A stretch of 64,000 bases of DNA, taken from sequence record PQ657772.1, one strand, 5' to 3'. How positions within the stretch are numbered: position 1 is the stretch's first letter; every line of letters starts with the position of its first letter. The translations under genes were made by a program, and so were the position numbers. The notes below the pieces were generated by a model, which was not told where the DNA came from, searched no databases, and saw nothing but the letters and a program-made list of their open reading frames with translations. This document shows, piece after piece, positions 1-64,000 of this stretch.

Positions 1-117
1 AGTATTATCTACTAAAACAAAAGTTTCACCTTCAGTTTCACCAAATGTACTTAGTGCATAAATGAAGTAGTTTGGTGATGCACTACAATATACATCAGCA
101 TTAATTTCAATCATATT

Positions 118-249
118 TTACACCACAATAAAGCTTAATACAACGAGTGTAATAAACACACCCACGATGGCAGTCATTTCTGGATTTGCATCATATGTGT
201 ATCGGATGCACTTTAGAAAATCTTTACCAAACTTTTTTAGTCCATTCAT
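118..249 (-). CDS. small membrane protein (43 aa, below ORF-track cutoff)
   Basis: Manual translation MNGLKKFGKDFLKCIRYTYDANPEMTAIVGVFITLVVLSFIVV*; one hydrophobic segment. Confidence 0.55.
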   Translation of the reverse strand: MNGLKKFGKDFLKCIRYTYDANPEMTAIVGVFITLVVLSFIVV

Positions 250-260
250 ATATTTTCCTT

Positions 261-617
261 TCATTTCTTGTGTAAAGGGTCGGTACTTTCATAATAGATT
301 GTATCATTATTTCGTTCAATAGTAAAACTCTTTTGACACAACTCTTCAGCTAAACCCTTAGCATAGTTTAATACATCTCGGTTGAGATATATTTCTTCTT
401 TTGGGAAGCGTGGGTACTGAATAATACGAGCACACATTCCACTTTCAAGACCACCCGTGTAGATGTATTCACACGGAATCAATTGTACACAAAATCCAAG
501 CTTGAATGCAAACTTTCGTGTGTACTCTCTTGCTGTTTGGATATCACCAGCAATATGAATATTCCAGTACTGTGTTTCAACTGTACCTTTGTCGATGTAT
601 TTCATACTCATCTCCAA
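261..617 (-). CDS. conserved phage hypothetical protein
   Basis: HIAGD...YIYTGG.E.G...IIQYPRFP pattern familiar from phage proteins; function unknown. Confidence 0.7.
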   Translation of the reverse strand: MEMSMKYIDKGTVETQYWNIHIAGDIQTAREYTRKFAFKLGFCVQLIPCEYIYTGGLESGMCARIIQYPRFPKEEIYLNRDVLNYAKGLAEELCQKSFTIERNNDTIYYESTDPLHKK

Positions 618-634
618 TTATAGCATAAAAAATC

Positions 635-1030
635 CTACTTGCCCAAATCTTCTATAATTCTTTTTATGATATCATTGTTTTCCAGACATAAAGTACTGAA
701 ATTTCTACCTGTTTTTTCATTGAGTTCATTAATCTCAAGCATAAGATAACCATAAGTGATATCTTGGACCCTACTTCGTTTTACCCTTGAGTACAGTCTG
801 ATGGGTACAGATACACGAGTATTCAAAAAGAATTCTGATAAATCATAACGATATACCAGGTATTCATTCTTGTAACGTTTACGACTGTACGATTCTAAAC
901 ACTGTGGGAAACGTCTATCAAACATACTACTTCTTAGTTGAAGTATGATTGGATCTAACTTATGCGAGAAATACTTTTTGATTATTTTATTAAATCTTGT
1001 TACATGTCGTTTACGCCATCTCATAATCAA
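635..1030 (-). CDS. hypothetical protein
   Basis: Tiles with neighbours; ATGA overlap at 1027-1030. Confidence 0.65.
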   Translation of the reverse strand: MIMRWRKRHVTRFNKIIKKYFSHKLDPIILQLRSSMFDRRFPQCLESYSRKRYKNEYLVYRYDLSEFFLNTRVSVPIRLYSRVKRSRVQDITYGYLMLEINELNEKTGRNFSTLCLENNDIIKRIIEDLGK

Positions 1031-1470
1031 ACCTTAAAAAATATAATAGGAAAGTATTTTGTTTCCGAATCTGAAATACTGTTACAGTAATCTTTCAATT
1101 CATCATGGATAACATTCAAATGAATAGTAGGATAGTTCATAGGTTTCTGTACTGGGCCAGTGGCATATACGCAATCTGTTCTATCCCAACTTACATATTG
1201 GGTTGGGTAATTATCTTTAGTACGTTCTTCAATAATAATATTATATTCTGGTGTATTGAATATATACATATCACATTGTGAAATGTACTGAACATTAAAA
1301 TCACCGTCAGTGATATGGATCATGTTCCCATCGCAATATAAGCATGATGGTTCAGTGTATCCTAAAATTGAAGATAAAGTTCTGAAGTTTGCTCCTGGAC
1401 CCAAATATACCAAATTCGTGTGTAAACAAATATCAATGAAACGTTTGAAGACTTCAGTTTCGTTATGCAT
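1027..1470 (-). CDS. hypothetical protein
   Basis: Tiles with neighbours. Confidence 0.7.
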   Translation of the reverse strand: MHNETEVFKRFIDICLHTNLVYLGPGANFRTLSSILGYTEPSCLYCDGNMIHITDGDFNVQYISQCDMYIFNTPEYNIIIEERTKDNYPTQYVSWDRTDCVYATGPVQKPMNYPTIHLNVIHDELKDYCNSISDSETKYFPIIFFKV

Positions 1471-1481
1471 ATAGATACCTT

Positions 1482-1505
1482 AAAAAGACCCCACATAGTG
1501 AGGTC
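1482..1505 (-). terminator. intrinsic terminator
   Basis: GACC/GGTC-closed hairpin followed by T5 on minus strand. Confidence 0.5.
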
Positions 1506-1513
1506 AAACACTT

Positions 1514-1738
1514 TTAAACGTTATCATCATCCAAAGCTTCACGGTACACATAATAAACATGCGTACCTAGAAGAACAATGAGTACAATGAATACTAACCA
1601 GAATGGTACAAAATGCAGTACAAGTGCAAATGCCATTACGGTAATAACCATCACTACTGAACTAAAAATAAGACTAGTAGCTTTTTTAAATCCAGATAGT
1701 ACATCATTCAAAACGCGTTTCATAAATGAATCAACCAT
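1514..1738 (-). CDS. membrane protein
   Basis: Two hydrophobic segments. Confidence 0.7.
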   Translation of the reverse strand: MVDSFMKRVLNDVLSGFKKATSLIFSSVVMVITVMAFALVLHFVPFWLVFIVLIVLLGTHVYYVYREALDDDNV

Positions 1739-2315
1739 TTTTATTCCTCATATAATCCATATAGCAAGTTCTGCATAGACTCTTGTATGATTCATCACCA
1801 CCAATAAAGACTTTATCAGTACTTTCAACTATACGGGCATTCATAGTGGCTTCTTTGCCACACTTCTGATTCTCACACACGTTCTTAAGTTCATGTATGT
1901 CATCAGCTATTTCGAACAGTCTTTGTGAACCTTCAAAAAGATTGGATTCAAAATCTGTTCGTATTCCATAACAGGAAACATCAACACCATAATTATCTGC
2001 TATATCAGCTAAATGGTCAATCTGTTCTCTGTTTAAAAATTGACATTCATCAACATAGATACTGTTAATGTCAACGTCATTTTTGAGTGTTTCTTTAACT
2101 TTAAGAAGAACACTAATGTCATTTTTTGGAATTACTTCAGCCACAGCTTCGATGCCAATTCTTGAAGTAATCTTTCCTGTTCCATAACGATCATCAAGTG
2201 CACTGGTTAAGTAAATTACCTTCATTCCATTTTTCTTATGGTTATATGCTTTTTGTAAAAGATGAGTACTTTTACCACTAGACATACTACCATAGTAATA
2301 TACTAATTTACCCAT
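1731..2315 (-). CDS. tdk: thymidine kinase
   Basis: YGSMSSGKST P-loop, VDECQF, YGIRTDF, LFEGS, Zn-binding Cys, IGGDESY.SLCR. Confidence 0.97.
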   Translation of the reverse strand: MGKLVYYYGSMSSGKSTHLLQKAYNHKKNGMKVIYLTSALDDRYGTGKITSRIGIEAVAEVIPKNDISVLLKVKETLKNDVDINSIYVDECQFLNREQIDHLADIADNYGVDVSCYGIRTDFESNLFEGSQRLFEIADDIHELKNVCENQKCGKEATMNARIVESTDKVFIGGDESYKSLCRTCYMDYMRNKNG

Positions 2316-2646
2316 TTTTAATCCTTAAGTACGTGTGCTTACATTTTAATCTATTACCATAGGATGAAATTGGGATATTGAACATTTCTATTTTACCCTC
2401 TTTTAAAAGACGTAAAATATCTGGATCGTTTTTGGTTTGTACACAATGAAGACCATTGACTTGAATTTCTAAACCATTCTTCAGAAATTCATAAATCTTC
2501 TGTCTACGCTTCCCACCGAAACTTTCATTTCGGATAACATCTCTTAGGTCTTTATATTCTTGTTTTAATTTCCTGTCAAAAAGTGTTCCATCTTTCTTTC
2601 TGATTTCTTCAATACACTTATATTGAGTTTGTCCTCTAAGAGCCAT
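2308..2646 (-). CDS. hypothetical protein
   Basis: Tiles with neighbours. Confidence 0.7.
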   Translation of the reverse strand: MALRGQTQYKCIEEIRKKDGTLFDRKLKQEYKDLRDVIRNESFGGKRRQKIYEFLKNGLEIQVNGLHCVQTKNDPDILRLLKEGKIEMFNIPISSYGNRLKCKHTYLRIKNG

Positions 2647-3115
2647 ATTTGACCTCGTTGGGATATTTCTTCATTAACTCATGTAAACGTTGAATTTCCT
2701 GATTTTTCTTATGTTCTTCATCATACTTCTTAGAAAGATTCTTTCTTGTATTTGTTTCTAATAATCTAAAATTAGTACAGAATCTATCATTTTTAGCAAC
2801 GTTCTTACGTAACGCATCAAAAACAGTACTGAAATAGTTATCCAATGGAAAAGAAGTATCAGTGTAATTATAAAAATCCATTACATTTGTCATGTTCACA
2901 TGTTCAATTACCGCACCATTGTGCGTTACAATAAACATTATATCACCATAATTACAATTTGCATCAGTACGGTACAGATATAAATGATCACGTAAATAAT
3001 CTTTTAATTTATGTTCAATACCACTTTGTTCAGTACTTTGAAATACCAAAACTTCACCATAGATTGTATTACCTTCATAATCATTTGGTTCGCGGATAAT
3101 TGTAAGGTTATACAT
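2636..3115 (-). CDS. hypothetical protein
   Basis: Tiles with neighbours. Confidence 0.7.
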   Translation of the reverse strand: MYNLTIIREPNDYEGNTIYGEVLVFQSTEQSGIEHKLKDYLRDHLYLYRTDANCNYGDIMFIVTHNGAVIEHVNMTNVMDFYNYTDTSFPLDNYFSTVFDALRKNVAKNDRFCTNFRLLETNTRKNLSKKYDEEHKKNQEIQRLHELMKKYPNEVKYGS

Positions 3116-3123
3116 ATAACTCC

Positions 3124-3414
3124 TTATACCGGAGATACGGTACTCAGCATTAGTAGAGCAGTGTTTTCATCAATTTCATGTTGATTGTCGCACACTAGAT
3201 TTTCCAATAGGTCTGGATTGTAATAATAATGTTCATAATCTGTATCATTTGGAATATGGTGATAGGTGAATACAATGTCAAATACATCATCATCATTTTC
3301 ACTTTTGAAACGCTTTAATTCTTCTACACTTTCAACAAAACCATACTCTTCAAAAGCAGTAGTACCATCAGTAAGTTTCATCCATGCACTTGCGACAATT
3401 TTCATAAATTTCAA
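3124..3414 (-). CDS. hypothetical protein
   Basis: Acidic ORF with SD; tiles. Confidence 0.7.
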   Translation of the reverse strand: MKFMKIVASAWMKLTDGTTAFEEYGFVESVEELKRFKSENDDDVFDIVFTYHHIPNDTDYEHYYYNPDLLENLVCDNQHEIDENTALLMLSTVSPV

Positions 3415-3418
3415 ATCC

Positions 3419-4006
3419 TTATTCTTTTGTAATGTTTAGTTTAGAAACGAAATGGTTTTTTGCTTCTTCAAATGTCATTGAAGTATATACTGGGTTCCAA
3501 TTATCGTCAAGATCTGTAAGTACTTTAACTTCCATTACATCTTCAGGTGTGTAGAATTGCCATGTGTTATGATCTGGTTCATAATTAGGGTCTAGTGTGA
3601 AAACTGTTCCATTCTGACCATAAACTTGTCCATCCTCTAATAGCTCACGAAATAAGTCTTCCCCAGTTGTTGGGTCTTCGTATGCATTATAAAAAGGAAA
3701 AACAACATTCTCAACATCAGTTCGGGTAGTACCATCGTCTTCATCATATTCAACCAAACGGTCCTGATGAAATACTAGGTCAATAGCACCAATGCGAGGT
3801 TTATTATGTGGAGTTTTGATTTCTTGCTGGGAATTGTAATCAATACGTTCAGTACTGATGAATACACCACTTGGTGTGATTTCAATACCAGACACATTTT
3901 CTGGTGAATAGCACGCTTCACACATATCATCAATATACATGTGCTCATGATACACTTCCATTTCAGGGTTCTGCATCAACAGTGCTGCTAGGTCTTTTGC
4001 TTTCAA
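3419..4006 (-). CDS. hypothetical protein, paralogue of 4746-5363
   Basis: MKAKDLAALL...ITPSGVF...FYTPEDV shared with the 4746 ORF. Confidence 0.75.
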   Translation of the reverse strand: MKAKDLAALLMQNPEMEVYHEHMYIDDMCEACYSPENVSGIEITPSGVFISTERIDYNSQQEIKTPHNKPRIGAIDLVFHQDRLVEYDEDDGTTRTDVENVVFPFYNAYEDPTTGEDLFRELLEDGQVYGQNGTVFTLDPNYEPDHNTWQFYTPEDVMEVKVLTDLDDNWNPVYTSMTFEEAKNHFVSKLNITKE

Positions 4007-4395
4007 TCTTCAATCTCCATAGAGTCATCACTTTCGTAATCATCACTAGTGTACTTAGTTTTTACCTCAATACCATTCTCATGTAGGTATGTGATAAAGC
4101 CATTACCATGGACGAATTGATTATAATATGTATTTTCTTCTACATGTGAGTCATAATCATCTTCGTAATATGTGGGCATTGTAACATCATGACCTGCACT
4201 TTGCAAGTACTGGAACAATTCTTTCAGAACTACTTCGATATCACCTTCTTCTGTGCCATAACAATATGCAGGTTCACCGTGAGTGAATTTGAATCCTTTA
4301 CAGGAAACTGTATAAATGTCACTCATGTTCATACCACAATCATCACATTCATGTATAGAACAATGCTGGTGGAATTTAATCTTTTTGATTTGCAT
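4003..4395 (-). CDS. hypothetical protein with CxxC
   Basis: HECDDCG; tiles. Confidence 0.7.
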   Translation of the reverse strand: MQIKKIKFHQHCSIHECDDCGMNMSDIYTVSCKGFKFTHGEPAYCYGTEEGDIEVVLKELFQYLQSAGHDVTMPTYYEDDYDSHVEENTYYNQFVHGNGFITYLHENGIEVKTKYTSDDYESDDSMEIED

Positions 4396-4729
4396 TTAGA
4401 AAATCCTGTAAAGATGTAGTAGACATTGGACTATCAGCACCATCATACCACAGTGATGTATATGGCTGAACTGAACTAATATCAATACAGAATCCTTCAC
4501 GCTCACATTTTCGAGCGAATTCTTCAGTAGTTAGTTTGTTACCAAAAGAAATCTCAAATTCATAACTAGACATATCAATATCAGTACTGTAAATCAATGT
4601 ACCATCATATGTAATATGGAGTTTAGAATCTGCGTCAAAAAGACGATCTGAAATAGCTTCATAATCATCTTCAGGAACTGCTTCAATAAGACGGGCCATT
4701 AGTCCAGATGTTACGCGGTAATCACTCAT
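4376..4729 (-). CDS. hypothetical protein
   Basis: Tiles. Confidence 0.7.
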   Translation of the reverse strand: MSDYRVTSGLMARLIEAVPEDDYEAISDRLFDADSKLHITYDGTLIYSTDIDMSSYEFEISFGNKLTTEEFARKCEREGFCIDISSVQPYTSLWYDGADSPMSTTSLQDFLNANQKD

Positions 4730-4745
4730 TTTTTAATCCTTTTTT

Positions 4746-5363
4746 TTATTTTTCAAGTTTATCAATAATAGAAGGTGATACTTTTACATTGAATTCAGAA
4801 TCAGGAAAATCTTTAGAAAATGAATCAATTTGTTCTTGTGAAAGTTCTTCTTTTTGTGGAAATAACATTTTAACTAAATTTTTACCACATTCAATTGCTT
4901 CATCATACGACATAGTTTCCCATGTTCCATGCCAAGTACTAGGTTCATATTCTGTCAGTACAGAAATGAAATCAATATCATCGGGTGTATACCAAACAGC
5001 ATTTTGATTCCCTGATGGTGCTGATTGATTTTTACCTAATAAAACAATTGGCTTTTCATAAGGAATGTTAAATATCAACCCAGATTCTAAGTTAAGAACA
5101 GTTTGAATAGATGAACCCTCCAATTTTGGAGTAATAGTACCATCCTTAAAGAAAATTTGTACATGACCCAAGAGTGGGGTTTCATATGGTGTAAGTACAT
5201 TTTCAGAAACTGATGTGGGTTTTGCCGTTGTGAAAATACCAGATGGGGTGACCATTAATTTATTATCAAAATTCTGATAATGCAATTCACTATCCACATC
5301 ATAATGATAAATGTCTAGATTTGGTTGAGATAGTAGTAATTTTGCTAAATCATGAGATTTCAT
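4746..5363 (-). CDS. hypothetical protein, paralogue of 3419-4006
   Basis: Likely start MKSHDLAKLL after GGAGA SD; VTPSGIF, WYTPDDI. Confidence 0.75.
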   Translation of the reverse strand: MKSHDLAKLLLSQPNLDIYHYDVDSELHYQNFDNKLMVTPSGIFTTAKPTSVSENVLTPYETPLLGHVQIFFKDGTITPKLEGSSIQTVLNLESGLIFNIPYEKPIVLLGKNQSAPSGNQNAVWYTPDDIDFISVLTEYEPSTWHGTWETMSYDEAIECGKNLVKMLFPQKEELSQEQIDSFSKDFPDSEFNVKVSPSIIDKLEK

Positions 5364-5374
5364 TTTATTTCTCC

Positions 5375-5404
5375 AAAAGAAAAGGAGAGTCATTGTGACT
5401 CTCC
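5375..5404 (-). terminator. intrinsic terminator
   Basis: GGAGAGTCA-CAA-TGACTCTCC stem followed by T-rich tail. Confidence 0.8.
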
Positions 5405-5411
5405 ATATATT

Positions 5412-5852
5412 TTATTGTAAAACTTTGAGTTTGTAAAGCATTCCTTCACAAAAACTCATAATGTCTTCTAGCGTGTTAGTACTACCATAGTCTTCAGCCT
5501 CTTCTAGCATAGCATGAATGGCTTTACATTGACTAACATATTCTTCAAGAATTGGTACACAATCCTCGATAGGGGTAAAACGATAACTGTTACCAGTACC
5601 TACCTGCAATGCCCCGTGAGTGTTCATAATACCCTCTACAAATGCATCAACGTACTCAGGTAACTCTTTGTATAGTTCATCCAATTGTAGGTGCTTCGTG
5701 TAGAAATGGCTCTGTAAATGCCAGTTGTGAGCAGCAGCACTTAAAAATAAACTATTCTCAATAAATGTAAGTAGTACTTCATCATAAGAACTATCTTCTT
5801 CAGTATCTCCGATAAAGTCCATTACATGTCGTAAATCATTAATATTTTCCAT
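5412..5852 (-). CDS. Dps/ferritin-like protein
   Basis: AHNWHLQ...KHLQLDELYKELPEYVDAFVE resembles the Dps ferroxidase helices (H..W, H...DELY....D...E). Confidence 0.8.
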   Translation of the reverse strand: MENINDLRHVMDFIGDTEEDSSYDEVLLTFIENSLFLSAAAHNWHLQSHFYTKHLQLDELYKELPEYVDAFVEGIMNTHGALQVGTGNSYRFTPIEDCVPILEEYVSQCKAIHAMLEEAEDYGSTNTLEDIMSFCEGMLYKLKVLQ

Positions 5853-5882
5853 AAATCTCTCCTTAGAGTTATTCTATGGTAT

Positions 5883-6311
5883 TTAGTTAATAATAAAGGT
5901 AACTTCAGGATTCATTTCTGAAACTGCATTTCTCTTACTTCTATTCCATAGTACTCTATTGTTATATAATGAAGAATCACAAATTATAAGTAAGCAATTC
6001 CTTAATCTACTTACAGTACTTTGATTACTTAAATCAGTTTCTGTAACAAAAAATACATTATCAGGAACTTCTACAGGAATTGATTTATCAAAGAAGAAAA
6101 CTACAATAGGTCTGTTTGTATGAACTAAATTAATAAAGTCTAAAATACTGTTATAAAATTCAGTTCCTTTGTTTAAACTTAATGGATCTTTGATTCTCTT
6201 CAAATAGGTCTGAACCAAATTATGATCGCTTTTGATTTGATACTCAAAATATTCTTTGAATAACATTTGTGTTAATTCAGATGTATTGGATATTTTCGTT
6301 GTGTTACTCAT
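5883..6311 (-). CDS. hypothetical protein
   Basis: ORF directly downstream of ncRNA-like element A. Confidence 0.65.
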   Translation of the reverse strand: MSNTTKISNTSELTQMLFKEYFEYQIKSDHNLVQTYLKRIKDPLSLNKGTEFYNSILDFINLVHTNRPIVVFFFDKSIPVEVPDNVFFVTETDLSNQSTVSRLRNCLLIICDSSLYNNRVLWNRSKRNAVSEMNPEVTFIIN

Positions 6312-6397
6312 TCACTTCGTTCTCTCGTAACTCAAGAAGTCACTACGTTTACTTCGTAAACTAGTTCCTTCTGAAAATGATAATGTACTTTAAAAGC

Positions 6398-6966
6398 TTG
6401 ACGGGATTTGTTGAGGACTATTTCATCCCCCCGCAGGGGAATGAAGGTAATAAAAAAGAGACAATTAAGTCTCTCTTGACGATGATGGCATCGGATATTA
6501 TCGAATTGCGAATTTCTCAAATTTTGGACGGATCTTTCCTGTACCAAAATTTAGAGAGCGAAAGCGGGTTGCTCGGTTTCTCTCTATCGCAGTCATATGC
6601 AACGGTCGCTGGTCTTTTCATCAACAGCACTCAGTACTAAACTCTATTCGATCAAAGTAGTACCTGTTCTCAAATTTTGGACGCAACTTTCTTGTAAAAT
6701 CGCGTCCACAATCCTTGAACTCCCTTAGCAAATTCGTAAGGTGCGAACCTTATACATCTATCTAGGAACTCTCTGTGTGCTTATTGGAGTTCTTTATACA
6801 GCCGTGTCGCCGTGATTCGTGGTCTTATCTCGTGTTTGTTTGATTGCCAGTACTCTAACAGGTTTCTTTTGCTGTTCGCTACAACGGTAAAGCTCATCTA
6901 TCCTTTACATTTTCAAGAGAAGTAGGTTCTCATTATCCATTTTTCAATGTCCGTTGTCATTTTACA
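6398..6966 (-). ncRNA. putative large structured ncRNA, copy A (family unassigned)
   Basis: GC-elevated intergenic block sharing at least 8 collinear conserved blocks with 58749-59216; compensatory changes; G.U pairs only work on the minus strand; promoter at 6973-7000. Confidence 0.7.
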
Positions 6967-6972
6967 ATATAC

Positions 6973-7000
6973 ATTATATCACTAGGATGTATTATGTCCC
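6973..7000 (-). promoter_or_regulatory. promoter GGGACA-N13-TGA-TATAAT driving element A
   Basis: Read directly; same architecture at six other sites. Confidence 0.8.
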
Positions 7001-7001
7001 G

Positions 7002-7400
7002 TTACATGTATACCTTTTTCAAATCCTTGGAACAACGGTCAAAAATTGTGTTGATGAATTCGACATCCTCTTTGATATTGGAGTCTATAGCATCATTCTC
7101 GTTTCTTGTTGTGTTCCTGTATTTGTGTTCAGGGTGATTGTATACCACCTTGACTACATTATTTAGGTCTACAAAAAATGACGATTTTTGCGTATAGGAA
7201 GCCTGAAGCTTGATGAGTTTACCATCGTTTTGTAGATTAGTCTTGTGAATTAGTTCTTCAATACCATCTAAATGGCTATAGCTATCCTGTTCTTTGACGA
7301 ATGTAACAGTTACCAGTACTGACTTCTCATCTCCAAAGTCAGAGATATTTTTAACAGCACTGATGATTTCTAAGTTTGAAAAATCTAATTCTTTTAGCAT
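7002..7400 (-). CDS. hypothetical protein
   Basis: Likely start MLKEL at 7400 (TAATG overlap). Confidence 0.65.
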   Translation of the reverse strand: MLKELDFSNLEIISAVKNISDFGDEKSVLVTVTFVKEQDSYSHLDGIEELIHKTNLQNDGKLIKLQASYTQKSSFFVDLNNVVKVVYNHPEHKYRNTTRNENDAIDSNIKEDVEFINTIFDRCSKDLKKVYM

Positions 7401-7756
7401 TACAAATATTTCCACAAAGTTCGATAAGTGATAATTTCTTCTCTGGTAACAGAAACTTCATAGCACTTAACACCATCAGTTTCATTTCTGAATGGTTCTG
7501 CTGGTCTATCTTCTGTTAAACCTCGTTCATACGTACAATGATAATATTTGTTCGTGTTCATGTCAAGAAAAACTAGATCAAATTCTTCTGTCCATCGTCT
7601 ATGCCCTTTACTTTCATTACTAATGATTTTGTACTTAACATCGGGATTGAATGATTCAGTACTGTCATCCCATGTACCATAGTCAGTATATTCATCATCT
7701 TCATCTAACTCTGCCAGATGCCACATTAACTGCGGTAAAAAGATTTTAGATTTCAT
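7400..7756 (-). CDS. hypothetical phage protein
   Basis: GHRRWTE...YERGLTEDRPAEPF; GGAGA SD. Confidence 0.75.
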   Translation of the reverse strand: MKSKIFLPQLMWHLAELDEDDEYTDYGTWDDSTESFNPDVKYKIISNESKGHRRWTEEFDLVFLDMNTNKYYHCTYERGLTEDRPAEPFRNETDGVKCYEVSVTREEIITYRTLWKYL

Positions 7757-7767
7757 TTATTTTCTCC

Positions 7768-7800
7768 AAAAAAATAGGGACTCGATTTCTCAAGTCCCTA
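7768..7800 (-). terminator. intrinsic terminator
   Basis: TAGGGACT...AGTCCCTA stem plus T run. Confidence 0.8.
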
Positions 7801-7810
7801 TCATAACATA

Positions 7811-8422
7811 TTAATTGTGATTATTCAATTTCTTTTGTTCTTTTTTTAGAGCTTTCATATGTCGTCCAAAATCACGAACATGCCATATATGGTCGGTTTC
7901 CCATAGTTCTGTACGTAAACGGCGTTCTTCCAATTCTTCTGGCGTAGGAATTTTAGATTTCTTCTTATCTTTATTGAAAAAATCATTCATATGTTCTTCC
8001 AGTAGATTTCTACCCTTAACTTTTTCCAGGAATTCATCTACTGATTCAGTTTTATTAGAACGAAGACTGTTACAACGTGAACACATGGTGTTGTAATTTG
8101 ACTCTAAATCAGGTCCACCCTTAGATGCTAGTTGGTTATGATCTACTGTCATCAGTACTTCATATAGACCACAAACTGCATAGACATTTAAGTGAGGTTT
8201 ACCATATACCGGATCAGTGCTATGTGAACGCTCAATGCGAACTTCAGTGGCTTCAATACCACACGCAACGCATTTACGATTCTTAACGAATGTAAGTACT
8301 TTTTGTGGGAAGTATCGGAAAGTAACACCGTTATATGTATAGCGTTTCATCTGCGTACTTCTTTGATTTAACTCATCAAGAAGTGATAGTTTGGCAACAT
8401 AGTAGACCTGATATTTTGACAT
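7811..8422 (-). CDS. HNH endonuclease-domain protein
   Basis: CVACG...TVDHNQLASKGG...N...MCSRCNSLRSN. Confidence 0.85.
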   Translation of the reverse strand: MSKYQVYYVAKLSLLDELNQRSTQMKRYTYNGVTFRYFPQKVLTFVKNRKCVACGIEATEVRIERSHSTDPVYGKPHLNVYAVCGLYEVLMTVDHNQLASKGGPDLESNYNTMCSRCNSLRSNKTESVDEFLEKVKGRNLLEEHMNDFFNKDKKKSKIPTPEELEERRLRTELWETDHIWHVRDFGRHMKALKKEQKKLNNHN

Positions 8423-8424
8423 TT

Positions 8425-8739
8425 TTAATCCTCGGATTTAATTTTAACCTTAACATCTTGATTTTGTAAATCACGAATAGTTTTAATTAATGCATCATGT
8501 TTTAGTGCACAGTCATTGTACATTGCATCCCATTTTGCAAGTACTGCGAGAATTTCAGCACCATCATATCCTCTGAACCCATTTTTATCGACCATGATCT
8601 TACTTGGTAGTGGTGTGTTTTCATCACAACGTTCAAGTAAGATTTCTTGTTCTACAATTGGCTTAGGTTGATACTTAATTTCTTCAGCACAACCACTAAT
8701 TAATAGAAAAGAAATTGCAAATACTAAAGCGTATTTCAT
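8425..8739 (-). CDS. Rz1: o-spanin (Rz1-like lipoprotein)
   Basis: Lipobox LISGC, Pro-rich linker, Y.DCALKHDAL; 4-nt overlap with the i-spanin. Confidence 0.8.
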   Translation of the reverse strand: MKYALVFAISFLLISGCAEEIKYQPKPIVEQEILLERCDENTPLPSKIMVDKNGFRGYDGAEILAVLAKWDAMYNDCALKHDALIKTIRDLQNQDVKVKIKSED

Positions 8740-9110
8740 TTGAATTTATTCCTCGCTGCAAGGGAATTCTGTTTAAGTTCATTCAGAAGTTTAACGCCAT
8801 CTTCATCTAGACATACGTTTTTGTAAACTTCTCTTTCTACTATAATAGGCACTTGTGTCTCGATAACTTTAGCATTATCTTGCATTATCTTTTTGGTTTC
8901 TATATAGTTTTTTGCATTTTCTTGCTGCATCTTAGCGAGTGCAGAATCAACTTTCTTTTCTATTTTTTGGTCAATACTTTCTTTATAACCAGTATAATAA
9001 GTATTTGCTGACCATCCACCGTAAACACAACCTGCCATTACTCCTACTACCAAAATTGGTTTCCAATATGGTATTAAAACTTTTGAAACAATAATTTCTA
9101 GTACACTCAT
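8736..9110 (-). CDS. Rz: i-spanin (Rz-like)
   Basis: N-terminal TM, coiled coil, VPIIVEREVYKNVCLDEDG. Confidence 0.8.
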   Translation of the reverse strand: MSVLEIIVSKVLIPYWKPILVVGVMAGCVYGGWSANTYYTGYKESIDQKIEKKVDSALAKMQQENAKNYIETKKIMQDNAKVIETQVPIIVEREVYKNVCLDEDGVKLLNELKQNSLAARNKFK

Positions 9111-9163
9111 AATAACATCTCCTATAGTTGGTAATATTATTTAGAGTGTACTATATTATATGT

Positions 9164-9580
9164 TTACAACATTTTTTGAATATGATCTACGAGTTTATAC
9201 AGTTTAGTGTTTTCATTCTCGTATTCCAAATCAACTTCAACTTTGAATTCTTCTTCAAGTTCCATGATCATTTCAATCCAGTCAAGCCAATCGAATTTAA
9301 ATTTTTCCACGACTTCACATTTAGTAAGATGGAAGTTCATTGATACATCTTTTTCGGATGCATTTTTGTCGCGACTTGTAATGAATTTGACAATTGCTTT
9401 TTCAACGTCAGTTAATTCACGAGTGCGATATTCTGGTTCAAGATACCATTCGCCATTATTGATAGCTTCCAACGAAAGTCTAAGTTCATGCATTAGTTTA
9501 TAACGATCAGTACTTTTATGGATGCGGTTAACTTCGCGATTCAGTACACGTAGTGCGTCTTTGATTTGTTCGTTTAGCAT
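9164..9580 (-). CDS. acyl carrier protein-like fusion lacking the phosphopantetheine Ser
   Basis: C-terminal ~80 aa aligns to ACP: FDWLDWIEMIMELEEEFKVEV vs [21 protein letters not shown]; likely start MLNEQ. Confidence 0.75.
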   Translation of the reverse strand: MLNEQIKDALRVLNREVNRIHKSTDRYKLMHELRLSLEAINNGEWYLEPEYRTRELTDVEKAIVKFITSRDKNASEKDVSMNFHLTKCEVVEKFKFDWLDWIEMIMELEEEFKVEVDLEYENENTKLYKLVDHIQKML

Positions 9581-9590
9581 AACAATCCTC

Positions 9591-10829
9591 TTATTTTTTA
9601 CTGTACCATTGCATTTCACGGATATCTAATAGTACCTTCGTAGCCAACTTTATGTTTGGTCGCTTCGGTAGATGGGTCTTATGATACGCCACATTTCGGA
9701 TGTAGTCAACCTTTTCGTTGAAATAATCCATAACTTCTTGATACAACCACTTCCCGTTACGAATGTCCATCAACATAGCAGCATCCGGTCGGTGAACTTG
9801 GATGATACCAGTTTCAAGTGCTTCCTGTGCTGTATTCAGCAGCCTGACTGTATGCATTGCGTGTTTACAATCATAACCGTGGTGTGATTCAAGAATAGCA
9901 CGTTTGGCATTACGATTCTGCTTCCATTTGTGATAACTCTTACGGTTCTCACTATTTTCTTTGTATTCTTTTTCATTGAATTTTACAATGAGTTCAGGAC
10001 GAACTTTCAATTCTTCTGTAGTACGTTCTTTGTTGAAGTAACGTAGTGAACCATCAGCATTCACTGTACTTTCATTCGGGTTGATAATTACCCCAAAGAT
10101 GTTTTCACCGTAATGGATTAGTTCATATCCAGAATTGTAATTCAATAAATTGAAATCACGATCTAATACTTTATCAGTACTATAATTATGTACTAAACGT
10201 ACAAAATGATATTGTTTCAATGCTTGTGTTGAAACTAATTGTAATGAAGTATCACGCATGTATTTTTCAAAATCAATTTTTGTAGCATTGAATGGGTGAA
10301 GATTGGATTTATTCAAACGGTCAACCAAATACTGCGGGAATGTATCATACATCCATGAAAGTACTTCGTCAACTGGATGTTCTTCTAAAATTTCATTTAG
10401 TTTACGTTCAGCAATTCGTTCCTTATCGAGCCAGCCGTGGTGATTAGACATACGCTTAACCTGATTGTATGCATATCCACTGTATGAGTGTGCAATCTTT
10501 GAACTCAATAATTGCTGATTGAATGAGCGTAGATAGTCATAGATTTCAGTACTTTCTACGATGTGTTCCGGTTTAACCCATAGTGATTCAAGAATGTTTG
10601 GGTTAGCTTCAGTATACAGACTTAAGTACTGATTGATTTCATAAAATTTAGTATCTTCTTCAGAAGTATCTGAAACTTCCTTAACATTAAAAAAAGGAGT
10701 TAGGATATATTCTTTGTTTGCAAGGAAGATACCACGATAATCTGTATCACTTTCTGGTGTGCTTGTGCCATACGCCTGTGAACCTGCTAAGTGTTTCACA
10801 ATAGTTTGTTCTAGAAAATTGTTTTTCAT
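9591..10829 (-). CDS. DNA pol beta-fold nucleotidyltransferase (RlaP/YcgL-like)
   Basis: GSQAYGTSTPESDTDYRGIF, ANPNILESLW, YDCKHAMHTVRLL. Confidence 0.9.
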   Translation of the reverse strand: MKNNFLEQTIVKHLAGSQAYGTSTPESDTDYRGIFLANKEYILTPFFNVKEVSDTSEEDTKFYEINQYLSLYTEANPNILESLWVKPEHIVESTEIYDYLRSFNQQLLSSKIAHSYSGYAYNQVKRMSNHHGWLDKERIAERKLNEILEEHPVDEVLSWMYDTFPQYLVDRLNKSNLHPFNATKIDFEKYMRDTSLQLVSTQALKQYHFVRLVHNYSTDKVLDRDFNLLNYNSGYELIHYGENIFGVIINPNESTVNADGSLRYFNKERTTEELKVRPELIVKFNEKEYKENSENRKSYHKWKQNRNAKRAILESHHGYDCKHAMHTVRLLNTAQEALETGIIQVHRPDAAMLMDIRNGKWLYQEVMDYFNEKVDYIRNVAYHKTHLPKRPNIKLATKVLLDIREMQWYSKK

Positions 10830-11227
10830 AAGTAAATCGTTAACTCCTTTAGAAAACCATTATAGTATCGTTTAAAATCATGATCCAGTACTTGATAGTC
10901 ATTGTAACTAAATCCAAGATTGATGATGGTATCTTCTTGGAAGAATTTCTCTTCATTCATTACTTCGATGGGTTCGTATTCTTTCCCACCTTTATATACT
11001 TTAGTAAAGAACATACCATCATTGTTAATTTCAACGTACATGAAATTATTTTCTGGATCTCGTGGACACACAATGTTTAGTGAACTGGTCCCGTTGTTAT
11101 TATATTCGTATGAAATAATATCAAAAGAATCGATGCCATAACATTTGGACTTTTCTTTGTCACCAAAGACTTTTCTATCTGTACTCATATTGCGTATAGT
11201 ACTGTAGATATCATCGATTGTAGTCAT
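10826..11227 (-). CDS. hypothetical protein (EE.FFQ motif family)
   Basis: MNEEKFFQEDTII. Confidence 0.7.
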   Translation of the reverse strand: MTTIDDIYSTIRNMSTDRKVFGDKEKSKCYGIDSFDIISYEYNNNGTSSLNIVCPRDPENNFMYVEINNDGMFFTKVYKGGKEYEPIEVMNEEKFFQEDTIINLGFSYNDYQVLDHDFKRYYNGFLKELTIYL

Positions 11228-11229
11228 AA

Positions 11230-11739
11230 TTAACCACCGTACTTTGACTTATATGTTTCTAAAGATAAAGAAATGCGATTTTGCTTTTTAATTCTTTCAT
11301 CAATATCCTTTGAATTCTTAACACTTCTGTATACATCAGCTAATAAATTATAATCTTCTTTATTTGAGCTATGTAATGCCCAACCTATATCTGTTTTGAT
11401 TCGAACATATGCTTTATTTGATGTGAAATAAAAATTGAATCCGTTAGACCCATCAAAAATATCATAAGTATTTACCCAATCTCCATAAGGAAAACTCATT
11501 GGTACTGACTCATAATCAATGGTGATATCCGATAAATTTTTAGAACAGTACTTTACAAAGTGGTAAACAATCGGATCACATTTTGATAATTCGTATTTGT
11601 ATTCAATGATAGTTTTTCTATTAGTATCATTGATGGCATATTCTTTTATCAATGGACTTTTTTTGATGATAAGAGTCCATAGAAACGATTCTAATCCAGT
11701 TTCATCAACTTTTTCTTTCTTTTTGAAAAATGAAATCAT
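11230..11739 (-). CDS. hypothetical protein, tandem paralogue 1 of 3
   Basis: KKSP.IK....D..R..IIE.KY.LSK. Confidence 0.75.
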   Translation of the reverse strand: MISFFKKKEKVDETGLESFLWTLIIKKSPLIKEYAINDTNRKTIIEYKYELSKCDPIVYHFVKYCSKNLSDITIDYESVPMSFPYGDWVNTYDIFDGSNGFNFYFTSNKAYVRIKTDIGWALHSSNKEDYNLLADVYRSVKNSKDIDERIKKQNRISLSLETYKSKYGG

Positions 11740-12257
11740 TTATATAAACCCTTAATTTTCTGTCTATTATGTATATCATTTTGCTGAATTTTCAAATTAG
11801 TAAGATTGTGTCTTACACCTTCAACGCCACGCATTATTTGTAACATAATTAGTGATTCGTCATATGTTAGAACATTGCTATTATTATCGATATATACTTT
11901 CACTCCACTTTCAAGATAATCATTTTCTTTGGAGTTAAAGTTTCTAATAGCAAACTTAACGCCATTTGTTGCATCACTGAATACATATCGTTCCGCACCG
12001 TAGAATGTTTTTCCACGAAATAAACCGCCTTCTTCAAACTTCCAACGACTGGATTCATAATCATTAACGTAATCAATGATTAATGGTAGCAAAGGGTGTT
12101 TGCTCAATTTATATTTTGCTTCTAACAGAACACGACGATCTTGATCTGTATTGATGATATCTTTAAGTGTGAAACTTTTTGATATAATTTTAAAGATAAT
12201 TTCATGCCAAATTAAAGTACTGTTTTGTTTTCCAACTGGGCCAAAAAACATATTCAT
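11736..12257 (-). CDS. hypothetical protein, tandem paralogue 2 of 3
   Basis: SKSFTLK...TDQDRRVLLEAKYKLSK. Confidence 0.75.
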   Translation of the reverse strand: MNMFFGPVGKQNSTLIWHEIIFKIISKSFTLKDIINTDQDRRVLLEAKYKLSKHPLLPLIIDYVNDYESSRWKFEEGGLFRGKTFYGAERYVFSDATNGVKFAIRNFNSKENDYLESGVKVYIDNNSNVLTYDESLIMLQIMRGVEGVRHNLTNLKIQQNDIHNRQKIKGLYK

Positions 12258-12263
12258 TCCTCA

Positions 12264-12830
12264 TTAGTATAAATCAGTAATGTCTTTGTATGCATTAATC
12301 TGTTTTTGTTGTAATGAAAGTTCATTGAGTTTAGTTACCATTTTATCTACGCCAACACGTATATAGAAAATAATAAATGAATCTAACTTGCCTAGAGTAA
12401 TTCTTGAACTGAAAGTTGAAAGTTTTCTTGCATAAACATAAATTTCTTCTTCACTTGGTAAACGTTTCTCAATCAGCAAGTTTTCCACACCATTCGGCTC
12501 ATAATCAATCTCGAACTCTACGCCTATCACAGTATCTTGAATGATATCAGTATATGAACCACCGAAAAAAAACTCTCTTGGTTTGGTTCTCCAACGAGGA
12601 CTAAATGGGTCAGATGCGTATTCTTTTACAAATTTGTAAAAGGACATTTTACTGAGCATATACTTCATCTCAATTAGTGCTTTGCGGTCATCATCAGTTT
12701 TAAACTCTGCTTTGAGCGATGGACTTTTACACAGTAACTTAACTAAATTGTTGTACATCTTTAATGTACGTTGGTCTTTCATTTCTTGGATTTTGTGACG
12801 CTTTGGTGGTGGTAGTAAAGATTTGACCAT
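12264..12830 (-). CDS. hypothetical protein, tandem paralogue 3 of 3
   Basis: CKSPSLK...TDDDRKALIEMKYMLSK. Confidence 0.75.
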   Translation of the reverse strand: MVKSLLPPPKRHKIQEMKDQRTLKMYNNLVKLLCKSPSLKAEFKTDDDRKALIEMKYMLSKMSFYKFVKEYASDPFSPRWRTKPREFFFGGSYTDIIQDTVIGVEFEIDYEPNGVENLLIEKRLPSEEEIYVYARKLSTFSSRITLGKLDSFIIFYIRVGVDKMVTKLNELSLQQKQINAYKDITDLY

Positions 12831-12853
12831 AATTTCCTCCTGTATTTTCTAGC

Positions 12854-12893
12854 ATTATACACATAAAAGAAAAGCCCGTCAATAGACGAGCTT
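12854..12893 (-). promoter_or_regulatory. sigma70-type promoter TTGACG-N17-TATAAT overlapping a terminator hairpin
   Basis: -35 at 12877-12882 lies in the 3' arm of AAGCTCGTC-TATT-GACGGGCTT; -10 at 12854-12859. Confidence 0.8.
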
Positions 12894-12900
12894 AAAATTT

Positions 12901-15630
12901 TTAATGCCAACGTGTACCAGAGCTTGAAGGAACACCAGAACTTGCAGGGATAGCAGAACCACGCTTAGTTGTACTAGGTCTGTATGTCAAGAATCGTGTT
13001 ACCTTTTCAGTATCAATTGACGTAATACTCGTACTTCCAGTAACAATATCACCAACATATACGTTTGTCAATGTCTCATCAAGAAGAGTTGTACTGATAA
13101 CGTATGCCGCTTTTCTTGTGTTACGGTTCATTTGAATGTAAAGATAAAAAGTACTGTTAGCTGGGTTAGTTTTAATAGTACTTAATTCTATGGTTTGAAT
13201 CGCTAATCTATCAAACATACCACCAAGGAATACCGGAACTTCACGGGTGAAGTACACAGTGAAACCTTCAGCAACATCTTGTGAAACTACTACGATTTTA
13301 TCTTGTACTGTTCCTGAACCATCAATCAACCCATCCATCTGTGTTGATGTTGTCCCAAAGAGACTAAACACTGCTTTAGTTTGATAATCTGAATCTTGAA
13401 GATGATAGTATCCAAATCCAACACCTGGTATAACTCCGTGCTGGAATGCATTGCCATTATCTATGTAGCTGGATGACATAAATCGGTTAGATGTAATCAA
13501 ACCATTCACTGTTTTAGCAATCATCAATTTGAATTGAGCATTACCAGGTTGTGAAAACTGATGAACTGCATCAACACCAATATAACCAAAACCAGAATAC
13601 TTAGCAACAGTTAGACCAGTACAGCGTTTCATATAGGCTTCGGTTACAATACCTGTTACAGAATTAAGTGTTTCGTATCTAGAACTCACCATAGACGCAG
13701 AACTAATATTGGTTCCTGAAACCGTGACATCAACTTCAGAATATATTGCATAACCTTGGTTATTGCCTAAGTTATATGCAGAAACCACCGCAATAGATTT
13801 TGAGAAAGAACTATCTGGTACATAATATAAAGCAATTTTACCAGAAAATGCTCCTACTATTCCAATATTAGCAAGTATTTCTTGTTTTAATGTTTCCAGA
13901 ACATTATCACCAATTGTATAAGAACCATCAAATTCTAAAGTATCTGGGTTAAACAAACCACCACTTGTTTTGTATACACCTTCAATGAATGATGTCCCAT
14001 AACATTTAACTGAACCGTCAGTATCAATTAATGAAATCATACCTGTATATTTGTAGTTGTCGCCGAGGCGAGTTCGGTTGGCTTGTGGTGCAAAACCATT
14101 AAGTGTTGTATTGTTTTGTACTGAATTGAACTGGAAGGTTGGATCAGTACCAATTTCAGAAAATACTGTATTGTTATAACCATATGACTCATCTTCATAT
14201 GTTCCAGAACATGCTAACAGTACTTTACGTTTATCAATAAAACGTGTTCCTAAAAGGTTTTCGCCTACTGCACTACCATATGTTGGTGCAACGTTTACAA
14301 ATTTGGAATTGTTCGCTTTACGAGTACTGGCAACCCAACTATCATATGGTGTTCCTGTTACGTTATAAACCTGAATACCATAGGTTTCAGATGAACTCCA
14401 ACGAGCACGTGTGCTGAATACTAAACCGTCATAGGTTTGGCATATAGAACCAACGTTGCCTAATTGCGGAACACCTAACTGTGTACCCATGAAGTTATTC
14501 ATCTCAATGGCAAATGGGTTTGTTAGTGTGAATCCATCAACATCATTATATTCCGCTGCTATTGGTGCTCTACTACTTCCATCAATTGATAATGATTTAG
14601 AGTTGATAGTATAAACAAAACTAAAACCACTAGCATAAACAGTACTAATATATAGATTTGATACTAAACGGTTAGTTGGGAATAATGTAATTCTAATCTT
14701 TGATAAATCTGGACTTACGTTTGCTTGTATATTATAATCTGTATAATCTGAATATTCAACTCGTGTAACTGGTGAAGTGCATTCAAATAATGAATCACTA
14801 CTAGTTCCAACTGAATATAATCTTTCATAAATTTTCAAATTATTAGCACTTGTGTAGTTAACACTTCTTAAGGTTTGACCAGAAAAACCAGTAACCTTAG
14901 CAAAAGTACTCATAGTACCATCTTTAATACTACTTGTATTAACAGTATATAATGTTAAAGCCAAACCATAGTTTGCTATAGTAGTGTCTTTGCACCACAC
15001 AAATACTTTATCATTAACGATATGTGCATACAATGGTTTATCTGTACCAAATGATGTAGCAGCGATAGAAGCGTGAATATGTGCAACTTCGTTAAATGTA
15101 CCATTTGTTAAAGTGAAAATATAATTACTTGCACTAGATAGGCTAACTAGTAATTCATAACCATTCGTTCCGATGAACTGTTTAACATTTTCAGTACTTG
15201 GAAGAATTCTCGGATGATATTTTGATGTAGTACTGATAACACTACTTTGTGTTAGTGCATCAATATTACGCAAATCACGAATGAATGCATAGTAATATCC
15301 TTCAGTACTACCATTTGTACCAGCACGTAATACCACACCAGTACCATCATCTTCGACTATTGTTGGTTGCATACGGTATACATCTGAAAGCGACGTTGCC
15401 CCTTCGTATGAACCATTAACGTTTAATGGTAGATAATCCATTTCCCCTATACGGGAGATTGGTAACATATCAAGTATTTTTTGAACTTCTGATCTTTTAT
15501 AAATTGGATAGTCAACAATACCTGTATTTGCGTCTGGTGCTGTACCATTAAAAGTACGCATAGCGTACTTTCCACCAATTGCCAAATTTCCAAGTATAGC
15601 AGCACTACCAATGATGCGTTTGGATGACAT
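12901..15630 (-). CDS. tail fibre/baseplate-associated structural protein (909 aa)
   Basis: Ser/Thr/Gly-rich beta-type composition; N- and C-termini shared with the two adjacent ORFs. Confidence 0.7.
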   Translation of the reverse strand: MSSKRIIGSAAILGNLAIGGKYAMRTFNGTAPDANTGIVDYPIYKRSEVQKILDMLPISRIGEMDYLPLNVNGSYEGATSLSDVYRMQPTIVEDDGTGVVLRAGTNGSTEGYYYAFIRDLRNIDALTQSSVISTTSKYHPRILPSTENVKQFIGTNGYELLVSLSSASNYIFTLTNGTFNEVAHIHASIAATSFGTDKPLYAHIVNDKVFVWCKDTTIANYGLALTLYTVNTSSIKDGTMSTFAKVTGFSGQTLRSVNYTSANNLKIYERLYSVGTSSDSLFECTSPVTRVEYSDYTDYNIQANVSPDLSKIRITLFPTNRLVSNLYISTVYASGFSFVYTINSKSLSIDGSSRAPIAAEYNDVDGFTLTNPFAIEMNNFMGTQLGVPQLGNVGSICQTYDGLVFSTRARWSSSETYGIQVYNVTGTPYDSWVASTRKANNSKFVNVAPTYGSAVGENLLGTRFIDKRKVLLACSGTYEDESYGYNNTVFSEIGTDPTFQFNSVQNNTTLNGFAPQANRTRLGDNYKYTGMISLIDTDGSVKCYGTSFIEGVYKTSGGLFNPDTLEFDGSYTIGDNVLETLKQEILANIGIVGAFSGKIALYYVPDSSFSKSIAVVSAYNLGNNQGYAIYSEVDVTVSGTNISSASMVSSRYETLNSVTGIVTEAYMKRCTGLTVAKYSGFGYIGVDAVHQFSQPGNAQFKLMIAKTVNGLITSNRFMSSSYIDNGNAFQHGVIPGVGFGYYHLQDSDYQTKAVFSLFGTTSTQMDGLIDGSGTVQDKIVVVSQDVAEGFTVYFTREVPVFLGGMFDRLAIQTIELSTIKTNPANSTFYLYIQMNRNTRKAAYVISTTLLDETLTNVYVGDIVTGSTSITSIDTEKVTRFLTYRPSTTKRGSAIPASSGVPSSSGTRWH

Positions 15631-15646
15631 ATTCTTTTTCCTTTAA

Positions 15647-16234
15647 TTACCAGCCTAATGTACCAGTTTGTGTTGGATTTCCAGTACTGACTGGGAAAGA
15701 TGAACCTTTTTGTGTTGTACTTGGTCTGTATGTATTGAATCGTGATACGCGTTCAATGTTGATAGCAGTAATACCAGAAGTTCCAACGGTAATAGTCCCG
15801 ATGAACATTATAATCTGTGATTCTTGTAATTGTGAAGTTGAGATTCTATAAATTGGCTCACCCAGTACTAAAGTAGCGTATACATATTGTGTTTGTGTGC
15901 CTGATGCCACTGTTGGTGCTGTCACTGCAACAACAGGGTAATTATAAAGATAGCCACCGATGAATGCAGGTATCTCTCGGTTAAAACGTAATGAATAACC
16001 GCTTGATGTAATTGACAAACTAGATACATCATAAAGTTCACCATATTGTGATAATGGTAAACCGTTAACAATAGAATCAACTTCATCTTTTGTTAAGAGG
16101 GGGAATGTACATTCCCCATTTGCGTCTGTTCGATACGATACGTCATTAATATCACTAATAGATAGTCCAGTGTTTTTATTCTGGACTACGATTTGTGACA
16201 TAGCTTCGATATCGGATCTTATAATATATGCCAT
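15647..16234 (-). CDS. short paralogue of the flanking structural proteins (195 aa)
   Basis: LPLSQYG near the N-terminus; RFNTYRPSTTQKGSSFPVSTG.P...G..W C-terminus. Confidence 0.75.
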   Translation of the reverse strand: MAYIIRSDIEAMSQIVVQNKNTGLSISDINDVSYRTDANGECTFPLLTKDEVDSIVNGLPLSQYGELYDVSSLSITSSGYSLRFNREIPAFIGGYLYNYPVVAVTAPTVASGTQTQYVYATLVLGEPIYRISTSQLQESQIIMFIGTITVGTSGITAINIERVSRFNTYRPSTTQKGSSFPVSTGNPTQTGTLGW

Positions 16235-16246
16235 AAGATTAATCCT

Positions 16247-18943
16247 TTACCAATTGATTGTTCCTGTTTGTGACGGTAGACCATAACTAACTGGGAATGA
16301 AGAACCAGCAGCTTCAAGAGACGCACCGAAAATATCCAATCTTGAACGTTTTTGTATGTTAACATTTGATATTTGTAGTGAGTTTGTTTGTATAGTACCT
16401 ATCCAGAAAATATTATATGCTGTAGAACCAGTTTCTGAAATAACATCAGTTGTTATTACATATTTTGCATTACCTTGTTCCATTTTAACATATACATGAA
16501 ATAATGTGTTTGCTGGATTAGCCTTAACTGTAGTTAAGTTTATACTAGTAATCGGTAATGTAAATGCTTTACCAGAAAGAATTACTGGAGTTTCTTCTGT
16601 GAAGTACACAATAAAACCTTGAGCAACGTCTTGTGAAACTACGTTAATCGGTGCACCTTGAGCAGTCCAGTTATTATAATCAGCAATTGTAGTACCACAT
16701 TTTTGGAAAGTCATTTTGTTTACATAGTCTATTGCTTGGAAATAACCAAAACCAATACCAGGTAAAGCTGCTGGTTGAATACCTTGCTCATAACTTGCAT
16801 GTGAACCACTGATAATAAAACTATCAAATTGTGCAGTTGCTTTTGTTACATATGCTCTGAATTGGTGTGTGTTTGTATTACCAATAGTTGGGTGAGATAA
16901 TGGGTCAGAACCACCTATGAAGTAGAAAGAACCACCATCATATATTGTTAAACCAACAGAAGACGAAGCAAAACTACCATTACCATTTGGTGTAAAGTTA
17001 CTTCCGTAAACGTTTTCTAGTACTAAACGCTTGAAGGTAATTGTAGTGATATTACCTGAACGTGTATTCACATTCACTTCAGCAATTCTAATATAGTTCT
17101 GATATGTATTTGTAACTGTACTTAGCATTACGAATGCAGGTATATCAGTTTGTTGTGGAACAAACAATGTCATATCTTTATAAGCAGCAGAAGATAAGTT
17201 CCAGTCGCTTAGTACTTTGGCGTATTCAGCATTTCTGAAATTATCAAGTACAGATTGAGTAACACTAATGATACCAGTTCCGTTCATATTTTTATCATAT
17301 GATAGTGATTGGGAATATCTCTGACCTACCATGAATATCCCACCATTTGTAGTAACATTATTACCACTAATGGAACTAATAAAAACTCTGTTGTTCGTGT
17401 TATCTGTCACATTAGCACGTTCTGTTGTTGGCTCATAACCTTGTATGGTTCCACGTGATAAAGAATTAAACGTAAAGTTAGGAGTACTTTTATGAACTGC
17501 ATAAGATGGACGGAATGCACCAGAACCAGTTGAACGAGAATACTGTTTAGTACTGTTCCCTGGAAGCAATTCTACGCCGTTAATAAAAGAACCAACTGCT
17601 GAACCAAATGAAGGACGAACTATGCCATTTCTGAAATCAGTTGAAATGTTCGCACGTACATTAATCATGCTATATATTGATTGTGCAGTAAATTTAGCTT
17701 TCTGCATAAGCAATGGTTCTGCTAAGTTTGGACATGCAGTACAGAATACTTCACCTGTATTCAGATAATAATATGAACTGTAAATGTTTCTTGCACCGCT
17801 ATGGTCATATAAAGGATCTTTGTTGAGAACGTTACCAGTAGCAACCAATGCCGAACCTGTGTTTGTAACAACAAATGGTGCAGCAAATGTACCAATATCG
17901 TTCCCATTATCCAAGTTACATTGTTTAGTACTCATGTTAAAATTGAAACTATAACTATGCTGTGGTCGGGTATTGTAGTTTGCCATAGTGAACCATGCGT
18001 CACCATTCATTCTGAATCGGAAGTTCTGCGTTCCTGGCTCCTGAGCAACATATAAATCGATAGATGTCATATAAATCCCCATACCAGCCAAATTTTGTGG
18101 TACATAGACATATGGCTTATCAGCAATATTAGTTGAGTTAACATGGTCAGTAATGATTATATTATTCTGAGCAGTATATGTAGTATTGTAAAAAGTTTTT
18201 GTTGTCCATCCCGTGATTCGGGTAGCAGTATAAGTACCGTTTGCAATATTCAATACAACACGAACAACAACAATCTGTAGTTTGTTATTTTCATTAAGGA
18301 CGTTGAATACATAAACTGAACCGTCTTCTGCCATCATAGCATACTCAATCCCACCTTCAGGTGAAATATCAGCTTGGTTCACAAAAAGACCACTATGTTG
18401 TGTATCATCCAATGTACCATTCGTTACTGATATAAACAACCCATTAGTATTGGTAGATGTGTCATTGTAACGACCTAACAGTATTTTTGAATCAGTATTG
18501 TATAAACCAATAGCAACACGGTTTGCCCCAAAATAGCCAGGCTTATACTGACGGCTTGTATTAACAGTACGGCTCATATCGGTAACGGATAATGCGTTCG
18601 CTAGGTAAGAATAAAATAAACCTTCAACACTACCGTTTGTACCACTACGTAATAGTACTAATGTGCCATCGTTTTCTAAAAGTATTTTGTTTCTACGTTG
18701 GGATTGGTTTTCTGATGCACCATTAAAATCTCCAGATACCCCAGCAGGTAGATAGTTATGTGTACCATAATGCGAGATTGGAAGTAAACTAATTACATCA
18801 AGTAATTCTTCTTTGGAATATGTATCAATTTCCATATTACCATTAGCATCAAATACTTGATCATTGATGCCCTGTACTGTTCTTTTCCCTTTAACTGTCA
18901 CATTATGAGTGACGTCTAAGCCACCATATATTTTCTTTGACAT
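16247..18943 (-). CDS. tail fibre/baseplate-associated structural protein (898 aa)
   Basis: Paralogue of 12901-15630: LPISHYG, LLRSGTNGSVEG, VVSQDVAQGF.VYFT.E.PV. Confidence 0.7.
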   Translation of the reverse strand: MSKKIYGGLDVTHNVTVKGKRTVQGINDQVFDANGNMEIDTYSKEELLDVISLLPISHYGTHNYLPAGVSGDFNGASENQSQRRNKILLENDGTLVLLRSGTNGSVEGLFYSYLANALSVTDMSRTVNTSRQYKPGYFGANRVAIGLYNTDSKILLGRYNDTSTNTNGLFISVTNGTLDDTQHSGLFVNQADISPEGGIEYAMMAEDGSVYVFNVLNENNKLQIVVVRVVLNIANGTYTATRITGWTTKTFYNTTYTAQNNIIITDHVNSTNIADKPYVYVPQNLAGMGIYMTSIDLYVAQEPGTQNFRFRMNGDAWFTMANYNTRPQHSYSFNFNMSTKQCNLDNGNDIGTFAAPFVVTNTGSALVATGNVLNKDPLYDHSGARNIYSSYYYLNTGEVFCTACPNLAEPLLMQKAKFTAQSIYSMINVRANISTDFRNGIVRPSFGSAVGSFINGVELLPGNSTKQYSRSTGSGAFRPSYAVHKSTPNFTFNSLSRGTIQGYEPTTERANVTDNTNNRVFISSISGNNVTTNGGIFMVGQRYSQSLSYDKNMNGTGIISVTQSVLDNFRNAEYAKVLSDWNLSSAAYKDMTLFVPQQTDIPAFVMLSTVTNTYQNYIRIAEVNVNTRSGNITTITFKRLVLENVYGSNFTPNGNGSFASSSVGLTIYDGGSFYFIGGSDPLSHPTIGNTNTHQFRAYVTKATAQFDSFIISGSHASYEQGIQPAALPGIGFGYFQAIDYVNKMTFQKCGTTIADYNNWTAQGAPINVVSQDVAQGFIVYFTEETPVILSGKAFTLPITSINLTTVKANPANTLFHVYVKMEQGNAKYVITTDVISETGSTAYNIFWIGTIQTNSLQISNVNIQKRSRLDIFGASLEAAGSSFPVSYGLPSQTGTINW

Positions 18944-18992
18944 ACATATCCCTTGTAATTTAGATATTAGTTACTGTATTTATGAATGTAAT

Positions 18993-19015
18993 AAAAAAGC
19001 ACCCATTGGGTGCTT
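18993..19015 (-). terminator. intrinsic terminator
   Basis: AAGCACCCA-A-TGGGTGCTT hairpin plus T run. Confidence 0.75.
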
Positions 19016-19019
19016 GTGT

Positions 19020-19490
19020 TTAAAAGTCTTTATTTTTATATAAAATTCGTTGGTTATTTGAACCACGAAATGGTAATGTTAAATTCTTTTCTTCTGAAAC
19101 AAATTTACCATCAACTAATACATCTAAGTACTGAAGAATGTCTTTAGCATGATTATTCATAATCTCTTCTAAAGTATATCCACTCCAGCACCAAATAGTT
19201 TTATTGGGATAAGTCTCTTTTACAATCTTACATAGTTCTAAAATTGTTTCTATGTTCTTTTTCATTAGAGGATCTCCACCAAGGAGGGATAATCCACTAA
19301 CGTAAGGCTTACTGAGTTCAGCTAAAATTATATCAATTGTATCAGTACTGAACTCTTGCCCACTTCTATAATCCCATGCTTCTTCGTTAAAGCATCCGTC
19401 ACACCCATGACTGCACCCACTAACAAAAAGGGAGCATCTTACTCCCTCCCCATTAATAAGGTCGTCTTTAATTATCGTCTGGTAATTCAT
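19020..19490 (-). CDS. nrdG: anaerobic ribonucleotide reductase activase (radical SAM)
   Basis: NGEGVRCSLFVSGCSHGCDGCFN (CxxxCxxC), GGDPL, FRGSNNQR. Confidence 0.97.
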   Translation of the reverse strand: MNYQTIIKDDLINGEGVRCSLFVSGCSHGCDGCFNEEAWDYRSGQEFSTDTIDIILAELSKPYVSGLSLLGGDPLMKKNIETILELCKIVKETYPNKTIWCWSGYTLEEIMNNHAKDILQYLDVLVDGKFVSEEKNLTLPFRGSNNQRILYKNKDF

Positions 19491-19794
19491 CTAATATTGC
19501 ACTCACTATCTCAACGAGAACATCACCATGACATGATTTCGGTTTACAGAAACAGCCAAGACGTTTCCCTGCTAACTCAAGTAAATCATCAATCTTAACT
19601 TCTCCATTAGAAATACGCTCAATAATGTATTCTCTGAACTTTTCGATTGATTCTTCCCTTGTAGCAACAATGAACTCGGCTTTGGTCTGTTTATCACTGA
19701 TATGGGTAAATGGGTTTCCCCATTTAGACCCACGCCCGATATACACATCATACGGTTCTTTATATTTGTTAACCACAATTGGCTTTAAATCCAT
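19468..19794 (-). CDS. DUF4326-like protein
   Basis: YDVYIGRGSKWGNPF...L.GKRLGCFCKPKSCHGDVL. Confidence 0.85.
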   Translation of the reverse strand: MDLKPIVVNKYKEPYDVYIGRGSKWGNPFTHISDKQTKAEFIVATREESIEKFREYIIERISNGEVKIDDLLELAGKRLGCFCKPKSCHGDVLVEIVSAILDELPDDN

Positions 19795-19802
19795 AATGTA
19801 CC

Positions 19803-21608
19803 TTATTTGTGTTGTATACGCTCACAACATTCTTGTTGTTTACCTTTGTTGAATCCACGAGACGATGGGTTCCCCAAATATCCAGAAACACGACGAATCA
19901 CTGAGATTGTCTTCTCATTGCGATTATCACATACTGGACAATGAAAACCGTGTTTATCTACACTGAACTCACCTTTATACCCACACTCGTAACACTGGTC
20001 AATTGGCTGGTTGATGCCAAAATATGGAATCTTTGTGTAAGCGTAATTGACTAAAGTCTCAAGTGCTTGAATATTGTTACTTAGGTTGGGTGATTCAACA
20101 TAACTGATGTTTCCACCATTACTGAGGTAAGCAAAGCCCTCTTCGTAACTCCACTTATCAAATGGTGAACTTTCTACCCATACTGGTTGATGGAAGGAAT
20201 TTGTGATGTAATCACGTTTTAGTACTGAAGGGTATTTAGATTCGATGCAACGTGCAAATTTGTAGCAAAGTGACTCTGCTGGGGTTCCATATAGACTAAA
20301 AGCTATATTACTCTCTTTTTTGAACTCATCGCATTTTACTTTCATATAATTCAGTACTGACATACAGAACTCCTTACTAATAGAACCAGTCAGAATTTCT
20401 GAACATTCAACTAAACCAACGTAACCAATACTAATACTAGCATATCCGTTATAAAATAGCTTGTCAATCGTTTCTTCTGCCCCTAAACGTGAAAGTGCAC
20501 CTTCCATGAACAAAATCGGATTCTGCTTCGCTTTTGTGCCTTTTAAACGCTCTACGCGGTTCATCTGAGCACGATATGCAATATTCATATGCTCGTCTAT
20601 TTTATCAAAAAACTCTCCATCTGAGGCACTTTCAAGAGCAATTAGAGGTAAATTGATAGAAACCACGCCTAAGTTGAAACGACCGTTATATTGCTCATTT
20701 CCATTGGCATCTTCCCATTTTCCTAAAAATGAACGACAGCCCATCGGAGTTACTGCTGTACTGCTACTTCCTGTAACTTTGTGATTTAACGGCACAGAAA
20801 CGAAGTCTGGGTAGATTCTCTTCGATGCACAACGCATTGCCAACTGTTTCATGTCATAGTTGCAATCATCGCTATTCATGTTGATTCCGTCCTGTAAAAA
20901 GAAAATTACTTTAGGAAACACAGGAGTAATCTTATCTTTACCTAAACCATTCTCATGTACTTTTAAGTACTGTTCAGTGATTAATTTACCAAATTTTGAA
21001 GTATTCAGTCCCAAACTAAGAGAAATGAATGCTGCTTGACCATTTGTACTAATCATTGAATTTGTCTGGTAAAGTAAGGTTTGACACCCATCATAGACTT
21101 CTTTTCGTAATTCTTCCTCAATGTATTCAGTACTGAGATTATATGCCTTTTGCTTCGCTAATAGCTTATCCCACGACTTTTGGACGTAAGGTTCAAGACC
21201 AACGTCGATATGAGCCAACGATTGACCACCGTACTGGGAACTAGCAACAGCTTGTACAATTTGTGTCAGTACTGTACATGCTACACTAAAACTCTTTGGT
21301 TCTTCAATTTTGGCACAACCAATGGTAAATCCATTTTTTAGCATATCTGGGTAGTTAACTAAGCAACAGTTAGTTAATGGGCTGATATAGTAGTCTAAAT
21401 CATGAATATGACCATAACCATCATTATGCCACTGCATTAGCTCCTTTGGAATAACATCTTGTGAATAATGCTTAGATAGAATACCAGCAAGTAAATCCCT
21501 GTGTGTATTGACGCATTTCGCATCTTTGTTTGCATTTTCATTTGTAAGATCAGTATTGCTCTGATTTAGGAAATTTGTTACGTCAGTATATAATTTATCT
21601 AATTGCAT
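19803..21608 (-). CDS. nrdD: class III (anaerobic) ribonucleoside-triphosphate reductase, no ATP cone
   Basis: HIHDLDY, NCCLV, MGCRSFL, GRFNLGVVSINLP, YGTPAESL, CxxC..CxxC, RRVSGYL glycyl-radical motif; likely start MQLD. Confidence 0.97.
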   Translation of the reverse strand: MQLDKLYTDVTNFLNQSNTDLTNENANKDAKCVNTHRDLLAGILSKHYSQDVIPKELMQWHNDGYGHIHDLDYYISPLTNCCLVNYPDMLKNGFTIGCAKIEEPKSFSVACTVLTQIVQAVASSQYGGQSLAHIDVGLEPYVQKSWDKLLAKQKAYNLSTEYIEEELRKEVYDGCQTLLYQTNSMISTNGQAAFISLSLGLNTSKFGKLITEQYLKVHENGLGKDKITPVFPKVIFFLQDGINMNSDDCNYDMKQLAMRCASKRIYPDFVSVPLNHKVTGSSSTAVTPMGCRSFLGKWEDANGNEQYNGRFNLGVVSINLPLIALESASDGEFFDKIDEHMNIAYRAQMNRVERLKGTKAKQNPILFMEGALSRLGAEETIDKLFYNGYASISIGYVGLVECSEILTGSISKEFCMSVLNYMKVKCDEFKKESNIAFSLYGTPAESLCYKFARCIESKYPSVLKRDYITNSFHQPVWVESSPFDKWSYEEGFAYLSNGGNISYVESPNLSNNIQALETLVNYAYTKIPYFGINQPIDQCYECGYKGEFSVDKHGFHCPVCDNRNEKTISVIRRVSGYLGNPSSRGFNKGKQQECCERIQHK

Positions 21609-21669
21609 TTTACTTTCCTTGTATTTTGAAATCATCTGGGGGTGAAGTTATTTAACATCACCAGACACC

Positions 21670-21711
21670 ATTATAGCGTCAGAACAGGGTATTTCTCTTG
21701 ATCTATATCAA
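21670..21711 (-). promoter_or_regulatory. FNR-dependent class II promoter for nrdD-DUF4326-nrdG
   Basis: TTGAT-ATAG-ATCAA at 21698-21711, 22 nt upstream of TATAAT (21670-21675), i.e. centred at -41.5; no separate -35. Confidence 0.8.
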
Positions 21712-21744
21712 GGAAAGGTCACATTGCTTTTTATTTGCACAAAT

Positions 21745-21770
21745 AGAAAAAGCACCTCTAGGGTGCTTTT
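21745..21770 (-). terminator. intrinsic terminator insulating the nrdD promoter
   Basis: AAAAGCACC-CTAGA-GGTGCTTTT followed by T-rich tail. Confidence 0.8.
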
Positions 21771-21885
21771 AAAGTACTGCTAATATAAAAACTGCCCAAA
21801 TTAGCAGTACTACATTGGTTGGAGCGGCAAAAAACATATATGCAGCAATTGCACTGCATCCGATTACAAGTTTAGCTAGTCTCAT
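21769..21885 (-). CDS. small membrane protein (38 aa)
   Basis: Manual translation MRLAKLVIGCSAIAAYMFFAAPTNVVLLIWAVFILAVL*. Confidence 0.55.
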   Translation of the reverse strand: MRLAKLVIGCSAIAAYMFFAAPTNVVLLIWAVFILAVL

Positions 21886-22057
21886 CTGGACTCCATGTAA
21901 TAGTCACAGTAAATGTGCCTTCTTGGAAACCAAACTCATCTTGTGGGATTTGTCCAGCTAATGGGTTAAATCTTGAATCGAATGCTTCATGTACGTCTCG
22001 CTGAATATCATAGAGACTTTCACCATCGTATTCTTTTTTAAAGATTTCATTCTGCAT
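21872..22057 (-). CDS. conserved small phage protein
   Basis: YDGESLYDIQRDVHEAFD..FNP....IP.DE.GF..G.F.V. Confidence 0.75.
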   Translation of the reverse strand: MQNEIFKKEYDGESLYDIQRDVHEAFDSRFNPLAGQIPQDEFGFQEGTFTVTITWSPDETS

Positions 22058-22457
22058 TTATACGTAACGACCCTCGTATTCTGTCTGGATATCCATCAAA
22101 TAGATCAATGAATTGGTTTAACGCATAAGTACTGATGAATGGATTATTCTTGGCAAGTTCTATGCGTTTTTCAAAATCCATTAATATAATCTCTGGCCTA
22201 CTGAAATTTCCTTTACGTCTATATGTTAGTAAACGCTCGGTATGACCACTGAACTGAAATTCAAAATATGTTGATGCTGCATAATCACTTCCATCAGGAA
22301 CCGGAATTGAAAAATCAACATTGAACTTATTACCAAATGCGAAAAAATATCCCCCATCTTCGTGTGGTATAGTTTTATCATTTAGATGGAAATCTATTTC
22401 ATCACCTAATATATCAAATATCTTGATACTTAGAGACATAAAATCATCGGCTAACAT
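22047..22457 (-). CDS. hypothetical protein
   Basis: Tiles. Confidence 0.7.
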   Translation of the reverse strand: MLADDFMSLSIKIFDILGDEIDFHLNDKTIPHEDGGYFFAFGNKFNVDFSIPVPDGSDYAASTYFEFQFSGHTERLLTYRRKGNFSRPEIILMDFEKRIELAKNNPFISTYALNQFIDLFDGYPDRIRGSLRINAE

Positions 22458-22468
22458 TTCTTTTTACC

Positions 22469-22687
22469 TTATTTTATAGCTCTACAATAGAAATGAATAA
22501 TATACGGAAATATAGGATTATCTACGTATGTTGCAAAATTAGCTATGGTAATTTTTTTATAGTACGAGTTATGGATGGATATAATGGTTTGTGGGTCGAT
22601 TGCTTCTCTATTCGATAGTTCAACAAAACGACCACACTTCATATAAGCCTTACCATAATAATCGTAAGTTATCTCATATTGATCCAT
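22469..22687 (-). CDS. hypothetical protein
   Basis: Tiles. Confidence 0.6.
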   Translation of the reverse strand: MDQYEITYDYYGKAYMKCGRFVELSNREAIDPQTIISIHNSYYKKITIANFATYVDNPIFPYIIHFYCRAIK

Positions 22688-23047
22688 TTATTCTGGTTCT
22701 TTGTTTTTATCTACAGTATTGTTTTTGTTTAGATCAATTTGTAACGCCATTGCAGCTTCAGCATTTTCTTCATGTGTACCATTGAATTTATACCCATTCT
22801 TGATGAGATTCACAGTGTAGTACTTATTATAAAGAAATGCCCACACGACCATTGCAATTGTACCCACAATCCAAAAAGACACTGCGTTGAGGATGAAGTA
22901 AATTACAAATGCACCGATGAACGTAATAAAGTCACCACGAAACAATGCAGGGAACGGACCAAAGAACAATGTTGTCCATGAGAATCCAAAGAACCCATCT
23001 TTGCGTTGTCCTACATTTTCATTTTTTAAAGAAATAGTTTTAGCCAT
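22688..23047 (-). CDS. membrane protein, DUF2628/HrgC-like
   Basis: GFFGFSWTTLFFGPFPALFRGD, two TMs, YNKYYTVNLIKNGY; start MAKTI with SD. Confidence 0.75.
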   Translation of the reverse strand: MAKTISLKNENVGQRKDGFFGFSWTTLFFGPFPALFRGDFITFIGAFVIYFILNAVSFWIVGTIAMVVWAFLYNKYYTVNLIKNGYKFNGTHEENAEAAMALQIDLNKNNTVDKNKEPE

Positions 23048-23057
23048 TGTTGACTCC

Positions 23058-23279
23058 TTACATGTTATGATTTGGTATACAGTACACAAATACTAAATTG
23101 GAAAAGTGTTCAGTACTGGAATATTTTGCTAAATCTGTTATATGGAAGTAGACATCTTTGAAATTATCATTCTCAAATGTCGTTATTTGTAAACAGTGTG
23201 TGGGTCTGAAAATATAATAATAAAATATATCATCTTCAGTCACAACTGTATGGTTTTTGTAGCGTTCAATTTTTTTCAT
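23058..23279 (-). CDS. hypothetical protein
   Basis: Likely start MKKIERY overlapping the upstream stop. Confidence 0.55.
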   Translation of the reverse strand: MKKIERYKNHTVVTEDDIFYYYIFRPTHCLQITTFENDNFKDVYFHITDLAKYSSTEHFSNLVFVYCIPNHNM

Positions 23280-23644
23280 GTGTGAATAATTTCTTTGACC
23301 CCATATTCCATAATTGCCAACGTACAAATCTCACAAGGCTTTGCAGGGACTGGAATACCATCTTTACTTACCCGTGCAATCAACAAAGTATGAACTTCAG
23401 CACGAGAAGCCAGCAAACATGAGATTTCAGCATGAAGAAATTCACCTTGTGGACGACCAGCACGGATTGCAAAACCTTTCTGTACTGGGTGAGTATGTGT
23501 GTAAGAATTAGTACGTGTTGCCAATACACGACCTTTCTTATCTAGTGCACGAGCAATCACACGATAACGTTTGTAGCTCCCCACTTGCTCGATGGGTGGC
23601 ATCCGTCGTAATTCTTCAATTAGTTTCTCAAGTTTACGATTCAT
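23276..23644 (-). CDS. Zn-dependent cytidine/nucleotide deaminase-fold protein
   Basis: LHAEISCL and AKPCEIC motifs. Confidence 0.85.
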   Translation of the reverse strand: MNRKLEKLIEELRRMPPIEQVGSYKRYRVIARALDKKGRVLATRTNSYTHTHPVQKGFAIRAGRPQGEFLHAEISCLLASRAEVHTLLIARVSKDGIPVPAKPCEICTLAIMEYGVKEIIHT

Positions 23645-24267
23645 AAGTCTAAGTCTATGCCCTTTTCAAATGATTTCTCTAGAACCCAAAGTTTACATTC
23701 TTCACTCTCCAAATGCATCTTTGCCTCTTTCTGTTGTTCTATTGTACAAGACTTTATAAATTCACGCAAGGCTTCTATTGTACTTTTTATATTTTTTATG
23801 TCTTCGAGAATTGTTTCTTTGGATTCGGCATCAATTACAGATGAACTCCACCCGTGACGTTCTTCCCAAACTGTTTTTGCTGAATTGTAAATTGATGATG
23901 TAGGAATGACTGCATGGATCTTATTAAACGTATCGTCTGCTTCTTGTTGGGTGTAATCACCATAAGTGTTTAGCACATTTTTGTATAGTTCATCAATTGC
24001 CTCATCATAAGTATCACCACCGCAATCTAACTCATAATCATGTGCTTGTACCCATTCATCATCTTGCTCAACGTACATAGGTGAGATGAATTCTACCCAA
24101 AATTGTGTCTTTGTATTCAGAGCTTTAAATGATTCAATGCGGTTTGTGATTGGACACACATCATGTGGTTCGATATCAATCCTTGGGGGAACCATATCTC
24201 CGTTGATGAATTTAGGATGGCCCATAATCCACCAGTACTTTTCAGATGTAGTCATTGTAATCTCCAA
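23641..24267 (-). CDS. hypothetical protein
   Basis: WWIMGHPKF...ELDCGGDTYDEAI. Confidence 0.75.
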   Translation of the reverse strand: MEITMTTSEKYWWIMGHPKFINGDMVPPRIDIEPHDVCPITNRIESFKALNTKTQFWVEFISPMYVEQDDEWVQAHDYELDCGGDTYDEAIDELYKNVLNTYGDYTQQEADDTFNKIHAVIPTSSIYNSAKTVWEERHGWSSSVIDAESKETILEDIKNIKSTIEALREFIKSCTIEQQKEAKMHLESEECKLWVLEKSFEKGIDLDL

Positions 24268-24300
24268 TTAAAAAGTACTGCCACTATAACAGTACTGATA

Positions 24301-24660
24301 TTAAATGTAACGTTTCTTTTTATAATCATACCCTACTTCTTTGTAAAAGTCAAACAAAGAAGCATGGGTAAACGTAGGTAACAGATCATATGGGTGCTGA
24401 TAGTTCGCAATACCAACAACTGCCAGCATTGATTCAGCCGTTCTGGAATTTTCACTATCCCATTCATCTAAACGCCACAGTGAACAAAGAACTTCACGTT
24501 CGTGTTGCTTACCAAGAAAGAATTCAGCTTCACGGTCACGAAATGCACCTACGCTGATAGTACTTTTGTACCAGTCTTTCTCACCATAAGCTGGCATACG
24601 GATAATGTGTTTTTCTTGAGCTTCACCAAAGCGATGAAGAAATGCCACATAATCACTCAT
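24301..24660 (-). CDS. hypothetical protein
   Basis: FDFYKEVGYDYKKKRY C-terminus; tiles. Confidence 0.75.
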   Translation of the reverse strand: MSDYVAFLHRFGEAQEKHIIRMPAYGEKDWYKSTISVGAFRDREAEFFLGKQHEREVLCSLWRLDEWDSENSRTAESMLAVVGIANYQHPYDLLPTFTHASLFDFYKEVGYDYKKKRYI

Positions 24661-24827
24661 AACTTATAACCCATTACTGGTTTTGAATAATCAGGTTCAT
24701 AAAACTTTTCAGTACTGAACCCTCTGAAATTACCACGACCTGGCTTCGGACAAGCCATCCCTTCTACACCGTGCTTACCCTGAACCTTTCCGCAGTTTTT
24801 GCATTTGTATCCAATAACTTCTTTCAT
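24657..24827 (-). CDS. small Cys/His protein (56 aa)
   Basis: Manual translation MKEVIGYKCKNCGKVQGKHGVEGMACPKPGRG...; ATGA overlaps at both ends. Confidence 0.7.
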   Translation of the reverse strand: MKEVIGYKCKNCGKVQGKHGVEGMACPKPGRGNFRGFSTEKFYEPDYSKPVMGYKL

Positions 24828-25072
24828 TGTGCATCCTTTGGAATAGTGTTAAGGCGTGTACGGTTTACAATCTTCCTGCACATGAGATTAAGATCTTGCC
24901 CATGACGCATCTCATGGCAAGCATACAATGTACCATCATAGTTAAGTTTAGTCAAATTCTGGCGAATGAACTCTGCATCAGCCTCCTGAACTTTAGGTGC
25001 ACAGCCACAGAGAGTAATGGACACAAATATTGTTAATGTAATGAATATATTTTTCATGATATTTTTTCTCAT
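24824..25072 (-). CDS. putative lipoprotein
   Basis: Signal peptide ending ITLCGC. Confidence 0.6.
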   Translation of the reverse strand: MRKNIMKNIFITLTIFVSITLCGCAPKVQEADAEFIRQNLTKLNYDGTLYACHEMRHGQDLNLMCRKIVNRTRLNTIPKDAQ

Positions 25073-26040
25073 TTTGGGCTATAACCACTTTTAATTTTAG
25101 AAATTACTTTCTTCTCGAAGAACTTACGTGCTTCTTCAATAGTTTTGAATTCTTCACCATCTGTAGTACTGGTTTTACCAATAGCACCATACTCAATAAT
25201 TACTTCACACACTGGAGCATTCAATTCAATATTATAGAATTTGTTCGAAGAACCGTGAACATATTCCAAATGTACATTATCAGGAATGTTCTGCACATAA
25301 TCATAGTTCTTGAAGATAATATCAATCATATTTTCTTCACCGCGATCAGGAAATAGTTCAGTATTATTCAGTACTAAACGCTGTGCAGCACGGAACATAT
25401 CAAAATATTGTTCACCTTTTTTCAGTTCTTTTGTATCAGAACAGAAATGACCATAGTATTCTACATAATCATTCCAAGGATAAATTCCTTCATCAGCAGT
25501 TTCAAAAGCGTAAGTTTCATCTTGTGGAACTTTAAAACCACGAGTTTTTGGATGGGAAATTAAGCACAGTGAAATATTATGACCGATATCTGAATCATCA
25601 GTAATACTACCACCAACCATATGAACAACATTTTTAATACGTTCAAAATCTACATCTTCAATTTCATGATACATTAAATGTTCTTCAATATTACTTACTA
25701 GTAATGAATTACCATTTCCTGCATCGAATTCAAAAATGAAAAGTTCTACACAATCTTCTTCTTTCATTTCAATAGTATCACTGAGTTTAATATACTCATT
25801 TTTTACTTGTTCAATATTTTCATGAGAACCAAAACTATAACGAGAACTGATATAACTACTACCATCCAACCATCCCATATCCCAAGGTTCTTCTGACATG
25901 TATTCGGTGCTATAGAAATCAGTCAAATCATCTCTCTGAGTACAAACCGTAAGAGAACGAACATTATTAAGACCTTGAACTTCAAGATTCAGTACTGTAG
26001 TGTTGCCGATTTTTTGTTCAGAAATAATTTTAGTTTTCAT
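25069..26040 (-). CDS. acidic protein with C-terminal WGR-like domain
   Basis: LEYVHGSSNKFYNI...EYGAIG....EEARKFFEKKVISKIKSGY. Confidence 0.75.
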   Translation of the reverse strand: MKTKIISEQKIGNTTVLNLEVQGLNNVRSLTVCTQRDDLTDFYSTEYMSEEPWDMGWLDGSSYISSRYSFGSHENIEQVKNEYIKLSDTIEMKEEDCVELFIFEFDAGNGNSLLVSNIEEHLMYHEIEDVDFERIKNVVHMVGGSITDDSDIGHNISLCLISHPKTRGFKVPQDETYAFETADEGIYPWNDYVEYYGHFCSDTKELKKGEQYFDMFRAAQRLVLNNTELFPDRGEENMIDIIFKNYDYVQNIPDNVHLEYVHGSSNKFYNIELNAPVCEVIIEYGAIGKTSTTDGEEFKTIEEARKFFEKKVISKIKSGYSPK

Positions 26041-26130
26041 TTAAAATACCTATTGAAATGATTTACGCCATTTGACTAGTTTAACATTCATGTAAGTAAG
26101 GAACTCACGTTCCATCTCTTCTGGACTCAT

Positions 26131-26159
26131 ATTATCGCATTGCAAAGCGAACATGTCAA
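26131..26159 (-). promoter_or_regulatory. sigma70-type promoter TTGACA-N17-GATAAT
   Basis: Read directly. Confidence 0.7.
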
Positions 26160-26171
26160 GTGCACATCATC

Positions 26172-26819
26172 CTACTTTTTTGATTTATGTAATGCAATTT
26201 GTACTCGCGTAATGAACTCACGCTCTACTTCATCTGAATTAACACCATCATATTGTGTTTTGAATAGTTCCATAGCTTTGATAGCCATCTGAACTGAAAG
26301 ATCAGCAATACTTTCAGTACTGGTACTTTCAAATACATTTTTGAGGCTTAGTTCACCATCATCAATACATTCTTTTGGTTTGTTGATTTCTGGTACTTGG
26401 ATGTATCGCAATGCTTTGTATTCTGCTTTGGTCAGATTCCCAGTCCATCTTGGTTCATTGAACAAGTCATGCATTGTAATGCCAGCTTCACCCATTAGGT
26501 GTACTAACTCTTCATTTCGGCGAATATGCTTTTCTTCATCTTTGAAATTTTTGTAAGTGTAAGCACAACGCATGATAGCCAAACGTACTTCACCACTTTT
26601 AGTAATTGTATACGTATGAATTGCATTATCGTAGTCACTTTCCCATTGTTGACCCGCATATTCGTACCAAAGGTCATTTGTCTCCCAACGGAGCATTTTA
26701 CCTTCTAGTAGCTCGTCAATCATTTTAGCCATGTTACCATGATATTCACAACTGGTAATATTAAATCCACCATTGTACTTTGCAAGGTACAGAATCTTTT
26801 CTTGTGATACATTTTTCAT
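26172..26819 (-). CDS. hypothetical protein
   Basis: Tiles. Confidence 0.7.
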   Translation of the reverse strand: MKNVSQEKILYLAKYNGGFNITSCEYHGNMAKMIDELLEGKMLRWETNDLWYEYAGQQWESDYDNAIHTYTITKSGEVRLAIMRCAYTYKNFKDEEKHIRRNEELVHLMGEAGITMHDLFNEPRWTGNLTKAEYKALRYIQVPEINKPKECIDDGELSLKNVFESTSTESIADLSVQMAIKAMELFKTQYDGVNSDEVEREFITRVQIALHKSKK

Positions 26820-27157
26820 TACATGTAATCCTTGATGTATTTTAGCAGTTTAGATTTCTCTTCGGTACTTAATGATTTCTTGTTCATCAAGTGTTTCATT
26901 TCTTGACGTTCAATTTCTTCACATCTTTTAGATTCAGCTTCAATTCGTGTATGGTATTCTTCGTCAGTTTCTTCTCTGGTCCAAATTACATTGTATCCAT
27001 CAAAACCACCGTAACCACCGTCTGGTGAAAGACTAATGTATCCCTTGTACTCTGAACGGTACTTATTAAGAGTGTCAATAAAGGTATCAATGCCACACTG
27101 TTCAATTTCAATATAACCAATCACGACAGCAACTTCAATTTTGTTCATAAAGTTCAC
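26819..27157 (-). CDS. hypothetical protein
   Basis: REETDEEY..RI motif; tiles. Confidence 0.7.
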   Translation of the reverse strand: MNFMNKIEVAVVIGYIEIEQCGIDTFIDTLNKYRSEYKGYISLSPDGGYGGFDGYNVIWTREETDEEYHTRIEAESKRCEEIERQEMKHLMNKKSLSTEEKSKLLKYIKDYM

Positions 27158-27161
27158 CTAT

Positions 27162-27185
27162 AAAAATAGGGAGCATTAGCTCCCT
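27162..27185 (-). terminator. intrinsic terminator
   Basis: AGGGAGC-TAAT-GCTCCCT plus T run. Confidence 0.7.
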
Positions 27186-27733
27186 TTGTATTGATGTTTA
27201 CGTTTAGTACTGTATTTCCAGCCAGTACTGTGTCTTGTTCTGATATCATCCCAATACGATGGTAGTGAACGCATCTTACGTCTTCCACGTATATCCGGTT
27301 CCCCCTCATCCTTCAGTACTGCACAAGCCATACGACGCTCTTGTTGGGTCTTAGGACGTTTGTATCTGGAGTGGTTATGTTTGTACATATACGAACGCTT
27401 GTGTCGCCATTCAGTGTCACGAGCATTTCGTTTATGATCCCAGTACTCATTATAGAGTATCATGTATTCACCCATAAGTAAATCAGGAGATACAAGTAAT
27501 CCTTTTTCAGTACAAAGATAATAACCTACGAACTTTTCTGGATACATTTCGTAATAGAAACGGTTCTTCCAAAATGTTTCACGATTCTTTTTGTTGAATT
27601 CAGCTAAATCGAATTTCATCTTACTGTGGAAACGGTCTATACCGTCATGTTCCGCAATGTACTCTAACAGATTATCAATAATCTCAACTTTACCTGAATC
27701 ATGGTACAACGTAAATGTTTGGTCAAAAAACAT
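27176..27733 (-). CDS. hypothetical protein with basic C-terminus
   Basis: IRGRRKMRSLPSYWDDI...WK...RKHQYK, a common phage pattern. Confidence 0.75.
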   Translation of the reverse strand: MFFDQTFTLYHDSGKVEIIDNLLEYIAEHDGIDRFHSKMKFDLAEFNKKNRETFWKNRFYYEMYPEKFVGYYLCTEKGLLVSPDLLMGEYMILYNEYWDHKRNARDTEWRHKRSYMYKHNHSRYKRPKTQQERRMACAVLKDEGEPDIRGRRKMRSLPSYWDDIRTRHSTGWKYSTKRKHQYKGS

Positions 27734-27824
27734 ATATTTCTCCTTTAAGTTAAACTAACCTAATGGAATGTCATTCTTCCTTTACTACATGTTCTCATGG
27801 TTTAATCCTTTTGTCAATATCTAG

Positions 27825-27855
27825 AAAGAAAAAATCCCTGCCAAAAGACAGGGAT
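27825..27855 (-). terminator. intrinsic terminator
   Basis: ATCCCTG...CAGGGAT stem plus T7. Confidence 0.75.
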
Positions 27856-27949
27856 GAAAAACTGAAATAACACATGGAGTTCTTTTTAAATTAATAAAAA
27901 GTATTATTATTCTTATGAAAGTATTTATCATGAACTCCAGTTTATTGCT

Positions 27950-28147
27950 TCAAATGCCCCAATAACCTTTTTGTGCTACTATCTCACGGTATTGAGCACG
28001 AGTTAGAACACCTTGTTTACGTAGAGCTTGAAGACCTGATAGGGTTTCTGCTTTACGTAGTTCGTAATTGCGTTGTTCTTTAGATTGAATAACTTTAACT
28101 TTCTTAACTTTTGCTACTGGTTCTTTTTTCTTAGGTTGCTTTGCCAT
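27950..28147 (-). CDS. small basic protein
   Basis: Lys-rich; AGGAGA SD; own promoter. Confidence 0.7.
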   Translation of the reverse strand: MAKQPKKKEPVAKVKKVKVIQSKEQRNYELRKAETLSGLQALRKQGVLTRAQYREIVAQKGYWGI

Positions 28148-28177
28148 GAGTATTTCTCCTTTGTTGTTAACAATATT

Positions 28178-28205
28178 ATTATATCATGTATGGGACGAAT
28201 GTCCC
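28178..28205 (-). promoter_or_regulatory. promoter GGGACA-N13-TGA-TATAAT within a perfect hairpin
   Basis: TGTATGGGAC-ATTC-GTCCCATACA overlaps the -35 and spacer. Confidence 0.75.
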
Positions 28206-28213
28206 ATACATTA

Positions 28214-29653
28214 TTACATATTTTCTTCAGCAAATTCTGCCAGTGGTGAACGAACGACACCTTCTAGTTCGATTACACGACAACCGTCCCAGTTCTTGAA
28301 CTTCTCGGTAACATAAGTTAGACCGCTGTTAACTGGACTAATGAATTTAGAGTCAATCTGGCTCAAGTTGCCCATAATAACCACTTTACAGTTCATTCCT
28401 GCACGAGTCAGGATTGTTTTAGCCTGAGCAGGAGTAATGTTCTGGAATTCATCCACTACTAGGATAGTGTTTGTGAAAGAACGCCCACGAACGAAGTTTA
28501 GTGCTTTGAACTGGATAACATTACGTTTCATGATTTCTTCGATACTGCCTTGTGGGTTAGCATCATCTTTGTGTAGGAATTCCAACGCATCAATGGCAGC
28601 TCCACAGAATGGAATCACCTTCTCTGCCTCAGAACCTGGCAAGAAACCAATGTCTTCGAATTGGGAATCTTGTGTTTTGGAGAAGATGATACGGTCGTAT
28701 TTTTTCTTCTCTAGTACTAGCTCCAGTGCAGTAGCAATGGTGATCAATGTTTTACCAGTACCTGCGGAACCCAACAGTACTGTTAGATGAACATCAGGAT
28801 CTAGAATACTGTTGATTGCTAGTGCTTGTTGAATATTCTTAGCCTTAATATCCCACACTTTAGCACGTAGAGCAACAGATTGTCCAATATCTTGGAATAC
28901 AAGAATATCTTCTGGTGTTAAAGTACCATCATCTTCTTCAATTGCAGATTGGCCTTCGTACACAAATAGAACATCAGCATTATCATATAGGTAATCACCG
29001 ATGCAAATATTTTGTGGCATGATATGTTCAATCAAGCTTTTTGGAATGTAGTGATACAAACGGCGACCAACTTGTTCAGATTGGATAGACACATCAGTTA
29101 GATTGCTATACACATCCCAAAAATCTAGGTCGAGGTGATGTTGACCAATGTGAATCAAATCACTATCACCAATCACGATATCATGACGATAATCTTGAAC
29201 TTCCACCCCGTAGCTTAGAGCCTTGATACGCATATTGATATCACGGGTAACCAGTACTGAATCAGTTGCTAATGCTACTAAAATGATTTTATCATCTGGT
29301 ACTGTGCTTTTTAGAAGAGTTTGAACTTTCTCTTCGTTACCAGCAGTACGAATTAGTGCTTCAGCTTCTTCGCTTGTAATAACAAACAATTTGCTTTCAG
29401 GACTCATATTAGTATGAACATCAGCAATATTAACACCAGTACTACTAATTTCTTCATGTGATGCATCAGAAAGGATAGCTTCAATGTTACGGATTGCAAC
29501 ACGAGCATCACGGGAAACATCCACATTACGACTTTTGATTGAATCCAATTCTTCAAGTACTGTGAACGGTAGAATGATAGCTGCTCCATCAAAAGCAATG
29601 GTAGCATTTGGATCAGATAGTAGTACGTTTGTGTCAATTGTATATTTTTTCAT
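28214..29653 (-). CDS. phoH: PIN-PhoH family ATPase
   Basis: IDTNVLL PIN start, GSAGTGKT, RGRSF, VVDEFQN, GNLSQID, VRSPLA. Confidence 0.95.
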   Translation of the reverse strand: MKKYTIDTNVLLSDPNATIAFDGAAIILPFTVLEELDSIKSRNVDVSRDARVAIRNIEAILSDASHEEISSTGVNIADVHTNMSPESKLFVITSEEAEALIRTAGNEEKVQTLLKSTVPDDKIILVALATDSVLVTRDINMRIKALSYGVEVQDYRHDIVIGDSDLIHIGQHHLDLDFWDVYSNLTDVSIQSEQVGRRLYHYIPKSLIEHIMPQNICIGDYLYDNADVLFVYEGQSAIEEDDGTLTPEDILVFQDIGQSVALRAKVWDIKAKNIQQALAINSILDPDVHLTVLLGSAGTGKTLITIATALELVLEKKKYDRIIFSKTQDSQFEDIGFLPGSEAEKVIPFCGAAIDALEFLHKDDANPQGSIEEIMKRNVIQFKALNFVRGRSFTNTILVVDEFQNITPAQAKTILTRAGMNCKVVIMGNLSQIDSKFISPVNSGLTYVTEKFKNWDGCRVIELEGVVRSPLAEFAEENM

Positions 29654-29714
29654 AAAACATCCTTGAGTTATGAGTACATCCTTGTACTCGACTAATGGTT
29701 AGTGACTCGGAATA

Positions 29715-30017
29715 TTACATGCTCGGTTCGTATTCAACATAACATCTTGAACCACGAGCCTTTTCCTCCCAGCATTCTTGGTAAACTAGTTGACCAATTG
29801 ATACTGGATCTCTTGATAACCCATTACGAACTTCACCAGTACTGGTTTTATAAGTAAATGAGCATTTATTTTCATTACATTGACCTAATCCTATTACAGT
29901 CGCTGTATTGTAATGAATATTATAACGTTTAGTGTTCTCATGATATGAACTGAACCACAGAACACCTATACCTAATAGCGTTGTGCAAATAAGACTCTTG
30001 ATATGTGTTGAAATCAT
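29715..30017 (-). CDS. secreted/membrane-anchored Cys protein
   Basis: N-terminal TM, four Cys. Confidence 0.65.
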   Translation of the reverse strand: MISTHIKSLICTTLLGIGVLWFSSYHENTKRYNIHYNTATVIGLGQCNENKCSFTYKTSTGEVRNGLSRDPVSIGQLVYQECWEEKARGSRCYVEYEPSM

Positions 30018-30334
30018 AGTGCATTAAATCCATTAGTTAAGTAAGTTTCAATATTAACTTTCCCTACTGGATTACTACTATGTACATAGTATTTAAATGG
30101 TTCTTTAATATTATGCTCAAACATATAATCAATTAGAAATTTGGCAAAAGTGTATCCAGTTTTCTCATCTGTACTCAAGTCACCCAAGTCATGGTCAAAT
30201 GAGACAAATGCTGGAATTCCATTTTTGATTACGTATTCACATGCACTTTCGTAGTCACGACACAATACCATCTCTTGGTCAGGATAATATTTTTGATAAT
30301 CACGAATATCATCCAAGAACATTGAGTACGACAT
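30014..30334 (-). CDS. cyclic-phosphate-processing receiver-like domain protein
   Basis: MFLDDIRD...VSFDHDLG...TGY....L...HSSNPVG..NI. Confidence 0.8.
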   Translation of the reverse strand: MSYSMFLDDIRDYQKYYPDQEMVLCRDYESACEYVIKNGIPAFVSFDHDLGDLSTDEKTGYTFAKFLIDYMFEHNIKEPFKYYVHSSNPVGKVNIETYLTNGFNAL

Positions 30335-30343
30335 TTTAAACTC

Positions 30344-30895
30344 CTATAGATAGCTGATTAGTAAGTTTTCTTTTTGTACAAGATACTCTAATTCTTGTTT
30401 CGCAGTTCCGATGAAGTTCTGTGTCATAAGATTATTATATCCTGCTTCTCGATTTTGTCCCTTCGAATAACGAGAGATGTGACATAAATTTACACCAGCC
30501 ACCTCTGCACTAGCATGTTTGCCATATGCATAATTATCACGAAGTTTTTTAAGTTCAGCATAAGTCATTTCATAACTATAGCTATGTGAGTGACCCTCTG
30601 GAAACAATTCAAGTGATTTTAATGGAGACAGGCGACTTTTGTCAATGATATAGTTCATTTCTTCTTGAACTTCACGTTGTAACGCATCTTCTAATGACTT
30701 ATCAGTACTTTCAACTGTTCCACCACATGCACCCAACAATCCATCCCAACGCACTTGTAGGAGTACTAAGTTAACCACTGGAATATCATTTAGTTCATAA
30801 CCAGAGTATGGGGTACATTCTTTTGCATAAAAGAAACAGAATACAAAATTTGCACGTTTCCCCAGTTGTCCCAGTGGTACTTCAGCTTTACTCAT
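30344..30895 (-). CDS. Nudix hydrolase, NUDT16-like
   Basis: LQVRWDGLLG..GG.V...D.SLEDALQREVQEE, EVAG, NFIGTAKQEL. Confidence 0.85.
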   Translation of the reverse strand: MSKAEVPLGQLGKRANFVFCFFYAKECTPYSGYELNDIPVVNLVLLQVRWDGLLGACGGTVESTDKSLEDALQREVQEEMNYIIDKSRLSPLKSLELFPEGHSHSYSYEMTYAELKKLRDNYAYGKHASAEVAGVNLCHISRYSKGQNREAGYNNLMTQNFIGTAKQELEYLVQKENLLISYL

Positions 30896-31644
30896 CGCAT
30901 TCGTTCCTTAATTATAGTTTCAACCTGTGGAATTGCTTTCGTCGCAGGTTTGATGACCTTCTCATTAAAAAGAAAATCATTATCATTTTTTCGGATGTTA
31001 ACATTTACACTATAGCATGGAAGTGCACCAGCTAGTCTGGACCATACCAGTACTGTATCACTACTTCCAATAACTACAACTGTATCATTTTCTGTGAGAC
31101 TTTTCAACACTTCATTTCGTTCTTCATAAATGGGGAGACGTACCCCATCAACGTAGCGATGATACTCACCAATCATCACTACATTTGGTTTTGCAAAAAC
31201 ATCAGCTTTAGGGATATATGGTTCATAACCACAATTAATGACATTGTAATCATCGGTATTAATAGAAAAGTTCTCAATTACTTCACATAAATTGCCGTGT
31301 AGTTTGAGTTCGGTTCCACCAATTCTAGTATATAGATCATCCATATTAGAAGTCATGTGTAAAAAACAATCACCATACAAATCTTCTAATGATTTAATAA
31401 AGTAATGCATTTCATTAGGATGACATTCACCTAATTTTACACGCAATGTATTATAAAATGAATGAACTACATGATACTTAGAACTAAGTCGTGCAATGTT
31501 ACAAACATCATTAATTTTGAAATTGTCCCACAACCCATCATCAAAGCGGAATGGTTCCATCCCGCTCTCAACTGAAAGACCTGCCCCTGAAATTATAAGT
31601 AATCTTTTGTTCCCAGCATTTTGTATAAATTTATCTGATATCAC
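30892..31644 (-). CDS. Sir2/CobB-family NAD-dependent deacylase
   Basis: ISGAGLSVESG...FR, TSNMDD, LHG, KPNVV, VIGSS. Confidence 0.9.
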   Translation of the reverse strand: MISDKFIQNAGNKRLLIISGAGLSVESGMEPFRFDDGLWDNFKINDVCNIARLSSKYHVVHSFYNTLRVKLGECHPNEMHYFIKSLEDLYGDCFLHMTSNMDDLYTRIGGTELKLHGNLCEVIENFSINTDDYNVINCGYEPYIPKADVFAKPNVVMIGEYHRYVDGVRLPIYEERNEVLKSLTENDTVVVIGSSDTVLVWSRLAGALPCYSVNVNIRKNDNDFLFNEKVIKPATKAIPQVETIIKERMR

Positions 31645-31653
31645 ATTTACTCC

Positions 31654-31845
31654 TTATATAAAAAGTATCAAGTTTAATACTAAAAATACAATGATAGCAA
31701 TATGATAGACATACATCCACTTATTGTGTCCATGTTTATTACCATTCCTGAATTCTCGGTATAAACATTTAGTGTGATTGTATAACACCACACAAATAAA
31801 CACAACTATGAAACAAAAAATCCACTCGTAAACTATGTATGCCAT
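31654..31845 (-). CDS. small membrane protein
   Basis: Two TM segments. Confidence 0.6.
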   Translation of the reverse strand: MAYIVYEWIFCFIVVFICVVLYNHTKCLYREFRNGNKHGHNKWMYVYHIAIIVFLVLNLILFI

Positions 31846-31876
31846 CAGATATACTCTCTCTTTATAATTATTATTC

Positions 31877-32470
31877 TCAGTATTTCAAAATATCAAACTC
31901 TGGACTAACACTTGTTACATTATCACTGACAATTTTGAAAATAGACTCAACACGTTCATGTAACTGAACATTGGTTTCTTCTTGAACTTCAATATACGCT
32001 GACATGGATGCAATTGCATGATACGTCCCGCTTCCGACAGCAGTAATTTGTGTTTTAGGTTGCAGTACTGAAAAGTCTTCTTGAACTTCATAAATCGTAT
32101 GATTATGAAGAATAATGAACTGACCACCACCAACGTCTTGTGATGCATCACGAGCACCCCATTCATCTTTAAACATTTGACGAATGATAGGAATAACTTT
32201 CAGTACTAGATACTGTGAAAAGGTTTCCCCTGCAACTTGTTCTGGTAGAGTTAGGTTGTAATTCAACAACTGTCCCATGCGGAACGAGGTAGTATACCCC
32301 AACGCCATTACTTCTTTAGTGCGAGAAAGACCATCCTCATTGAGTTTAATGAACTCTTTCTCAAATACTTTAGGCTCAGTTTGAACTGCTTTAGTGAAAC
32401 CATTGCTTCCTAATTTATCACCAGCGATGAAGGAAGATGTGCCATTTGTGTGAGCGATAATACAAGTCAT
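31877..32470 (-). CDS. HslV/proteasome-beta-like Ntn hydrolase
   Basis: Likely start M-TCIIA (N-terminal Thr), AGD, AVGSG..HAIASM. Confidence 0.75.
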   Translation of the reverse strand: MTCIIAHTNGTSSFIAGDKLGSNGFTKAVQTEPKVFEKEFIKLNEDGLSRTKEVMALGYTTSFRMGQLLNYNLTLPEQVAGETFSQYLVLKVIPIIRQMFKDEWGARDASQDVGGGQFIILHNHTIYEVQEDFSVLQPKTQITAVGSGTYHAIASMSAYIEVQEETNVQLHERVESIFKIVSDNVTSVSPEFDILKY

Positions 32471-32727
32471 GAAATAACTCCTTGTGCAAAAAGGGCCGTA
32501 TACAACCAGTATATCAACAACCCTAGTGTAAGTAAACATGCTCCATAAGAAATTGATAGAACATAGTAAATTCCTGCTTCTAACTTGGATGAAAATTTGT
32601 GTGTACTGGAATCCATAAAACCACGTTTGTAGTCTTTATAGATGAAACATGTTAAAACTAATGTAATGCAATATACAATAGTTGTTGCATAAAAAACAAG
32701 AGATGTTAAGTTTTGTAAATTTGTCAT
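32467..32727 (-). CDS. membrane protein
   Basis: Two TM segments. Confidence 0.6.
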   Translation of the reverse strand: MTNLQNLTSLVFYATTIVYCITLVLTCFIYKDYKRGFMDSSTHKFSSKLEAGIYYVLSISYGACLLTLGLLIYWLYTALFAQGVIS

Positions 32728-32819
32728 AGTTTATACACTCCTAGTGTATGTGAACTTATAACAAAGGATGTACCACTTTATCATCCTCTTATTATAATAT
32801 TATTATTTTGTATCTAATA

Positions 32820-33428
32820 CTAATGAATGATACTACCTAATTCGAGCAACTGATCTGGTGTAAGTCTCACAACTTCATTACCACGAACCTTACTAACCTC
32901 CACTAACAATTCTGGAGGAATACCATTCGCTGCATATAACGCAAATAGAACACCAACCTTAGTTGATAGCTGTTCAGCAAAAATAGTCATTTGGCGAACT
33001 GATATGTATGTGTCATCACTATTTCGTGCTTTACTTTCGATTGACACATTATGTAGACCTAGAATTGAGTCCTTCATCATGTATCTGTTTTCTATATTAG
33101 CACTAAAGAATGCGATAGTGCAAGAAGAATTACAATATCTTTCAACAATAATTGTTAAATTGTTATCATTGACAAAATTTCCTAGTACCACTCCCGCATC
33201 AAAATCACCACCAGGTGACGTAATGATGATAGTGTCAAATGGGTGTGTTTCTCTAAAAACCATCAAACGGTTTACAGTATTTTCAGTTAAAGTTGAAATG
33301 AACTGAACTGTCTGTTTAGATTCATCATATCTAATGATACTTTTTCTTTCAACACCTGCACTTGCAGGAAAGTTAATTAAGAAAATAATAATAATAGATT
33401 GGATGATTTCTTTACATAATCGTACCAC
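32820..33428 (-). CDS. exported ClpP/crotonase-fold protein (COG3904-like)
   Basis: Signal peptide, ITSPGGD...G, C.SSC...F, LGLH. Confidence 0.7.
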   Translation of the reverse strand: MVRLCKEIIQSIIIIFLINFPASAGVERKSIIRYDESKQTVQFISTLTENTVNRLMVFRETHPFDTIIITSPGGDFDAGVVLGNFVNDNNLTIIVERYCNSSCTIAFFSANIENRYMMKDSILGLHNVSIESKARNSDDTYISVRQMTIFAEQLSTKVGVLFALYAANGIPPELLVEVSKVRGNEVVRLTPDQLLELGSIIH

Positions 33429-33564
33429 TGGTTAACCCTCTTAGTTGATTGTTGATTACATAAATAATATTATAGGAAGATTTAACTTAAGTCAAATTGT
33501 TTTTTATATCACTTCACAAATTCCCTCGCAGAATCACCCCGCCTTTTTTACCTTCTTTGGAATG

Positions 33565-33592
33565 ATTATATCACACTAATGTATAATGTCTA
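33565..33592 (-). promoter_or_regulatory. promoter TAGACA-N13-TGA-TATAAT
   Basis: Read directly. Confidence 0.7.
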
Positions 33593-33679
33593 TGCTTTTG
33601 TCAACAAATAACGTGGTAGTACTGAACTCGTTGTTGGTTCTAAGAGTTTTCCTGAAATTCAAACAAGTTGTGTACTAAC

Positions 33680-33715
33680 AAAAGAAAAAGGAGCCTTATG
33701 GCTCCTTTTTCTTTT
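33680..33715. terminator. bidirectional intrinsic terminator
   Basis: AAAAGAAAAAGGAGCC-TTAT-GGCTCCTTTTTCTTTT perfect inverted repeat. Confidence 0.85.
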
Positions 33716-33981
33716 TATTCTACCGTATTAAGTTTCTGACAAATCATGTCAGCTTCAACACGGTCTTTATAATAAATGGTAAAACCAAATTTACCAGTTA
33801 CTTTATACTCTTTACAAGTTAAACAATTTACAATGTAGTACTTGTTGTTTTGTGCTGAAAATCGTACTTCATGATTACGCATCACTGGTGGAGTAGTATT
33901 ATCATTTAATACCATCATCACTAAAAGTACAAGAATCACAACTGCAAATGGAATACCTAAAATCAAGAAAGTCAAAGTCAC
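33715..33981 (-). CDS. membrane-anchored hypothetical protein
   Basis: N-terminal TM. Confidence 0.65.
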   Translation of the reverse strand: MTLTFLILGIPFAVVILVLLVMMVLNDNTTPPVMRNHEVRFSAQNNKYYIVNCLTCKEYKVTGKFGFTIYYKDRVEADMICQKLNTVE

Positions 33982-34454
33982 AACCCCTTATCATAAATGC
34001 AATTTACAATAATCCCAGCATCTTCCAGTACTTTAATAGCTTCTGGTGGAGTGCGAGGATAACTTTTGTGATAAATCACACGAGCAATACCACTTCCCGC
34101 GATCAACTTAGAACAAGTATAGCATGGTTGTAGCGTTGTGTAAAGTGTTGCTCCCTGACGTTCAGTAGGTGAACTGTATAACAATGCATTCATTTCAGCA
34201 TGGATTTCATGGATATTACTCCATTCATGGTGTTCATGCTTTGCGTCATCGCTAACCCAGTCTTGGAAACGTCCACCATTAACTAAGTGCTCATTAGCGT
34301 CACAGCAGTTAGGTTGTTTAGATGGAGTACCATTATAACCAGTACTCAATACTCGGTTATTTTTAACAATAACACAACCAACTTTCTGTGAAATGCATTT
34401 ACTCTCTTCAGCCACGACTTCGGCTATCTTCAACCACGTCAAGTGTTTCATCAT
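33978..34454 (-). CDS. cd: dCMP deaminase
   Basis: KVGCVIVK...STGYNG, IHAEMNAL, TLQPCYTCSK. Confidence 0.95.
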   Translation of the reverse strand: MMKHLTWLKIAEVVAEESKCISQKVGCVIVKNNRVLSTGYNGTPSKQPNCCDANEHLVNGGRFQDWVSDDAKHEHHEWSNIHEIHAEMNALLYSSPTERQGATLYTTLQPCYTCSKLIAGSGIARVIYHKSYPRTPPEAIKVLEDAGIIVNCIYDKGL

Positions 34455-34935
34455 ATACTCCTAGGGATTGTAATTTGGCTTTACAGTTCGAATGTATTTT
34501 AAGAATACGAAGGTAGTTTAGCACATCTGATTCTTCAATGTCAAATGGTTTCGCTGCATAAACGTCCCATGCTCCCATTAATTCTGTACAGAACTTGATA
34601 TCACCCGAACCCAGCAACTTGTCACGGAATTGTTTAAACTCGATTTCTTCATCGGATAATGAAAAACCCAAATCCATAAAGCACATACCACCAGCACTGA
34701 AGCATGACCCAGATGATGTACCAATTAAAATATCATCCATCCCATATAAGCCGTAAAAAATATTGGAGTACCAAGTACTAAGTTTACTTCGGTGATGATA
34801 TTTAAGAACATTCTTCTTGATATTTACATCTAATGAATTAGCTGTTGATATCACTTTTTTGGTTAAAATAATAGTTTTGTTCAAATTACTCAACCATACT
34901 TTAGTATCAGTTGGGCTAAGAGCAGTGTATTTCAT
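34408..34935 (-). CDS. hypothetical protein
   Basis: Tiles. Confidence 0.65.
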   Translation of the reverse strand: MKYTALSPTDTKVWLSNLNKTIILTKKVISTANSLDVNIKKNVLKYHHRSKLSTWYSNIFYGLYGMDDILIGTSSGSCFSAGGMCFMDLGFSLSDEEIEFKQFRDKLLGSGDIKFCTELMGAWDVYAAKPFDIEESDVLNYLRILKIHSNCKAKLQSLGVYDETLDVVEDSRSRG

Positions 34936-34936
34936 G

Positions 34937-35461
34937 TTAATCCTCTAAATTCCATTCATCAACCATAGTTGAGCATAATTCCATGTGTCGGAAATATTTC
35001 TCATTAAGTGAATATGGACTCTTATAAAATTGTCGTACATCAGTGAATATATCATAGTTTCTATATATAAATGACATATTTTTATTCATGAATTCTATAA
35101 TCTTCCATAACTTTTCTGTATCGTTTTGTATAGTTTCTGCACTCAATCCCGTCAATTTCATTAGACGCTTGATTTTGAAGCCTGACTCTATTGACGTATT
35201 ATTATGCTTAGTTAAGTAACTATAGCCGATAGAACTCTGTATTAGTTCGATGCTATCAGTACTGGTTATTGTTCCCAGAAATGATTTTAAATTTCTATTC
35301 AACCAATACCATTTTTTGTTCTTGTTATAGCAAGAATACCACTTTTTAACTATAGCTATTGCCTCTGAATTTAAACTTTCGGCAAATTCATCAATTAAAA
35401 ACATGTGATTGAAAAATAAATCACTTTGATCTTCAGATAATTTATATTGCTGCATATCCAC
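34937..35461 (-). CDS. hypothetical protein
   Basis: Tiles. Confidence 0.65.
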   Translation of the reverse strand: MDMQQYKLSEDQSDLFFNHMFLIDEFAESLNSEAIAIVKKWYSCYNKNKKWYWLNRNLKSFLGTITSTDSIELIQSSIGYSYLTKHNNTSIESGFKIKRLMKLTGLSAETIQNDTEKLWKIIEFMNKNMSFIYRNYDIFTDVRQFYKSPYSLNEKYFRHMELCSTMVDEWNLED

Positions 35462-35542
35462 CTACCCTATTAACAATTACACCTTGGGTATTTACCTCGT
35501 ATGGATCAATTTTTGATCAATAATTTTTGATATGCAGCAAAT

Positions 35543-35568
35543 AAAATGGGAATCATGAAAGATTCCCT
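35543..35568 (-). terminator. intrinsic terminator
   Basis: GGGAATC...GATTCCC stem plus T tail. Confidence 0.7.
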
Positions 35569-35574
35569 AAGTAA

Positions 35575-36021
35575 TTATTTCTGGAATGGAGTGTACTGGT
35601 ACTGCTCACAATCAGATACAGTTAGTACACCTTCATCATAACCGTACTGGAGAATAAGATCAAATGCTTTATCAACCATAGCTACAACGTCTTTGTAACG
35701 AACGATGGTATGTGCCTGTTTCTCAACTGCTTTCATAATACCCATCAACATCCAGCGACCTTCATCAGTGTGAAGTTTAGCAAAACGAGGACGTTTAGTT
35801 GCTGCCATAATGTCAGTCCATTCTGCTTTAAACACTGATGGACGTTTAGGAATATCATACAGAGTTGTTGGGAATGTTACGTTGTTTTTCTTCATAGCTT
35901 CAGCTTGTGCAGCACGATAACCTTGACGGAATAGTGGGTGCTGTGATTTTAGCTGTTCATTGTTAAAAACTACTTTGTTTTTAAACGCGGCAGAACCTTC
36001 TTTGTATTGTGCATTAGACAT
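35575..36021 (-). CDS. hypothetical protein
   Basis: Likely start MSNAQ. Confidence 0.7.
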   Translation of the reverse strand: MSNAQYKEGSAAFKNKVVFNNEQLKSQHPLFRQGYRAAQAEAMKKNNVTFPTTLYDIPKRPSVFKAEWTDIMAATKRPRFAKLHTDEGRWMLMGIMKAVEKQAHTIVRYKDVVAMVDKAFDLILQYGYDEGVLTVSDCEQYQYTPFQK

Positions 36022-36022
36022 A

Positions 36023-36352
36023 TTATTCTTTCCCCTCGTCAGTACTGATGAATTTTTTATCTGAGAATGTGCCATGTTCTTGACGCATAGCTTCTGCGTG
36101 TTGAACTGCGTTAATTGGATTAATGTTCTTTTTAATAAGAACTTCTTGCATTAGTTCGAGAACAATAGAAAAACCATTGAGTACTCGCTCTGCCTCGTCA
36201 ACACCTTTCAATTCAATAGCCACTGCACTAATCTGATCTAATGCGGTATTAATAAACTCTGAATCATCTAATACATCATTGACTTCAGTATTATTACGTA
36301 CAAGAACTTTCATATAATCTCCAGAAATAAGATGCCCCAAATGAGGCATCAA
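36023..36352 (-). CDS. hypothetical protein
   Basis: Likely start MKVLV after GGAGA. Confidence 0.65.
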   Translation of the reverse strand: MMPHLGHLISGDYMKVLVRNNTEVNDVLDDSEFINTALDQISAVAIELKGVDEAERVLNGFSIVLELMQEVLIKKNINPINAVQHAEAMRQEHGTFSDKKFISTDEGKE

Positions 36353-36364
36353 ATGAAATTCAAA

Positions 36365-37060
36365 TTAGACCCACTCTTCCACGCCACCGCGACGTTTGAC
36401 GAGATACTTACCTTCTTCGTTGCGTGGACCAAGGATGATACCATCAATGAAACCATGTTCACCGTATTCGAGTGCTTCTTCAGCGTTCAACCACAGGTCA
36501 CGATCCGCATCTTTCAGTAGTTGTTCGTGTGATACACCAACTGCTTCAGCGATTTCTTTAGTCAGTAGTGTGTTCAATGCATCAGAGTGTTTCAAGGAAA
36601 TCTTCTGATCAGTAATCAGACCCTGAGTACCGGAACTTACTTGGTGACACATGAAGTAAGAACGCTTCCCGCCTAGACGGAAACCTTTAGTACCAACTAC
36701 TGATTGTGTATAGCAACCCATTGATGCTGCATAACCCATTACTACTGTACGGATAGGAGATACACAAGACTTAGCAATGTCAGCGATACCTAAACCTGCG
36801 TGTACTGAACCACCAGGAGAACTAATGTAGAAGGTAATTGGTTCAGAACCCTGAGAATCCAACCACACCAATTGTTGCTTGATGATATGTGCCATTTGGT
36901 CATTGAAGTCAGTATCAAGGAAAATGATACGGTCTTGCATCATACGAGATGCTAGATCATAAGTACGTTCTGCACCATTAACTTTTTCAACTACATAAGG
37001 AATAGAAATGTTGCGAACTTCACCACCAGCATAACCACCAAAATTGAATTGTTCAACCAT
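36365..37060 (-). CDS. clpP: Clp protease proteolytic subunit
   Basis: RMMQDRIIFL, ISSPGGSVHAG, AASMG (Ser), CHQ (His), DRD.WLNAEEALEYG..D. Confidence 0.95.
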   Translation of the reverse strand: MVEQFNFGGYAGGEVRNISIPYVVEKVNGAERTYDLASRMMQDRIIFLDTDFNDQMAHIIKQQLVWLDSQGSEPITFYISSPGGSVHAGLGIADIAKSCVSPIRTVVMGYAASMGCYTQSVVGTKGFRLGGKRSYFMCHQVSSGTQGLITDQKISLKHSDALNTLLTKEIAEAVGVSHEQLLKDADRDLWLNAEEALEYGEHGFIDGIILGPRNEEGKYLVKRRGGVEEWV

Positions 37061-37094
37061 TGTTATTTTCCTCTATTGTTTCATTGATGTGAGT

Positions 37095-37122
37095 ATTATA
37101 TCACAGTGTTCGTATTTGTCTA
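37095..37122 (-). promoter_or_regulatory. promoter TAGACA-N13-TGA-TATAAT upstream of clpP
   Basis: Read directly. Confidence 0.75.
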
Positions 37123-37503
37123 CAAGTTTCTTAAAAAATCGAGTAAACCGCAAATTGTATGTTTATTAAACATATCGTGGTCAATCTTTAACAACTTAAC
37201 CATAGCATTATCATACACCGTAGAGTCGGTAATGTCAAACAAAGAATTTGTGTAATAACGTTCATTTTCTACATAAATGTATAATTCATTTGATTTGTCA
37301 AGATCTTCATAGAAGTTAGCATCAAAGTACTCTGCATTTCCATCAATCCAAACCTCAACTGAATCATCATCTAAGCAGTAGTTTCTTGCTTCTTTTGAAT
37401 ATATTTCCAGCTTTCTGGCTGCACTGGAGTAATGTTTATAACCATTAATCACGTACTTGATTTCATCATTGTACTCAATTATATATACAACAACATTTTC
37501 CAT
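37120..37503 (-). CDS. hypothetical protein
   Basis: Tiles. Confidence 0.65.
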   Translation of the reverse strand: MENVVVYIIEYNDEIKYVINGYKHYSSAARKLEIYSKEARNYCLDDDSVEVWIDGNAEYFDANFYEDLDKSNELYIYVENERYYTNSLFDITDSTVYDNAMVKLLKIDHDMFNKHTICGLLDFLRNL

Positions 37504-37898
37504 CAGTACACCCCTATTGACGCAAGAGCATGAAGAAATTCATATCGTATACCAACTGGGATGTCATCAAAATCAATCTCAATCATTCTTAGTGAATTTG
37601 AAAATTGTTCGTATTTAAAGAACGTATTAATTGATAAAGTACTGAATGGTAACACATCACCACGACTATCATCATGTACAAGAACATACACCTTTCCCAC
37701 AAATGAATCTAAATCGTCTGCTTGTCTTACATCACTGGTGAAGTTATACCTATCTTTCATCACAGTGCCAGTACCATCAGGATTGTAGTATTGGGTTTTA
37801 TCACAAGAGTATAGCATACGCATACCCCATCGTCGATGCAAATGACAGCTACCCAATATAACAAGCATTTTGTCATCAATGTGAAGTGTATATATCAT
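37503..37898 (-). CDS. hypothetical protein
   Basis: Tiles. Confidence 0.65.
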   Translation of the reverse strand: MIYTLHIDDKMLVILGSCHLHRRWGMRMLYSCDKTQYYNPDGTGTVMKDRYNFTSDVRQADDLDSFVGKVYVLVHDDSRGDVLPFSTLSINTFFKYEQFSNSLRMIEIDFDDIPVGIRYEFLHALASIGVY

Positions 37899-37907
37899 AG
37901 TAATTCC

Positions 37908-38699
37908 TTAGATTTCAAATACAAATTTAGGATCGTAATCGAAGTTCTCACATGCACCACTGTAAGATTCATAACCTCTTGGATTACAAATGATACGAGT
38001 TTTCCCAATGTTGTAGTCAAAGCTACTATGAACGTGACCATGAATCCAAACATCAGCACCCAAATCTTCGATGTACTGGTCCATATCAGAACAATAACAT
38101 CCATTCAGTGAGTCATTCTTGTATCTCGGAGATACACTCTGATAACTTGGTGCATGATGTGTTACCACCACAACCTTGAAATCATTATCATTCATTAGAC
38201 GAACTGTGTTAACTGAATTTTTGATAAATTGTTTATCCTGATGATGCATGAACTCAACATCATCAGGTTTGAGCTTACGTTTCCACGGTTCTGATGTTGT
38301 TCCATGACGAATGTGTTTATAATCATTCATCTTTTGTTGAGCATCAAACTTAACCAGTGCGTTGCCTTTATCAAAGTCAGTCCACAGTGTACTACCAACC
38401 AGCAGTACACCATCCAGCCATACAAATTTGTTTTGCAAAAAGATGAAATTTGGAATCTCATCTTGCATATCGGACAGTACTTTATTAGTCTTGTGAATGT
38501 TTGAACCGTAGTACTCATGATTACCAGGAACCAGTACTACATTCTTGAACTGCTTGCACAGGGATTCGATGCCAGTACGATAACGACTACGTTTAACTTC
38601 ATCAAAATCCCCAGCGATAATCAGTACTGTATCACTGTAATCACCACTATGGAGGTAATCAGTGCCACCGTGTACGTCTGACGTTACAACAAATTTCAT
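37908..38699 (-). CDS. calcineurin-like metallophosphoesterase
   Basis: SDVH, AGD, PGNHEYY, STLWTDF, THHAP, WIHGHVH, CNPRGY. Confidence 0.92.
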   Translation of the reverse strand: MKFVVTSDVHGGTDYLHSGDYSDTVLIIAGDFDEVKRSRYRTGIESLCKQFKNVVLVPGNHEYYGSNIHKTNKVLSDMQDEIPNFIFLQNKFVWLDGVLLVGSTLWTDFDKGNALVKFDAQQKMNDYKHIRHGTTSEPWKRKLKPDDVEFMHHQDKQFIKNSVNTVRLMNDNDFKVVVVTHHAPSYQSVSPRYKNDSLNGCYCSDMDQYIEDLGADVWIHGHVHSSFDYNIGKTRIICNPRGYESYSGACENFDYDPKFVFEI

Positions 38700-38718
38700 A
38701 ATTACCTCCTATAAATGA

Positions 38719-40137
38719 TTAACCAAGTGATTCAAGAATACTGTTAGAGAACACCTCAACAGCACTATCACGAATTTCTAAGATACGAGTATAGTCGTCA
38801 CAGGTGTTTTTGTCAAATCTAAATTCAATAAACACTGGTAAAAATAGTGATGGATCACCAGTACGCTTATCGAATACAATATCATTGCACTCTACTGTCA
38901 CTACTTGACCAATGAGTTCTTGCATTCTTTCCCAAATGGTTTTAAACGTCCATTCTGCGTCTTTCTCTTTAATTCCAGTACCTACATTAACTTTCAATGT
39001 ACCACAAGCACTTTCCAGTTGTAAAGAACCAAGGCTACCTTTACGCTTACCTTCACCTTCATTGAAACCAACAATACGCAAGTCCAATTGCATTTTAAGT
39101 TTCATTTTCAACTGCTTAGGAGAAGTGTGAGATTTCCAGATACCATCTTCACATTTCAGTACTGAACCCTCTTCACCTTCGTTCATTAGTTCACTATTGT
39201 ACTCAAATGCTTCTTTGATGTTTAGAACTTTACGGAATCCAACCATACGAACAAAATCACTACCGAGTTCGTTAATTGCATCTACTAAGATCTCGCGGCG
39301 TTCTTTGCGTTTTACATCCCATACACCTTCACAAAATGCATCATATGGAACAACATCCCATAGAACGAATACAGTACGCATTGCTTCATTCTGACTGATG
39401 CTATCTTTACCAGCTTTCTGAATGATACCGTTACCAGTAGTGCGTGGGAGAATGGTTTCTCCATCATTGTCCAGTACTACACCTTCACCCATAAAGACTA
39501 CACCACTACTAAAACGTTCATCTTTACTTTGGATGATGTGAGCAAGACCTGCCATTTCACCATCACGACAACCCAGGAAGTCGTATAGTTTGCCATTACG
39601 GGATGTAGAAGTTAATGAACCATTAATGACAACGTGGTTCAAGTACTGACCATCCATTTTAACTTCTGATATAGCATAACCATAATCTTTGAAGTTAATG
39701 TTCTTTGCAGTCTTTTTGTCAATCAAAGAACAACGCATGTATGGTTCGTCTTTGATGAAACCTTTCCCGAACACATCATTACAGTTCTTTTCTTGGATAC
39801 CACAATCAAGGTTCTTCGTGAGCATTTTACGAAGAACTTCTTGGTCATCTTCTGATACAGAACCCAGTACTGAAGCAATGAAGTCACGTCCAGCATTTCC
39901 GGTCACACCACGTTTGTAAATGCATTCTAGCTTATCAATTGCTTCGTCTAATGTCATATGTTGGTATACATCATCAGCTTGTGGTAGCTTTTTATATCCA
40001 CTTACAATTGAAGGGTCTAGTGTATATTTCAGTACTTTTTGTAATGTTTGGTTATCTTTGTTTTGTTCAAGGATAGATTTTTTACCCAGAGTACTGCTAG
40101 TATTTTTAATGCTTTCAAGAATTGCTAAAATGCTCAT
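38719..40137 (-). CDS. lig: ATP-dependent DNA ligase
   Basis: EVKMDG adenylation motif, SRNGK, GEEGSVLK, KMK, OB fold with SLFLPVF.EFRFDK. Confidence 0.96.
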   Translation of the reverse strand: MSILAILESIKNTSSTLGKKSILEQNKDNQTLQKVLKYTLDPSIVSGYKKLPQADDVYQHMTLDEAIDKLECIYKRGVTGNAGRDFIASVLGSVSEDDQEVLRKMLTKNLDCGIQEKNCNDVFGKGFIKDEPYMRCSLIDKKTAKNINFKDYGYAISEVKMDGQYLNHVVINGSLTSTSRNGKLYDFLGCRDGEMAGLAHIIQSKDERFSSGVVFMGEGVVLDNDGETILPRTTGNGIIQKAGKDSISQNEAMRTVFVLWDVVPYDAFCEGVWDVKRKERREILVDAINELGSDFVRMVGFRKVLNIKEAFEYNSELMNEGEEGSVLKCEDGIWKSHTSPKQLKMKLKMQLDLRIVGFNEGEGKRKGSLGSLQLESACGTLKVNVGTGIKEKDAEWTFKTIWERMQELIGQVVTVECNDIVFDKRTGDPSLFLPVFIEFRFDKNTCDDYTRILEIRDSAVEVFSNSILESLG

Positions 40138-40148
40138 TGTATATTCCC

Positions 40149-41351
40149 TTATAGATAATACTTTCCAATGTAAAGTTTATTACTTAGTGATAGCTGGACG
40201 TGACAAGGTTTTTCTTGGTAGTAACGAGTTGATGATGTTTTATTTTCTGTTGGTGGGAAGAAAGGAGAACGGTATCCATTCCATGTACCAAATGATACAT
40301 GTTCGTTTAAATCCACATCCATTGTCATAATACCATTAGCATCAATTTCAACTGGATACGCACTGTATCGTTCAAATACATCAGTGTATTGAAGAATATA
40401 ATCACCATTGCGACCATAATAACTTCTGGTTGTATTGTTCTTTACACCAAAGAAAACACGATATGCCTGTTCATCAACTTTACACATGAACGGTACGTTC
40501 TCATTGAATCGTCCATTACTCATTATATCATCAGGATTGATTTCTTCGTACTTTACTTTCAAATCTTGTGCTTTAAACGACTTATCACTTATCAGTACTG
40601 GAATATTGCTTTCACATAATGGGTTACTGCGATTTCGTTGGATATTTTGCCAAAATGCATTAGCTTTAACAATTTCATCTTGAACTGTAGTTTTTACATT
40701 CAGTGCAGCACTTGGTTCTAACGCATAAGTTTCAAGACGAGCATTAAGAGCATATGTCCCACGAGTAGTATTATATACTAAGTGATACTTGGAACTCTTA
40801 TCAGAAAATGAAAACTCTTTAGTTTTCTTGATACAAATAGCATTTACTTTACCACAATAATAGTAATCTTCCTTATTGTGTCTAAAACCATCACCCACTT
40901 TCAATTTAGAAACAACTTCTTTTTGATGTTCTTTCTTATTCTCCTTCTCAACCAATTTAGCAAAGGTTTTAGTTTTACCGTTAATTAGTTCTAAACTATT
41001 ATTAAAGAACATAGGTTCAACAAATACACCCTTAACAATATCATTGTTGATGATAAGGTCGTTCATGTTTTTAGCACTCACCAAGAACTCGAAACCTTCA
41101 GGGTGACGTATGGTGAAGTATGTTTCGCGAGCATGAACAGTGAGCTTATGTACCACAGAAAACCCAATTGTAGGCACATTATCAATCCATAGTGAAGGTA
41201 GATTGTTTTTCTTAGCCCAGTACTCGGCCTTTTCTTTTTTAGTCTCAAACGCTTTCGTGTGTGATTTTGTGGCATCTATAATGTAACCAGTAACTTGGTT
41301 ATGATTTACATATGAACGAGCCACAAATAACTTCTCTGGAAAATCCATCAA
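40149..41351 (-). CDS. hypothetical protein (400 aa)
   Basis: Long ORF; IRHPEGFEF.VS..N. Confidence 0.8.
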   Translation of the reverse strand: MMDFPEKLFVARSYVNHNQVTGYIIDATKSHTKAFETKKEKAEYWAKKNNLPSLWIDNVPTIGFSVVHKLTVHARETYFTIRHPEGFEFLVSAKNMNDLIINNDIVKGVFVEPMFFNNSLELINGKTKTFAKLVEKENKKEHQKEVVSKLKVGDGFRHNKEDYYYCGKVNAICIKKTKEFSFSDKSSKYHLVYNTTRGTYALNARLETYALEPSAALNVKTTVQDEIVKANAFWQNIQRNRSNPLCESNIPVLISDKSFKAQDLKVKYEEINPDDIMSNGRFNENVPFMCKVDEQAYRVFFGVKNNTTRSYYGRNGDYILQYTDVFERYSAYPVEIDANGIMTMDVDLNEHVSFGTWNGYRSPFFPPTENKTSSTRYYQEKPCHVQLSLSNKLYIGKYYL

Positions 41352-41767
41352 ACAGTCCTCATTGTGCTAATTGCTTTTAATGTGTTAAACAATGCACCAT
41401 ATTTTACTTGCATTAGTTGATCCCCAGCAGGAAGATTCATACGCATAACAGACATGTCTTCAACCATTTCAGATGTACATAGTACTGCTACACATGTAGT
41501 TGCATCATTTAATCCGGCTTCATTGAATTTAGCGAATGGCACTTTTCCCTGCTTACAAAGGTCATCATAATAAGAATTTAACTTATCATGACCACCAGCA
41601 TTTAGTACTACAATAGTTTCGTGGTCATAATACCATTCATCAATAATAGTACTGAAAGCAGTACCTTCATATTCTTTAATTAGTTTTATGCCAGCATGAA
41701 ATGCTTGAATGCCAGCTTGGACACCTTGACAGTACATGTTTGTTAAGCAATATAATTTCATTTCCAT
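41348..41767 (-). CDS. peptidyl-tRNA hydrolase 2-like protein
   Basis: AGIQAFHA, W....TIVVL, F.EAGL..ATTCVAV. Confidence 0.7.
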   Translation of the reverse strand: MEMKLYCLTNMYCQGVQAGIQAFHAGIKLIKEYEGTAFSTIIDEWYYDHETIVVLNAGGHDKLNSYYDDLCKQGKVPFAKFNEAGLNDATTCVAVLCTSEMVEDMSVMRMNLPAGDQLMQVKYGALFNTLKAISTMRTV

Positions 41768-41985
41768 ACCTCTTGTTTTTCTACAAACCCTTTACCATCA
41801 CAATGTGGACAAGCATAATAACTGCGATAGTCTTCAGATGGAACTTGTTGTGTACCATTACATGTAGGGCACACTTTACGTGCTCCAGAAATAATACGTT
41901 CATGGTGTTCAGCTTGTTTTGCTGAATCAAAAATACGACCATCTTCAGTTTGGTATTTTTCTACCATAACTTGAATTACTTTCAT
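41758..41985 (-). CDS. DnaJ-type zinc-finger small protein
   Basis: CPTCNGT...CPHCDGKG. Confidence 0.75.
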   Translation of the reverse strand: MKVIQVMVEKYQTEDGRIFDSAKQAEHHERIISGARKVCPTCNGTQQVPSEDYRSYYACPHCDGKGFVEKQEVWK

Positions 41986-41995
41986 TTCTATTTCC

Positions 41996-42301
41996 TTATA
42001 AAAATGTTAAATCTTCAGTACTTAATTGTAATAATTTACCATCATATTCAATTTCAACATATACATTTTGGTCATAAACAGCAACTACACGACTAATAAC
42101 TCCACTCTTCACCACATTCTTTTTGTAGTTGAATTCAACTGAGCAACCAATAAGTTTCTTTGATAGAATCTCACGTATTTGATTAGCATGGTCTTTTAGG
42201 ATAGAATTAATAGATTTTTTCACAACATATCTATCATTTAAGTATTTTTTAACTACATCATGCATATTATTACCTTTTGAAGCGGTTAAATGAGTACTCA
42301 T
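41996..42301 (-). CDS. ~90-aa helix+beta family protein
   Basis: Helix then KKLIGCSV...V..V. Confidence 0.65.
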   Translation of the reverse strand: MSTHLTASKGNNMHDVVKKYLNDRYVVKKSINSILKDHANQIREILSKKLIGCSVEFNYKKNVVKSGVISRVVAVYDQNVYVEIEYDGKLLQLSTEDLTFL

Positions 42302-43013
42302 CTTTTTCTTTACGTAAGTATCTCATCCCACCACTTTGGGGAGTTGCAAGAGTCAAATCACCAGTTAAGAACTGACTATCAATCCAGATACGATTACCAT
42401 AAATGAGTGGGTCGGATACTGCGGTATGACCACTAAAGACGCAATGGATGCCATCAAGTCTAGGGACGTAATATGTGTTATTTTTCTTGCAGTAGTCGAA
42501 TGTATCACGGTCCCACAAGCACTTCTCAATTATATCAGCACTAAGTGATTTTGTCCCACTAACGAAACGTTCCCATGTGGTATATTCCAAAGGAACACCA
42601 GCATGAACCAGTCCAATCTTCAATCCTCGGTGATTGATTTGGATAATCATAGGGAGATCCTTTAAGTACTGACGGAAGAACTGTATACCTGTCTCACCAA
42701 CTTCATCAAGAAATTTATCACCACCATTACTTTGCCAGCAATGATACCAATCCCTCATTGTTTCGGAGTCCACACACATCATCTCGTGGTTCCCAGCAAT
42801 CATAAAACGGTTTTCACCGAAAAGGAATTCAAACAGTAGTTTGGAATTCTGGTCACCACGGTCAATAACATCACCTACACAAAAAACATAGTCATTATTG
42901 GTGATACCAAATTCTTTCTTGGTAGCATCCCACAGTTTTCCATTGCCGTGTAAATCACCAACGATATATAAATCTTTATCATCCGGTACTGTAACTTCCA
43001 AAAAATGTTTCAT
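42270..43013 (-). CDS. Ser/Thr protein phosphatase (NinI/PphA-like)
   Basis: VGDLHG, VGDVIDRG, GNHE, HAG, GHT; likely start MKHFL. Confidence 0.92.
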   Translation of the reverse strand: MKHFLEVTVPDDKDLYIVGDLHGNGKLWDATKKEFGITNNDYVFCVGDVIDRGDQNSKLLFEFLFGENRFMIAGNHEMMCVDSETMRDWYHCWQSNGGDKFLDEVGETGIQFFRQYLKDLPMIIQINHRGLKIGLVHAGVPLEYTTWERFVSGTKSLSADIIEKCLWDRDTFDYCKKNNTYYVPRLDGIHCVFSGHTAVSDPLIYGNRIWIDSQFLTGDLTLATPQSGGMRYLRKEKDEYSFNRFKR

Positions 43014-43342
43014 TATTGTTCCAACCATATAATGTTAGTGTGTTTTGTAACTTGTGTACCTGCAAAAGAACCATCTTTAAGATACGTATTAACTTTGAAA
43101 CGCCATTCACCACCGCTAATATACATATCAGCGATAATGTACTTCCCATAACCCCTTGAGTTTATCAAACGTACTTCTTGTCCAATATACTTCGGCTTCA
43201 AATCATTAATAAAATCATCAGCCAAAGACATAAGATATCGCAAATGTGAATAGTCGGTGTTGAACATTATTTCTTTCTCTTGAAGTGGGATATGATATCT
43301 TTTGTTATTGAGATAAAAAGATACACCATAGTTACAGGCCAA
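43013..43342 (-). CDS. ~90-aa helix+beta family protein
   Basis: KPKYIGQEVRL. Confidence 0.6.
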   Translation of the reverse strand: MACNYGVSFYLNNKRYHIPLQEKEIMFNTDYSHLRYLMSLADDFINDLKPKYIGQEVRLINSRGYGKYIIADMYISGGEWRFKVNTYLKDGSFAGTQVTKHTNIIWLEQ

Positions 43343-43482
43343 ATTATAGCCATTAGTGCTGCTGATTGTAGACTCATTGCAGTTATGATTTCATCTTTGA
43401 AACATTTCCAATTCAGTACTAGAAAGTTACATATAAATGAGCAAAACGCAACAAATCCATATATTGCAAAAAAGGTAGTCAT
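43267..43482 (-). CDS. small membrane protein
   Basis: Two TMs, AIIWP. Confidence 0.65.
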   Translation of the reverse strand: MTTFFAIYGFVAFCSFICNFLVLNWKCFKDEIITAMSLQSAALMAIIWPVTMVYLFISITKDIISHFKRKK

Positions 43483-43484
43483 TA

Positions 43485-43817
43485 TTATTCCTCATCAACT
43501 TGAATAAGATATTCTAAACTTATTTCATCACCAAAGGCAGCGGCATCAATTGCATCGTGATTGATGTATTCTACTTGTGCAATTAAACGTATACCGTATT
43601 TTAGAATTTCAATAATTCTCATTCTTGTATTGGAATTTATGTACTGGTAGTATGATTCATACTCTGGATCATCGTCCATTTCCGCATATCGGTTGATGTA
43701 CTCGTCAGTAAATTTTACTATCTTACCGACGAGTTCTGTTTCTGCACTTTTATAGAAATCATCTTTCATTTGATGCAACGCAATCAAGTACTGATTATAT
43801 TGTGCAAGATGTTTCAT
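43485..43817 (-). CDS. ~100-aa helix+beta family protein
   Basis: ETELVGKIVKF. Confidence 0.65.
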   Translation of the reverse strand: MKHLAQYNQYLIALHQMKDDFYKSAETELVGKIVKFTDEYINRYAEMDDDPEYESYYQYINSNTRMRIIEILKYGIRLIAQVEYINHDAIDAAAFGDEISLEYLIQVDEE

Positions 43818-43819
43818 TG

Positions 43820-44416
43820 TTAATCACAGCTACCGGAACTTGAACTAGAGCTTGAATCACAGCTAGAGCTATCATATGAACCAGTATCAGCAGAAGAGAT
43901 ATATGGCGTTACGATTGCTGCGGTGGTGGCTGCTGTAATAATATGGGAAGTATGGTCGTGTGTACCTTGTTGTGGTTCATCTTGGACTTTGTTTTTATTC
44001 TTCCCTTTAGTATAGCGAGCTTTCTTTGTAGTCTTGGTGCTCTTTGGTGCTTTAGTACTTTTCGGTGCTGCTTTAGGCTTTACTTCATTGACGACAGGAA
44101 CAACAGTAACATTAACTTTTGGATCAGTTTCATCAAGTGCATTGTGAACATTCACTTGCATTTGAACTTCAACTTTAAGTTCTTCTTGTTCTTCAGGAAT
44201 AACTTTTTCAGGTTCTGGTGTAACCTGATCACGTTTATCATTAATCATGAAGTTGATATTACGTTCACCTAGAACTAATAAAGTAACGATGGTGAGTACT
44301 GGGGTTAGTACTAGACTAAGTAGTACATAGCCGATAACACTACGATTGTAATTGTATGCAAGCATACCTGCAATAACTACACCAAGTACACTAATAACTG
44401 CTGCGATTGTTAACAT
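43820..44416 (-). CDS. membrane protein with Lys-rich linker and Ser/Asp/Cys tail
   Basis: Two N-terminal TMs; YDSSSCDSSSSSSSGSCD tail. Confidence 0.75.
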   Translation of the reverse strand: MLTIAAVISVLGVVIAGMLAYNYNRSVIGYVLLSLVLTPVLTIVTLLVLGERNINFMINDKRDQVTPEPEKVIPEEQEELKVEVQMQVNVHNALDETDPKVNVTVVPVVNEVKPKAAPKSTKAPKSTKTTKKARYTKGKNKNKVQDEPQQGTHDHTSHIITAATTAAIVTPYISSADTGSYDSSSCDSSSSSSSGSCD

Positions 44417-44720
44417 ATTCTACTCCTTTGTATATAAATTTACCAATATCTTCGATGTATAAACAGATTCCACCTCGATCATTTAACACAAGCCAATCAC
44501 CAAAACCACAACTGATGTTGCATATATTAAATTCTTCAATACCATCCGGTGAATACGCAATGAATGGACATATTTCATCTGATATACCATTTACATAGTT
44601 ATTACATATTAAATCAAATGTATGTGAACTATAAGAATTATCAGTACTGAAAATGTGCATTAATGAACTAGATAGAATTACTATTGTTTTTTCCCACATT
44701 TTTAAAAAATCGTTATTCAC
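44391..44720 (-). CDS. hypothetical protein
   Basis: Tiles. Confidence 0.6.
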   Translation of the reverse strand: MNNDFLKMWEKTIVILSSSLMHIFSTDNSYSSHTFDLICNNYVNGISDEICPFIAYSPDGIEEFNICNISCGFGDWLVLNDRGGICLYIEDIGKFIYKGVEYVNNRSSY

Positions 44721-44777
44721 AACAACTACTCCATGTCAGTGTTGTAATTAAATTATATCACCGAATCAAGATATGTC

Positions 44778-45083
44778 TCATGAGATTCGCATTTCATCCA
44801 GATATAAACTACATGCTTCGAAATTGTTGTCAGCACTTAAACCTAAATCAACCATCAGACCACAATGCGTTCCACAGAATTTCTTTATGTATAGTTTCTT
44901 ATTGTTTGTACCTAAGTCGTATACATATTCATTTTCGAAAATAGTTTTTAAATCATTACAAATACTTTTTACTATCTTCATTACATCATTATGATACTCA
45001 TATGGTATTCCATCTAGTTCATCAATGATAATAGCAAAACCATTGTCATAGTACTTTAGTTTATTGAATGTTTGTATATCCAT
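44778..45083 (-). CDS. ~100-aa hypothetical protein
   Basis: Tiles. Confidence 0.6.
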   Translation of the reverse strand: MDIQTFNKLKYYDNGFAIIIDELDGIPYEYHNDVMKIVKSICNDLKTIFENEYVYDLGTNNKKLYIKKFCGTHCGLMVDLGLSADNNFEACSLYLDEMRIS

Positions 45084-45380
45084 TTAATATATAATCTCAC
45101 TTACTTCTATGGTGTAGACACCATCATCAGTCATTAATCTAACTGCAACTTTAATATTACTAGACATTCGTGTAACTATCAATCCAATAATTATACCATT
45201 CTTTAAAGTACCATTATGGTATCTAACTTTTACTTCAGTTTTATTATCAATTAAGTATCTTCTAATTATGTGTATTTCCGTTCTAAACAGTTCTAAATAA
45301 ACTTCACTATACTCCTTATCAGAACCATCAGCACAGCTATACAATAAATGTACCTGTTCTAACAAAAGTTTTAAATTCAT
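45084..45380 (-). CDS. ~100-aa helix+beta family protein
   Basis: Tiles; G.IIGL.V. Confidence 0.6.
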   Translation of the reverse strand: MNLKLLLEQVHLLYSCADGSDKEYSEVYLELFRTEIHIIRRYLIDNKTEVKVRYHNGTLKNGIIIGLIVTRMSSNIKVAVRLMTDDGVYTIEVSEIIY

Positions 45381-45736
45381 AAGAACCTCACAGATTTAAT
45401 ATTACTTGTTACATGTTTAAACACAGTGTTATTGAATACATAACAAATAGTATTAAGAGATTTATAAAAATTAACATCAGTTATTACTGCTTTGGAACCA
45501 TTGATTAAGCACTGTGATGACGGTAATTTATTTTCTAATATATTCTTTTCATCTGAACAAAGTGTTCCAATACAATCATAATATAAAGGCTCACCAACTT
45601 TATCAGTACTAAGAAAATCGAAAGCAAGATCATCTATTAGTTTTATGTAATTGAATAAATTTTGATAGTACTCATTCATTGTCAATCCTCTTGAATTTAG
45701 CATTATTCGAATAAGTATATGAATGTCCAAAATCAT
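45377..45736 (-). CDS. ~100-aa hypothetical protein
   Basis: Likely start MNEYY. Confidence 0.6.
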   Translation of the reverse strand: MILDIHILIRIMLNSRGLTMNEYYQNLFNYIKLIDDLAFDFLSTDKVGEPLYYDCIGTLCSDEKNILENKLPSSQCLINGSKAVITDVNFYKSLNTICYVFNNTVFKHVTSNIKSVRFL

Positions 45737-45923
45737 TTACACCATGCACATTCAATACACCGTCGATGAAATAGATTCGGTCAATGGTGAGTTCACGTTT
45801 ATAATCCGAATCATCATACCAGCACAGAACACGAATACCTTTGTACTTTGTCGTTAGCTCTTTTTCTAATGTAACTAAGTACTCGACATAACTTTTGAAT
45901 AGCTCTAAGTCCTGTTCAAACAT
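45672..45923 (-). CDS. ~85-aa helix+beta family protein
   Basis: TKYKGIRV. Confidence 0.65.
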   Translation of the reverse strand: MFEQDLELFKSYVEYLVTLEKELTTKYKGIRVLCWYDDSDYKRELTIDRIYFIDGVLNVHGVNDFGHSYTYSNNAKFKRIDNE

Positions 45924-46183
45924 CAGTGTTCCTCGTATAATTCCATGTCATCAACTCCAACTTGGCGAATTGCAGTACTTCTTTTAAATGTACCTTTTTC
46001 ATATAAACATACAGTTAAACGTATTTCACACTTCAATGCACTGTAATAAATCATATCAATAACACCATATGTTTCATACATTTCTAAGTATACATTTCGT
46101 CCTAAGTACTTTTCTTCTAAATCAGTAATTAGACTATTGATAAGATTACCTATCTGTGATATATCTGTGTGAAATTTATCCAT
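45923..46183 (-). CDS. ~85-aa helix+beta family protein
   Basis: EEKYLGRNV. Confidence 0.65.
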   Translation of the reverse strand: MDKFHTDISQIGNLINSLITDLEEKYLGRNVYLEMYETYGVIDMIYYSALKCEIRLTVCLYEKGTFKRSTAIRQVGVDDMELYEEH

Positions 46184-46372
46184 TACAATAATCCTCTCAC
46201 ATAAAACATTGATGAAAATAGATAATCTTCAGTACTGGAATTTAGTAGTTTATTAAAATTATAATTTTTATGTTTATTTTCATACAAAGACATTCTGTAG
46301 TATCTTTCTATATTTTCTAAGTAGTCTTTTCGTAATAACATCTGTGTTGTTACATTCACTATAATGTACCTT

Positions 46373-46405
46373 AAAAGAAAAAGGGACCAATATATGATCC
46401 CTTTT
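46373..46405 (-). terminator. intrinsic terminator
   Basis: AAAAGGGATCA...TGGTCCCTTTT plus T tail. Confidence 0.75.
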
Positions 46406-46408
46406 GTA

Positions 46409-47341
46409 TTAGAAATTTCCTTCAGCCACTTGGAAAACTTTCAACCCAAGTAGCTTACGCCACATGAATACAACTTGATTGCGGTCATCATAAACCTTTT
46501 TAACATCGTAATGATCAACCACATTTTTCATGTACAGGTCGAATTTTACAACATCATCAGGACGTTTATCATCAATGTCTCGCATAAACAATGCATCATA
46601 AGGAACACCCCAATTCTTAAGCCACTGTTCGGTGTCAGCACGACACCCTTCAGTACGCCCACTCATGACGATAATCTTGCGTTTATGAAAAACTGCTTCT
46701 GCGATAATAGACAAAATAACTTCTTCGTCTGGTGTATCCTGGAGTACAGTACTTTCATCGAACGGGTTACGGCCCCATTTATGAGCAAGAGTACCGTCGA
46801 TATCAACGATAATAGCAGCTTCTCGTGAATTACCATAGTAACCAATGTGCAATGCTTTACTATAATAGTACGTATCTGCCATAGTGTCAATGATATTATC
46901 TTGTACTGAACGCTCACGCTGGAGGTTATATTTCTTACAAAGTTTTACGAACTCTTTAATCTTAAAGAATTCATGAACATCTGCACCACGGTCTTCATTA
47001 GGTACAAAATCATCATAGAAGTTCTTTTCTTTGTAATCATAACCATTATCTATAGCCCATACTTTCCATAGATTACGGAAATGTTGTTTAAGGTTCGTAT
47101 CGGATATGATGATGTTCCAACCATTCTCTGCGGCTGAATTTGCTGCACTGAACTGTAAATTAGTTACGTACTGCTCATTAGCATCGTTGAATTTGTAAGC
47201 ATCATGTGACCCAGCCATAGATTCACGAATATCATCACGGTTGATGTTGATAGTCTTGGATTTGGCTTTTTTAATCTCTTGCACTGCCCATGTAGTTTTA
47301 CCACACCCAGGCAATCCAACTGTTAGTGTGATAGTTGGCAT
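46409..47341 (-). CDS. pseT: polynucleotide 5'-kinase/3'-phosphatase
   Basis: GLPGCGKTT P-loop, NRDDIR, HAD DIDGT, SGR, MR...D.RPD..VK, DDR. Confidence 0.96.
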   Translation of the reverse strand: MPTITLTVGLPGCGKTTWAVQEIKKAKSKTININRDDIRESMAGSHDAYKFNDANEQYVTNLQFSAANSAAENGWNIIISDTNLKQHFRNLWKVWAIDNGYDYKEKNFYDDFVPNEDRGADVHEFFKIKEFVKLCKKYNLQRERSVQDNIIDTMADTYYYSKALHIGYYGNSREAAIIVDIDGTLAHKWGRNPFDESTVLQDTPDEEVILSIIAEAVFHKRKIIVMSGRTEGCRADTEQWLKNWGVPYDALFMRDIDDKRPDDVVKFDLYMKNVVDHYDVKKVYDDRNQVVFMWRKLLGLKVFQVAEGNF

Positions 47342-47344
47342 CCA

Positions 47345-47674
47345 TTAATCCTCTAAAAATTTAACATGCTCTATATTATGATAGGTGAGCCATTCCTGTG
47401 GTGTTCCCTTGCGTATTAAAACACCAATATACGCAATACCATTAATTAGACCATTACTATCAGTATTCACATCAACTTTCACAATCTCGGAATCGTACCA
47501 GTGTTTGAATGTGTAATCCCAACATCTGACTTTCTTTCCAATAAGATTGCTCTTGTATTTGTCAATCATTTCATCGACGATAGTTTGTACTGAATTTTTA
47601 ATTTCAGCTTCTACTGACTTTATATGTAGTAAATTACTTTGTGCATTGTTTATCATTGTATTTCCCAATCCCAA
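47345..47674 (-). CDS. ~100-aa helix+beta family protein
   Basis: KSNLIGKKVRC. Confidence 0.65.
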   Translation of the reverse strand: MGLGNTMINNAQSNLLHIKSVEAEIKNSVQTIVDEMIDKYKSNLIGKKVRCWDYTFKHWYDSEIVKVDVNTDSNGLINGIAYIGVLIRKGTPQEWLTYHNIEHVKFLED

Positions 47675-47870
47675 ATCGCTTGGAGATTTTCACAAGTACA
47701 GATTCATCACAACGAATACTAGCAGTATCATTGGATGAACTGTACTTTAATGGGGTCCACTGTAATTGAGATTCTTCTAGGAACTTGATACATCTGAAAT
47801 AATCTTTCAAGGAAAGAAATTTAACTACTGACATATCCTGAACAATACTATGCTGAACTTCAACTTTCAT
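47634..47870 (-). CDS. hypothetical protein
   Basis: SD; tiles. Confidence 0.55.
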   Translation of the reverse strand: MKVEVQHSIVQDMSVVKFLSLKDYFRCIKFLEESQLQWTPLKYSSSNDTASIRCDESVLVKISKRFGIGKYNDKQCTK

Positions 47871-47879
47871 ATGAACTCC

Positions 47880-48137
47880 TTATAGTGGGTCGAATTTATT
47901 TTCACGTTTCGATGTATAGCGAGTTACATCATGTATTCTCGGCTTAACACCTTTTGGTTTCCTTTTCTTCTTGTATTCAGTACTACTACACCCGAAAGTA
48001 TTCTCGATTCGTTTCTTACTAATCTTCACACCTTTCTTAGAGCGTTTGTGCTGTAATTCATCGATTTCTTCTTGTATTTTCCTGAATTCTGTCGGAGAAA
48101 GGGAACCGTCATTTTTATACTTAGGTTTAGCCATCAC
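47880..48137 (-). CDS. small basic protein
   Basis: Lys/Arg-rich. Confidence 0.6.
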   Translation of the reverse strand: MMAKPKYKNDGSLSPTEFRKIQEEIDELQHKRSKKGVKISKKRIENTFGCSSTEYKKKRKPKGVKPRIHDVTRYTSKRENKFDPL

Positions 48138-48163
48138 TTCTCCTTGTGCTAGGCTAGATAGTA

Positions 48164-49306
48164 CTAAAAATCCTTTAGTACAATTTTCATGTACTTAATA
48201 AGAGTCTCTTTGTAATCGACTTTCTTATTGTTGTACATTGCAAAGGCCAAGCCCTGACGATTCAGTTCATTAGTTAAACACTCCTGAACCTTCTTAGCGA
48301 ATTCCTTTCGCTCCAAGTGCTTGTGTTCCTTGACGAAGCTTTCAACTTCATCTTGTAAAGCATTATAGCACGAAAAGACTAGTTGTTCCATTCTTAATAT
48401 CTTTTGGGTAGCATATTCGTCAGTACTGAACAACTGTTTTAAATCATCACTCGAACCATTTAATACAGCTTCATATAAATGGGAATCGATTATAATACTG
48501 TCTTTCGTTAAATGCAAAGAACAATACCAGTCGGTTTTGATTTTGCACATTGTACCATTATTTAGGATGCACACAAAACCTTCAATGTCAAGCATTTTCT
48601 TAACTTCTTCAACACTTTCTTTGAATGTAGCACGAACAGGGAAAGTGTAATGAATATCTTTACCTGTCATGTTAGTACTGTACTGTGCAAGGCATGGAAA
48701 CTTGTTACGTAATGCAGAACCACATAATAGTTCACCACTCTTGCGATGGCGAACGTTTAGTACAAATATTTGTTCAACCTGGTATGGTAATACAATACGG
48801 TACTCTGGACTTGTATACTCCAGATTAACAGTATAGCCCAAACGGTCTGCTTCGTCAATGTATTGATACAAATTTTGGTTCTCATTGAGAAGACGAGTAC
48901 TGTTAATCGCATGATCTGAATACAATGCAGTATGTGATTTACAACGAATTACACCATCATTATCACGGTAAGTACTGATTACTGAACCATCCAACTTAGG
49001 CATCACTACTGTAATGTCATCGAATGTGGTATCAGCAGGGAACATTGTAGCAGGATTTTCGTAAGCATTGAAGAACTTTTTCATAGTACGAGCAGCACAA
49101 CGAATCATATCACCGTCTTCATCAATTTCCCACATAGAACCACGTGTTTCTAATGCATTGGGTTGCATGAAATCGGTATATGATGCTAGACGATAACTGA
49201 ATACACGATACGTTCCACCAGCAGGACTTTTATGATCCACATAAAAGAAAGCCTCACGGGTATTACATAAGTGCATTAAATCTTCATATATTTGTAAAAG
49301 GGTCAT
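48164..49306 (-). CDS. rnlA: RNA ligase 1 (T4 Rnl1-like)
   Basis: LETRG, KKFFN, PKLDGS, NLEYTSP..RIV, IEGFV, KIKTDWY. Confidence 0.95.
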   Translation of the reverse strand: MTLLQIYEDLMHLCNTREAFFYVDHKSPAGGTYRVFSYRLASYTDFMQPNALETRGSMWEIDEDGDMIRCAARTMKKFFNAYENPATMFPADTTFDDITVVMPKLDGSVISTYRDNDGVIRCKSHTALYSDHAINSTRLLNENQNLYQYIDEADRLGYTVNLEYTSPEYRIVLPYQVEQIFVLNVRHRKSGELLCGSALRNKFPCLAQYSTNMTGKDIHYTFPVRATFKESVEEVKKMLDIEGFVCILNNGTMCKIKTDWYCSLHLTKDSIIIDSHLYEAVLNGSSDDLKQLFSTDEYATQKILRMEQLVFSCYNALQDEVESFVKEHKHLERKEFAKKVQECLTNELNRQGLAFAMYNNKKVDYKETLIKYMKIVLKDF

Positions 49307-49596
49307 TTTATTACCTCTATATCTACATCTGTGCCATAGTAGGAAACGTAACCATTATCCGACTTACATTGAATTGATAACTCAGATTCATAGTATGTTA
49401 CTTTGATCACTGTTAGTACTTTTTCTTCAATTTCTCCCGTTAAATAATCCATTTCACGAACACGAACATTGGTTCCTTTTGGGAGTTCTTGTGCAATTTT
49501 ATTAACAAGTTCAAAAGCAGCTTCTTCAAGTGTGTGCAACAATTGCAATCTATCTTGGATATTCATATTATTTCCACCAAGTTGTATCTCGACCAC
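49303..49596 (-). CDS. ~90-aa helix+beta family protein
   Basis: LPKGTNVRV; likely start MNIQD. Confidence 0.6.
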   Translation of the reverse strand: MVEIQLGGNNMNIQDRLQLLHTLEEAAFELVNKIAQELPKGTNVRVREMDYLTGEIEEKVLTVIKVTYYESELSIQCKSDNGYVSYYGTDVDIEVIK

Positions 49597-50257
49597 CAGA
49601 CAAAGATTCGTTGTACTGATGCCTGAAATTAGTATTTGGATTATTTGTCATTGTACTAATAAAATCAAATTTAACATTCTCTTGAATGTAATTAATAACA
49701 TTATCTTTAAATTTAATAGTACTGAAGTCTAAATCTAAATGTTCATACAATACAGGATGACAAAACTCATGTGTACGCAATGATGGCATGGTATCCTTAA
49801 TGTATTGCACAGTGTTAATCATTGCATTGTACTCAGGCATAGCACGCATCATCATTAGCTGAAAGTGTTCTTCCTCTGACATTGACTCATCCAAATCAAT
49901 AACGACTTCATCATTTTTAGAGTCATATACTTTAATGGAACTCTTTGTTGGATCAAGCATAGCCCACTCTGGATACAGGCATGTTTTCCAAAAAGGATTA
50001 TTGCACTGAAACATACTAATGAGATTTTGATTTTTATCAAAAATAGCAAATCCAAGATCCGAACTTGGCTGTACTTCACATACACAAATATCATAAGGGG
50101 AGTCTTCAGTACTGAATGAACCAACTACATTTGATATATGTGAATATGGAGTTTCTCTTGATTTTAATTCAAAGGCTCTCTCCATACGATTAACCTGTGG
50201 TTGTAATGTAATTACACCCCTCAGTACATATAAAATTCTATCTAAATCTTTAATCAA
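49568..50257 (-). CDS. hypothetical protein (EE.FQL motif family)
   Basis: MSEEEHFQLMMM. Confidence 0.7.
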   Translation of the reverse strand: MIKDLDRILYVLRGVITLQPQVNRMERAFELKSRETPYSHISNVVGSFSTEDSPYDICVCEVQPSSDLGFAIFDKNQNLISMFQCNNPFWKTCLYPEWAMLDPTKSSIKVYDSKNDEVVIDLDESMSEEEHFQLMMMRAMPEYNAMINTVQYIKDTMPSLRTHEFCHPVLYEHLDLDFSTIKFKDNVINYIQENVKFDFISTMTNNPNTNFRHQYNESLSGGRDTTWWK

Positions 50258-50832
50258 AATTCTATCCCCGTATCGGTTAATTTCGTTCCGTCCATGTACT
50301 TAACAGTTATTTCCATGCGTCGATCAGTACTCAATTTTTGAAGATCATTGAAGTACAATTTAAATTCTTCAAAGAACTCAAGTGGTGGAATATCGTATAA
50401 AGTACTAATCTGGAAGTGCTCAGGTAATCCAAATTTCAATATATCAATCTTAGGCATAAGTCCATCGGCTGCTGCACCTTCTGGTGTACTGCTGTCTGCT
50501 ACATAAAACATAGAATTACCATGACGCTGGATAACGAATACGCAATCATCTTCACTTATATAAATCATATTTCCAAGGTATGGATCGTTATCACACCAAT
50601 TGTCATGGACGAATTGATCAACTTGAAGTAAATCGTGTATAATTCCTCGACCACTATCATCGATTCTAATATGTAAACCAGAATCACTTTTGCTCAACCA
50701 GCGGTATTTTGAATCACATCCTGATTCCATAACTGGATATTTTGAAAAATTCATATCAGTACCATTATAAAACCAATCGTACCACTCATTACGCATACTA
50801 ATCAGCTTAGTACTTAATTCTAATACATTCAT
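50254..50832 (-). CDS. hypothetical protein (E.FQ motif family)
   Basis: LPEHFQISTLY. Confidence 0.7.
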   Translation of the reverse strand: MNVLELSTKLISMRNEWYDWFYNGTDMNFSKYPVMESGCDSKYRWLSKSDSGLHIRIDDSGRGIIHDLLQVDQFVHDNWCDNDPYLGNMIYISEDDCVFVIQRHGNSMFYVADSSTPEGAAADGLMPKIDILKFGLPEHFQISTLYDIPPLEFFEEFKLYFNDLQKLSTDRRMEITVKYMDGTKLTDTGIEF

Positions 50833-50839
50833 TTTAGTT

Positions 50840-51142
50840 TTATCCTCTTAGTTTAATAGTACTGGCTGGGTAATCTACCATAGTACTATCTGGTAATCCT
50901 ATACAGTAATAAGGAAAATATCCCATCTTTATATTAATACCAATTAACATTCCAGTTTTATATGAAGTATTAATTTCATAGTGGTCGTCTATATCAACCG
51001 CCAGTCCATATAAGGATATGTTACAATCCTTGATGTATCGTTCAAAGATTTTATACATTGATGTGTATACAGTTCCATTGGATTCTCTCACTACATCAGC
51101 CAACAACTTTATAGTACTGTTAATCAAATCTATACTAATCAT
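50840..51142 (-). CDS. ~100-aa hypothetical protein
   Basis: Tiles. Confidence 0.6.
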   Translation of the reverse strand: MISIDLINSTIKLLADVVRESNGTVYTSMYKIFERYIKDCNISLYGLAVDIDDHYEINTSYKTGMLIGINIKMGYFPYYCIGLPDSTMVDYPASTIKLRG

Positions 51143-51155
51143 CTTTGTACCTGCG

Positions 51156-51180
51156 AAAAAAGACCAGCAAACGCTGGCCT
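51156..51180 (-). terminator. intrinsic terminator
   Basis: AGGCCAGC...GCTGGTCT plus T6. Confidence 0.75.
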
Positions 51181-51186
51181 CAAAAT

Positions 51187-51468
51187 TTAAATTATTTCAT
51201 ATAGACAATATACACCATCAACGCCATCACAAGGAAAATCAACATAGAAATTCACACTAACAGTATCATAATCAATCTCAGTGATGCGTCCGGTTTTACC
51301 TACACTCTTTACAAATAGTTCAGAACCAAGATATACAAACTCAAACTCATCTGCATACTCTTTTATAATATCAGCGAAATCACAACCATATCTGGGATCA
51401 GTATTAATAATCTCAAGATATAATGTAATGTATTGTTCGTATGACCATGTGTGTAGGTAAAAATCCAT
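51187..51468 (-). CDS. ~90-aa helix+beta family protein
   Basis: YLGSELFV...TGRITEID. Confidence 0.6.
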   Translation of the reverse strand: MDFYLHTWSYEQYITLYLEIINTDPRYGCDFADIIKEYADEFEFVYLGSELFVKSVGKTGRITEIDYDTVSVNFYVDFPCDGVDGVYCLYEII

Positions 51469-51477
51469 AACAGTTCC

Positions 51478-52206
51478 TTAGAAATATACCATACCCATCA
51501 ATTCTGAATCTTCAGGGCGAGTATAACCTTGTTTCTTAACTTTAAAGTAGAAGGATTCATTATCTTCTAAATTATAACGTTTCTTTAAGCAACGGGTGTA
51601 TGTTTGGCAATTAGGTGAAACCCATTCATAAACATGAACACCATTTTCATCATAACCATTAATACTACAACGGTTTCCTTCGTGTTTCTTGAAGTTTTTA
51701 CTCTTCTCAGTGAATTCTTTTACCGATGTAGTGGATGGTTTTTTATATTCAAATGGAACTTCTGTTATACGAAAATAGAAATATTGGTCGTCTTCATCAT
51801 ATCCAACTAGCACTGTGTTAGTTTCACGTACATTGTAATGATTCTTACTTTTCAATTCATTTTCATATATATCTTTTAATACCTCATCGAATACAATATC
51901 ACTTGCTGCATTTGGGTCTGAAACCCCACTAATACGGCGTTCAATAATAAAATCGGTGAATTTGCGGTCTTCTGAAATATCTTCATTCATATAAAGACTT
52001 ACGAACTTATCCTTGTATGTCTTTACGCTATATTGTTTGCTTTGAACTTCACTATAAACATCAGCTAACATGTTAGCTTGTCCACATTGTATACCGCTAG
52101 ATGAATATGCCGCAGCATGTTCAGCCATAACAGATGTTAACATTTGGAAATTTGCAATATTGAGTTGATTCGCCATTTCTGTTGCAAATTTTATATTATC
52201 TATCAT
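51478..52206 (-). CDS. hypothetical protein
   Basis: 242-aa ORF with SD. Confidence 0.7.
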   Translation of the reverse strand: MIDNIKFATEMANQLNIANFQMLTSVMAEHAAAYSSSGIQCGQANMLADVYSEVQSKQYSVKTYKDKFVSLYMNEDISEDRKFTDFIIERRISGVSDPNAASDIVFDEVLKDIYENELKSKNHYNVRETNTVLVGYDEDDQYFYFRITEVPFEYKKPSTTSVKEFTEKSKNFKKHEGNRCSINGYDENGVHVYEWVSPNCQTYTRCLKKRYNLEDNESFYFKVKKQGYTRPEDSELMGMVYF

Positions 52207-52231
52207 TTCACATTCCTTGTGTTTATGATTT

Positions 52232-53164
52232 TCATATTTTTAATTTATTTTCGAGTAAACATTTACATACATAATCAATAACAAGATTTATGTCTTGTAA
52301 ATCAAATGTTTCAGTATACCCATCACCAAAATAATCCTTTGGCAATTTACTACTATTTTTAAGCAGATTTAAAATATTATATTCTACACTTTTAATAACT
52401 TCGGTATTTCCAGTAAAATAATATAATTCCTCTACTATAAAATTAGTTTTTGACCTAATACTAATTAGTCTTGATTTATCAATCTTTGTAGAAATACCAA
52501 CTTTATATTTTATTAAAATATTTTGTTCATATATTCCTAAAATATATAATTTACTTTCTTCTGGGATTGGTCTGATACAATTGCAGTTAAGAGATCCACA
52601 TTTAACTCTACTATAATTAATATATTTGTCAAAATTACACGCTGTACAATAAAATCTAACCTTATATTGTGTACCACGGTATGTAGATTTATCCATATAT
52701 ATTGTATTTGAGTAATCTTTTATTTTATTCATAATAGTGTTATATGCTTCGTCGATATCTAACGGCATACAATATGATGAATGACATTTACAATATGAAC
52801 CTCTAGACTTAACATCATGCACCGTCATATATCTTTCAAACGCACAATCGTCACAATAAAATCTAGATTTGTTTTTTGTAGTTGTGAATGTGGAAATATC
52901 TAATTTTAATTTTGAATTAATTTCACCCAATTTATTATATAAAGTTTTAAATGTGGGACAGTGACAAAATATTCCATTTTTGTACACATTCCTAACTATG
53001 ATATTTTTACTAAACCCACATTCATCACAGAAAAAAGTTGATTTGTTTGATATGGTAGTGTATGTTGTTCTATCCATTTTTACCGATGAACCAATTGAAC
53101 TCAATTTTTCATCAACCAGTCTGAATACTTCAGAATCTGGCTTTTTACTTGGCACTTTACACAC
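52232..53164 (-). CDS. putative free-standing homing endonuclease (Cys repeats plus GIY-YIG/T5orf172-like domain)
   Basis: Three F.C..C.F...(Y.).C.C repeats; LYILG...YKVGIS...SR...GDGYTETF; very AT-rich. Confidence 0.65.
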   Translation of the reverse strand: MCKVPSKKPDSEVFRLVDEKLSSIGSSVKMDRTTYTTISNKSTFFCDECGFSKNIIVRNVYKNGIFCHCPTFKTLYNKLGEINSKLKLDISTFTTTKNKSRFYCDDCAFERYMTVHDVKSRGSYCKCHSSYCMPLDIDEAYNTIMNKIKDYSNTIYMDKSTYRGTQYKVRFYCTACNFDKYINYSRVKCGSLNCNCIRPIPEESKLYILGIYEQNILIKYKVGISTKIDKSRLISIRSKTNFIVEELYYFTGNTEVIKSVEYNILNLLKNSSKLPKDYFGDGYTETFDLQDINLVIDYVCKCLLENKLKI

Positions 53165-53195
53165 TCCTTGTGTTAGTTATTGTTCCTCATCCAAT

Positions 53196-53223
53196 ATTAT
53201 ATCACTACTTGAGCTATTGTCCC
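53196..53223 (-). promoter_or_regulatory. promoter GGGACA-N13-TGA-TATAAT upstream of the endonuclease
   Basis: Read directly. Confidence 0.7.
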
Positions 53224-53498
53224 GCTTTGTAACAATAAAGATTCTCAAATTTAAAGTTCTCTATATCACATTCCTCACGAACTCGGTTCTTGTTCCAGAA
53301 CAGAATACGAATCCTTTCATAATCACGATAAACACTAATAATACTTTTGTGTTTAGATTTGTAGTACTGCTGTATAACCTGAAGAGTTATATCCCTCAAC
53401 TTGGACTTAATTGGGTAAGACAAATCATTACTAGTTGTTATGGCATAAACCATCTTCATTGTTTCAGCAACAAGTACTTCATTCGATTTATTTGCCAT
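53214..53498 (-). CDS. ~95-aa hypothetical protein
   Basis: Likely start MANKS. Confidence 0.6.
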   Translation of the reverse strand: MANKSNEVLVAETMKMVYAITTSNDLSYPIKSKLRDITLQVIQQYYKSKHKSIISVYRDYERIRILFWNKNRVREECDIENFKFENLYCYKAGQ

Positions 53499-53661
53499 TA
53501 AAATCCTTACAAACACTATGTAAAGTAAATCCTAAACCAACACCAACAATTGGGAATAGTAAATTAACATACCATGTGTTCATTGTTAAAAAGGAATAAG
53601 CACCTGAAGCTGTCAGTACTGCCAATGAAAAAAGACTCCAGATAAAAAATACTGTTCTCAT
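53488..53661 (-). CDS. small membrane protein (57 aa)
   Basis: Manual translation MRTVFFIWSLFSLAVLTASGAYSF...; ATGA overlap. Confidence 0.6.
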   Translation of the reverse strand: MRTVFFIWSLFSLAVLTASGAYSFLTMNTWYVNLLFPIVGVGLGFTLHSVCKDFNGK

Positions 53662-53948
53662 AAAAATGTTACCTCATCAAATGAAAAGTTTAAGTACGTT
53701 GTTGAATCTTGGTCTAAACTATGAATAGTAATATGACCATTGAAATAAAAAGAAACATCAACTATTTGAAGTTTTGGGTATTTTCTAGTACTGAAATATC
53801 TACCCACTAACGCAGCATATATATAATCCCTGTACTCTTGTGTGATGAATTTATACATATTATGATTTGCACTACACTTTTCATCATAAGTATTAGTATA
53901 TTCTTTCATCAGTAGAGCATATGTTTTTTGTATCAATATAATATTCAT
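53658..53948 (-). CDS. tandem-array paralogue (Q.TY family)
   Basis: MNIILIQKTYALL...LVGRYF. Confidence 0.65.
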   Translation of the reverse strand: MNIILIQKTYALLMKEYTNTYDEKCSANHNMYKFITQEYRDYIYAALVGRYFSTRKYPKLQIVDVSFYFNGHITIHSLDQDSTTYLNFSFDEVTFL

Positions 53949-54208
53949 CTATAGTTTAATATTGAAATGGGTAGACTATATATATGTACGTAAAGTTTAT
54001 CAACTCTTTCCATATTCACTTTTAAAGTACTTCCAAGACGACTGATGCTATCTATACGATAAAGCACGTCATTCAGCATCATTACGGTATCGGTGTAATC
54101 TTCACTAAGAGATTCAATGTAGATATCTTCAAGTTTCACATCCATGCGTGGGATATCTAAATCCCTCAATAAACGCAGTGTTTGCACGATCAGTTCAGCT
54201 TTAGTCAT
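53945..54208 (-). CDS. tandem-array-like hypothetical protein
   Basis: Likely start MTKAELIVQTL at 54208. Confidence 0.6.
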   Translation of the reverse strand: MTKAELIVQTLRLLRDLDIPRMDVKLEDIYIESLSEDYTDTVMMLNDVLYRIDSISRLGSTLKVNMERVDKLYVHIYSLPISILNYR

Positions 54209-54401
54209 GGATACGCTCACAATTAAGGCAATAAATGCACTCAATGTCAGGTCGCCATGATTTATCAAAATCTTTGTGCTGTTCTTCAGTGTATTCCGAA
54301 TCATCATTGATGGGAAAGAAATCACCAGCACCAGTGGCCCAGTCTGAATCTAAACGGAAACGAGCTAATTGAGTACTGTTGCAATACGGACATTTATTCA
54401 A
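54201..54401 (-). CDS. small zinc-ribbon protein
   Basis: CPYC...CLNC. Confidence 0.7.
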   Translation of the reverse strand: MNKCPYCNSTQLARFRLDSDWATGAGDFFPINDDSEYTEEQHKDFDKSWRPDIECIYCLNCERIHD

Positions 54402-54678
54402 AATTTATTCCTTCTAACTGATATACGTTTAATGAAAATGACCCACTATTATTATCGCATCTGAAACACAGTGTTAAAGAACCATTAAAACTAACAACAT
54501 CAGTACATATACATTTTTCACCATTGGATATGATAGATTTTCCTATATATAAATCTCTTACTATAGTACGGTAATGTTGCCATAAAAAATAATACACACT
54601 TTCATAGTACTCATCTTTTACATATGACAAGTATAAGAATTTATAAAATACTTGTATTTCCTTTAAGTTGTTTTTCAT
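54394..54678 (-). CDS. tandem-array paralogue (Q.TY family)
   Basis: NLKEIQVFYKFLY. Confidence 0.7.
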   Translation of the reverse strand: MKNNLKEIQVFYKFLYLSYVKDEYYESVYYFLWQHYRTIVRDLYIGKSIISNGEKCICTDVVSFNGSLTLCFRCDNNSGSFSLNVYQLEGINFE

Positions 54679-54952
54679 TCTCCAACTCCAGTAAATTTAC
54701 ACCAATCCAATCAACATCACTATCAGTACTTAATTCCAATCGTAGCTTACCGCTATGACTAACAATATCGCGGAATTTGTATATTTTATTATCACGAACT
54801 ATACACAAATCATGGTAATATTCATGTAATTCATCCAAAAACTTTATCCATACCGAACGATAGATTTCACCGTAGAGATATTCTCCAGCATCAACCGTAG
54901 CGTATTGGATATACAAAAATTTGTATGTGAATTGTATATCATTAAGATTCAT
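54641..54952 (-). CDS. tandem-array paralogue (Q.TY family)
   Basis: MNLNDIQFTYKFLY. Confidence 0.7.
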   Translation of the reverse strand: MNLNDIQFTYKFLYIQYATVDAGEYLYGEIYRSVWIKFLDELHEYYHDLCIVRDNKIYKFRDIVSHSGKLRLELSTDSDVDWIGVNLLELENEKQLKGNTSIL

Positions 54953-54962
54953 ATGTCAATCC

Positions 54963-55274
54963 TTATAGGTCTGTCAACTTCAAAACTTTGATCTCCATAA
55001 ATTCCCTATCAGTTTTTTCAAGAAATTCAACATGGATAATACCTTGATAAGATTTTACACCTGAATATTCAAATATGTCATCTCCATCAGTGTAAGTACT
55101 GTAATTCTTTTTTATATATTCAGCAATAGAATCTAAGTAATCATAGTAATTATTAATAAATGGTGATTCTTTTGATTCGACATGTTCACCAATCTTCCCA
55201 CTAAAAAGATACATGTCATACAAACCATATATATTTTTATACGTGAATTGAACATCATTCAAATTTAATTTCAA
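54963..55274 (-). CDS. tandem-array paralogue (Q.TY family)
   Basis: LNLNDVQFTYKNIY. Confidence 0.7.
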   Translation of the reverse strand: MKLNLNDVQFTYKNIYGLYDMYLFSGKIGEHVESKESPFINNYYDYLDSIAEYIKKNYSTYTDGDDIFEYSGVKSYQGIIHVEFLEKTDREFMEIKVLKLTDL

Positions 55275-55531
55275 GGGAATATCTCCAGAGGAACACTCGT
55301 AAATCCAAAATCAGTGTAGAACTGGACCTCTACTTTACCATCGAGCTTAATGATTATATCTGAAAATTCTGCATGATCGTTGTTGATCATTACAGTACTG
55401 AATTTTTCTTTAATCCTCTCACGCACAATATTAATCATTTCAATACATGTATCTTCTAAAAATATACTATTATTTTTATTTGCTAGGTCACGAATGCACT
55501 TGAATGTTAATTGGAAATCTTTATAATTCAT
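55271..55531 (-). CDS. tandem-array paralogue (Q.TY family)
   Basis: MNYKDFQLTFK. Confidence 0.7.
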   Translation of the reverse strand: MNYKDFQLTFKCIRDLANKNNSIFLEDTCIEMINIVRERIKEKFSTVMINNDHAEFSDIIIKLDGKVEVQFYTDFGFTSVPLEIFP

Positions 55532-55797
55532 ATATTCACCAAATCAACAGAGAATAAGTCGTTATCAAATTTATATGAAAGTACTAATCTACCACCAAAA
55601 CTATCGACTCTAAGTATCTTTCGTTTTTTCCCATTAATGAAAATTTCAGTATTAACAAAATACTCACGTAATTCTTCTAGGTAATTTGACCATAATTTAT
55701 GAGTAAACGCATTTTTATTAATTGTGTTAGTACTTCTATTATTGTGGTGTAATTTAAATAATTCCATATAAGTGAATTGTATATGTTTGTAATTCAT
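55528..55797 (-). CDS. tandem-array paralogue (Q.TY family)
   Basis: MNYKHIQFTYMEL. Confidence 0.7.
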   Translation of the reverse strand: MNYKHIQFTYMELFKLHHNNRSTNTINKNAFTHKLWSNYLEELREYFVNTEIFINGKKRKILRVDSFGGRLVLSYKFDNDLFSVDLVNI

Positions 55798-55809
55798 ATT
55801 TCCCCTTAC

Positions 55810-55838
55810 AAAAATAGCCCGAACTTATGTCGGGCTAT
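55810..55838 (-). terminator. intrinsic terminator
   Basis: ATAGCCCGA...TCGGGCTAT plus T run. Confidence 0.8.
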
Positions 55839-55843
55839 ATGTA

Positions 55844-56503
55844 TTATTCATCGTCATCATCGTCGTCGAGATCTAGGTAAATGTCAGCATCACCATCATC
55901 GAAGTACTCAACAACTACACCAGGAATGTTCAGTGCTGTAAACATCGCATCATATTTTTCATCAGATGGGATAAGAACAAACTCATCAATGCTTTGAATT
56001 TCAGGCATACGATCTTCAGGAATACCCATTTGCAACAAGGATTGGATGATTTTTTCCTTGTATTCTTGGAACTTCTCTTCTGATTCGAAATCCATAATAA
56101 GTTGTGCTACATAACCATCTTCGTTACCAAATGCGATTGACATTTGTGCATCAGTACCGACATATGACCATGTACGCTTGCCAGTATTTTTCTCAATGAA
56201 GTTCTGAATTTCAAGAACGATTTCATGACGAGAACTATTGGCAATGTTGTTAAGGTTAGCAACACCAGCAATAATTTCTGAACTGTCATTGGATTCTTCG
56301 AATGTGCCATAGTCACCTAATACATATTGAACACCATCACAATGTAATGCATATGCATAATCCAAATCAGCAAGTGAATCACACTTACCACGGATTGGGC
56401 GTAGGGAAAGCCCTAGGCGAAGATAACGAAAGTATGTATTAGTATTTGTATTTGTCAACGTAATGCTCCTTAACAATATAAAAGTAGTTGCTGTTGTTGT
56501 CAA
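55844..56503 (-). CDS. acidic hypothetical protein
   Basis: Asp-rich tail; start uncertain. Confidence 0.65.
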   Translation of the reverse strand: MTTTATTFILLRSITLTNTNTNTYFRYLRLGLSLRPIRGKCDSLADLDYAYALHCDGVQYVLGDYGTFEESNDSSEIIAGVANLNNIANSSRHEIVLEIQNFIEKNTGKRTWSYVGTDAQMSIAFGNEDGYVAQLIMDFESEEKFQEYKEKIIQSLLQMGIPEDRMPEIQSIDEFVLIPSDEKYDAMFTALNIPGVVVEYFDDGDADIYLDLDDDDDDE

Positions 56504-56747
56504 AAAAGATGACTAATCCTTTGTAGACATTTACACCAATCTTGATTTGGCATATTTTATTCGATTTACAAGCCTCAGTCAATAACATTTTGTGCTCTTT
56601 ACTGAAAGTGTGGAAGAGTGGTTTTACATGCCACATCTCCACACCATCTAGTACTGGAAAATGTTCACTGAATTTGATCATTGATTCTTGCAAAAAATAA
56701 CCTGTTAGATTCGAATCATCAGACATGTAAGTTCGCCAGGAAGTCAA
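56439..56747 (-). CDS. hypothetical protein
   Basis: Likely start MSDDS. Confidence 0.55.
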   Translation of the reverse strand: MTSWRTYMSDDSNLTGYFLQESMIKFSEHFPVLDGVEMWHVKPLFHTFSKEHKMLLTEACKSNKICQIKIGVNVYKGLVIFFDNNSNYFYIVKEHYVDKYKY

Positions 56748-57012
56748 TTACTTCGTCATGTGTTAACTTATCACTACGCTCTAGAACATTGATGATGAAT
56801 GGTGTTTGACTATATAATTCAGCCAGAAACGCAACTTCATCAGATGTATAAGAATATCCCATAGGAACAACTTGTGCAGTCCAGTTTCCTAAAGTTTTGT
56901 TTGCAATGATTGCAACCACCGTATTACCTTTGAATTCAACATGGATTGAACGGAAACCCGAATCCTCATTCTGATCCCAAAGTACTGGGTTAGTTTTAAA
57001 CAGTACTGACAT
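56719..57012 (-). CDS. hypothetical protein
   Basis: GAGGA SD; tiles. Confidence 0.65.
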   Translation of the reverse strand: MSVLFKTNPVLWDQNEDSGFRSIHVEFKGNTVVAIIANKTLGNWTAQVVPMGYSYTSDEVAFLAELYSQTPFIINVLERSDKLTHDEVIDFLANLHV

Positions 57013-57014
57013 AG

Positions 57015-57548
57015 TTATTTCCTCATGTATTTTATTACATCTTCAAATAGTTTAGTTTTCAGTGCATCATCATTACCAGGTAGAAAAGTACTGAAGCTAT
57101 TAAAATCTTCATTTTTGGCAAACTCACGCATCTGTGTGGAACTGTAGCGACTTACATTTCGGTCAATTCCAGCTTGAACTGCCTTGATTGAACAAAAATT
57201 ATATAACTTCCCATTGTACGTGTCAAGTGTTTTTTGGAATGGTTCAAGTCTATCTGAACCACATATGAAAAGAACATCTAAGTACTTTCCATCCAGTTCT
57301 CTCATTATATCAAACAGATTATCTTCTGTATAGATATTTTCTTGTACAGATGGGTAAAATCCTTCTGTATAGTACATTTTCAGTTCAGGAGGTAATGGGT
57401 TTTTGACGGCATCAGTACTGGTACTAAGGAATATTTTCAAATCAGCATTGTACTGTTCTTGTAGTGCTTGAGCTTTTTCAAACACTAAACCATGACCTCG
57501 ATGTACAGGGTTAATTCTTCCGAATGTCACTACGCATGTTTCTTTCAT
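57015..57548 (-). CDS. cytidylyltransferase/NMN adenylyltransferase-like (HxGH) protein
   Basis: FGRINPVHRGH, KNPL, CGSDR, SST.MR. Confidence 0.88.
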   Translation of the reverse strand: MKETCVVTFGRINPVHRGHGLVFEKAQALQEQYNADLKIFLSTSTDAVKNPLPPELKMYYTEGFYPSVQENIYTEDNLFDIMRELDGKYLDVLFICGSDRLEPFQKTLDTYNGKLYNFCSIKAVQAGIDRNVSRYSSTQMREFAKNEDFNSFSTFLPGNDDALKTKLFEDVIKYMRK

Positions 57549-58069
57549 ATGTTCTTCATCACCTGACCAATAGATTTAAGATGGTTGATTTTAGCTGGAG
57601 TCAAATACTTATCCAGTACTATTAAACAACTAGGGAATGGAGCACTGTCAGTCTTTTTATCTGGTTCTTCAGGGATACCGAACTTTAAGCGACCTTTTAT
57701 AAAACAAATACAATCACAAACTTTCGCAGCATAATCCTGAAAGGCTATAGTATCAGTTCTTGATGGTACGAGAATCAGTACTGTAGCACCTTTGTTATAT
57801 GCATCAACTGCCTTAGATAACCACGTTTTCAAATCACTGTACGGTGGGTTGAGCCACACGATATTGTTTCCCCAGTCCTGTTCAAGTGAATTGTCTTCTG
57901 GTGTAAAGAACTTATCACACAATGCAGTTTCTTTGACACACGCTGCATCTAGTGTAAATTCCCAGAGTTCATCCAAATCTTCAAAGAAATCCTTTGGAGT
58001 AGTCCAGTTATCTTTTCCAGTACTGAAATGTACTGATTGTTTTTTCTTCGAAGCATCCTTCTTCGACAT
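57545..58069 (-). CDS. phage-type DNA N6-adenine methyltransferase
   Basis: W.TP..FF..L...F.LD, WLNPPYS, LVPSRTDT, FIKGRLKF, APFPS. Confidence 0.9.
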   Translation of the reverse strand: MSKKDASKKKQSVHFSTGKDNWTTPKDFFEDLDELWEFTLDAACVKETALCDKFFTPEDNSLEQDWGNNIVWLNPPYSDLKTWLSKAVDAYNKGATVLILVPSRTDTIAFQDYAAKVCDCICFIKGRLKFGIPEEPDKKTDSAPFPSCLIVLDKYLTPAKINHLKSIGQVMKNI

Positions 58070-58085
58070 ACATAATTTCCTTTGA

Positions 58086-58682
58086 TTATAGACAGTTAAG
58101 TACTATGTCATCAAAAGTACTACTGTCAATGTTGTATTCATATAAAAATTTAAAATGTGATCCATAACGCATCATCAGATTAAACTCTTCTTCAGTATTA
58201 AATTTGTAATCATGAAGAGTTTCAAGGGTACATGTTAAACCTAAAAACTCAATAATTTCTGATGTTACATCATTTCCTGAATTGAAGTATTTAACCCAAA
58301 CACATTTTCCTTGTGGGTTGAATTTTCTATATTCTCCTTCTAGTTCTCCATTGACGATATGTGCTTTCGCACTGATTAGATTATTACTATAACGCTCTTC
58401 GTAGTAGTTCCCATAACGAGCTTTAAGAATTGTAGGCTTCTTGGTTGGGAATAACTTAATGGAAGTTAATTCAAAACCGCACTGCAACTCTTTGATGTAC
58501 GAAATACATCCCTTTTCTTTAATCACAACAAAACCAGTAAAATTCTCTTGGTCTTGGTTCTGATTGTCTGAATCAACAAATTCTAGTGTTTTATAAGTGA
58601 CGCTTTTAGATTTTTTAATAAATGACATCATTATTCCTATGGAAACATCAATGACTGTACATGGCGTTGACTTCATCAACAC
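58086..58682 (-). CDS. MORN-variant repeat protein with EE.F motif
   Basis: NGELEGEYRKFNPQG; true start probably MSFIKK. Confidence 0.7.
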   Translation of the reverse strand: MLMKSTPCTVIDVSIGIMMSFIKKSKSVTYKTLEFVDSDNQNQDQENFTGFVVIKEKGCISYIKELQCGFELTSIKLFPTKKPTILKARYGNYYEERYSNNLISAKAHIVNGELEGEYRKFNPQGKCVWVKYFNSGNDVTSEIIEFLGLTCTLETLHDYKFNTEEEFNLMMRYGSHFKFLYEYNIDSSTFDDIVLNCL

Positions 58683-58689
58683 CAGTCGA

Positions 58690-58718
58690 ATTATACACGC
58701 TTCGCATGTCTAATTCAA
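58690..58718 (-). promoter_or_regulatory. sigma70-type promoter TTGAAT-N17-TATAAT downstream of element B
   Basis: Read directly. Confidence 0.6.
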
Positions 58719-58748
58719 CGAAAGTACTATGATTTGTTTTAATTAATA

Positions 58749-59280
58749 TTGACGGGGTTTGCTTGAGCATATTTCATCCCCCCGCAGGGGAAAGAACAAA
58801 AAAAGTTTGACGCTGGTGGCCTTCACATAGTTCATATCACGAATTCTCTTACGAGGCGAAAGCGGGTTGCTCTGTTTCTCTCTATCGCGGTTCTTGTAGC
58901 AACGGTCGTCGGTCTTAAACATCCCGACACATAATACAAATACCATATGACCAGTACTTGTATTTGATTTCACGAATTTTGGACGCAACTATATTGTATA
59001 AATTACGACCGCAAATTTCTCATGAAATCTCCCTTAGATAATTGGTAAGGTGCGATCCTTATATGTCTATCGAGGAACTCTCTTTATCCTATTGGAGTTC
59101 TTTATACAGCCGCATTGCCGTGAGTGGTTCAAACTATGCCATCATCTAACGGGTTTCATTTGCTGTTCGTACTGAAAGGACTACTCATCTACCCTCTACT
59201 TTTCGAGTGGATTAGGCTTTAATCATTTCCATATGGAACCTTTCAGGATTAAAAAAAGGCGACAACATATTCTGCTGTCA
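58749..59280 (-). ncRNA. putative large structured ncRNA, copy B (homologue of 6398-6966)
   Basis: Same conserved blocks in the same order; covariation with copy A; promoter at 59287-59314. Confidence 0.7.
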
Positions 59281-59282
59281 CC
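59251..59282 (-). terminator. terminator-like hairpin at the 5' end of element B
   Basis: GGTGACAGCA-GAATA-TGTTGTCGCC followed by T7. Confidence 0.65.
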
Positions 59283-59286
59283 TTAC

Positions 59287-59314
59287 ATTATATCATAAAC
59301 TTATGGTCTGTCTC
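59287..59314 (-). promoter_or_regulatory. promoter GAGACA-N13-TGA-TATAAT upstream of element B
   Basis: Read directly. Confidence 0.75.
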
Positions 59315-60161
59315 AGTTGTATTCTGTTTTTTCAGTGAAATTAGTTAAGATATCTGCACTTAAGCTTCTCATAACCTCAATCTTACTTGGCATGAACCTG
59401 TGCTTGTTTTTTACATACAACTCATCATCTTCAATGAAAGATGTGAACATGAATACCATATCTTCACGTGGAATTGAGAGAATATTACAGTTTTCATTTT
59501 CAGCAACAGGGGAATCATTGTAGTACTTAGAGAATGCAGTACTTTGACGACCGATTATGATAGAATTTCGGATTAGAAAATTACTACAGTACTGAAAATC
59601 TTTGTAGTACTTGTCAAGGATATATGGCATTATCGCTTCTTTCACTTCTTCATATCCATTGGTACTATCAATTTCAGTACAATAATCTTCTCGGTCTTTT
59701 TTCCCTCGATGATTATCAAACTCGTACTCAAAGAATAAATTTTCATTTAATGAATCATTTGAACCAACTGATCCACTATAGTATGATTTTCTATCATTCA
59801 TTCGATCATCCGGGCATGATGCATACATAGAAATGTCATGTGTTGACGTACCGATATAAATTTTCTTAGTAATGTGATTGTACGCGATGTAATCATAATC
59901 TTGTACTCCAGTTAGCATTAACTGGAACATCAATTCATCAGGAACATCAATTAACGGGTACTCAAACTTCGAATATCTACTACGACAGAAATTCTTTTCA
60001 AATGCTCGATATGCGATGAAATCTTTTAGGTTTGTAATAGATTCATGCTCATGTGTACTACTGGTGCGTACATTGACATTAGTAGACGAGCAATACCCTT
60101 CAGATTCTTCTGCGTAGTCATAATAACCCTTACTGTAGTCAACGATTAGATAAAGTTTCAT
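59313..60161 (-). CDS. hypothetical protein (FQL motif family)
   Basis: PDELMFQLMLTG. Confidence 0.75.
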   Translation of the reverse strand: MKLYLIVDYSKGYYDYAEESEGYCSSTNVNVRTSSTHEHESITNLKDFIAYRAFEKNFCRSRYSKFEYPLIDVPDELMFQLMLTGVQDYDYIAYNHITKKIYIGTSTHDISMYASCPDDRMNDRKSYYSGSVGSNDSLNENLFFEYEFDNHRGKKDREDYCTEIDSTNGYEEVKEAIMPYILDKYYKDFQYCSNFLIRNSIIIGRQSTAFSKYYNDSPVAENENCNILSIPREDMVFMFTSFIEDDELYVKNKHRFMPSKIEVMRSLSADILTNFTEKTEYN

Positions 60162-60173
60162 ATATCTCCAGAC

Positions 60174-60205
60174 AAAAAAAGGACGAGATATTATATCCCG
60201 TCCTT
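60174..60205 (-). terminator. intrinsic terminator
   Basis: AAAGGACGGGA...TCTCGTCCTTT plus T run. Confidence 0.8.
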
Positions 60206-60212
60206 TGGTTTA

Positions 60213-60518
60213 TTAGTGGCTTGCCCAGCAGTAAACAGGACGTAGATTTTCCATTGGGTTTACTTCAGGCTTCAGTACTGTAACACGAACTTCATACGGA
60301 GTACCATCTGCATGATGGAACGTTTCGTAATGAATACTCTCAATGAAGGTTTCATATTCTTCTTGAGAACGTGAACGAACTGATGGGGAATATTTCTTTT
60401 TGGTATCTGATTTTAGTGTAACACTTACTAGTTCTGATTCTTCACCATTTTCAAGTTTATTGAAATCGAACTCTGGTACACCTTCAAACATATCAAATTT
60501 CATTCCGTTGTCTTCCAT
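60213..60518 (-). CDS. acidic hypothetical protein
   Basis: GGA SD; ETF.H.DG....VTV.KP. Confidence 0.7.
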   Translation of the reverse strand: MEDNGMKFDMFEGVPEFDFNKLENGEESELVSVTLKSDTKKKYSPSVRSRSQEEYETFIESIHYETFHHADGTPYEVRVTVLKPEVNPMENLRPVYCWASH

Positions 60519-60569
60519 TTTAAATTCCTTTTTATATAATGTTAGTTAGATAGTTTTTAATAAATCAGA

Positions 60570-60956
60570 TTAGATTACGTCATACGGTAGAGTACCGTGA
60601 CGGAATTTATCAAGTTGTGCAAGAACTTCTTTACGTTCGACAATCTCTGGCACATCTTCTTGCAGTTGGTCACATACTTCAACGATGAAATCCCAATCGC
60701 TCTCACAACTCACACGTACTGCTTCAATTGTTTTCCAATCAGCACTAATTTCACCTTCAGGATTTACATACGAAGGCCATACCTTTCCATAGTCTTGTAC
60801 TGATTTGTCGTTAAGAACACGAATAGCATTGAAAATCTGTCCAGTACTGAAGTGTTTAGTATTCTTCATGTCTTCTAAGCAACATAGCTTAGGTTCACCC
60901 TGGACTTCAATCAGAAGTACACCACCAATAGCTTTTAGAACAGAACTTGTATTCAT
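60570..60956 (-). CDS. hypothetical protein
   Basis: GGAGA SD. Confidence 0.7.
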   Translation of the reverse strand: MNTSSVLKAIGGVLLIEVQGEPKLCCLEDMKNTKHFSTGQIFNAIRVLNDKSVQDYGKVWPSYVNPEGEISADWKTIEAVRVSCESDWDFIVEVCDQLQEDVPEIVERKEVLAQLDKFRHGTLPYDVI

Positions 60957-60989
60957 CTATATCTCCATTTATCAAAAAAAGATGTGAAC

Positions 60990-61017
60990 ATTATATCACA
61001 AGGAATTGTCATGTCCA
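60990..61017 (-). promoter_or_regulatory. promoter TGGACA-N13-TGA-TATAAT overlapping a terminator-like hairpin
   Basis: Read directly. Confidence 0.7.
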
Positions 61018-61027
61018 CAATATTTTA

Positions 61028-61321
61028 TCAAATAGTCAAACTTTCGTGCCAGTTATTGAAATCGTTAATAGCCAGCATGAACATATTCTCATCATTAAAT
61101 TCTAGAATATGTTCATTGTATAAGTAGCTAATGTACTTATTACTACAATGTTTGCTATTCATAATTAGCATTTCAACTGCACGTTCATACGAACATGGGC
61201 TGAGATACAATTTTGTTCCATCAGGATGCTCAATCTCCACTGCACCAGGTGGAATAAAACGTTCACCAGTATAAGGGATATACGGCTCTGTTTTGAAAAT
61301 AAGTTTGAATTTAGTATCCAT
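61028..61321 (-). CDS. hypothetical protein
   Basis: GGAGGA SD; NDENMFMLAI. Confidence 0.7.
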   Translation of the reverse strand: MDTKFKLIFKTEPYIPYTGERFIPPGAVEIEHPDGTKLYLSPCSYERAVEMLIMNSKHCSNKYISYLYNEHILEFNDENMFMLAINDFNNWHESLTI

Positions 61322-61337
61322 ACCAAATCCTCCATAA

Positions 61338-62186
61338 TTACATTGTTTCTTTTATGTTGCGTAACATAGTATTAACTATGTTCATCTTCCCGCCTAACTT
61401 GAAGTAATATTCCAATTTATTAATAATATTACTTTTTAATATCTCAAATATTTGATATTCATTTGTTTCGAAACCAAGTTCGAATTGGAAAGTATATAAA
61501 TTGTTGAATAGATGTACCAACGATGCATCAGGTGATTCCATTGTAAATGTGTAGTTGGTACGATAACCAGTACTAATCACCACTTCCGATGATTCACCTT
61601 TCATGAATATGTCAATATTATACATCATTGGGCGACCAGTTGCAATATCTTTCATTCGGAAGAATGCAGTACTACGATACACAACACCATCTTCGGTAAC
61701 CTTTTCTTGTATAGTGATATTTGAAACTTCACTCTCTTTGAATTTGGATTCGAATGAATGAATACGATTTGATTTTTCATCATCCGTATACATAGTGCAT
61801 GTATATTTTCCAAAATCATCTCTAGATGTATATGATTTATCGCTGGCGGTTTTATAAAACGAAACCCCATTGATGTGTTCTTCTTTGTACATCATTGTGT
61901 CATTGGATTTGTAGTATGAACAATTAGGTGTTGAAAGAGATTCAAAATTGTTCACATCATGACAGTAAGAAATAGAAGAATCGCTATACAGTACTACATC
62001 ACGAATTGCAACTTCTTTTGAAGTACCTTTTTTGACAGAAATTTGAAAGTCATTGCATGGGAAGATTCTATATCCATCGTATGTATCTGATGTACTGATA
62101 CCAAATGGTGTTGGGGAATTCAGAAATTCGTTGATATGTTCAAGTACTGAATACTTTTTGAAATTACGAAAATCTGTTGTATCCAT
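61338..62186 (-). CDS. hypothetical protein
   Basis: GGAG SD; 282 aa. Confidence 0.75.
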   Translation of the reverse strand: MDTTDFRNFKKYSVLEHINEFLNSPTPFGISTSDTYDGYRIFPCNDFQISVKKGTSKEVAIRDVVLYSDSSISYCHDVNNFESLSTPNCSYYKSNDTMMYKEEHINGVSFYKTASDKSYTSRDDFGKYTCTMYTDDEKSNRIHSFESKFKESEVSNITIQEKVTEDGVVYRSTAFFRMKDIATGRPMMYNIDIFMKGESSEVVISTGYRTNYTFTMESPDASLVHLFNNLYTFQFELGFETNEYQIFEILKSNIINKLEYYFKLGGKMNIVNTMLRNIKETM

Positions 62187-62219
62187 AGTAATACAATCTC
62201 CTAAATTTCGGACAAAAAA

Positions 62220-62351
62220 TTAGTCGAGAATAAATCTCGACTTGTGTTTTACTTTACCATTCTTCATTGCTTTTTTACGGTCCACATGTGTTTGAGGTTT
62301 ATTAAACTCATTCATATGCTTTTGTACAAAGTTGTTTACATTTTTAGCCAT
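62220..62351 (-). CDS. small basic phage protein (43 aa)
   Basis: Manual translation MAKNVNNFVQKHMNEFNKPQTHVDRKKAMKNGKVKHK...; stop lies within a terminator hairpin. Confidence 0.7.
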   Translation of the reverse strand: MAKNVNNFVQKHMNEFNKPQTHVDRKKAMKNGKVKHKSRFILD

Positions 62352-62353
62352 AC

Positions 62354-62827
62354 TTACTCCAAATCGGGATCTTTAACTGTTAGGCTTTCAATATCACTTG
62401 CGTAAAGAACTACATTAGTTTGTGTCTCTGATACTTTAAAATCATGATAACTATCTTTCACTTTAAAATTATCCAAAATAAACCCTTTACTACAACACAT
62501 CATGATTTTATCATCTTTGATAGTGTATGTATTCTTTTTCTTACGTACTTCAGATTGTGGGGTAATATTATCATTGTTACGAATAACACAATCAATGTAC
62601 TCGTCATTTGTACTCATAGGCATACCCATGATAAACGAATTACTAGTACTGATTGTTAGTATGAAAACATTAGTATTTGGATTGTGAAAGAAGTCGTGCA
62701 TAGTTTTACTGCATAAAAACAAGCACTGAATTATGTCCTTTACATTGAACATTATATCATGAACTTTGAATGCGTCCAACTCTAAAATGTCATCTATCTT
62801 TCCATTCTCAACAGTTTTAATCTCCAT
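62354..62827 (-). CDS. hypothetical protein
   Basis: AGGA SD. Confidence 0.7.
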   Translation of the reverse strand: MEIKTVENGKIDDILELDAFKVHDIMFNVKDIIQCLFLCSKTMHDFFHNPNTNVFILTISTSNSFIMGMPMSTNDEYIDCVIRNNDNITPQSEVRKKKNTYTIKDDKIMMCCSKGFILDNFKVKDSYHDFKVSETQTNVVLYASDIESLTVKDPDLE

Positions 62828-62869
62828 GATCTATCCTTGATCTTCAAAGGCACTCCATGTGCACATATA

Positions 62870-63370
62870 TTAGGTCACAGCTTTGTATTTCTCCATTGCT
62901 TCGGTGATATTCAATACTGCTTGCGGTACGTCACTTTTGTTGTATGCAGTGGTTAGTTTTTCCATGTTATTGAGAAGACTTAGAAACAATGGAAGTACTT
63001 CTGCATTGTCACTGAAGTTACAATCATTGACAGTACTCAATTGGAATAACTCACCTGCATCAACATTGAGTGTGTTGTATTCTTTAACAATGTTTTCTTC
63101 AGTATTGAAGATGTAGAATACAGTCCCCATGTGGTGTAAGTATACACCAGTATCATTCTGAATATGACATGGGGTGATTACAATTGCTGTGTTATCAATA
63201 TTATTTACTATTGTCAAACGCAGACTATGTAACCCAAAGATTACAGTACAATCCTTTGTGCTGTGTTGGATCTGGTCACTAGTAAAGGAAGACCCACTAG
63301 AAGTTTTAGACCCATTTAGTATTTCTTTGATAATTTTAAATGAATACTTCATCGAATTAGTTAAAAGCAT
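62870..63370 (-). CDS. hypothetical protein (FQL motif family)
   Basis: DAGELFQLSTVN. Confidence 0.7.
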   Translation of the reverse strand: MLLTNSMKYSFKIIKEILNGSKTSSGSSFTSDQIQHSTKDCTVIFGLHSLRLTIVNNIDNTAIVITPCHIQNDTGVYLHHMGTVFYIFNTEENIVKEYNTLNVDAGELFQLSTVNDCNFSDNAEVLPLFLSLLNNMEKLTTAYNKSDVPQAVLNITEAMEKYKAVT

Positions 63371-63770
63371 GAACTTTACCTTTAAGTAAATTAATTAATG
63401 TTCGCATAGATTCAGTACTGACAGTCCCAAAATCAACACCTAAGCACTCGTATTGAAAGAACTCAATAGAATCAATTGAGTCCAAAGGAATCTCAACAAC
63501 CTGATTCCCTATACCAGACATAGTAACATTGCTTTTATTAATCGTCAAGAAGTTTTTTGAATAAGTATTAAATTTTAGTGAAATCGCATCGGGGTGCTTT
63601 GTAACAATGCAGTACTGGGAGCCATACACATATAGTACTTTACTTTCACTAAGATCTGTTTTAAAAAAATGAATCCCATTGAAGTATTTCTCATTGGCTC
63701 CCATCGCCGCGATTAGTTCATCTGTTGTTGTTAACCTTGTTTCGTTCTTCGTTAAACTGTTGAAAAGCAT
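63357..63770 (-). CDS. hypothetical protein (FFQ motif family)
   Basis: DSIEFFQYECLG. Confidence 0.7.
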   Translation of the reverse strand: MLFNSLTKNETRLTTTDELIAAMGANEKYFNGIHFFKTDLSESKVLYVYGSQYCIVTKHPDAISLKFNTYSKNFLTINKSNVTMSGIGNQVVEIPLDSIDSIEFFQYECLGVDFGTVSTESMRTLINLLKGKVHAFN

Positions 63771-64000
63771 AGAATACTACCTTAACCATTTGTAGTGTTT
63801 CAGACATTACTTCTGATGAAAATTCAACATCATTGAATTTCAGCATAGTGTTCTGTGTAAAGAAAGTTGCTTCTAAGTCTTCTAGATTGAAGGGTTCATC
63901 AAACAAATTAGTACTGAACATGTCAGTCTTCTTCTTGTATGTGAACAAGAATTTGGAATTATAACGAAGAACTATTTCATCTTTATTGACCAGAATGCGT

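Follow-up and report, generated by a model that had tools for sequence, protein, structure and literature searches.

The window analyzed here is a 64,000-nt stretch of the genome of Escherichia phage EC.P1, an Asteriusvirus (positions 248001-312000 of record PQ657772.1; GC 34.6%). It is 92% coding, and its genes are all on one strand. The following features are discussed.

1-64000, no strand: AGTACT, consensus ttCAGTACTGaa, 184 dispersed copies (from counts, flanks, frames, and codon-aware nulls)
21773-21811, no strand: intergenic AGTACT pair, 33 bp apart, upstream of nrdD (context)
24274-24296, no strand: intergenic AGTACT pair, 17 bp apart, just upstream of the minus-strand gene 23641-24255
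24708-24719, no strand: TTCAGTACTGAA, a 12-bp perfect palindrome and the fullest form of the motif (AGTACT at 24711)
39155-39166, no strand: TTCAGTACTGAA, 12-bp perfect palindrome (AGTACT at 39158)
50105-50116, no strand: TTCAGTACTGAA, 12-bp perfect palindrome (AGTACT at 50108)
57545-58069, minus strand: gene for a 174-aa Dam-family N6-adenine DNA methyltransferase (PF05869, E 2.3e-32)
58690-58728, minus strand: AGTACT (58723-58728) 4 nt upstream of a sigma-70-like promoter match TTGAAT-17-TATAAT (58718-58690; 10/12 consensus match)

AGTACT in the 64-kb window

The first-pass annotation had put the number of AGTACT copies at about 180. The exact count is 184 (~1 per 350 bp), compared with 21.5 expected from base composition and 17.2 ± 3.9 (largest 27) in 100 dinucleotide-preserving shuffles of the window. 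AGTACT is the commonest hexamer of the window, and the next unrelated one is TTTCAT (n = 115). Only the overlapping words GTACTG and CAGTAC have a comparable observed/expected ratio (O/E), and no unrelated hexamer comes close. The flanks are symmetric, with C at -1 in 89 and G at +1 in 88 of the 184 sites, and they are T-rich from -2 to -4 and A-rich from +2 to +4. The symmetric extension had also been described correctly: CAGTACTG occurs 44 times, TCAGTACTGA 11 times, and TTCAGTACTGAA three times, exactly at 24708, 39155, and 50105 as claimed. Since the flanks are reverse-complement symmetric to ±4 although all genes of the window are on one strand, they point to dimer-like recognition of double-stranded DNA.

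Spacing of the sites is close to Poisson but a little more regular than chance (CV 0.91), with both very short and very long gaps under-represented. The annotation had raised the question of spacing periodicity, and no obvious short-range period was found in the window. A periodicity of 10-90 kb has been reported for HIP1, a scale too long for a meaningful comparison in a 356-kb genome. The density of AGTACT is uniform along genes and equal in short and long genes. The first site of the pair upstream of nrdD directly adjoins a hairpin that resembles a terminator (GCACCctagaGGTGC with a T run after it). The corresponding position in G17 has an annotated terminator.

Most of the sites (170/184) are wholly within annotated coding sequences, and they occur in all frames, as the annotation had stated (86 Ser-Thr, 57 x-Val-Leu, and 28 x-Tyr-x). 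Ser and Thr are most often encoded by AGT and ACT, and this would favor an artefact of composition or of codon or dipeptide usage; a dispersed repeat family would be another artefact. However, when synonymous codons were shuffled gene by gene, leaving the proteins (hence all dipeptides) and each gene's codon usage intact, the result was 44.0 ± 5.6 copies (max 69) versus 171 observed. A codon-order shuffle gave 23.7 copies. The high usage of AGT and ACT is itself partly due to the motif, and drawing from motif-free codon usage gave 31.9. Every frame is 3.3-5x over the protein-preserving null, and the fully non-coding DNA of the window contains 13 copies versus 1.7 expected. Similarity around the sites ends at about 10-12 bp, which argues against a repeat family. 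We thus give practically no credence to an artefact, and composition, codon usage, and dipeptide usage are ruled out by the codon-aware shuffles and by the enrichment in every frame and in non-coding DNA. Ser-Thr dipeptides are 1.69x over-represented, 86/148 of them being spelt AGTACT, and Val-Leu dipeptides are also inflated. Thus, the enrichment acts on the DNA and has altered protein sequences.

Genome-wide pattern, distribution, and conservation

In the 356-kb genome of EC.P1, an E. coli jumbo phage, AGTACT occurs 975 times (1 per 366 bp). A 50-kb sample of E. coli K-12 contains three copies versus 11.6 expected (1 per ~17 kb) and 342 copies of GCGC. EC.P1 has purged nearly all other GC-containing 6-bp palindromes; GCGC and 22 six-base palindromes have zero copies, and GATC is depleted (O/E 0.52). 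The density of AGTACT peaks in the terminal redundancy and in a 2-kb non-coding stretch (19 sites) near the probable genome end. Chi (GCTGGTGG) is about 14x over-represented in EC.P1.

Elhai's model for HIP1 is a biased repair drive. Applied here, methyltransferase-linked repair (very-short-patch or mismatch repair) would turn near-cognates into AGTACT, and the sites would be a neutral by-product without function. The palindrome is sized like a type II methyltransferase site, an orphan Dam-family enzyme is conserved with the trait, coding and non-coding densities are equal, and spacing is near-Poisson, all of which fit this model. Moreover, deviations concentrate at the outer positions (NGTACT O/E 1.4-2.2 versus 1.0-1.6 for inner changes), as in HIP1 (Elhai 2015, PMC4390886). 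We still consider the model unlikely, since its expected signature is missing. The one-mismatch neighbors of AGTACT are mildly enriched, the sole depleted one being AGGACT, and the deamination/transition neighbors AGTATT and AATACT have O/E of 1.16-1.32. Methylation-directed or very-short-patch repair, which the annotation had offered as a source of the sites, is therefore disfavored. The enrichment, 8-fold and strong enough to override amino-acid sequence, is also far larger than the effect known for Vsr in E. coli. The XGTACT counts in EC.P1 are graded (A 975, T 334, G 149, and C 97), and together with the mildly enriched neighbors they suggest a graded specificity like that of a binding matrix.

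In asteriusviruses, ACT is absent from the coding strand of an 8,676-bp block and normal on the other strand, on which GTACT is 5.6x enriched. In this block AGT is forbidden on one strand, and the next-best variant TGTACT is about 15x over expectation, indicating selection for binding-competent sites and not a repair drive to the exact palindrome. The block also bears on DNA priming. T4 primase recognizes 5'-GCT/GTT-3'. If the T4-type primase of this clade recognized 5'-ACT-3', then AGTACT, which is AGT followed by ACT and thus carries 5'-ACT-3' on both strands, would be a bidirectional priming site and would template the pentaribonucleotide pppGUACU on both strands. A T4-like primase and helicase are annotated in these phages, the 6-nt motif matches a 5-nt primer plus one cryptic base as in T4 gp61, and the block follows a strand-specific trinucleotide rule of the kind a primase site would impose. 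However, ACT is already abundant (about 1 per 48 nt), no primase is known to need a symmetric context of 6-10 bp, and the symmetric flanks (C-1/G+1, T-rich/A-rich) suit a dimer on duplex DNA. In addition, RaK2 is enriched in AGTACT, yet its homologous locus has no ACT-free block, so the two phenomena are separable. Priming is thus a quite improbable explanation.

The strand-specific constraint in the block is possibly at the RNA level. Nearly all DNA is transcribed and the genes of the window are on one strand, so every site would be in mRNA, and AGUACU in transcripts could be a processing or stability site. We regard such an RNA signal as extremely unlikely, since it gives no reason for a palindrome or for reverse-complement symmetric flanks, and the density is unchanged in non-coding DNA.

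Among relatives, which were compared as ~41-kb pieces, AGTACT is enriched 5-12x in Asteriusvirus, RaK2, fENko-Kae01, Eneladusvirus, and Xanthomonas phage XaC1 (159 copies in 40.5 kb). The purging of palindromes also recurs in RaK2, fENko-Kae01, Eneladusvirus, and the Xanthomonas jumbo phage. In PA5oct-like PAC2, RsoM2USA, coliphage alia (0 versus 13.8 expected), and JSF5, AGTACT is depleted or absent, and the purging is absent as well. The AGTACT-rich clade is deep, its hosts span Enterobacterales and Xanthomonas, and the clade includes Klebsiella, Erwinia, and Serratia phages. The trait is clade-wide, phage-intrinsic, and host-independent. A site for a host protein exploited by the phage, such as an enterobacterial nucleoid protein or regulator, would fit the motif's occurrence in promoters that the host's sigma-70 RNA polymerase recognizes and its under-representation in the E. 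coli sample. It is very unlikely, since the enrichment is equal or stronger in the Xanthomonas phage and extends to the Klebsiella, Erwinia, and Serratia phages, other coliphages such as alia avoid the motif, and a factor common to these hosts would hardly be used by a single phage clade.

The sites might also act physically or in packaging, with no sequence-specific reader of their own, either as flexible GTAC/TA steps for bending, condensation, or ejection, or as loose preference sites of a terminase or topoisomerase in a 350-kb genome. The dispersed, slightly even spacing, the density peaks in the terminal redundancy and the 2-kb stretch, and the very large capsids common to the clade are in line with this. 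We find it improbable, since many sequences would do, yet one hexamer was chosen base by base with symmetric flanks, and the similar-sized unrelated jumbo phages PAC2 and RsoM2USA lack it.

Across the genome, AGTACT is maintained at a density of about 1 per 250-400 bp against mutational decay, at the cost of synonymous freedom and even amino-acid sequence. Of 121 sites in EC.P1, 85 (70%) are kept in G17 versus 42% for all hexamers. Where Ser-Thr is conserved in frame 0, 37/42 are kept, whereas the same codons elsewhere predict 22.1. When nucleotide identity is ~70%, the shared sites amount to 38-39% versus 16-18% for any hexamer. Gains and losses balance, numbering 31 and 33 clade-specific sites. 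A strong biased-repair drive would likewise produce extra conservation and a balanced turnover. AATATT, the symmetric double transition, lies opposite AGTACT in 4/64 between-clade differences, a recurrent counterpart that fits such a drive, but multi-base gains sit in recombinant patches and are not isolated conversions. For HIP1, conservation between genomes was taken as an argument for selection (Xu, Lawrence & Durand 2018, PMC5861425), and the same argument speaks against a repair drive here. The annotation had proposed that a phage-encoded process creates or selects the sites. Phage-intrinsic selection agrees with the conservation, the clade-wide distribution, the action at the DNA level, the extreme avoidance of other palindromes, and the co-occurring orphan methyltransferase, while methylation-directed repair as the creator is disfavored.

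Promoter positions and methyltransferases

Outside the window, in the terminal early region (roughly 25 kb), AGTACT occupies two fixed places in sigma-70-like promoters, a finding that goes beyond the earlier annotation. One copy reaches over the upstream end of the -35 hexamer and the other abuts the -10 hexamer, and the two positions are about 22 bp (two helical turns) apart. Among 28 strong promoter matches in this region, 19 carry AGTACT (13 at the -35 edge and/or 12 beside the -10), a proportion inflated by the resemblance of the early promoters to duplicated cassettes. The tRNA promoters of RaK2 have the same layout, and XaC1 shows it once. Judged by position, this layout would be that of an operator. 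In the window, the nearest to it is the promoter match at 58718-58690, which precedes gene 58086-58628, but promoter-like matches thereabouts do not exceed chance (97 versus 110 expected), so this match counts for little on its own. Only about 45/975 sites are of the promoter type. Thus, an operator role leaves the bulk of the sites unexplained.

The fixed positions common to EC.P1 and RaK2 indicate function, contrary to a repair drive. They are left unexplained by priming and are too precise for a physical signal. Furthermore, many copies are upstream of -35 elements and probably untranscribed, which argues against an RNA signal.

The methyltransferase gene in the window adjoins a cytidylyltransferase-like gene. 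PF05869 orthologues (42-100% identity) are present in every AGTACT-rich lineage sampled, including XaC1, and usually adjoin a cytidylyltransferase gene. The PA5oct paper mentions no methyltransferase, and PA5oct is the single, weakly documented negative lineage for this co-occurrence. A solved relative of the enzyme was sought and none was found. The Dam family includes GATC-specific as well as non-specific enzymes. By co-occurrence, the orphan enzyme is the only named candidate for a writer or reader of AGTACT. A second methyltransferase looks CpG-specific. The methylation link drawn by the annotation amounts to a co-occurrence with the orphan enzyme.

A proposed recognition site and known systems

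We tentatively propose, at nearly even chances, that AGTACT (ttCAGTACTGaa) is a positively selected double-stranded DNA recognition site for a phage-encoded, probably dimeric factor conserved in the clade of RaK2-like jumbo phages. The factor would bind AGTACT as an operator at early promoters. The same reader might bind all ~1,000 sites, or a methyltransferase might mark them. AGTACT would then be a dense mark of the phage chromosome without a host counterpart (1 per 366 bp versus 1 per ~17 kb). Such a mark could switch early promoters, and it could help to organize or protect phage DNA or to distinguish it for phage enzymes. The methyltransferase at 57545-58069 is the only identifiable candidate partner, and a separate DNA-binding protein is equally possible.

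No earlier description of iterated AGTACT in phages was found in the literature. HIP1 (GCGATCGC) and alternate highly iterated palindromes are known from cyanobacteria (Elhai 2015, PMC4390886; Xu, Lawrence & Durand 2018, PMC5861425). The HIP1-like signature seen by the annotation is borne out. Both motifs are short perfect palindromes, hyper-abundant at about one per gene or denser, and scattered over coding sequences, in every frame, as well as over non-coding DNA. Both are conserved between genomes over background, arguing for selection, and both have outer-base deviations and a co-occurring orphan methyltransferase. However, AGTACT is an AT-rich hexamer of a phage clade with 8-12x enrichment, whereas HIP1 is a GC-rich octamer of a cellular phylum with 15-300x enrichment. 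The cognate methyltransferase of AGTACT is only a candidate, and AGTACT differs in its defined promoter placement and in occurring alongside near-total purging of other palindromes.

SPO1 TF1 and phi29 p6 are phage-encoded genome coats that also repress early promoters. They resemble the proposed factor in phage-specific recognition of the whole chromosome with preferred early-promoter sites in the terminal redundancy. The early region of EC.P1 is a terminal redundancy packed with small genes for host takeover, and this architecture, together with the terminal redundancy of about 20 kb in G17, resembles the TF1/p6 setting. TF1 reads hydroxymethyluracil DNA and p6 reads bendability, whereas AGTACT would code recognition in apparently ordinary DNA. 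Chi (GCTGGTGG) of E. coli and the DUS/USS of Neisseria and Haemophilus are also short dense words by which a specific machine tells own from foreign DNA, but they are asymmetric, orientation-dependent, and cellular, while AGTACT is palindromic and phage-borne.

Dam/GATC sites in promoters (e.g. IS10, dnaA) regulate by methylation. Similarly, a short palindromic methyltransferase target in the -35/-10 region would let a promoter follow the replication or methylation state, and a Dam-family enzyme is encoded in the window. In contrast, GATC is depleted in EC.P1, and methylation of AGTACT is hypothetical. Phages also avoid restriction sites; EC.P1 is extreme in this respect with its missing palindromes, and alia avoids AGTACT. 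Since AGTACT in EC.P1 goes in the opposite direction, restriction avoidance does not explain it. With about 1,000 AGTACT sites, the phage must tolerate or neutralize ScaI-type restriction.

Abundance and sequence context of AGTACT

The window is 100% identical to positions 248001-312000 of Escherichia phage EC.P1 (PQ657772.1, 356,444 bp), an Asteriusvirus (PBECO4/121Q-like) among the RaK2-like jumbo myoviruses. It contains 118 annotated genes, all but one on the minus strand, with a coding fraction of 92%, and the whole EC.P1 genome was taken in for context. The first-pass annotation had put the copies of the palindrome AGTACT at about 180. We counted 184 in the window, where it is the commonest hexamer, whereas 21.5 are expected from base composition and 17.2 ± 3.9 (largest 27) from dinucleotide-preserving shuffles. 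AGTACT is also the top hexamer of the genome, with 975 copies against 120 expected (8.1x, 1 per 366 bp). Across the 20-320 kb core, away from hot and empty regions, the short-range spacing of AGTACT comes close to Poisson (CV 0.91). The sites are two to three times denser at 347-356 kb and 0-20 kb of the record, that is, of the EC.P1 genome.

This excess survives a null that takes codons and dipeptides into account. When synonymous codons were permuted inside each gene, keeping the proteins, all dipeptides and the per-gene codon usage, 44.0 ± 5.6 sites (max 69) were obtained against 171 observed (z about 23). For the same 171 coding sites, a codon-order shuffle gave 23.7, and codons redrawn from the usage outside the motif gave 31.9. 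All three frames are enriched (86, 28, and 57 sites, null 26, 7, and 12), and fully non-coding DNA of the window has 13 sites against 1.7 expected. The sites are evenly placed along genes, and short and long genes are alike in density. An artefact of composition, codons or dipeptides is thus ruled out by the three nulls. The dipeptides that AGTACT can encode are themselves inflated (Ser-Thr 1.69x, Val-Leu 1.45x), and AGTACT spells 86 of the 148 Ser-Thr pairs where 22 are expected; the pressure for AGTACT has changed protein sequences.

The flanks of the sites mirror each other, with C at -1 in 89 sites and G at +1 in 88, the left side being T-rich and the right side A-rich. The symmetrically extended form CAGTACTG occurs 44 times in the window. 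The fullest, 12-bp palindromic form TTCAGTACTGAA occurs three times, at 24708, 39155, and 50105, the positions at which the annotation had placed it. Similarity between sites stops at about 10-12 bp, which rules out a dispersed repeat or mobile element as their source. Since the flanks are symmetric despite a one-sided coding constraint, it is the duplex that appears to be recognized, not RNA or a single strand, and an RNA signal at AGTACT is barely credible. The base preceding GTACT is graded over the genome (A 975, T 334, G 149, C 97), which is the pattern of a binding matrix. One-mismatch neighbours of AGTACT have observed/expected ratios (O/E) of 1.0-2.4 in the genome, with the exception of AGGACT/AGTCCT (0.4). 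A biased, very-short-patch repair that creates AGTACT should deplete AGTATT/AATACT, but their O/E is 1.16-1.32 and the footprint of such a drive is not seen; we regard this explanation as distinctly unlikely.

Phages are a textbook case of palindrome avoidance. EC.P1 has no copy of GCGC in 356 kb (185-350 expected), it lacks 22 of the six-base palindromes altogether, and of four more it has a single copy each. The missing ones include the sites of BamHI, PstI, SalI, XhoI, SacI, KpnI, SphI, NheI, PvuI, and StuI; EcoRI and EcoRV sites are present in normal numbers, and GTGCAC shows a 2.3x enrichment. AGTACT is the sole exception within a genome whose purge of palindromes goes further than in most. 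In 50 kb sampled from E. coli K-12 there are 3 AGTACT and 342 GCGC, and each of the two words sharply distinguishes phage from host DNA.

The E. coli Chi octamer is also over-represented in EC.P1, about 14x (8 GCTGGTGG and 25 CCACCAGC, 2.3 expected). The copies are mostly on the minus (gene) strand, and seven are clustered within the final 8 kb. Codon usage (CTG-GTG, GCT-GGT) may explain part of the Chi excess, or the excess may be a genuine anti-RecBCD feature.

Chi octamers in the window
4365, 58812: GCTGGTGG
34688, 37023, 41592, 49215: CCACCAGC

Distribution among phages and evolution of the sites

Relatives of EC.P1 were sampled as stretches of about 41 kb.

AGTACT sites in sampled phages
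AGTACT-rich, GCGC-free: Klebsiella phage fENko-Kae01, 66 sites
AGTACT-rich, GCGC-free: Erwinia Eneladusvirus pEa_SNUABM_19, 83 sites
AGTACT-rich, GCGC-free: RaK2, 99 sites
AGTACT-rich, GCGC-free: Xanthomonas phage XaC1, 159 sites, 11.7x expectation
AGTACT not enriched: Pseudomonas PAC2 (PA5oct-like), 3 sites, 13.6 expected
AGTACT not enriched: Ralstonia RsoM2USA, 6 sites
AGTACT not enriched: Vibrio JSF5, 4 sites
AGTACT avoided: unrelated coliphage alia, 0 sites, 13.8 expected

The trait follows the phage lineage across host orders, and thus its cause is likely to be encoded by the phages. A site for a host factor is for the same reason most improbable. GCGC is at zero in the samples of RaK2, fENko-Kae01, Eneladusvirus, and XaC1 and normal in alia, PAC2, and RsoM2USA. 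Its absence therefore tracks the phage clade and not the host, suggesting a phage-encoded activity directed at GCGC.

We aligned EC.P1, Ecwhy_1, G17, and PBECO4 over window positions 1-49400. AGTACT is intact in G17 at 85 of 121 EC.P1 sites (70%), compared with 42% for hexamers generally. The sub-clades have 31 and 33 private sites, indicating that turnover is balanced. Where a site lies in the Ser-Thr frame and both residues are conserved, AGTACT was kept in 37 of 42 cases, while 22.1 are expected from the same codons elsewhere. Where orthologues have diverged to a nucleotide identity of about 70%, they still share 38-39% of AGTACT sites, against 16-18% for any hexamer. The sites are held by a continuing directional force, with positions that are partly free. 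The same argument led Xu et al. (PMC5861425) to infer selection on HIP1, the highly iterated palindrome of cyanobacteria.

Templated insertion of the hexamer was rejected as a source of new sites: every apparent multi-base gain between near-identical genomes, for example TACATT to AGTACT in Ecwhy_1, falls within a recombinant patch in which flanking substitutions are clustered. These patches make polarised rates of AGTACT gain and loss on short branches unreliable. Divergence within Asteriusvirus is patchy, EC.P1 and Ecwhy_1 being 99.1% identical overall yet carrying short blocks of clustered substitutions, and G17 and PBECO4 have a tail-fibre insertion of ~3.4 kb that is missing from EC.P1. 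Both indicate frequent mosaic recombination within the genus.

Methyltransferase candidates and the AGT-free block

Scanning the EC.P1 ORFs of 100 aa or more for motifs yielded only two candidate DNA methyltransferases, and Pfam confirmed both.

Candidate DNA methyltransferases (motif scan and Pfam)
Record 83819-84679, minus strand: C5 cytosine methyltransferase, 286 aa
Window 57545-58069: Dam-family (PF05869) adenine methyltransferase, 174 aa

Over its full length, the C5 enzyme has as its best solved relatives the catalytic domains of mammalian DNMT3A/3B (E 1e-23), before M.HhaI and M.HaeIII. Its conservation extends to 121Q, CBB, and RaK2, and methylated CpG has been detected in RaK2 DNA by bisulfite sequencing (RaK2 genome paper). 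The DNMT3 likeness and the methylated CpG together suggest a compact CpG methyltransferase in these phages. Homologues at 44-50% identity are present in alia and JSF5, which avoid or lack AGTACT. With these homologues, the DNMT3 likeness and the CpG methylation of RaK2, the C5 enzyme is disfavoured as the AGTACT enzyme. Orthologues of the Dam-family gene were found in every AGTACT-rich lineage sampled, including XaC1, usually adjoining a cytidylyltransferase gene. The link is one of co-occurrence only, and hundreds of other genes share this distribution. We found no solved relative of the Dam-family enzyme and, by Pfam, no further DNA methyltransferase among its 10 neighbouring genes. In the PA5oct paper methyltransferases go unmentioned, a weak piece of negative evidence. 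Neither candidate is assignable to AGTACT. Moreover, a protected restriction site of the ScaI type would be neutral, not enriched.

Other genes of the window that may bear on nucleic-acid handling, all on the minus strand
5412-5852: DUF5856/ferritin-like protein, annotated elsewhere as starvation-inducible DNA-binding protein
7811-8422: HNH endonuclease
9591-10829: RlaP-type nucleotidyltransferase (RNA-repair pathway)
25069-26040: WGR-domain protein

The window also encodes homologues of T4-like RNA ligase 1, polynucleotide kinase, DNA ligase, NrdD/NrdG, Sir2, PhoH, and ClpP.

Outside the window, the plus strand has no AGT for 8,676 bp (record 329,797-338,473), while the mean spacing of AGT over the genome is 49 bp; no other trinucleotide shows a gap remotely as extreme. 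The genes of this block are on the minus strand, and thus their coding strand lacks ACT in any frame (Thr is encoded by ACA 73 times and by ACT 0 times). On the plus strand ACT occurs at its usual level, and the coding strand has half the usual number of CT dinucleotides. The block is also present in fEgEco12 and PBECO4, so that with three independently sequenced genomes an assembly artefact is ruled out. It was not found at the homologous RaK2 locus. Ten proteins of the block have no significant Pfam family, and one has a sub-threshold PIMT_C match.

The block excludes AGTACT, and TGTACT on its plus strand (AGTACA on the coding strand) reaches about 50 copies, roughly 15x expectation. We read this as the same demand for GTAC-core sites, which the next-best variant satisfies where a second, strand-specific constraint applies. 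Such a substitution favours selection for recognizable sites over a drive to the exact palindrome, and argues again against biased repair. ACT could be banned because a primase recognizes this triplet, or because of a ribonuclease specific for ACU or a nuclease that acts on one strand. That the AGTACT sites themselves are primase start sites is very unlikely.

A second AGTACT-free stretch, of 6 kb, lies at record 341,448-347,421 and differs from the first in showing no GTAC enrichment (15, 17.6 expected). About 25 small ORFs (70-85 aa) are arrayed there in tandem, possibly a recently expanded or acquired gene family.

Early promoters and comparison with HIP1

AGTACT is densest, about 1 per 150 bp, at record 347.4-356.4 kb and 1-17 kb, where small genes are separated by spacers of 80-100 bp. 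A terminal redundancy of about 20 kb has been reported for G17 (G17 genome paper), and the dense region probably lies in or beside a G17-type redundancy of ~20 kb. Each gene there has a strong sigma-70-like promoter cassette of the form TTGCAA-16-TATAAT or TTGACA-16/17-TATAAT, with a GC-rich hairpin in its leader, and the region resembles the host-takeover modules of SPO1 and T5. No tRNAs were found in this early region. AGTACT is intergenic at 70 of its 119 sites there.

On the gene strand, 19 of 28 strong sigma-70-like matches, counting consensus matches only, have AGTACT at defined places. It overlaps the upstream edge of the -35 element in 13 (AGTAC|TTGCAA, AGTACTA|TTGACA) and abuts the -10 element in 12 (AGTACTG|TATAAT), and six have both copies, about 22 bp apart. 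Two of the predicted early promoters are at record 732-705 and 4388-4360. The same layout is seen in RaK2 at promoters ahead of tRNA genes, where the sequence is otherwise different, and once in XaC1. Thus the palindrome occupies fixed core-promoter positions at predicted promoters and the layout is kept in relatives, as in an operator. This is the strongest hint of a reader of AGTACT, and on the sequence it may be operator-like or methylation-sensitive. Sites of the promoter type are only about 45 of 975. In the window, promoter-like matches were not above chance, and no association of AGTACT with promoters was found there.

Our tentative reading is that AGTACT is a selected recognition site for a phage-encoded reader of duplex DNA. 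The reader would act at early promoters with AGTACT as its operator, and AGTACT might also be a dense genome-wide mark. That it is a purely physical signal seems to us quite improbable.

The annotation had called AGTACT a HIP1-like signature. The likeness holds for every testable feature except a demonstrated cognate methyltransferase, and the signature belongs to a phage clade and is a different word. Like the highly iterated palindromes (HIPs) of Elhai 2015 (PMC4390886) and Xu et al. 2018, AGTACT is a short perfect palindrome, many-fold above expectation and the top word of its length. It is dispersed in all frames and in intergenic DNA, unexplained by peptide or codon usage, and conserved between relatives beyond background. 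Its enrichment of 8-12x is under the 15-300x reported for HIP1 (Xu et al. 2018, PMC5861425). As for the methyltransferase associated with HIP, the PF05869 enzyme of EC.P1 is a candidate only, which co-occurs with AGTACT in the rich lineages. The periodicity of HIPs along the chromosome is at 10-90 kb, and a 356-kb genome gives little power for such periods. HIP1 proper is GCGATCGC in a cyanobacterial genome, whereas AGTACT is found in phages of proteobacteria, and CGATCG has zero copies in EC.P1.

A wider proposal, which we consider doubtful, is that RaK2-like jumbo phages carry a two-word identity code in the sequence alone, AGTACT for self and GCGC for non-self, without base hypermodification or a phage nucleus, and with the ACT-free block as a third, strand-specific layer. 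AGTACT (about 1 per 300 bp) would be read by a phage protein or methyltransferase, and this reader would control early promoters and shield phage DNA or recruit machinery to it. The host has GCGC about once every 150 bp and the phage lacks it; this word would be the target of a nuclease, or of another GCGC-directed activity, that the phage encodes. The ACT-free 8.7-kb block of Asteriusvirus might confer immunity to an ACU-/ACT-specific nuclease or be an unprimable zone. If true, this code would be a new kind of viral self/non-self discrimination.

The AGTACT finding is real and strong, and apparently undescribed. Searches of the openly available full-text literature turned up no account of AGTACT, of CAGTACTG or of an excess of palindromes in these phages, and AGTACT over-representation is absent from the genome papers on RaK2, Sharanji, phAPEC6, and G17. 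A clade with near-unmatched palindrome avoidance keeps about 1,000 AGTACT against mutation, codon preference, and even protein sequence. Its upkeep in hosts from E. coli to Xanthomonas points to a conserved and presumably important phage function missed by annotation. The purpose of iterated palindromes has been an open question ever since HIP1 was described, and these phages offer a tractable model, with a small genome, a fast cycle, E. coli K-12 hosts (Sharanji and others) and one or two candidate methyltransferases. The fixed placement at early promoters is a directly assayable phenotype. High AGTACT density with GCGC absence is a simple metagenomic signature for the clade, and ScaI/RsaI restriction or methylation at about 1,000 sites matters for engineering and typing of therapy-candidate phages.

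The early region also contains 2 kb without annotated CDS or tRNA (record 10,013-11,996), with 19 AGTACT. This stretch carries TTTCTATATAGG-AGTACT-ATTATTC-AGTACT units in duplicate, and iteron-like repeats (TAGCCGT/TAGCCAT) form a cluster in it. Several linear records from other laboratories start around this non-coding stretch (EC.P1 10.0-12.0 kb), and thus it may hold a genome terminus or origin. At locus 2050-2140 of XaC1, an intergenic AGTACT is followed by four to five tandem copies of the 12-bp unit AAATTCTGTACT. This iteron-like array, whose units contain GTACT, might bind the same reader with high affinity or serve as an origin.

Follow-up and report, generated by a model that had tools for sequence, protein, structure and literature searches.

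A family of large structured non-coding RNAs with diverged paralogues in 121Q-type jumbo coliphages and copies in enterobacterial integrative islands

Introduction

Few bacterial and phage RNA classes are known to reach the size and complexity considered here, and most of these still lack an assigned function. ROOL and GOLLD are ncRNAs of 600-800 nt from phages and prophages; both fold into many covarying helices with pseudoknots, and neither has a known function or protein partner (PMC12286853). In ROOL a tertiary loop contact inferred from covariation proved to be intermolecular (PMC12286853). OLE contains a kink-turn that is used in protein binding (cited in PMC12286853). Other large RNAs, from lytic and partly jumbo phages, have been defined by their expression: ncRNA001-004 of phage PA5oct are large ORF-less intergenic transcripts (PMC7318152), and ICP1 produces an abundant ORF-less transcript of ~800 nt (PMC7567579), all highly expressed through infection and all of unknown role.

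Here we describe a previously undescribed RNA family, starting from two copies in a 64,000-nt stretch of sequence record PQ657772.1 (the window). It meets the operational definition of large 'ornate' ncRNAs (over 400-500 nt, covarying helices, invariant unpaired nucleotides, no ORF), and its original placement in the size class of ROOL, GOLLD and OLE was a fair description, though it is a member of none of those families. Its size, its many covarying helices, its pseudoknot and its free-standing genes are shared with ROOL and GOLLD, but it occurs in jumbo phages of Enterobacteriaceae and in islands rather than in Lactobacillales or rumen phages, has no tRNAs near its copies, is present as 3-5 paralogues per genome, and carries two direct repeats (R1 and R2) and a downstream hairpin module. 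With OLE it shares large size, an ornate fold and conserved unpaired nucleotides, and a tandem G·A arrangement may plausibly occur where helices H1, H2 and H3 meet; OLE, however, is a chromosomal RNA of extremophilic Firmicutes served by dedicated Oap proteins, whereas no constant protein neighbour was identified here. PA5oct is distantly related to the RaK2/121Q group, and nhmmer at maximum sensitivity found no similarity to its ncRNA001, 002 and 004, which were rejected as homologues. While the PA5oct and ICP1 RNAs are defined by expression and have no known structure, for the present RNA structure is the defining feature and expression data are lacking.

Results

The interval 6398-6966 of the window is a gene for a large folded non-coding RNA with no protein product (copy A). 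The source is a 121Q/PBECO4-type jumbo coliphage of the genus Asteriusvirus, with 100% identity to Escherichia phage EC.P1, in agreement with the enterobacterial jumbo phage that had been proposed from the letters alone. Copy A and a second interval at 58749-59216 (copy B) are old paralogues of one minus-strand RNA gene. The two align from end to end with 79% column identity, every collinear block that had been listed as shared was found in its place, and the window contains exactly two occurrences of a 27-nt core motif compared to 0.00 expected. The GC elevation noted earlier was likewise present (40.9% in A and 42.3% in B, compared to 34.6% for the window). The proposed extent held for 6398-6966 itself but not for the end at 6398, as the conserved unit continues for ~95 nt to about 6303. 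The core comprises ~480 nt, extending to ~570 nt through R2 and to ~660 nt if the downstream module shares the transcript (Table 1). The invariant columns of the block at 6560-6605 provided the motif for homologue recovery, and nhmmer recovered all family members. An HNH endonuclease gene (7811-8422) lies near copy A, and in both A and B a co-oriented ORF begins within a few nucleotides 3' of the downstream module. Two 282-aa ORFs near B were considered as paralogues of each other and ruled out.

Table 1. Coordinates of features of RNA copies A and B in the window
Feature	Position	Strand	Remarks
Promoter A	6973..7000	-	-35 GGGACA (7000-6995), 16-nt spacer, TG-extended TATAAT; predicted start ~6966
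Core of RNA A	6487..6966	-	5' leader and H1-H14; 97.5% of cells paired; 52/81 pairs changed on both sides
Helices H1; H3 of A	6925-6915/6905-6898; 6875-6871/6802-6798	-
H2 hairpin of A	6878..6893 (6893-6889/6882-6878)	-	At H1/H2/H3 three-way junction, between UGAG and CGAA
Helices H7; H12 of A	6727-6722/6605-6600; 6591-6587/6511-6507	-
Helix 11	6629-6625/6611-6607 (A); 58929-58925/58911-58907 (B)	-
Pseudoknot 5' arm of A, AUCGAAU	6646..6652	-	Apical loop of hairpin H9; covariation
Pseudoknot 3' arm of A, AUUCGAU	6500..6506	-	Covariation
Most conserved block, CGACCGUUGC...GCGAUAGAGAGAAACCGAGCAACCCGCUUUCG	6560..6605	-	H7 (3' strand) plus hairpin H13, whose loop is invariant
Direct repeat R1 of A, AUCAUCGUCAAG	6475..6486	-	Covaries by identity with R2
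Terminator-like hairpin and U6, AAGAGAGAC UUAAUU GUCUCUUUUUU	6452..6477	-	Sequence reading; not called by consensus scan
G-rich hairpin (helix 15) of A, CUUCAUUCCCC UGC GGGGGGAUGAAA	6421..6446	-	Conserved
Direct repeat R2 of A, AAAUCCCGUCAAG	6397..6409	-	Covaries by identity with R1
Downstream module A	6303..6373	-	Two hairpins, each with AACGWAGUGA (6340-6349, 6312-6321)
Promoter B	59287..59316	-	GAGACA, 16-nt spacer, TG-extended TATAAT; sequence
Hairpin and U7 directly 3' of promoter B	59251..59284	-	Kept in all B-type paralogues
Core of RNA B	58819..59250	-	H1-H14 as in A; alignment and covariation
Pseudoknot arms of B	58951-58945 (GUCAUAU); 58837-58831 (AUAUGAA)	-
3' part of B	58748..58818	-	R1 58806-58818; G-rich hairpin 58771-58798; R2 58748-58760
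Downstream module B	58653..58716	-	Hairpins 58688-58716 and 58653-58687; family architecture; just upstream of next ORF

Across the helices, G·U combinations filled 203 cells of the alignment and A·C combinations 12, which identifies the minus strand as the RNA strand, as had been claimed. The GGACGC/GCGUCC hairpin indeed pairs through G·U in B on the minus strand alone, and all five pairs of the G-rich hairpin (helix 15) vary solely from C-G to U·G, a change compatible with the minus strand only. A protein-coding reading was rejected, with at least 2-6 stops in every frame and no ORF conserved in position; indel lengths are mostly non-multiples of three. The original prediction had held that a conserved reading frame would point to a protein gene instead; no frame is conserved, and the RNA reading stands.

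Across 30 distinct homologues, a curated set of 81 base pairs in 15 helices had 97.5% of cells paired, compensatory changes in 52 pairs and 412 cells changed on both sides. Shuffled alignments reached 80.1% pairing and slid controls 39-45%, and none of 500 shuffles matched the observed values of pairing and covariation. RNAalifold returned 78 pairs (45 compensatory), and for the minus-strand RNA 6312-6966 the minimum free energy was -173.8 kcal/mol, with a z-score of -7.3 relative to dinucleotide shuffles. Island copies that had not been used in deriving the structure kept 75-79 of 80 pairs, 14-26 pairs differing from A on both sides, and the held-out RaK2 copy kept 61 of 80, with a further 10 in alignment gaps. 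The 15 helices, the 52 covarying pairs and the absence of an equal among the shuffles uphold the large multi-stem RNA that had been suspected, and two stems described as compensatory between A and B proved to be real. One, GCUG/CAGC in A and GUCG/CGAC in B, is helix 11; the other, changing from G-CU..AG-C to G-UA..UA-C between invariant UGAG and CGAA, is helix 2, where 17 sequences have UA at pair 211-224, 8 have CG and 5 have AU. The T-G-A-G and C-G columns beside H2 are invariant, and a tandem G·A geometry is inferred for the H1/H2/H3 junction. Many unpaired nucleotides of the core are also invariant, and the core contains several multi-way junctions.

A covariation scan of the alignment also detected a long-range pseudoknot of 7 bp (helix 10), in which all seven pairs changed on both sides and 99% of cells were paired. 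Three variants were seen to covary, AUCGAAU/AUUCGAU, UUCAUGU/ACAUGAA and AUUGUAU/AUACAAU, and the pairing sequence is specific to the copy: A has AUCGAAU/AUUCGAU, B has UCAUAU/AUAUGA and a third has AUUGUAU/AUACAAU. The pseudoknot was absent from the original prediction.

On the 3' side of the core, repeats R1 and R2 (consensus AUC..CGUCAR) flank the G-rich hairpin and covary by identity at three positions, with mutual information of 0.74-0.94. The R1/R2 variant differs among copies of one genome, which argues against a single genome-encoded reader of the boxes. Further downstream, the family shares a two-hairpin module with the loop GAACGWAGUGA; AACGWAGUGA has three matches in the window compared to 0.31 expected, two of them in module A, whose second hairpin overlaps the AUG of ORF 5883-6311. 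RNAalifold on a MAFFT alignment of this module gave no consensus because arm lengths differ, and its structure was drawn from motif-anchored single-sequence folds and a trimmed alignment. The second hairpin had five of five covarying pairs and is the only one supported column by column.

That copy A has its own promoter, as originally proposed, is supported by a predicted -35 GGGACA and a TG-extended TATAAT ending at 6973, without expression data. The promoters of A and B belong to a phage-wide sigma-70-like class, GACA-N13-TGATATAAT, and GACA-N12-16-TGATATAAT occurs nine times in the window, each time on the minus strand, compared to 0.25 expected. A TGnTATAAT/TATACT box lies upstream of every homologue. 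The promoter of the island copies is homologous to that of the XaC1-like phage copies, their closest phage relatives, so that a related jumbo phage may activate the island copy; the TGAAACG-type -35 class has been reported for CBB and GAP32 (PMC5259590). The terminator-like hairpin between R1 and the G-rich hairpin of A is found in A-type and endonuclease-VII-linked paralogues, and island copies have it without a U-run. The 3' part of B (58748-58818) contains no terminator-like hairpin. The hairpin and U7 next to the B promoter, annotated in the GAP32 record as a rho-independent terminator, probably terminates the upstream 282-aa gene and would thus form the 5' end of RNA B. As a terminator-like hairpin lies inside the A-type unit and at the 5' end of the B-type unit, it is unclear which parts share one molecule, and transcript ends are predictions, as expression data are lacking for all members.

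Related jumbo phages carry 3-5 diverged paralogues of the RNA per genome, three of which were mapped in 121Q at about 193, 247 and 327 kb. The paralogues outside the window and the island copies could not be seen when the original prediction was made. Each paralogue is syntenic across genera, which shows the copies to be old, with no recent movement. One class has a divergent endonuclease VII gene on one side and convergent genes on the other, with a bidirectional terminator at the end of the unit; as all its downstream genes are convergent, the RNA is a free-standing gene and not a leader. In the B type, the same gene follows at about 94 nt in 26 loci. Downstream genes differ among the paralogue classes, and no protein gene consistently adjacent to the RNA was found across them. 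The RNA also adjoins the integrase in integrative islands of ~10 kb in Enterobacteriaceae chromosomes, where it is a backbone feature convergent with a repressor gene and the cargo is of defence type, including a DarT/ARH/helicase set; E. coli LR-29-1 is a strain with such an island. No rep or primase gene was seen in the islands, and for a 286-aa membrane protein conserved among them no phage homologue, sought as a possible partner, was found. No homologue was found among 72,556 plasmids, and looser motif scans of IMG/VR added only RaK2, so that the family is confined to this jumbo-phage clade and the islands.

Searches with Rfam 15 covariance models assigned neither copy to a known family. 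For ROOL, no match was found at the gathering score across the whole window, none up to E 10 for A and B and none up to E 5 for an island copy, and GOLLD likewise had no match up to E 10. Models for RNase P RNA, tmRNA and 6S RNA and for ROOL (RF03087), GOLLD (RF01998) and OLE (RF01071) gave no match, and ARAGORN called no tmRNA. The earlier inability to match the element to tmRNA, RNase P or group I/II introns was therefore confirmed by the Rfam search, and an intron was further rejected because the ORFs on either side of the element are complete and it is preceded by a promoter of its own. The searchable literature yielded no description of this RNA, nor is it mentioned in the genome papers on Sharanji, CBB and phAPEC6.

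Discussion

Overall, the locus is best explained as a large ncRNA gene whose product is a stable, trans-acting, partner-binding RNA of phage-host conflict, a reading we hold to be probable while leaving real room for others. The folded RNA would act in trans by binding a partner, although its function is unproven and no partner has been identified. A protein partner would most plausibly be bound at the single-stranded CGUCAR boxes and the GAACGWAGUGA loop; alternatively, the partner may be further copies of the same RNA, reached via the loop-strand contact that we term a pseudoknot, which could be either intra- or intermolecular. The RNA probably serves the phage in taking over the host or in contending with host defence. 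Should a related jumbo phage switch on the island copy, the island RNA might then be a decoy or a form of phage exploitation. A cis effect on the co-oriented ORF after A and B is not excluded. A bolder proposal, drawn by analogy and in our view unlikely though not negligible, is that the RNA is a self-assembling machine and no mere scaffold, the pseudoknot being an intermolecular kissing contact as in ROOL. With a pairing code for each paralogue, a single infected cell would then build 3-5 orthogonal RNA-only assemblies or catalytic particles, and the islands would carry a copy under a phage-type promoter with which to sense or sabotage jumbo-phage infection.

ColE1 RNA II is a folded transcript of ~550 nt with a sigma-70 promoter, whose fold controls events at a G-rich 3' site, and the distance from its promoter to the G-run is comparable to the ~550 nt seen here. 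By this parallel, the RNA could be a primer or R-loop RNA of replication origins, made by host RNA polymerase, in which a persistent hybrid near the G-rich hairpin and an AT-rich stretch primes DNA synthesis, as in RNA II or T4 origin transcripts; the phage would have several origins, and islands without a replication gene would borrow one. The several dispersed copies per genome suit such a role, as do the invariant G6 run followed by R2 and then an AU-rich stretch, the position of the RNA in an island backbone beside the integrase without rep or primase, and the identity of R1 and R2 within each copy, which is expected if R1 of the RNA pairs with template DNA at R2. We nevertheless consider this unlikely. 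The cumulative GC skew is monotonic with no inflection at A or B, although phage skew mostly follows transcription; unlike RNA II, the RNA has no homologue on the plasmids searched and neither an Rfam RNAI match nor an RNA I-like antisense gene; and its core is far more conserved. The run shared by R1 and R2 is just 6+3 nt, weak for strand invasion, the invariant unpaired nucleotides and the pseudoknot exceed the apparent needs of a primer, and the G·U pairs of the G-rich hairpin reflect selection on RNA and not on DNA alone. The co-oriented ORF directly after the module in A and B, with the AUG of A inside the last hairpin, the gene shared by the 26 B-type loci, and the terminator-like hairpin after R1 in many copies are instead what a cis-acting leader would offer, controlling downstream read-through or translation by antitermination or sensing, with the terminator-like and start-codon-overlapping hairpins as its expression platform. 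This too appears improbable, since the endonuclease-VII-linked class has only convergent genes beyond its bidirectional terminator, the variety of downstream genes among classes fails what is required of a cis leader, the island RNA is convergent with the repressor gene, and the island hairpin after R1 lacks a U-run.

Large ribozymes typically show such a density of invariant unpaired nucleotides, multi-way junctions and a pseudoknot, and a pair of boxes kept identical within each molecule could supply two substrates to a single active site, so that a catalytic core might cleave or join at the CGUCAR boxes and free or circularize the segment between them. We regard this as very doubtful: no Rfam ribozyme model matched, and no internal strand complementary to R1 and R2 was found that could serve as a guide, the best single position matching in only 8 of 58 sequences. 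A hammerhead-like junction (NAGAUGAG-hairpin-CGA) was rejected against the core consensus CUGAUGA ... GAAA, as it has A in place of the conserved U4, is one A short in GAAA and varies at position 6, and on its topology, as the strand after GA pairs downstream (H3) and not with the strand preceding H1; Rfam found no hammerhead. Scarcely credible, and already largely refuted, is that the element is selfish repeat DNA spread by its HNH or endonuclease VII neighbours, or a set of small protein genes. The HNH gene near A, the endonuclease VII gene adjoining one paralogue class and the tiny ORFs annotated in 121Q, RaK2, Kaldavass and 7t3 could be taken that way, but the cross-genus synteny of the paralogues speaks for age rather than recent movement, the annotated ORFs vary in frame and position among genomes and are set against stops in every frame, and the strand-specific G·U covariation together with 52 compensatory pairs requires selection on a folded single strand.

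The several old paralogues of one genome form a natural allelic series, with copy-specific pseudoknots and two boxes co-evolving by identity. The islands are a second habitat, whose DarT-type and other defence-like cargo ties a large RNA to conflict between phage and host or between phage and island. As these phages grow on E. coli K-12 (Sharanji was isolated on MG1655), genetics, RNA-seq, pull-downs and cryo-EM are feasible. In GenBank, the region is now empty or carries spurious small ORFs and can be corrected to an RNA gene; in 121Q, RaK2, Kaldavass and 7t3, such tiny ORFs are annotated across the element.

A constrained fold read from the minus strand

At the level of sequence, the comparisons established a free-standing, strand-specific and strongly constrained RNA fold with its own promoter sequence upstream; it exists as several old paralogues and has also been taken up by integrative islands of bacterial chromosomes. 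The two window copies, A (6398-6966) and B (58749-59216), aligned collinearly (6380-7010 against 58730-59320) with 79% column identity; the sequence blocks quoted for them in the original prediction were found at both places, and the window contained exactly two occurrences of a 27-nt core motif (0.00 expected). The GC content of A was 40.9% and that of B 42.3%, compared with 34.6% for the window.

Thirty distinct copies, drawn from GenBank phages and, by a conserved-motif search, from IMG/VR, were aligned. RNAalifold predicted 78 pairs on this alignment, 45 with compensatory double changes, and a separate covariation scan of ours revealed a further, long-range pairing of 7 bp between a hairpin apical loop and a single-stranded segment ~140 nt downstream. 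The combined model, counted on the same 30 copies, comprised 81 pairs in 15 helices (core helices H1 to H14 and a G-rich hairpin, helix 15) and paired 97.5% of cells, against 80.1% in column shuffles and only 39-45% when 3' partners were slid by 1-3 columns. Both sides had changed at 52 of the 81 pairs (412 cells), all seven pairs of the long-range pseudoknot covaried, and none of 500 shuffles reached any observed measure. Because G·U cells numbered 203 against 12 A·C cells, and the plus strand paired only 89.5% of cells, the RNA must be read from the minus strand. These values bore out the predicted minus-strand multi-stem RNA, and the three compensatory stems named between A and B proved real. 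Of 80 pairs, 75-79 were kept in eleven copies of the island type, which came from bacterial genomes and metagenome contigs and were not used in deriving the model, and 14-26 of the kept pairs differed from A on both sides; a divergent copy in phage RaK2 kept 61 of 80, with 10 lost to alignment gaps. The RNA at 6312-6966 (minus strand) folded 7.3 standard deviations better than dinucleotide shuffles.

Anatomy, promoters and downstream extension

H1, H2 and H3 formed a three-way junction, at which tandem G·A pairs are inferred, and H13 carried an invariant 15-nt loop. A modular hairpin, found twice in A, once in B and missing from some homologues, behaves as an optional peripheral domain. The promoter claimed upstream of A was a good match to the sigma-70 type, with GGGACA, a 16-nt spacer and a TG-extended TATAAT. 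Sites of the form GACA-N12-16-TGATATAAT numbered nine in the window where 0.25 were expected, every one of them on the minus (coding) strand, and represent a predicted phage-wide class that both A and B would use.

Features of the RNA genes and of the islands that carry them (window coordinates unless a locus is named)
Feature	Location	Strand	Remark
Promoter of A	7000-6973	minus	followed by short 5' leader
H1 hairpin	6925-6898	minus	
H2 hairpin	6893-6878	minus	between invariant UGAG and CGAA
H3/H4	6875-6798	minus	encloses variable insert
H5	6792-6766	minus	
H6	6752-6737	minus	
H7	6727-6722/6605-6600	minus	closes large domain with H8, H9 and H11 inside
H9, long hairpin	6664-6633	minus	within H7 domain
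H12	6591-6587/6511-6507	minus	encloses H13 and H14
Pseudoknot	6652-6646 (AUCGAAU) with 6506-6500 (AUUCGAU)	minus	
Modular hairpin	6514-6546, 6667-6699 (A); 58969-59001 (B)		UACAAnAnAG...CCGUCYAAAAUU
Repeat R1	6486-6475	minus	first feature downstream of core
Terminator-like hairpin	6477-6452	minus	with U6
G-rich hairpin	6446-6421	minus	conserved
Repeat R2	6409-6397	minus	followed by AU-rich spacer
Two-hairpin module	6373-6303	minus	loop motif GAACGWAGUGA
Promoter of B	59287-59316	minus	same arrangement as at A
GACA-N12-16-TGATATAAT site starts	6998, 28203, 33590, 37120, 42555, 44777, 53221, 59312, 61015	minus	
"Hypothetical protein" ORFs inside RNA gene	L001 3186-3341; L106 887-1093; L002 465-560, 727-885; L004 468-835		121Q gp516 (L001); RaK2 ORF245 (L106)
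E. chinensis island	L107 5909-16400 (JARDVI010000005.1)		~10.5 kb, between ppdD-hofBC and nadC
E. coli LR-29-1 island	L105 15850-26640		10.6 kb, at ffs

The conserved gene at 6398-6966 stood, but 6398 did not hold as its end, as features continued to 6303. Two direct repeats, R1 and R2 (CGUCAR boxes), flanked the G-rich hairpin, whose pairs varied solely from C-G to U·G, and this hairpin is therefore also inferred to be selected as minus-strand RNA. R1 and R2 covaried by identity, not complementarity, at three positions (mutual information 0.74-0.94); in RaK2 both boxes are CUUCAA, in a Serratia island copy both are CGACAA, and the variant was not constant among copies of one genome. Since they covaried in this way and no strand complementary to them was found inside the RNA, they are probably single-stranded sites required to match each other. 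Nearly all homologues had the two-hairpin module, and motif-anchored single-sequence folds returned an identical architecture in 30-odd copies with differing arm sequences. All five pairs of its hairpin 2 covaried in a trimmed alignment; unequal arm lengths precluded a column-wise test of hairpin 1. The last hairpin of A overlapped the AUG of ORF 5883-6311. The terminator-like hairpin came after R1 in A-type copies; in B-type copies a hairpin with U7 directly followed the promoter (59284-59251), probably also serving the upstream gene, and in island copies the corresponding hairpin lacked the U-run.

Absence of a reading frame and of known relatives

The non-coding claim held: stops occurred in every frame of both strands in every homologue (per-frame minima of 2-6), the longest ORFs were constant in neither frame nor place, and most pairwise indel lengths were not divisible by three (3952 and 1325 vs 775), which ruled out a protein gene. 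For the same reasons the small ORFs annotated over the element in 121Q, RaK2, Kaldavass and 7t3, which differ in frame and place, are probably miscalls.

Rfam 15 at gathering thresholds gave no match in the whole window, searches at E up to 10 (A and B) and up to 5 (one island copy) returned only noise, and ARAGORN found nothing, in agreement with the predicted lack of a match to known RNAs. No description of the family was found in the literature, genome papers included, and as far as our tools can tell it is undescribed. Nearest in kind are ROOL and GOLLD, phage and prophage RNAs of 600-800 nt and unknown function that form RNA-only cages (PMC12286853); membership of ROOL, GOLLD or OLE was rejected by model test. 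The abundant ORF-less transcripts of PA5oct (PMC7318152) and ICP1 (PMC7567579) are comparable; PA5oct ncRNA001, 002 and 004 had no detectable homology to the family.

Distribution in jumbo phages and integrative islands

Homologues were present in 62-72 GenBank phage records, ranging over Asteriusvirus, Mimasvirus (GAP32, CBB, XbC2), Eneladusvirus (Serratia BF, Yen9-04, Erwinia pEa_SNUABM), the 7t3/Munch group and XaC1, and all 33 IMG/VR loci were jumbo-phage contigs or fragments thereof. BLAST located copies at 4-5 places per genome, with three full copies in 121Q (~193, 247 and 327 kb). The full-length RaK2 copy (nhmmer E = 8e-50) lay directly 3' of ORF244, which encodes the sigma factor of the phage RNA polymerase (L106 1-517). 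The paralogue classes are old and keep their synteny: B-class copies sit between a 282-aa gene and a ~180-200-aa gene, a second class is flanked by a divergent endonuclease VII gene on one side and convergent genes on the other, and a third has an ADP-ribosylglycohydrolase-like gene directly 3' (L041 6876-7811, L029 729-1667 and five further loci).

Scanning 185,579 bacterial genomes recovered full-length copies in Enterobacter chinensis, Silvania hatchlandensis, Serratia sp., Enterobacteriaceae RIT714 and several metagenome-assembled genomes; two E. coli chromosomes carried a copy, and metagenomes yielded 52 further loci. The E. chinensis island runs from a serine integrase through the RNA, a convergent cI-like S24 repressor, a Ner-like protein, a 286-aa membrane protein, LprI and a resolvase to what looks like defence cargo (DarT, a 561-aa ADP-ribosylglycohydrolase-domain protein and a UvrD-like helicase). 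In the E. coli LR-29-1 island the integrase is of the tyrosine type and interrupted by IS3, and the RNA occupies an unannotated gap of 1.4 kb (19888-20577, with the downstream module in addition). This island also encodes a resolvase and a protein homologous to the E. chinensis membrane protein, whereas its cargo (DUF4326, DUF488 and a dual-OB protein) is different. As the RNA stays beside the integrase despite swaps of integrase type among islands, it looks like part of the island backbone. Island copies fell in at least three separate places among phage copies in the tree, the main clade being nearest the XaC1-like phage copies and sharing a homologous promoter with them (TGAAAY...TATACT); a -35 class of the TGAAACG type was described earlier in CBB and GAP32 (PMC5259590). 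Just upstream of the island RNA promoter is a perfect palindrome, CCCTATAAATATC-GGTA-GATATTTATAGGG (L107 7816-7845), kept in several islands, which could be an operator or integrase terminator. The island RNA lies a few kb from the DarT/ADP-ribosylglycohydrolase module and one phage class precedes an ADP-ribosylglycohydrolase-like gene, a link that may be coincidental.

Proposed function

The finding is real, and its first interpretation was supported and can be extended. We infer a stable trans-acting RNA that would work by binding, with the invariant unpaired blocks, the CGUCAR boxes and the GAACGWAGUGA loop as candidate surfaces, although no partner has been identified. The loop-strand contact could equally be intermolecular, and a covariation-inferred contact in ROOL turned out to be so (PMC12286853); as the contact sequence is paralogue-specific, it would keep the assemblies of different paralogues apart. 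A phage-class promoter, a gene with its own promoter, a terminator-like hairpin in many copies and defence-type island cargo point to host takeover or phage-defence conflict. We favor this general picture, without strong conviction, and would hold any particular partner with far less confidence.

That the RNA serves replication origins, as a primer or by forming an R-loop, remains possible but unlikely. Ranked lower is a cis-acting leader or antiterminator, a reading confronted by the endonuclease VII-linked class, whose convergent genes exclude a purely cis-regulatory role. That the RNA is a ribozyme acting on R1 and R2 seems more doubtful still, and selfish DNA or micro-ORFs very improbable, micro-ORFs being contradicted by the ubiquitous stops and the lack of a constant ORF position. 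The family represents a new class of large structured RNA whose function is open, and the coliphages that carry the gene are experimentally tractable.

Genomic neighbourhood

Over the 751 bases around A, identity was 100% with Escherichia phage EC.P1 and 95-100% with ~30 further Asteriusvirus genomes, 121Q, PBECO4, phAPEC6 and Sharanji among them, confirming the suspected enterobacterial jumbo phage; match positions place the window at EC.P1 248001-312000, and these relatives are lytic jumbo coliphages of 350-385 kb. The immediate neighbour genes of A and B were all of unknown function. Also on the minus strand were genes for a Dps-like starvation-inducible DNA-binding protein (5412-5852) and an HNH endonuclease (7811-8422) near A, and for a DNA-methyltransferase-like protein (57545-58069) near B. 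Elsewhere in the window, a 73-nt direct repeat (13218-13290 and 16570-16642, 79% identity) presumably reflects paralogous genes.

Follow-up and report, generated by a model that had tools for sequence, protein, structure and literature searches.

The window analysed here, a stretch of 64,000 nucleotides from sequence record PQ657772.1, carries on its minus strand a gene for a small two-domain protein, P0001, that resembles acyl carrier proteins (ACPs) and lies between a nucleotidyltransferase gene and a pair of spanin genes (Table 1). The ORF begins with an ATG at 9580, has a GAGGA 5′ of it at 9590-9586 and ends with a stop codon at 9166-9164. In this region the window matches Escherichia phage EC.P1 at 100% identity and eight further jumbo coliphages (350-386 kb; relatives of 121Q and PBECO4, genus Asteriusvirus) at 97-99.9%. 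Upstream of the nucleotidyltransferase gene we also observed three tandem paralogues of unknown function (window 11230-12830, minus strand; 169, 173 and 188 aa) with 30-38% mutual identity and homologues in the metagenomic contigs L022 and L023; they had no Pfam match, and PADLOC gave a weak row for the 188-aa protein (DUF2290, E = 0.0046). On the other side, an HNH endonuclease gene (7811-8422, minus strand) lies directly 3′ of the o-spanin gene, as it does in Asteriusvirus, Alcyoneusvirus and Munch, and is missing at that place in Eneladusvirus and Mimasvirus.

Table 1. Features of the ACP-like locus, in window positions.
Feature	Position	Strand	Basis or remark
ACP-like gene P0001, 138 aa, two-domain	9164..9580	-	ORF; phrog_18343; dN/dS 0.20 vs 121Q
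N-terminal helical hairpin, residues 1-55	9416..9580	-	Helices 4-19 and 23-41 (AlphaFold2 model)
ACP-fold domain, residues 56-138	9167..9415	-	Helix I 58-70, II 98-112, III 118-121, IV 127-137
Trp98 codon TGG	9287..9289	-	Position of phosphopantetheine-bearing Ser36 of AcpP
Trp101 codon TGG	9278..9280	-	AcpP Thr39 position; invariant in subfamily, variable in Ser-bearing outgroup
RlaP-type (PF10127) pol-beta nucleotidyltransferase	9591..10829	-	Upstream gene, 10-nt gap to ACP-like gene
53-nt spacer, ACP-like gene to i-spanin	9111..9163	-	CTAAATA at 9144-9138
i-spanin (8736-9110) and o-spanin (8425-8739)	8425..9110	-	Always immediately downstream of ACP-like gene
Terminator-like hairpin (12893-12872) overlapping sigma-70-type promoter	12854..12893	-	Cluster head; consensus scan only
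Terminator-like hairpin after HNH endonuclease gene	7773..7802	-	Likely end of transcription unit

The initial annotation saw in this protein an ACP homologue with a helical domain fused at its N terminus and Trp (TGG) at the position of the phosphopantetheine-bearing serine, and profile matches, BLASTP, an AlphaFold2 model, Foldseek and VIA-align all bear this description out. The PHROG ACP family phrog_5934 matched P0001 with E = 3.8e-8, and phrog_18343, a phage family of unknown function, matched it over its full length (E = 1.8e-43, residues 2-138 on profile positions 1-138). When a five-sequence family profile was compared with PDB sequences, the top matches were all ACPs of type II fatty acid synthesis (FAS), the best reaching E = 9e-7 over residues 58-135. 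BLASTP aligned 44 residues, helix II through helix IV, with E. coli AcpP at 39% identity, and the alignment pairs Trp98 with Ser36 and Trp101 with Thr39. The AlphaFold2 model (mean pLDDT 86.4, pTM 0.66; the fold alignment was made without Turkey5, RaK2 and ph0011) consists of two N-terminal helices, a lower-confidence linker and a four-helix domain in which helix II begins at residue 98. For this model, the top Foldseek rows held only solved ACPs (probability 1.00, target-normalised TM 0.65-0.78, rmsd 2.5-4 Å), and all 50 rows listed by VIA-align, which covered 48,161 representative chains, were carrier proteins with Z up to 9.0; the superposition extends over model residues 55-138. The predicted fold is therefore ACP-like.

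Scores against the curated family models fell below their cut-offs, at 13.4 bits for PF00550 (PP-binding; cut-off 20.8) and 25.5 bits for TIGR00517 (NCBIfam AcpP; cut-off 70.45). The four-helix carrier-protein fold and the ACP homology of residues 56-138 are established, while functional membership of the ACP family is not, because the defining serine is absent. For the N-terminal hairpin, a profile search of PDB sequences found no relative (best E = 0.18) and Pfam gave no significant match (best E = 0.0025, for single members only). PADLOC returned nothing for P0001, the leads in the ESM Atlas were all sub-threshold (score at most 0.88), and an Aeromonas ‘lysis inhibitor’ appeared as a weak structural row for the model (E = 1.1). 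The BFVD entry A0A2Z5HFQ2 (432 aa) is 100% identical to P0001 over the aligned part and is probably a nucleotidyltransferase/ACP-like ‘fusion’; a true fusion of P0001 with the nucleotidyltransferase was considered and rejected.

Since TCG and TGG differ by a single substitution, the initial annotation had allowed that Trp98 might be a sequencing error or a private mutation. This worry can be set aside. The codon is unchanged in at least eight phage isolates whose proteins are identical or nearly so, the 121Q clade (73% identity to P0001) also has TGG at position 98, and nucleotides 9287-9289 were unchanged in the contigs of three independent public runs. RNA libraries contain the locus only as contigs, which show the TGG and carry no information on transcription or its timing. 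When we compared the window with 121Q, that is, two genes that both bear the Trp, we obtained a dN/dS of 0.20 at a dS of 0.82, with 0.12 for the hairpin and 0.28 for the ACP domain. A dN/dS of about 0.2 places the Ser-less protein under purifying selection, and together with the independent isolates and the two clades it rules out an error or a private mutation.

By sequence searches, the ACP-like family is rare and phage-specific. By tblastn we found a homologue in 45 phage records, all of them from jumbo phages of Escherichia, Klebsiella or Salmonella. Among 1.84 billion representative proteins, a profile search yielded only 21 matches at E ≤ 1e-3, and scans of IMG/VR, JGI metagenomes and GTDB genomes added almost no further members. 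More distant orthologues were located by using the conserved i-spanin as an anchor and taking the gene 5′ of it, which led to Salmonella phage Munch, Erwinia phage pEa_SNUABM_12 (Eneladusvirus), Cronobacter phage GAP32 and Xanthomonas phage XbC2 (Mimasvirus). These orthologues combine an ACP domain with a hairpin carrying the motif S/T-x-x-R-Y (S23 and Y27 in P0001), which is kept in all lineages, and D-S-L-D is present in 4/4 of them; with P0033, the outgroup has Ser in 5/5 lineages. Because the distant relatives all carry Ser, we take Ser to be the ancestral state.

A 29-member tree and a per-column analysis, the latter with 15 subfamily lineages for column 98, revealed a reciprocal switch in conservation between positions 98 and 101, which in P0001 both lie in the motif F-D-W-L-D-W-I-E-M (residues 96-104). 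In the outgroup, position 98 is invariably Ser and position 101 is V, E, L, M or T. In the Asteriusvirus/Alcyoneusvirus subfamily, position 101 is invariably Trp, while column 98 holds eight residue types (W, S, T, N, R, E, D and K) in the 15 lineages, with an entropy of 2.73 bits that ranks it fifth most variable of the 138 columns, and is flanked by the invariant D97, D100 and W101. The deep branches of this D-x-x-D-W clade have S, T, D, D, K, E, R and N at position 98. Core Asteriusvirus is basally Ser (P0013/14, ph0011, P0010, P0009 and also A4), and 121Q and the window group form one derived Trp98 clade (support 91/90) with P0008 (Thr) nested inside. Ser in every distant orthologue tells in part against the initial proposal of a Ser-to-Trp mimic, which was to fall if all relatives carried Ser. 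As judged from these alignments, the changes that define the lineage are the release of Ser and the fixation of Trp101, and Trp98 itself is incidental, because only four columns of the subfamily vary more than its own and Trp101 is invariant. Trp98 as a designed mimic residue was rejected for this reason; the fixed novelty is Trp101.

The initial annotation also suggested that the protein may be non-modifiable, and P0001 is indeed predicted to escape phosphopantetheinylation at the canonical site, since Trp occupies the Ser36 position and even S36T AcpP is unmodifiable and non-functional (PMC3340395). The Thr alleles of the family would therefore also be non-carriers. Some close relatives retain Ser and could be modified (ph0011, A4, P0009, P0010 and P0013). 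In the complete phage records searched we found no second PP-binding domain (fEgEco12, 121Q and RaK2) and no 4′-phosphopantetheinyl transferase (PPTase; the same three and ph0011); these searches were positive in most control genomes, and fEgEco12 is 99.9% identical to the window over a 2.5-kb query. That the protein still works as a carrier, through modification at a different residue or of the Ser alleles alone, and serves phage-directed acyl or aminoacyl transfer is hardly credible. The strict conservation of Ser in the distant orthologues and the D-S-L-D-W kept by some Asteriusvirus alleles would fit such a role, but sister lineages under the same constraints have W, T, N, R, E, D or K at the site, the S36T precedent applies, and the phage genomes searched yielded no PPTase, no ligase and no second carrier protein.

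The docking surface, in contrast to the cofactor site, has been retained, as the initial annotation supposed. In the per-column analysis, helix II is the best-conserved stretch of the entire protein: D97 and D100 never vary, the positions of E103, E109 and E110 hold an acidic residue in almost every member, and F112 is invariant or nearly so. Residues D97, E103, E109 and E110 of P0001 are equivalent to D35, E41, E47 and E48 of AcpP and so match its acidic residues for AcpS and Fab recognition; AcpS cannot recognise AcpP without D35, E41 and E47/E48 (bioRxiv 10.1101/2025.01.28.635281). Thr39 of AcpP, which corresponds to Trp101, is situated at the FabF interface (PMC7966745). We hypothesize that P0001 most likely acts by binding other proteins and not by carrying, because the acidic helix II is conserved, a putative interface Trp has been newly fixed and the former cofactor site has been set free.

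Downstream of P0001, the order ACP-like gene, i-spanin gene, o-spanin gene (then usually HNH and DUF7325) is constant in every lineage examined, including three metagenomic contigs, and the upstream gene is variable. The location beside spanin genes has already been remarked for the Eneladusvirus orthologue, for which acyl supply or control of spanin maturation was suggested (PMC7760394), and such an accessory role in lysis, exerted with the adjacent i- and o-spanin, might be extended to P0001. We consider it very unlikely. The spacer 5′ of the spanin gene measures 45-75 nt across lineages and harbors a G+C-rich hairpin with a T-run, i.e. an intrinsic terminator, in five of them (Munch, pEa_SNUABM_12, GAP32, XbC2 and the P0020 contig) and a CTAAATA motif in 8 of 12, the 3′ end of which is 28 nt before the i-spanin ATG in the window. 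CTAAATA may help to drive the spanin genes as part of a promoter, and we read the spacer as a probable boundary between the transcription units of the ACP-like gene and of the spanin genes, which weakens a functional link to lysis. As a separate observation, the motif is rarer than expected in the rest of the window, where both strands together have 6 copies and about 27 would be expected. Furthermore, a Ser-less protein would be unable to carry acyl groups, and from its sequence P0001 has neither a signal peptide nor a transmembrane segment. Lipoprotein acylation through the Lgt/LspA/Lnt pathway draws on phospholipid donors and not on acyl-ACP.

Upstream, the initial annotation had placed the gene directly downstream of the nucleotidyltransferase gene. 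This is correct for the window and also for ph0011, UE-S1 and the P0017 and P0022 contigs, but adjacency is not constant, since three to five small genes lie between the two in RaK2, Munch, Eneladusvirus, Mimasvirus and the P0020 contig, and two tail-fibre genes are inserted there in 121Q/A4-type phages. The two genes are nonetheless usually found in one gene cluster. A partner encoded by the phage in this cluster, notably the nucleotidyltransferase, is a serious rival to a host partner: P0001 could be a subunit or adaptor of a phage-encoded complex that docks on the nucleotidyltransferase or on a small cluster protein, and we give this a real, if minor, chance of being right. Cellular ACP is a structural subunit of MukBEF and of mitochondrial complexes. 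The nucleotidyltransferase and ACP-like genes share a cluster in nearly every lineage, with direct adjacency in EJP2 as well as in the window, ph0011, UE-S1 and the P0017 and P0022 contigs, and the terminator right after the ACP-like gene in five lineages would make it the last gene of the unit. On the other hand, gene neighbourhood alone is weak evidence, and in the 121Q/A4-type phages, where the tail-fibre genes intervene, the ACP-like gene has its own predicted promoter. The rates of evolution given below also argue against a tightly co-evolving pair.

A consensus promoter, TTGACA-17-TATAAT, was found directly upstream of the ACP-like gene in 121Q, Turkey5, ph0011 and UE-S1. In the window, the corresponding candidate stands at the head of the cluster (12882-12854; TTGACG, 17 nt, TATAAT) with 11 of 12 consensus matches. 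All of these promoters are consensus matches only, and the count of such matches in the window is not above that in shuffled sequence. If they are real, the ACP-like gene would be among the early transcripts made by the host polymerase. We also observed in 121Q (L001:2925-3000) that only a few bases separate TTGACA-17-TATAAT from a hairpin with a T-run, after which comes the ribosome binding site of the ACP-like gene, and the same layout recurs in L002, L004 and L005. A transcript started at the L001 promoter would miss most of the 5′ arm of this hairpin. Because of this, the hairpin may block read-through from the tail-fibre gene and spare the promoter's own transcripts.

Within its block the ACP-like gene is the fastest-evolving. 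When we compared the encoded proteins with those of RaK2, the nucleotidyltransferase showed 71% identity, the i-spanin 60%, the DUF7325 protein 53%, HNH 52% and the o-spanin 47%, against 30% for the ACP-like protein. Across lineages the nucleotidyltransferase is 68-75% identical where the ACP-like protein is only about 30% identical. The Turkey5 ACP-like protein (L002:3001-3396) is 36% identical to that of the window, whereas the flanking genes are 55-80% identical, as if a divergent allele had replaced the resident one in a genome that is otherwise close. The DUF7325 protein is 100% identical between the window (7002-7400, minus strand) and 121Q (L001:5175-5573) while the neighbouring genes are 71-84% identical, which suggests recent recombination and mosaicism within the block.

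In Escherichia phage EJP2 (OQ411014; L030:2266-2418), the 50-aa ORF between the nucleotidyltransferase and i-spanin genes aligns to the hairpin alone (E = 2e-10 against residues 1-46 of the Munch protein, 46% identity). It is followed by no remnant of the ACP domain. The allele is known from a single isolate. Since EJP2 lacks the whole ACP domain, the domain must be dispensable in at least one isolate. It could thus be that the essential function resides in the hairpin, whose S/T-x-x-R-Y motif is conserved in all lineages, and that the ACP domain is a relic deprived of its chemistry and on its way out. The graded series from Ser-bearing through Ser-less to hairpin-only versions, and the rapid evolution of the gene, are what one would expect of such decay. 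We nevertheless find it distinctly unlikely, because helix II is constrained: the ACP domain taken alone has a dN/dS of 0.22-0.32, helix II is the best-conserved stretch, the new invariant Trp101 represents a constraint gained, and EJP2 is one isolate.

Published virion data bear on where the protein may act. LC-MS/MS of virions prepared from three Erwinia phages revealed the 15.6-kDa Eneladusvirus orthologue (PMC7760394), which points away from a purely cytoplasmic role in takeover. For phAPEC6, the published set of 62 virion proteins does not include its orthologue gp313c, which is a 121Q-type Trp allele (PMC7247149).

Overall, we lean, though without great confidence, towards P0001 being a phage-specific, cofactor-independent acidic docking module with a host ACP client as its most likely partner, and a decoy for host ACP clients is plausible. 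The initial annotation had listed SpoT among the proposed targets of such a decoy. SpoT is reported not to bind apo-ACP (review PMC3896788) and is for this reason an unlikely target, which we rejected. A host ACP client is favoured because the residues that clients read are kept, expression is probably early, the gene evolves fast, and there is a precedent in apo-ACP, which inhibits glycerol-3-phosphate acyltransferase and arrests growth (review PMC3896788).

The data show the fold, the homology, the loss of Ser, the purifying selection, the reciprocal switch and the gene context; the timing of expression, the binding of a partner and the identity of that partner are inferred. The ancestor had an ACP domain with a canonical D-S-L-D site, as Munch-like phages, Eneladusvirus and Mimasvirus still do. 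In the Asteriusvirus/Alcyoneusvirus subfamily, dependence on the cofactor would then have been lost. The Ser column drifts freely there and reads Trp in the window, Trp was fixed at the AcpP Thr39 position, and the acidic face of helix II was retained. The protein would be produced from host-type (sigma-70) promoters, and helix II together with Trp101 would fill the ACP-binding site of a partner, most likely a host enzyme that reads helix II of AcpP, such as PlsB, a known target of inhibition by apo-ACP, or AcpS. The N-terminal hairpin may add a second, independent contact or self-association.

A bolder version of the docking-module reading, which we think unlikely, is that Trp101, one helical turn from the lost Ser, takes the place of the phosphopantetheine arm itself. 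P0001 would then be a constitutive, AcpS-independent mimic of holo-ACP, made early and blocking a host client at its cofactor tunnel or where it receives ACP (PlsB, AcpS or the AcpP site of MukB, for example). If so, an arms race at this interface would account for the rapid evolution of the gene.

We found in the literature neither a functional study of this protein nor a discussion of its missing Ser. The ancestral Ser in sister genera and the reciprocal 98/101 switch are new here, as are the promoter and terminator context, the comparison of evolutionary rates and the hairpin-only EJP2 allele. ACP is among the most connected of bacterial proteins: it serves the synthesis of fatty acids, lipid A, phospholipids, biotin and lipoate, and it contacts MukBEF, SpoT and IscS. 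A phage protein that has the docking helix of ACP without its chemistry would lend itself to probing or inhibiting this interaction network and, should it act on a host enzyme, would represent a new way of taking over the host. The family is also a natural experiment: coliphages that are closely related and easy to grow carry versions with Ser, without Ser or with the hairpin alone, which allows one to ask what a carrier fold does after carrying ends.

The four-helix fold of P0001 is similar to that of E. coli AcpP and other type II FAS ACPs (PF00550, TIGR00517). Like AcpP, P0001 retains acidic recognition residues, equivalent to D35, D38, E41 and E47-E49, plus F50. Unlike AcpP, it lacks Ser36, which is replaced by Trp and hypervariable in the subfamily, and has an invariant Trp for Thr39; its loop I is about 5 residues longer and includes an extra short helix, and a 55-residue N-terminal hairpin has been added. 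In being apparently an unmodifiable ACP with an intact helix II, it resembles over-produced E. coli apo-ACP, but inhibition by apo-ACP is an experimental effect of over-producing the host's own protein. Phage proteins already annotated as ‘acyl carrier proteins’, among them pEa_SNUABM_12 gp158, GAP32_159 and XbC2_157, are orthologues of P0001. The Eneladusvirus, Mimasvirus and Munch-like orthologues share its two-domain architecture, its hairpin motif and its position just upstream of the spanin genes. In contrast to P0001, they have the canonical D-S-L-D and no Trp101, and they score closer to a true ACP, that of XbC2 reaching 56.8 bits in the TIGR00517 search.
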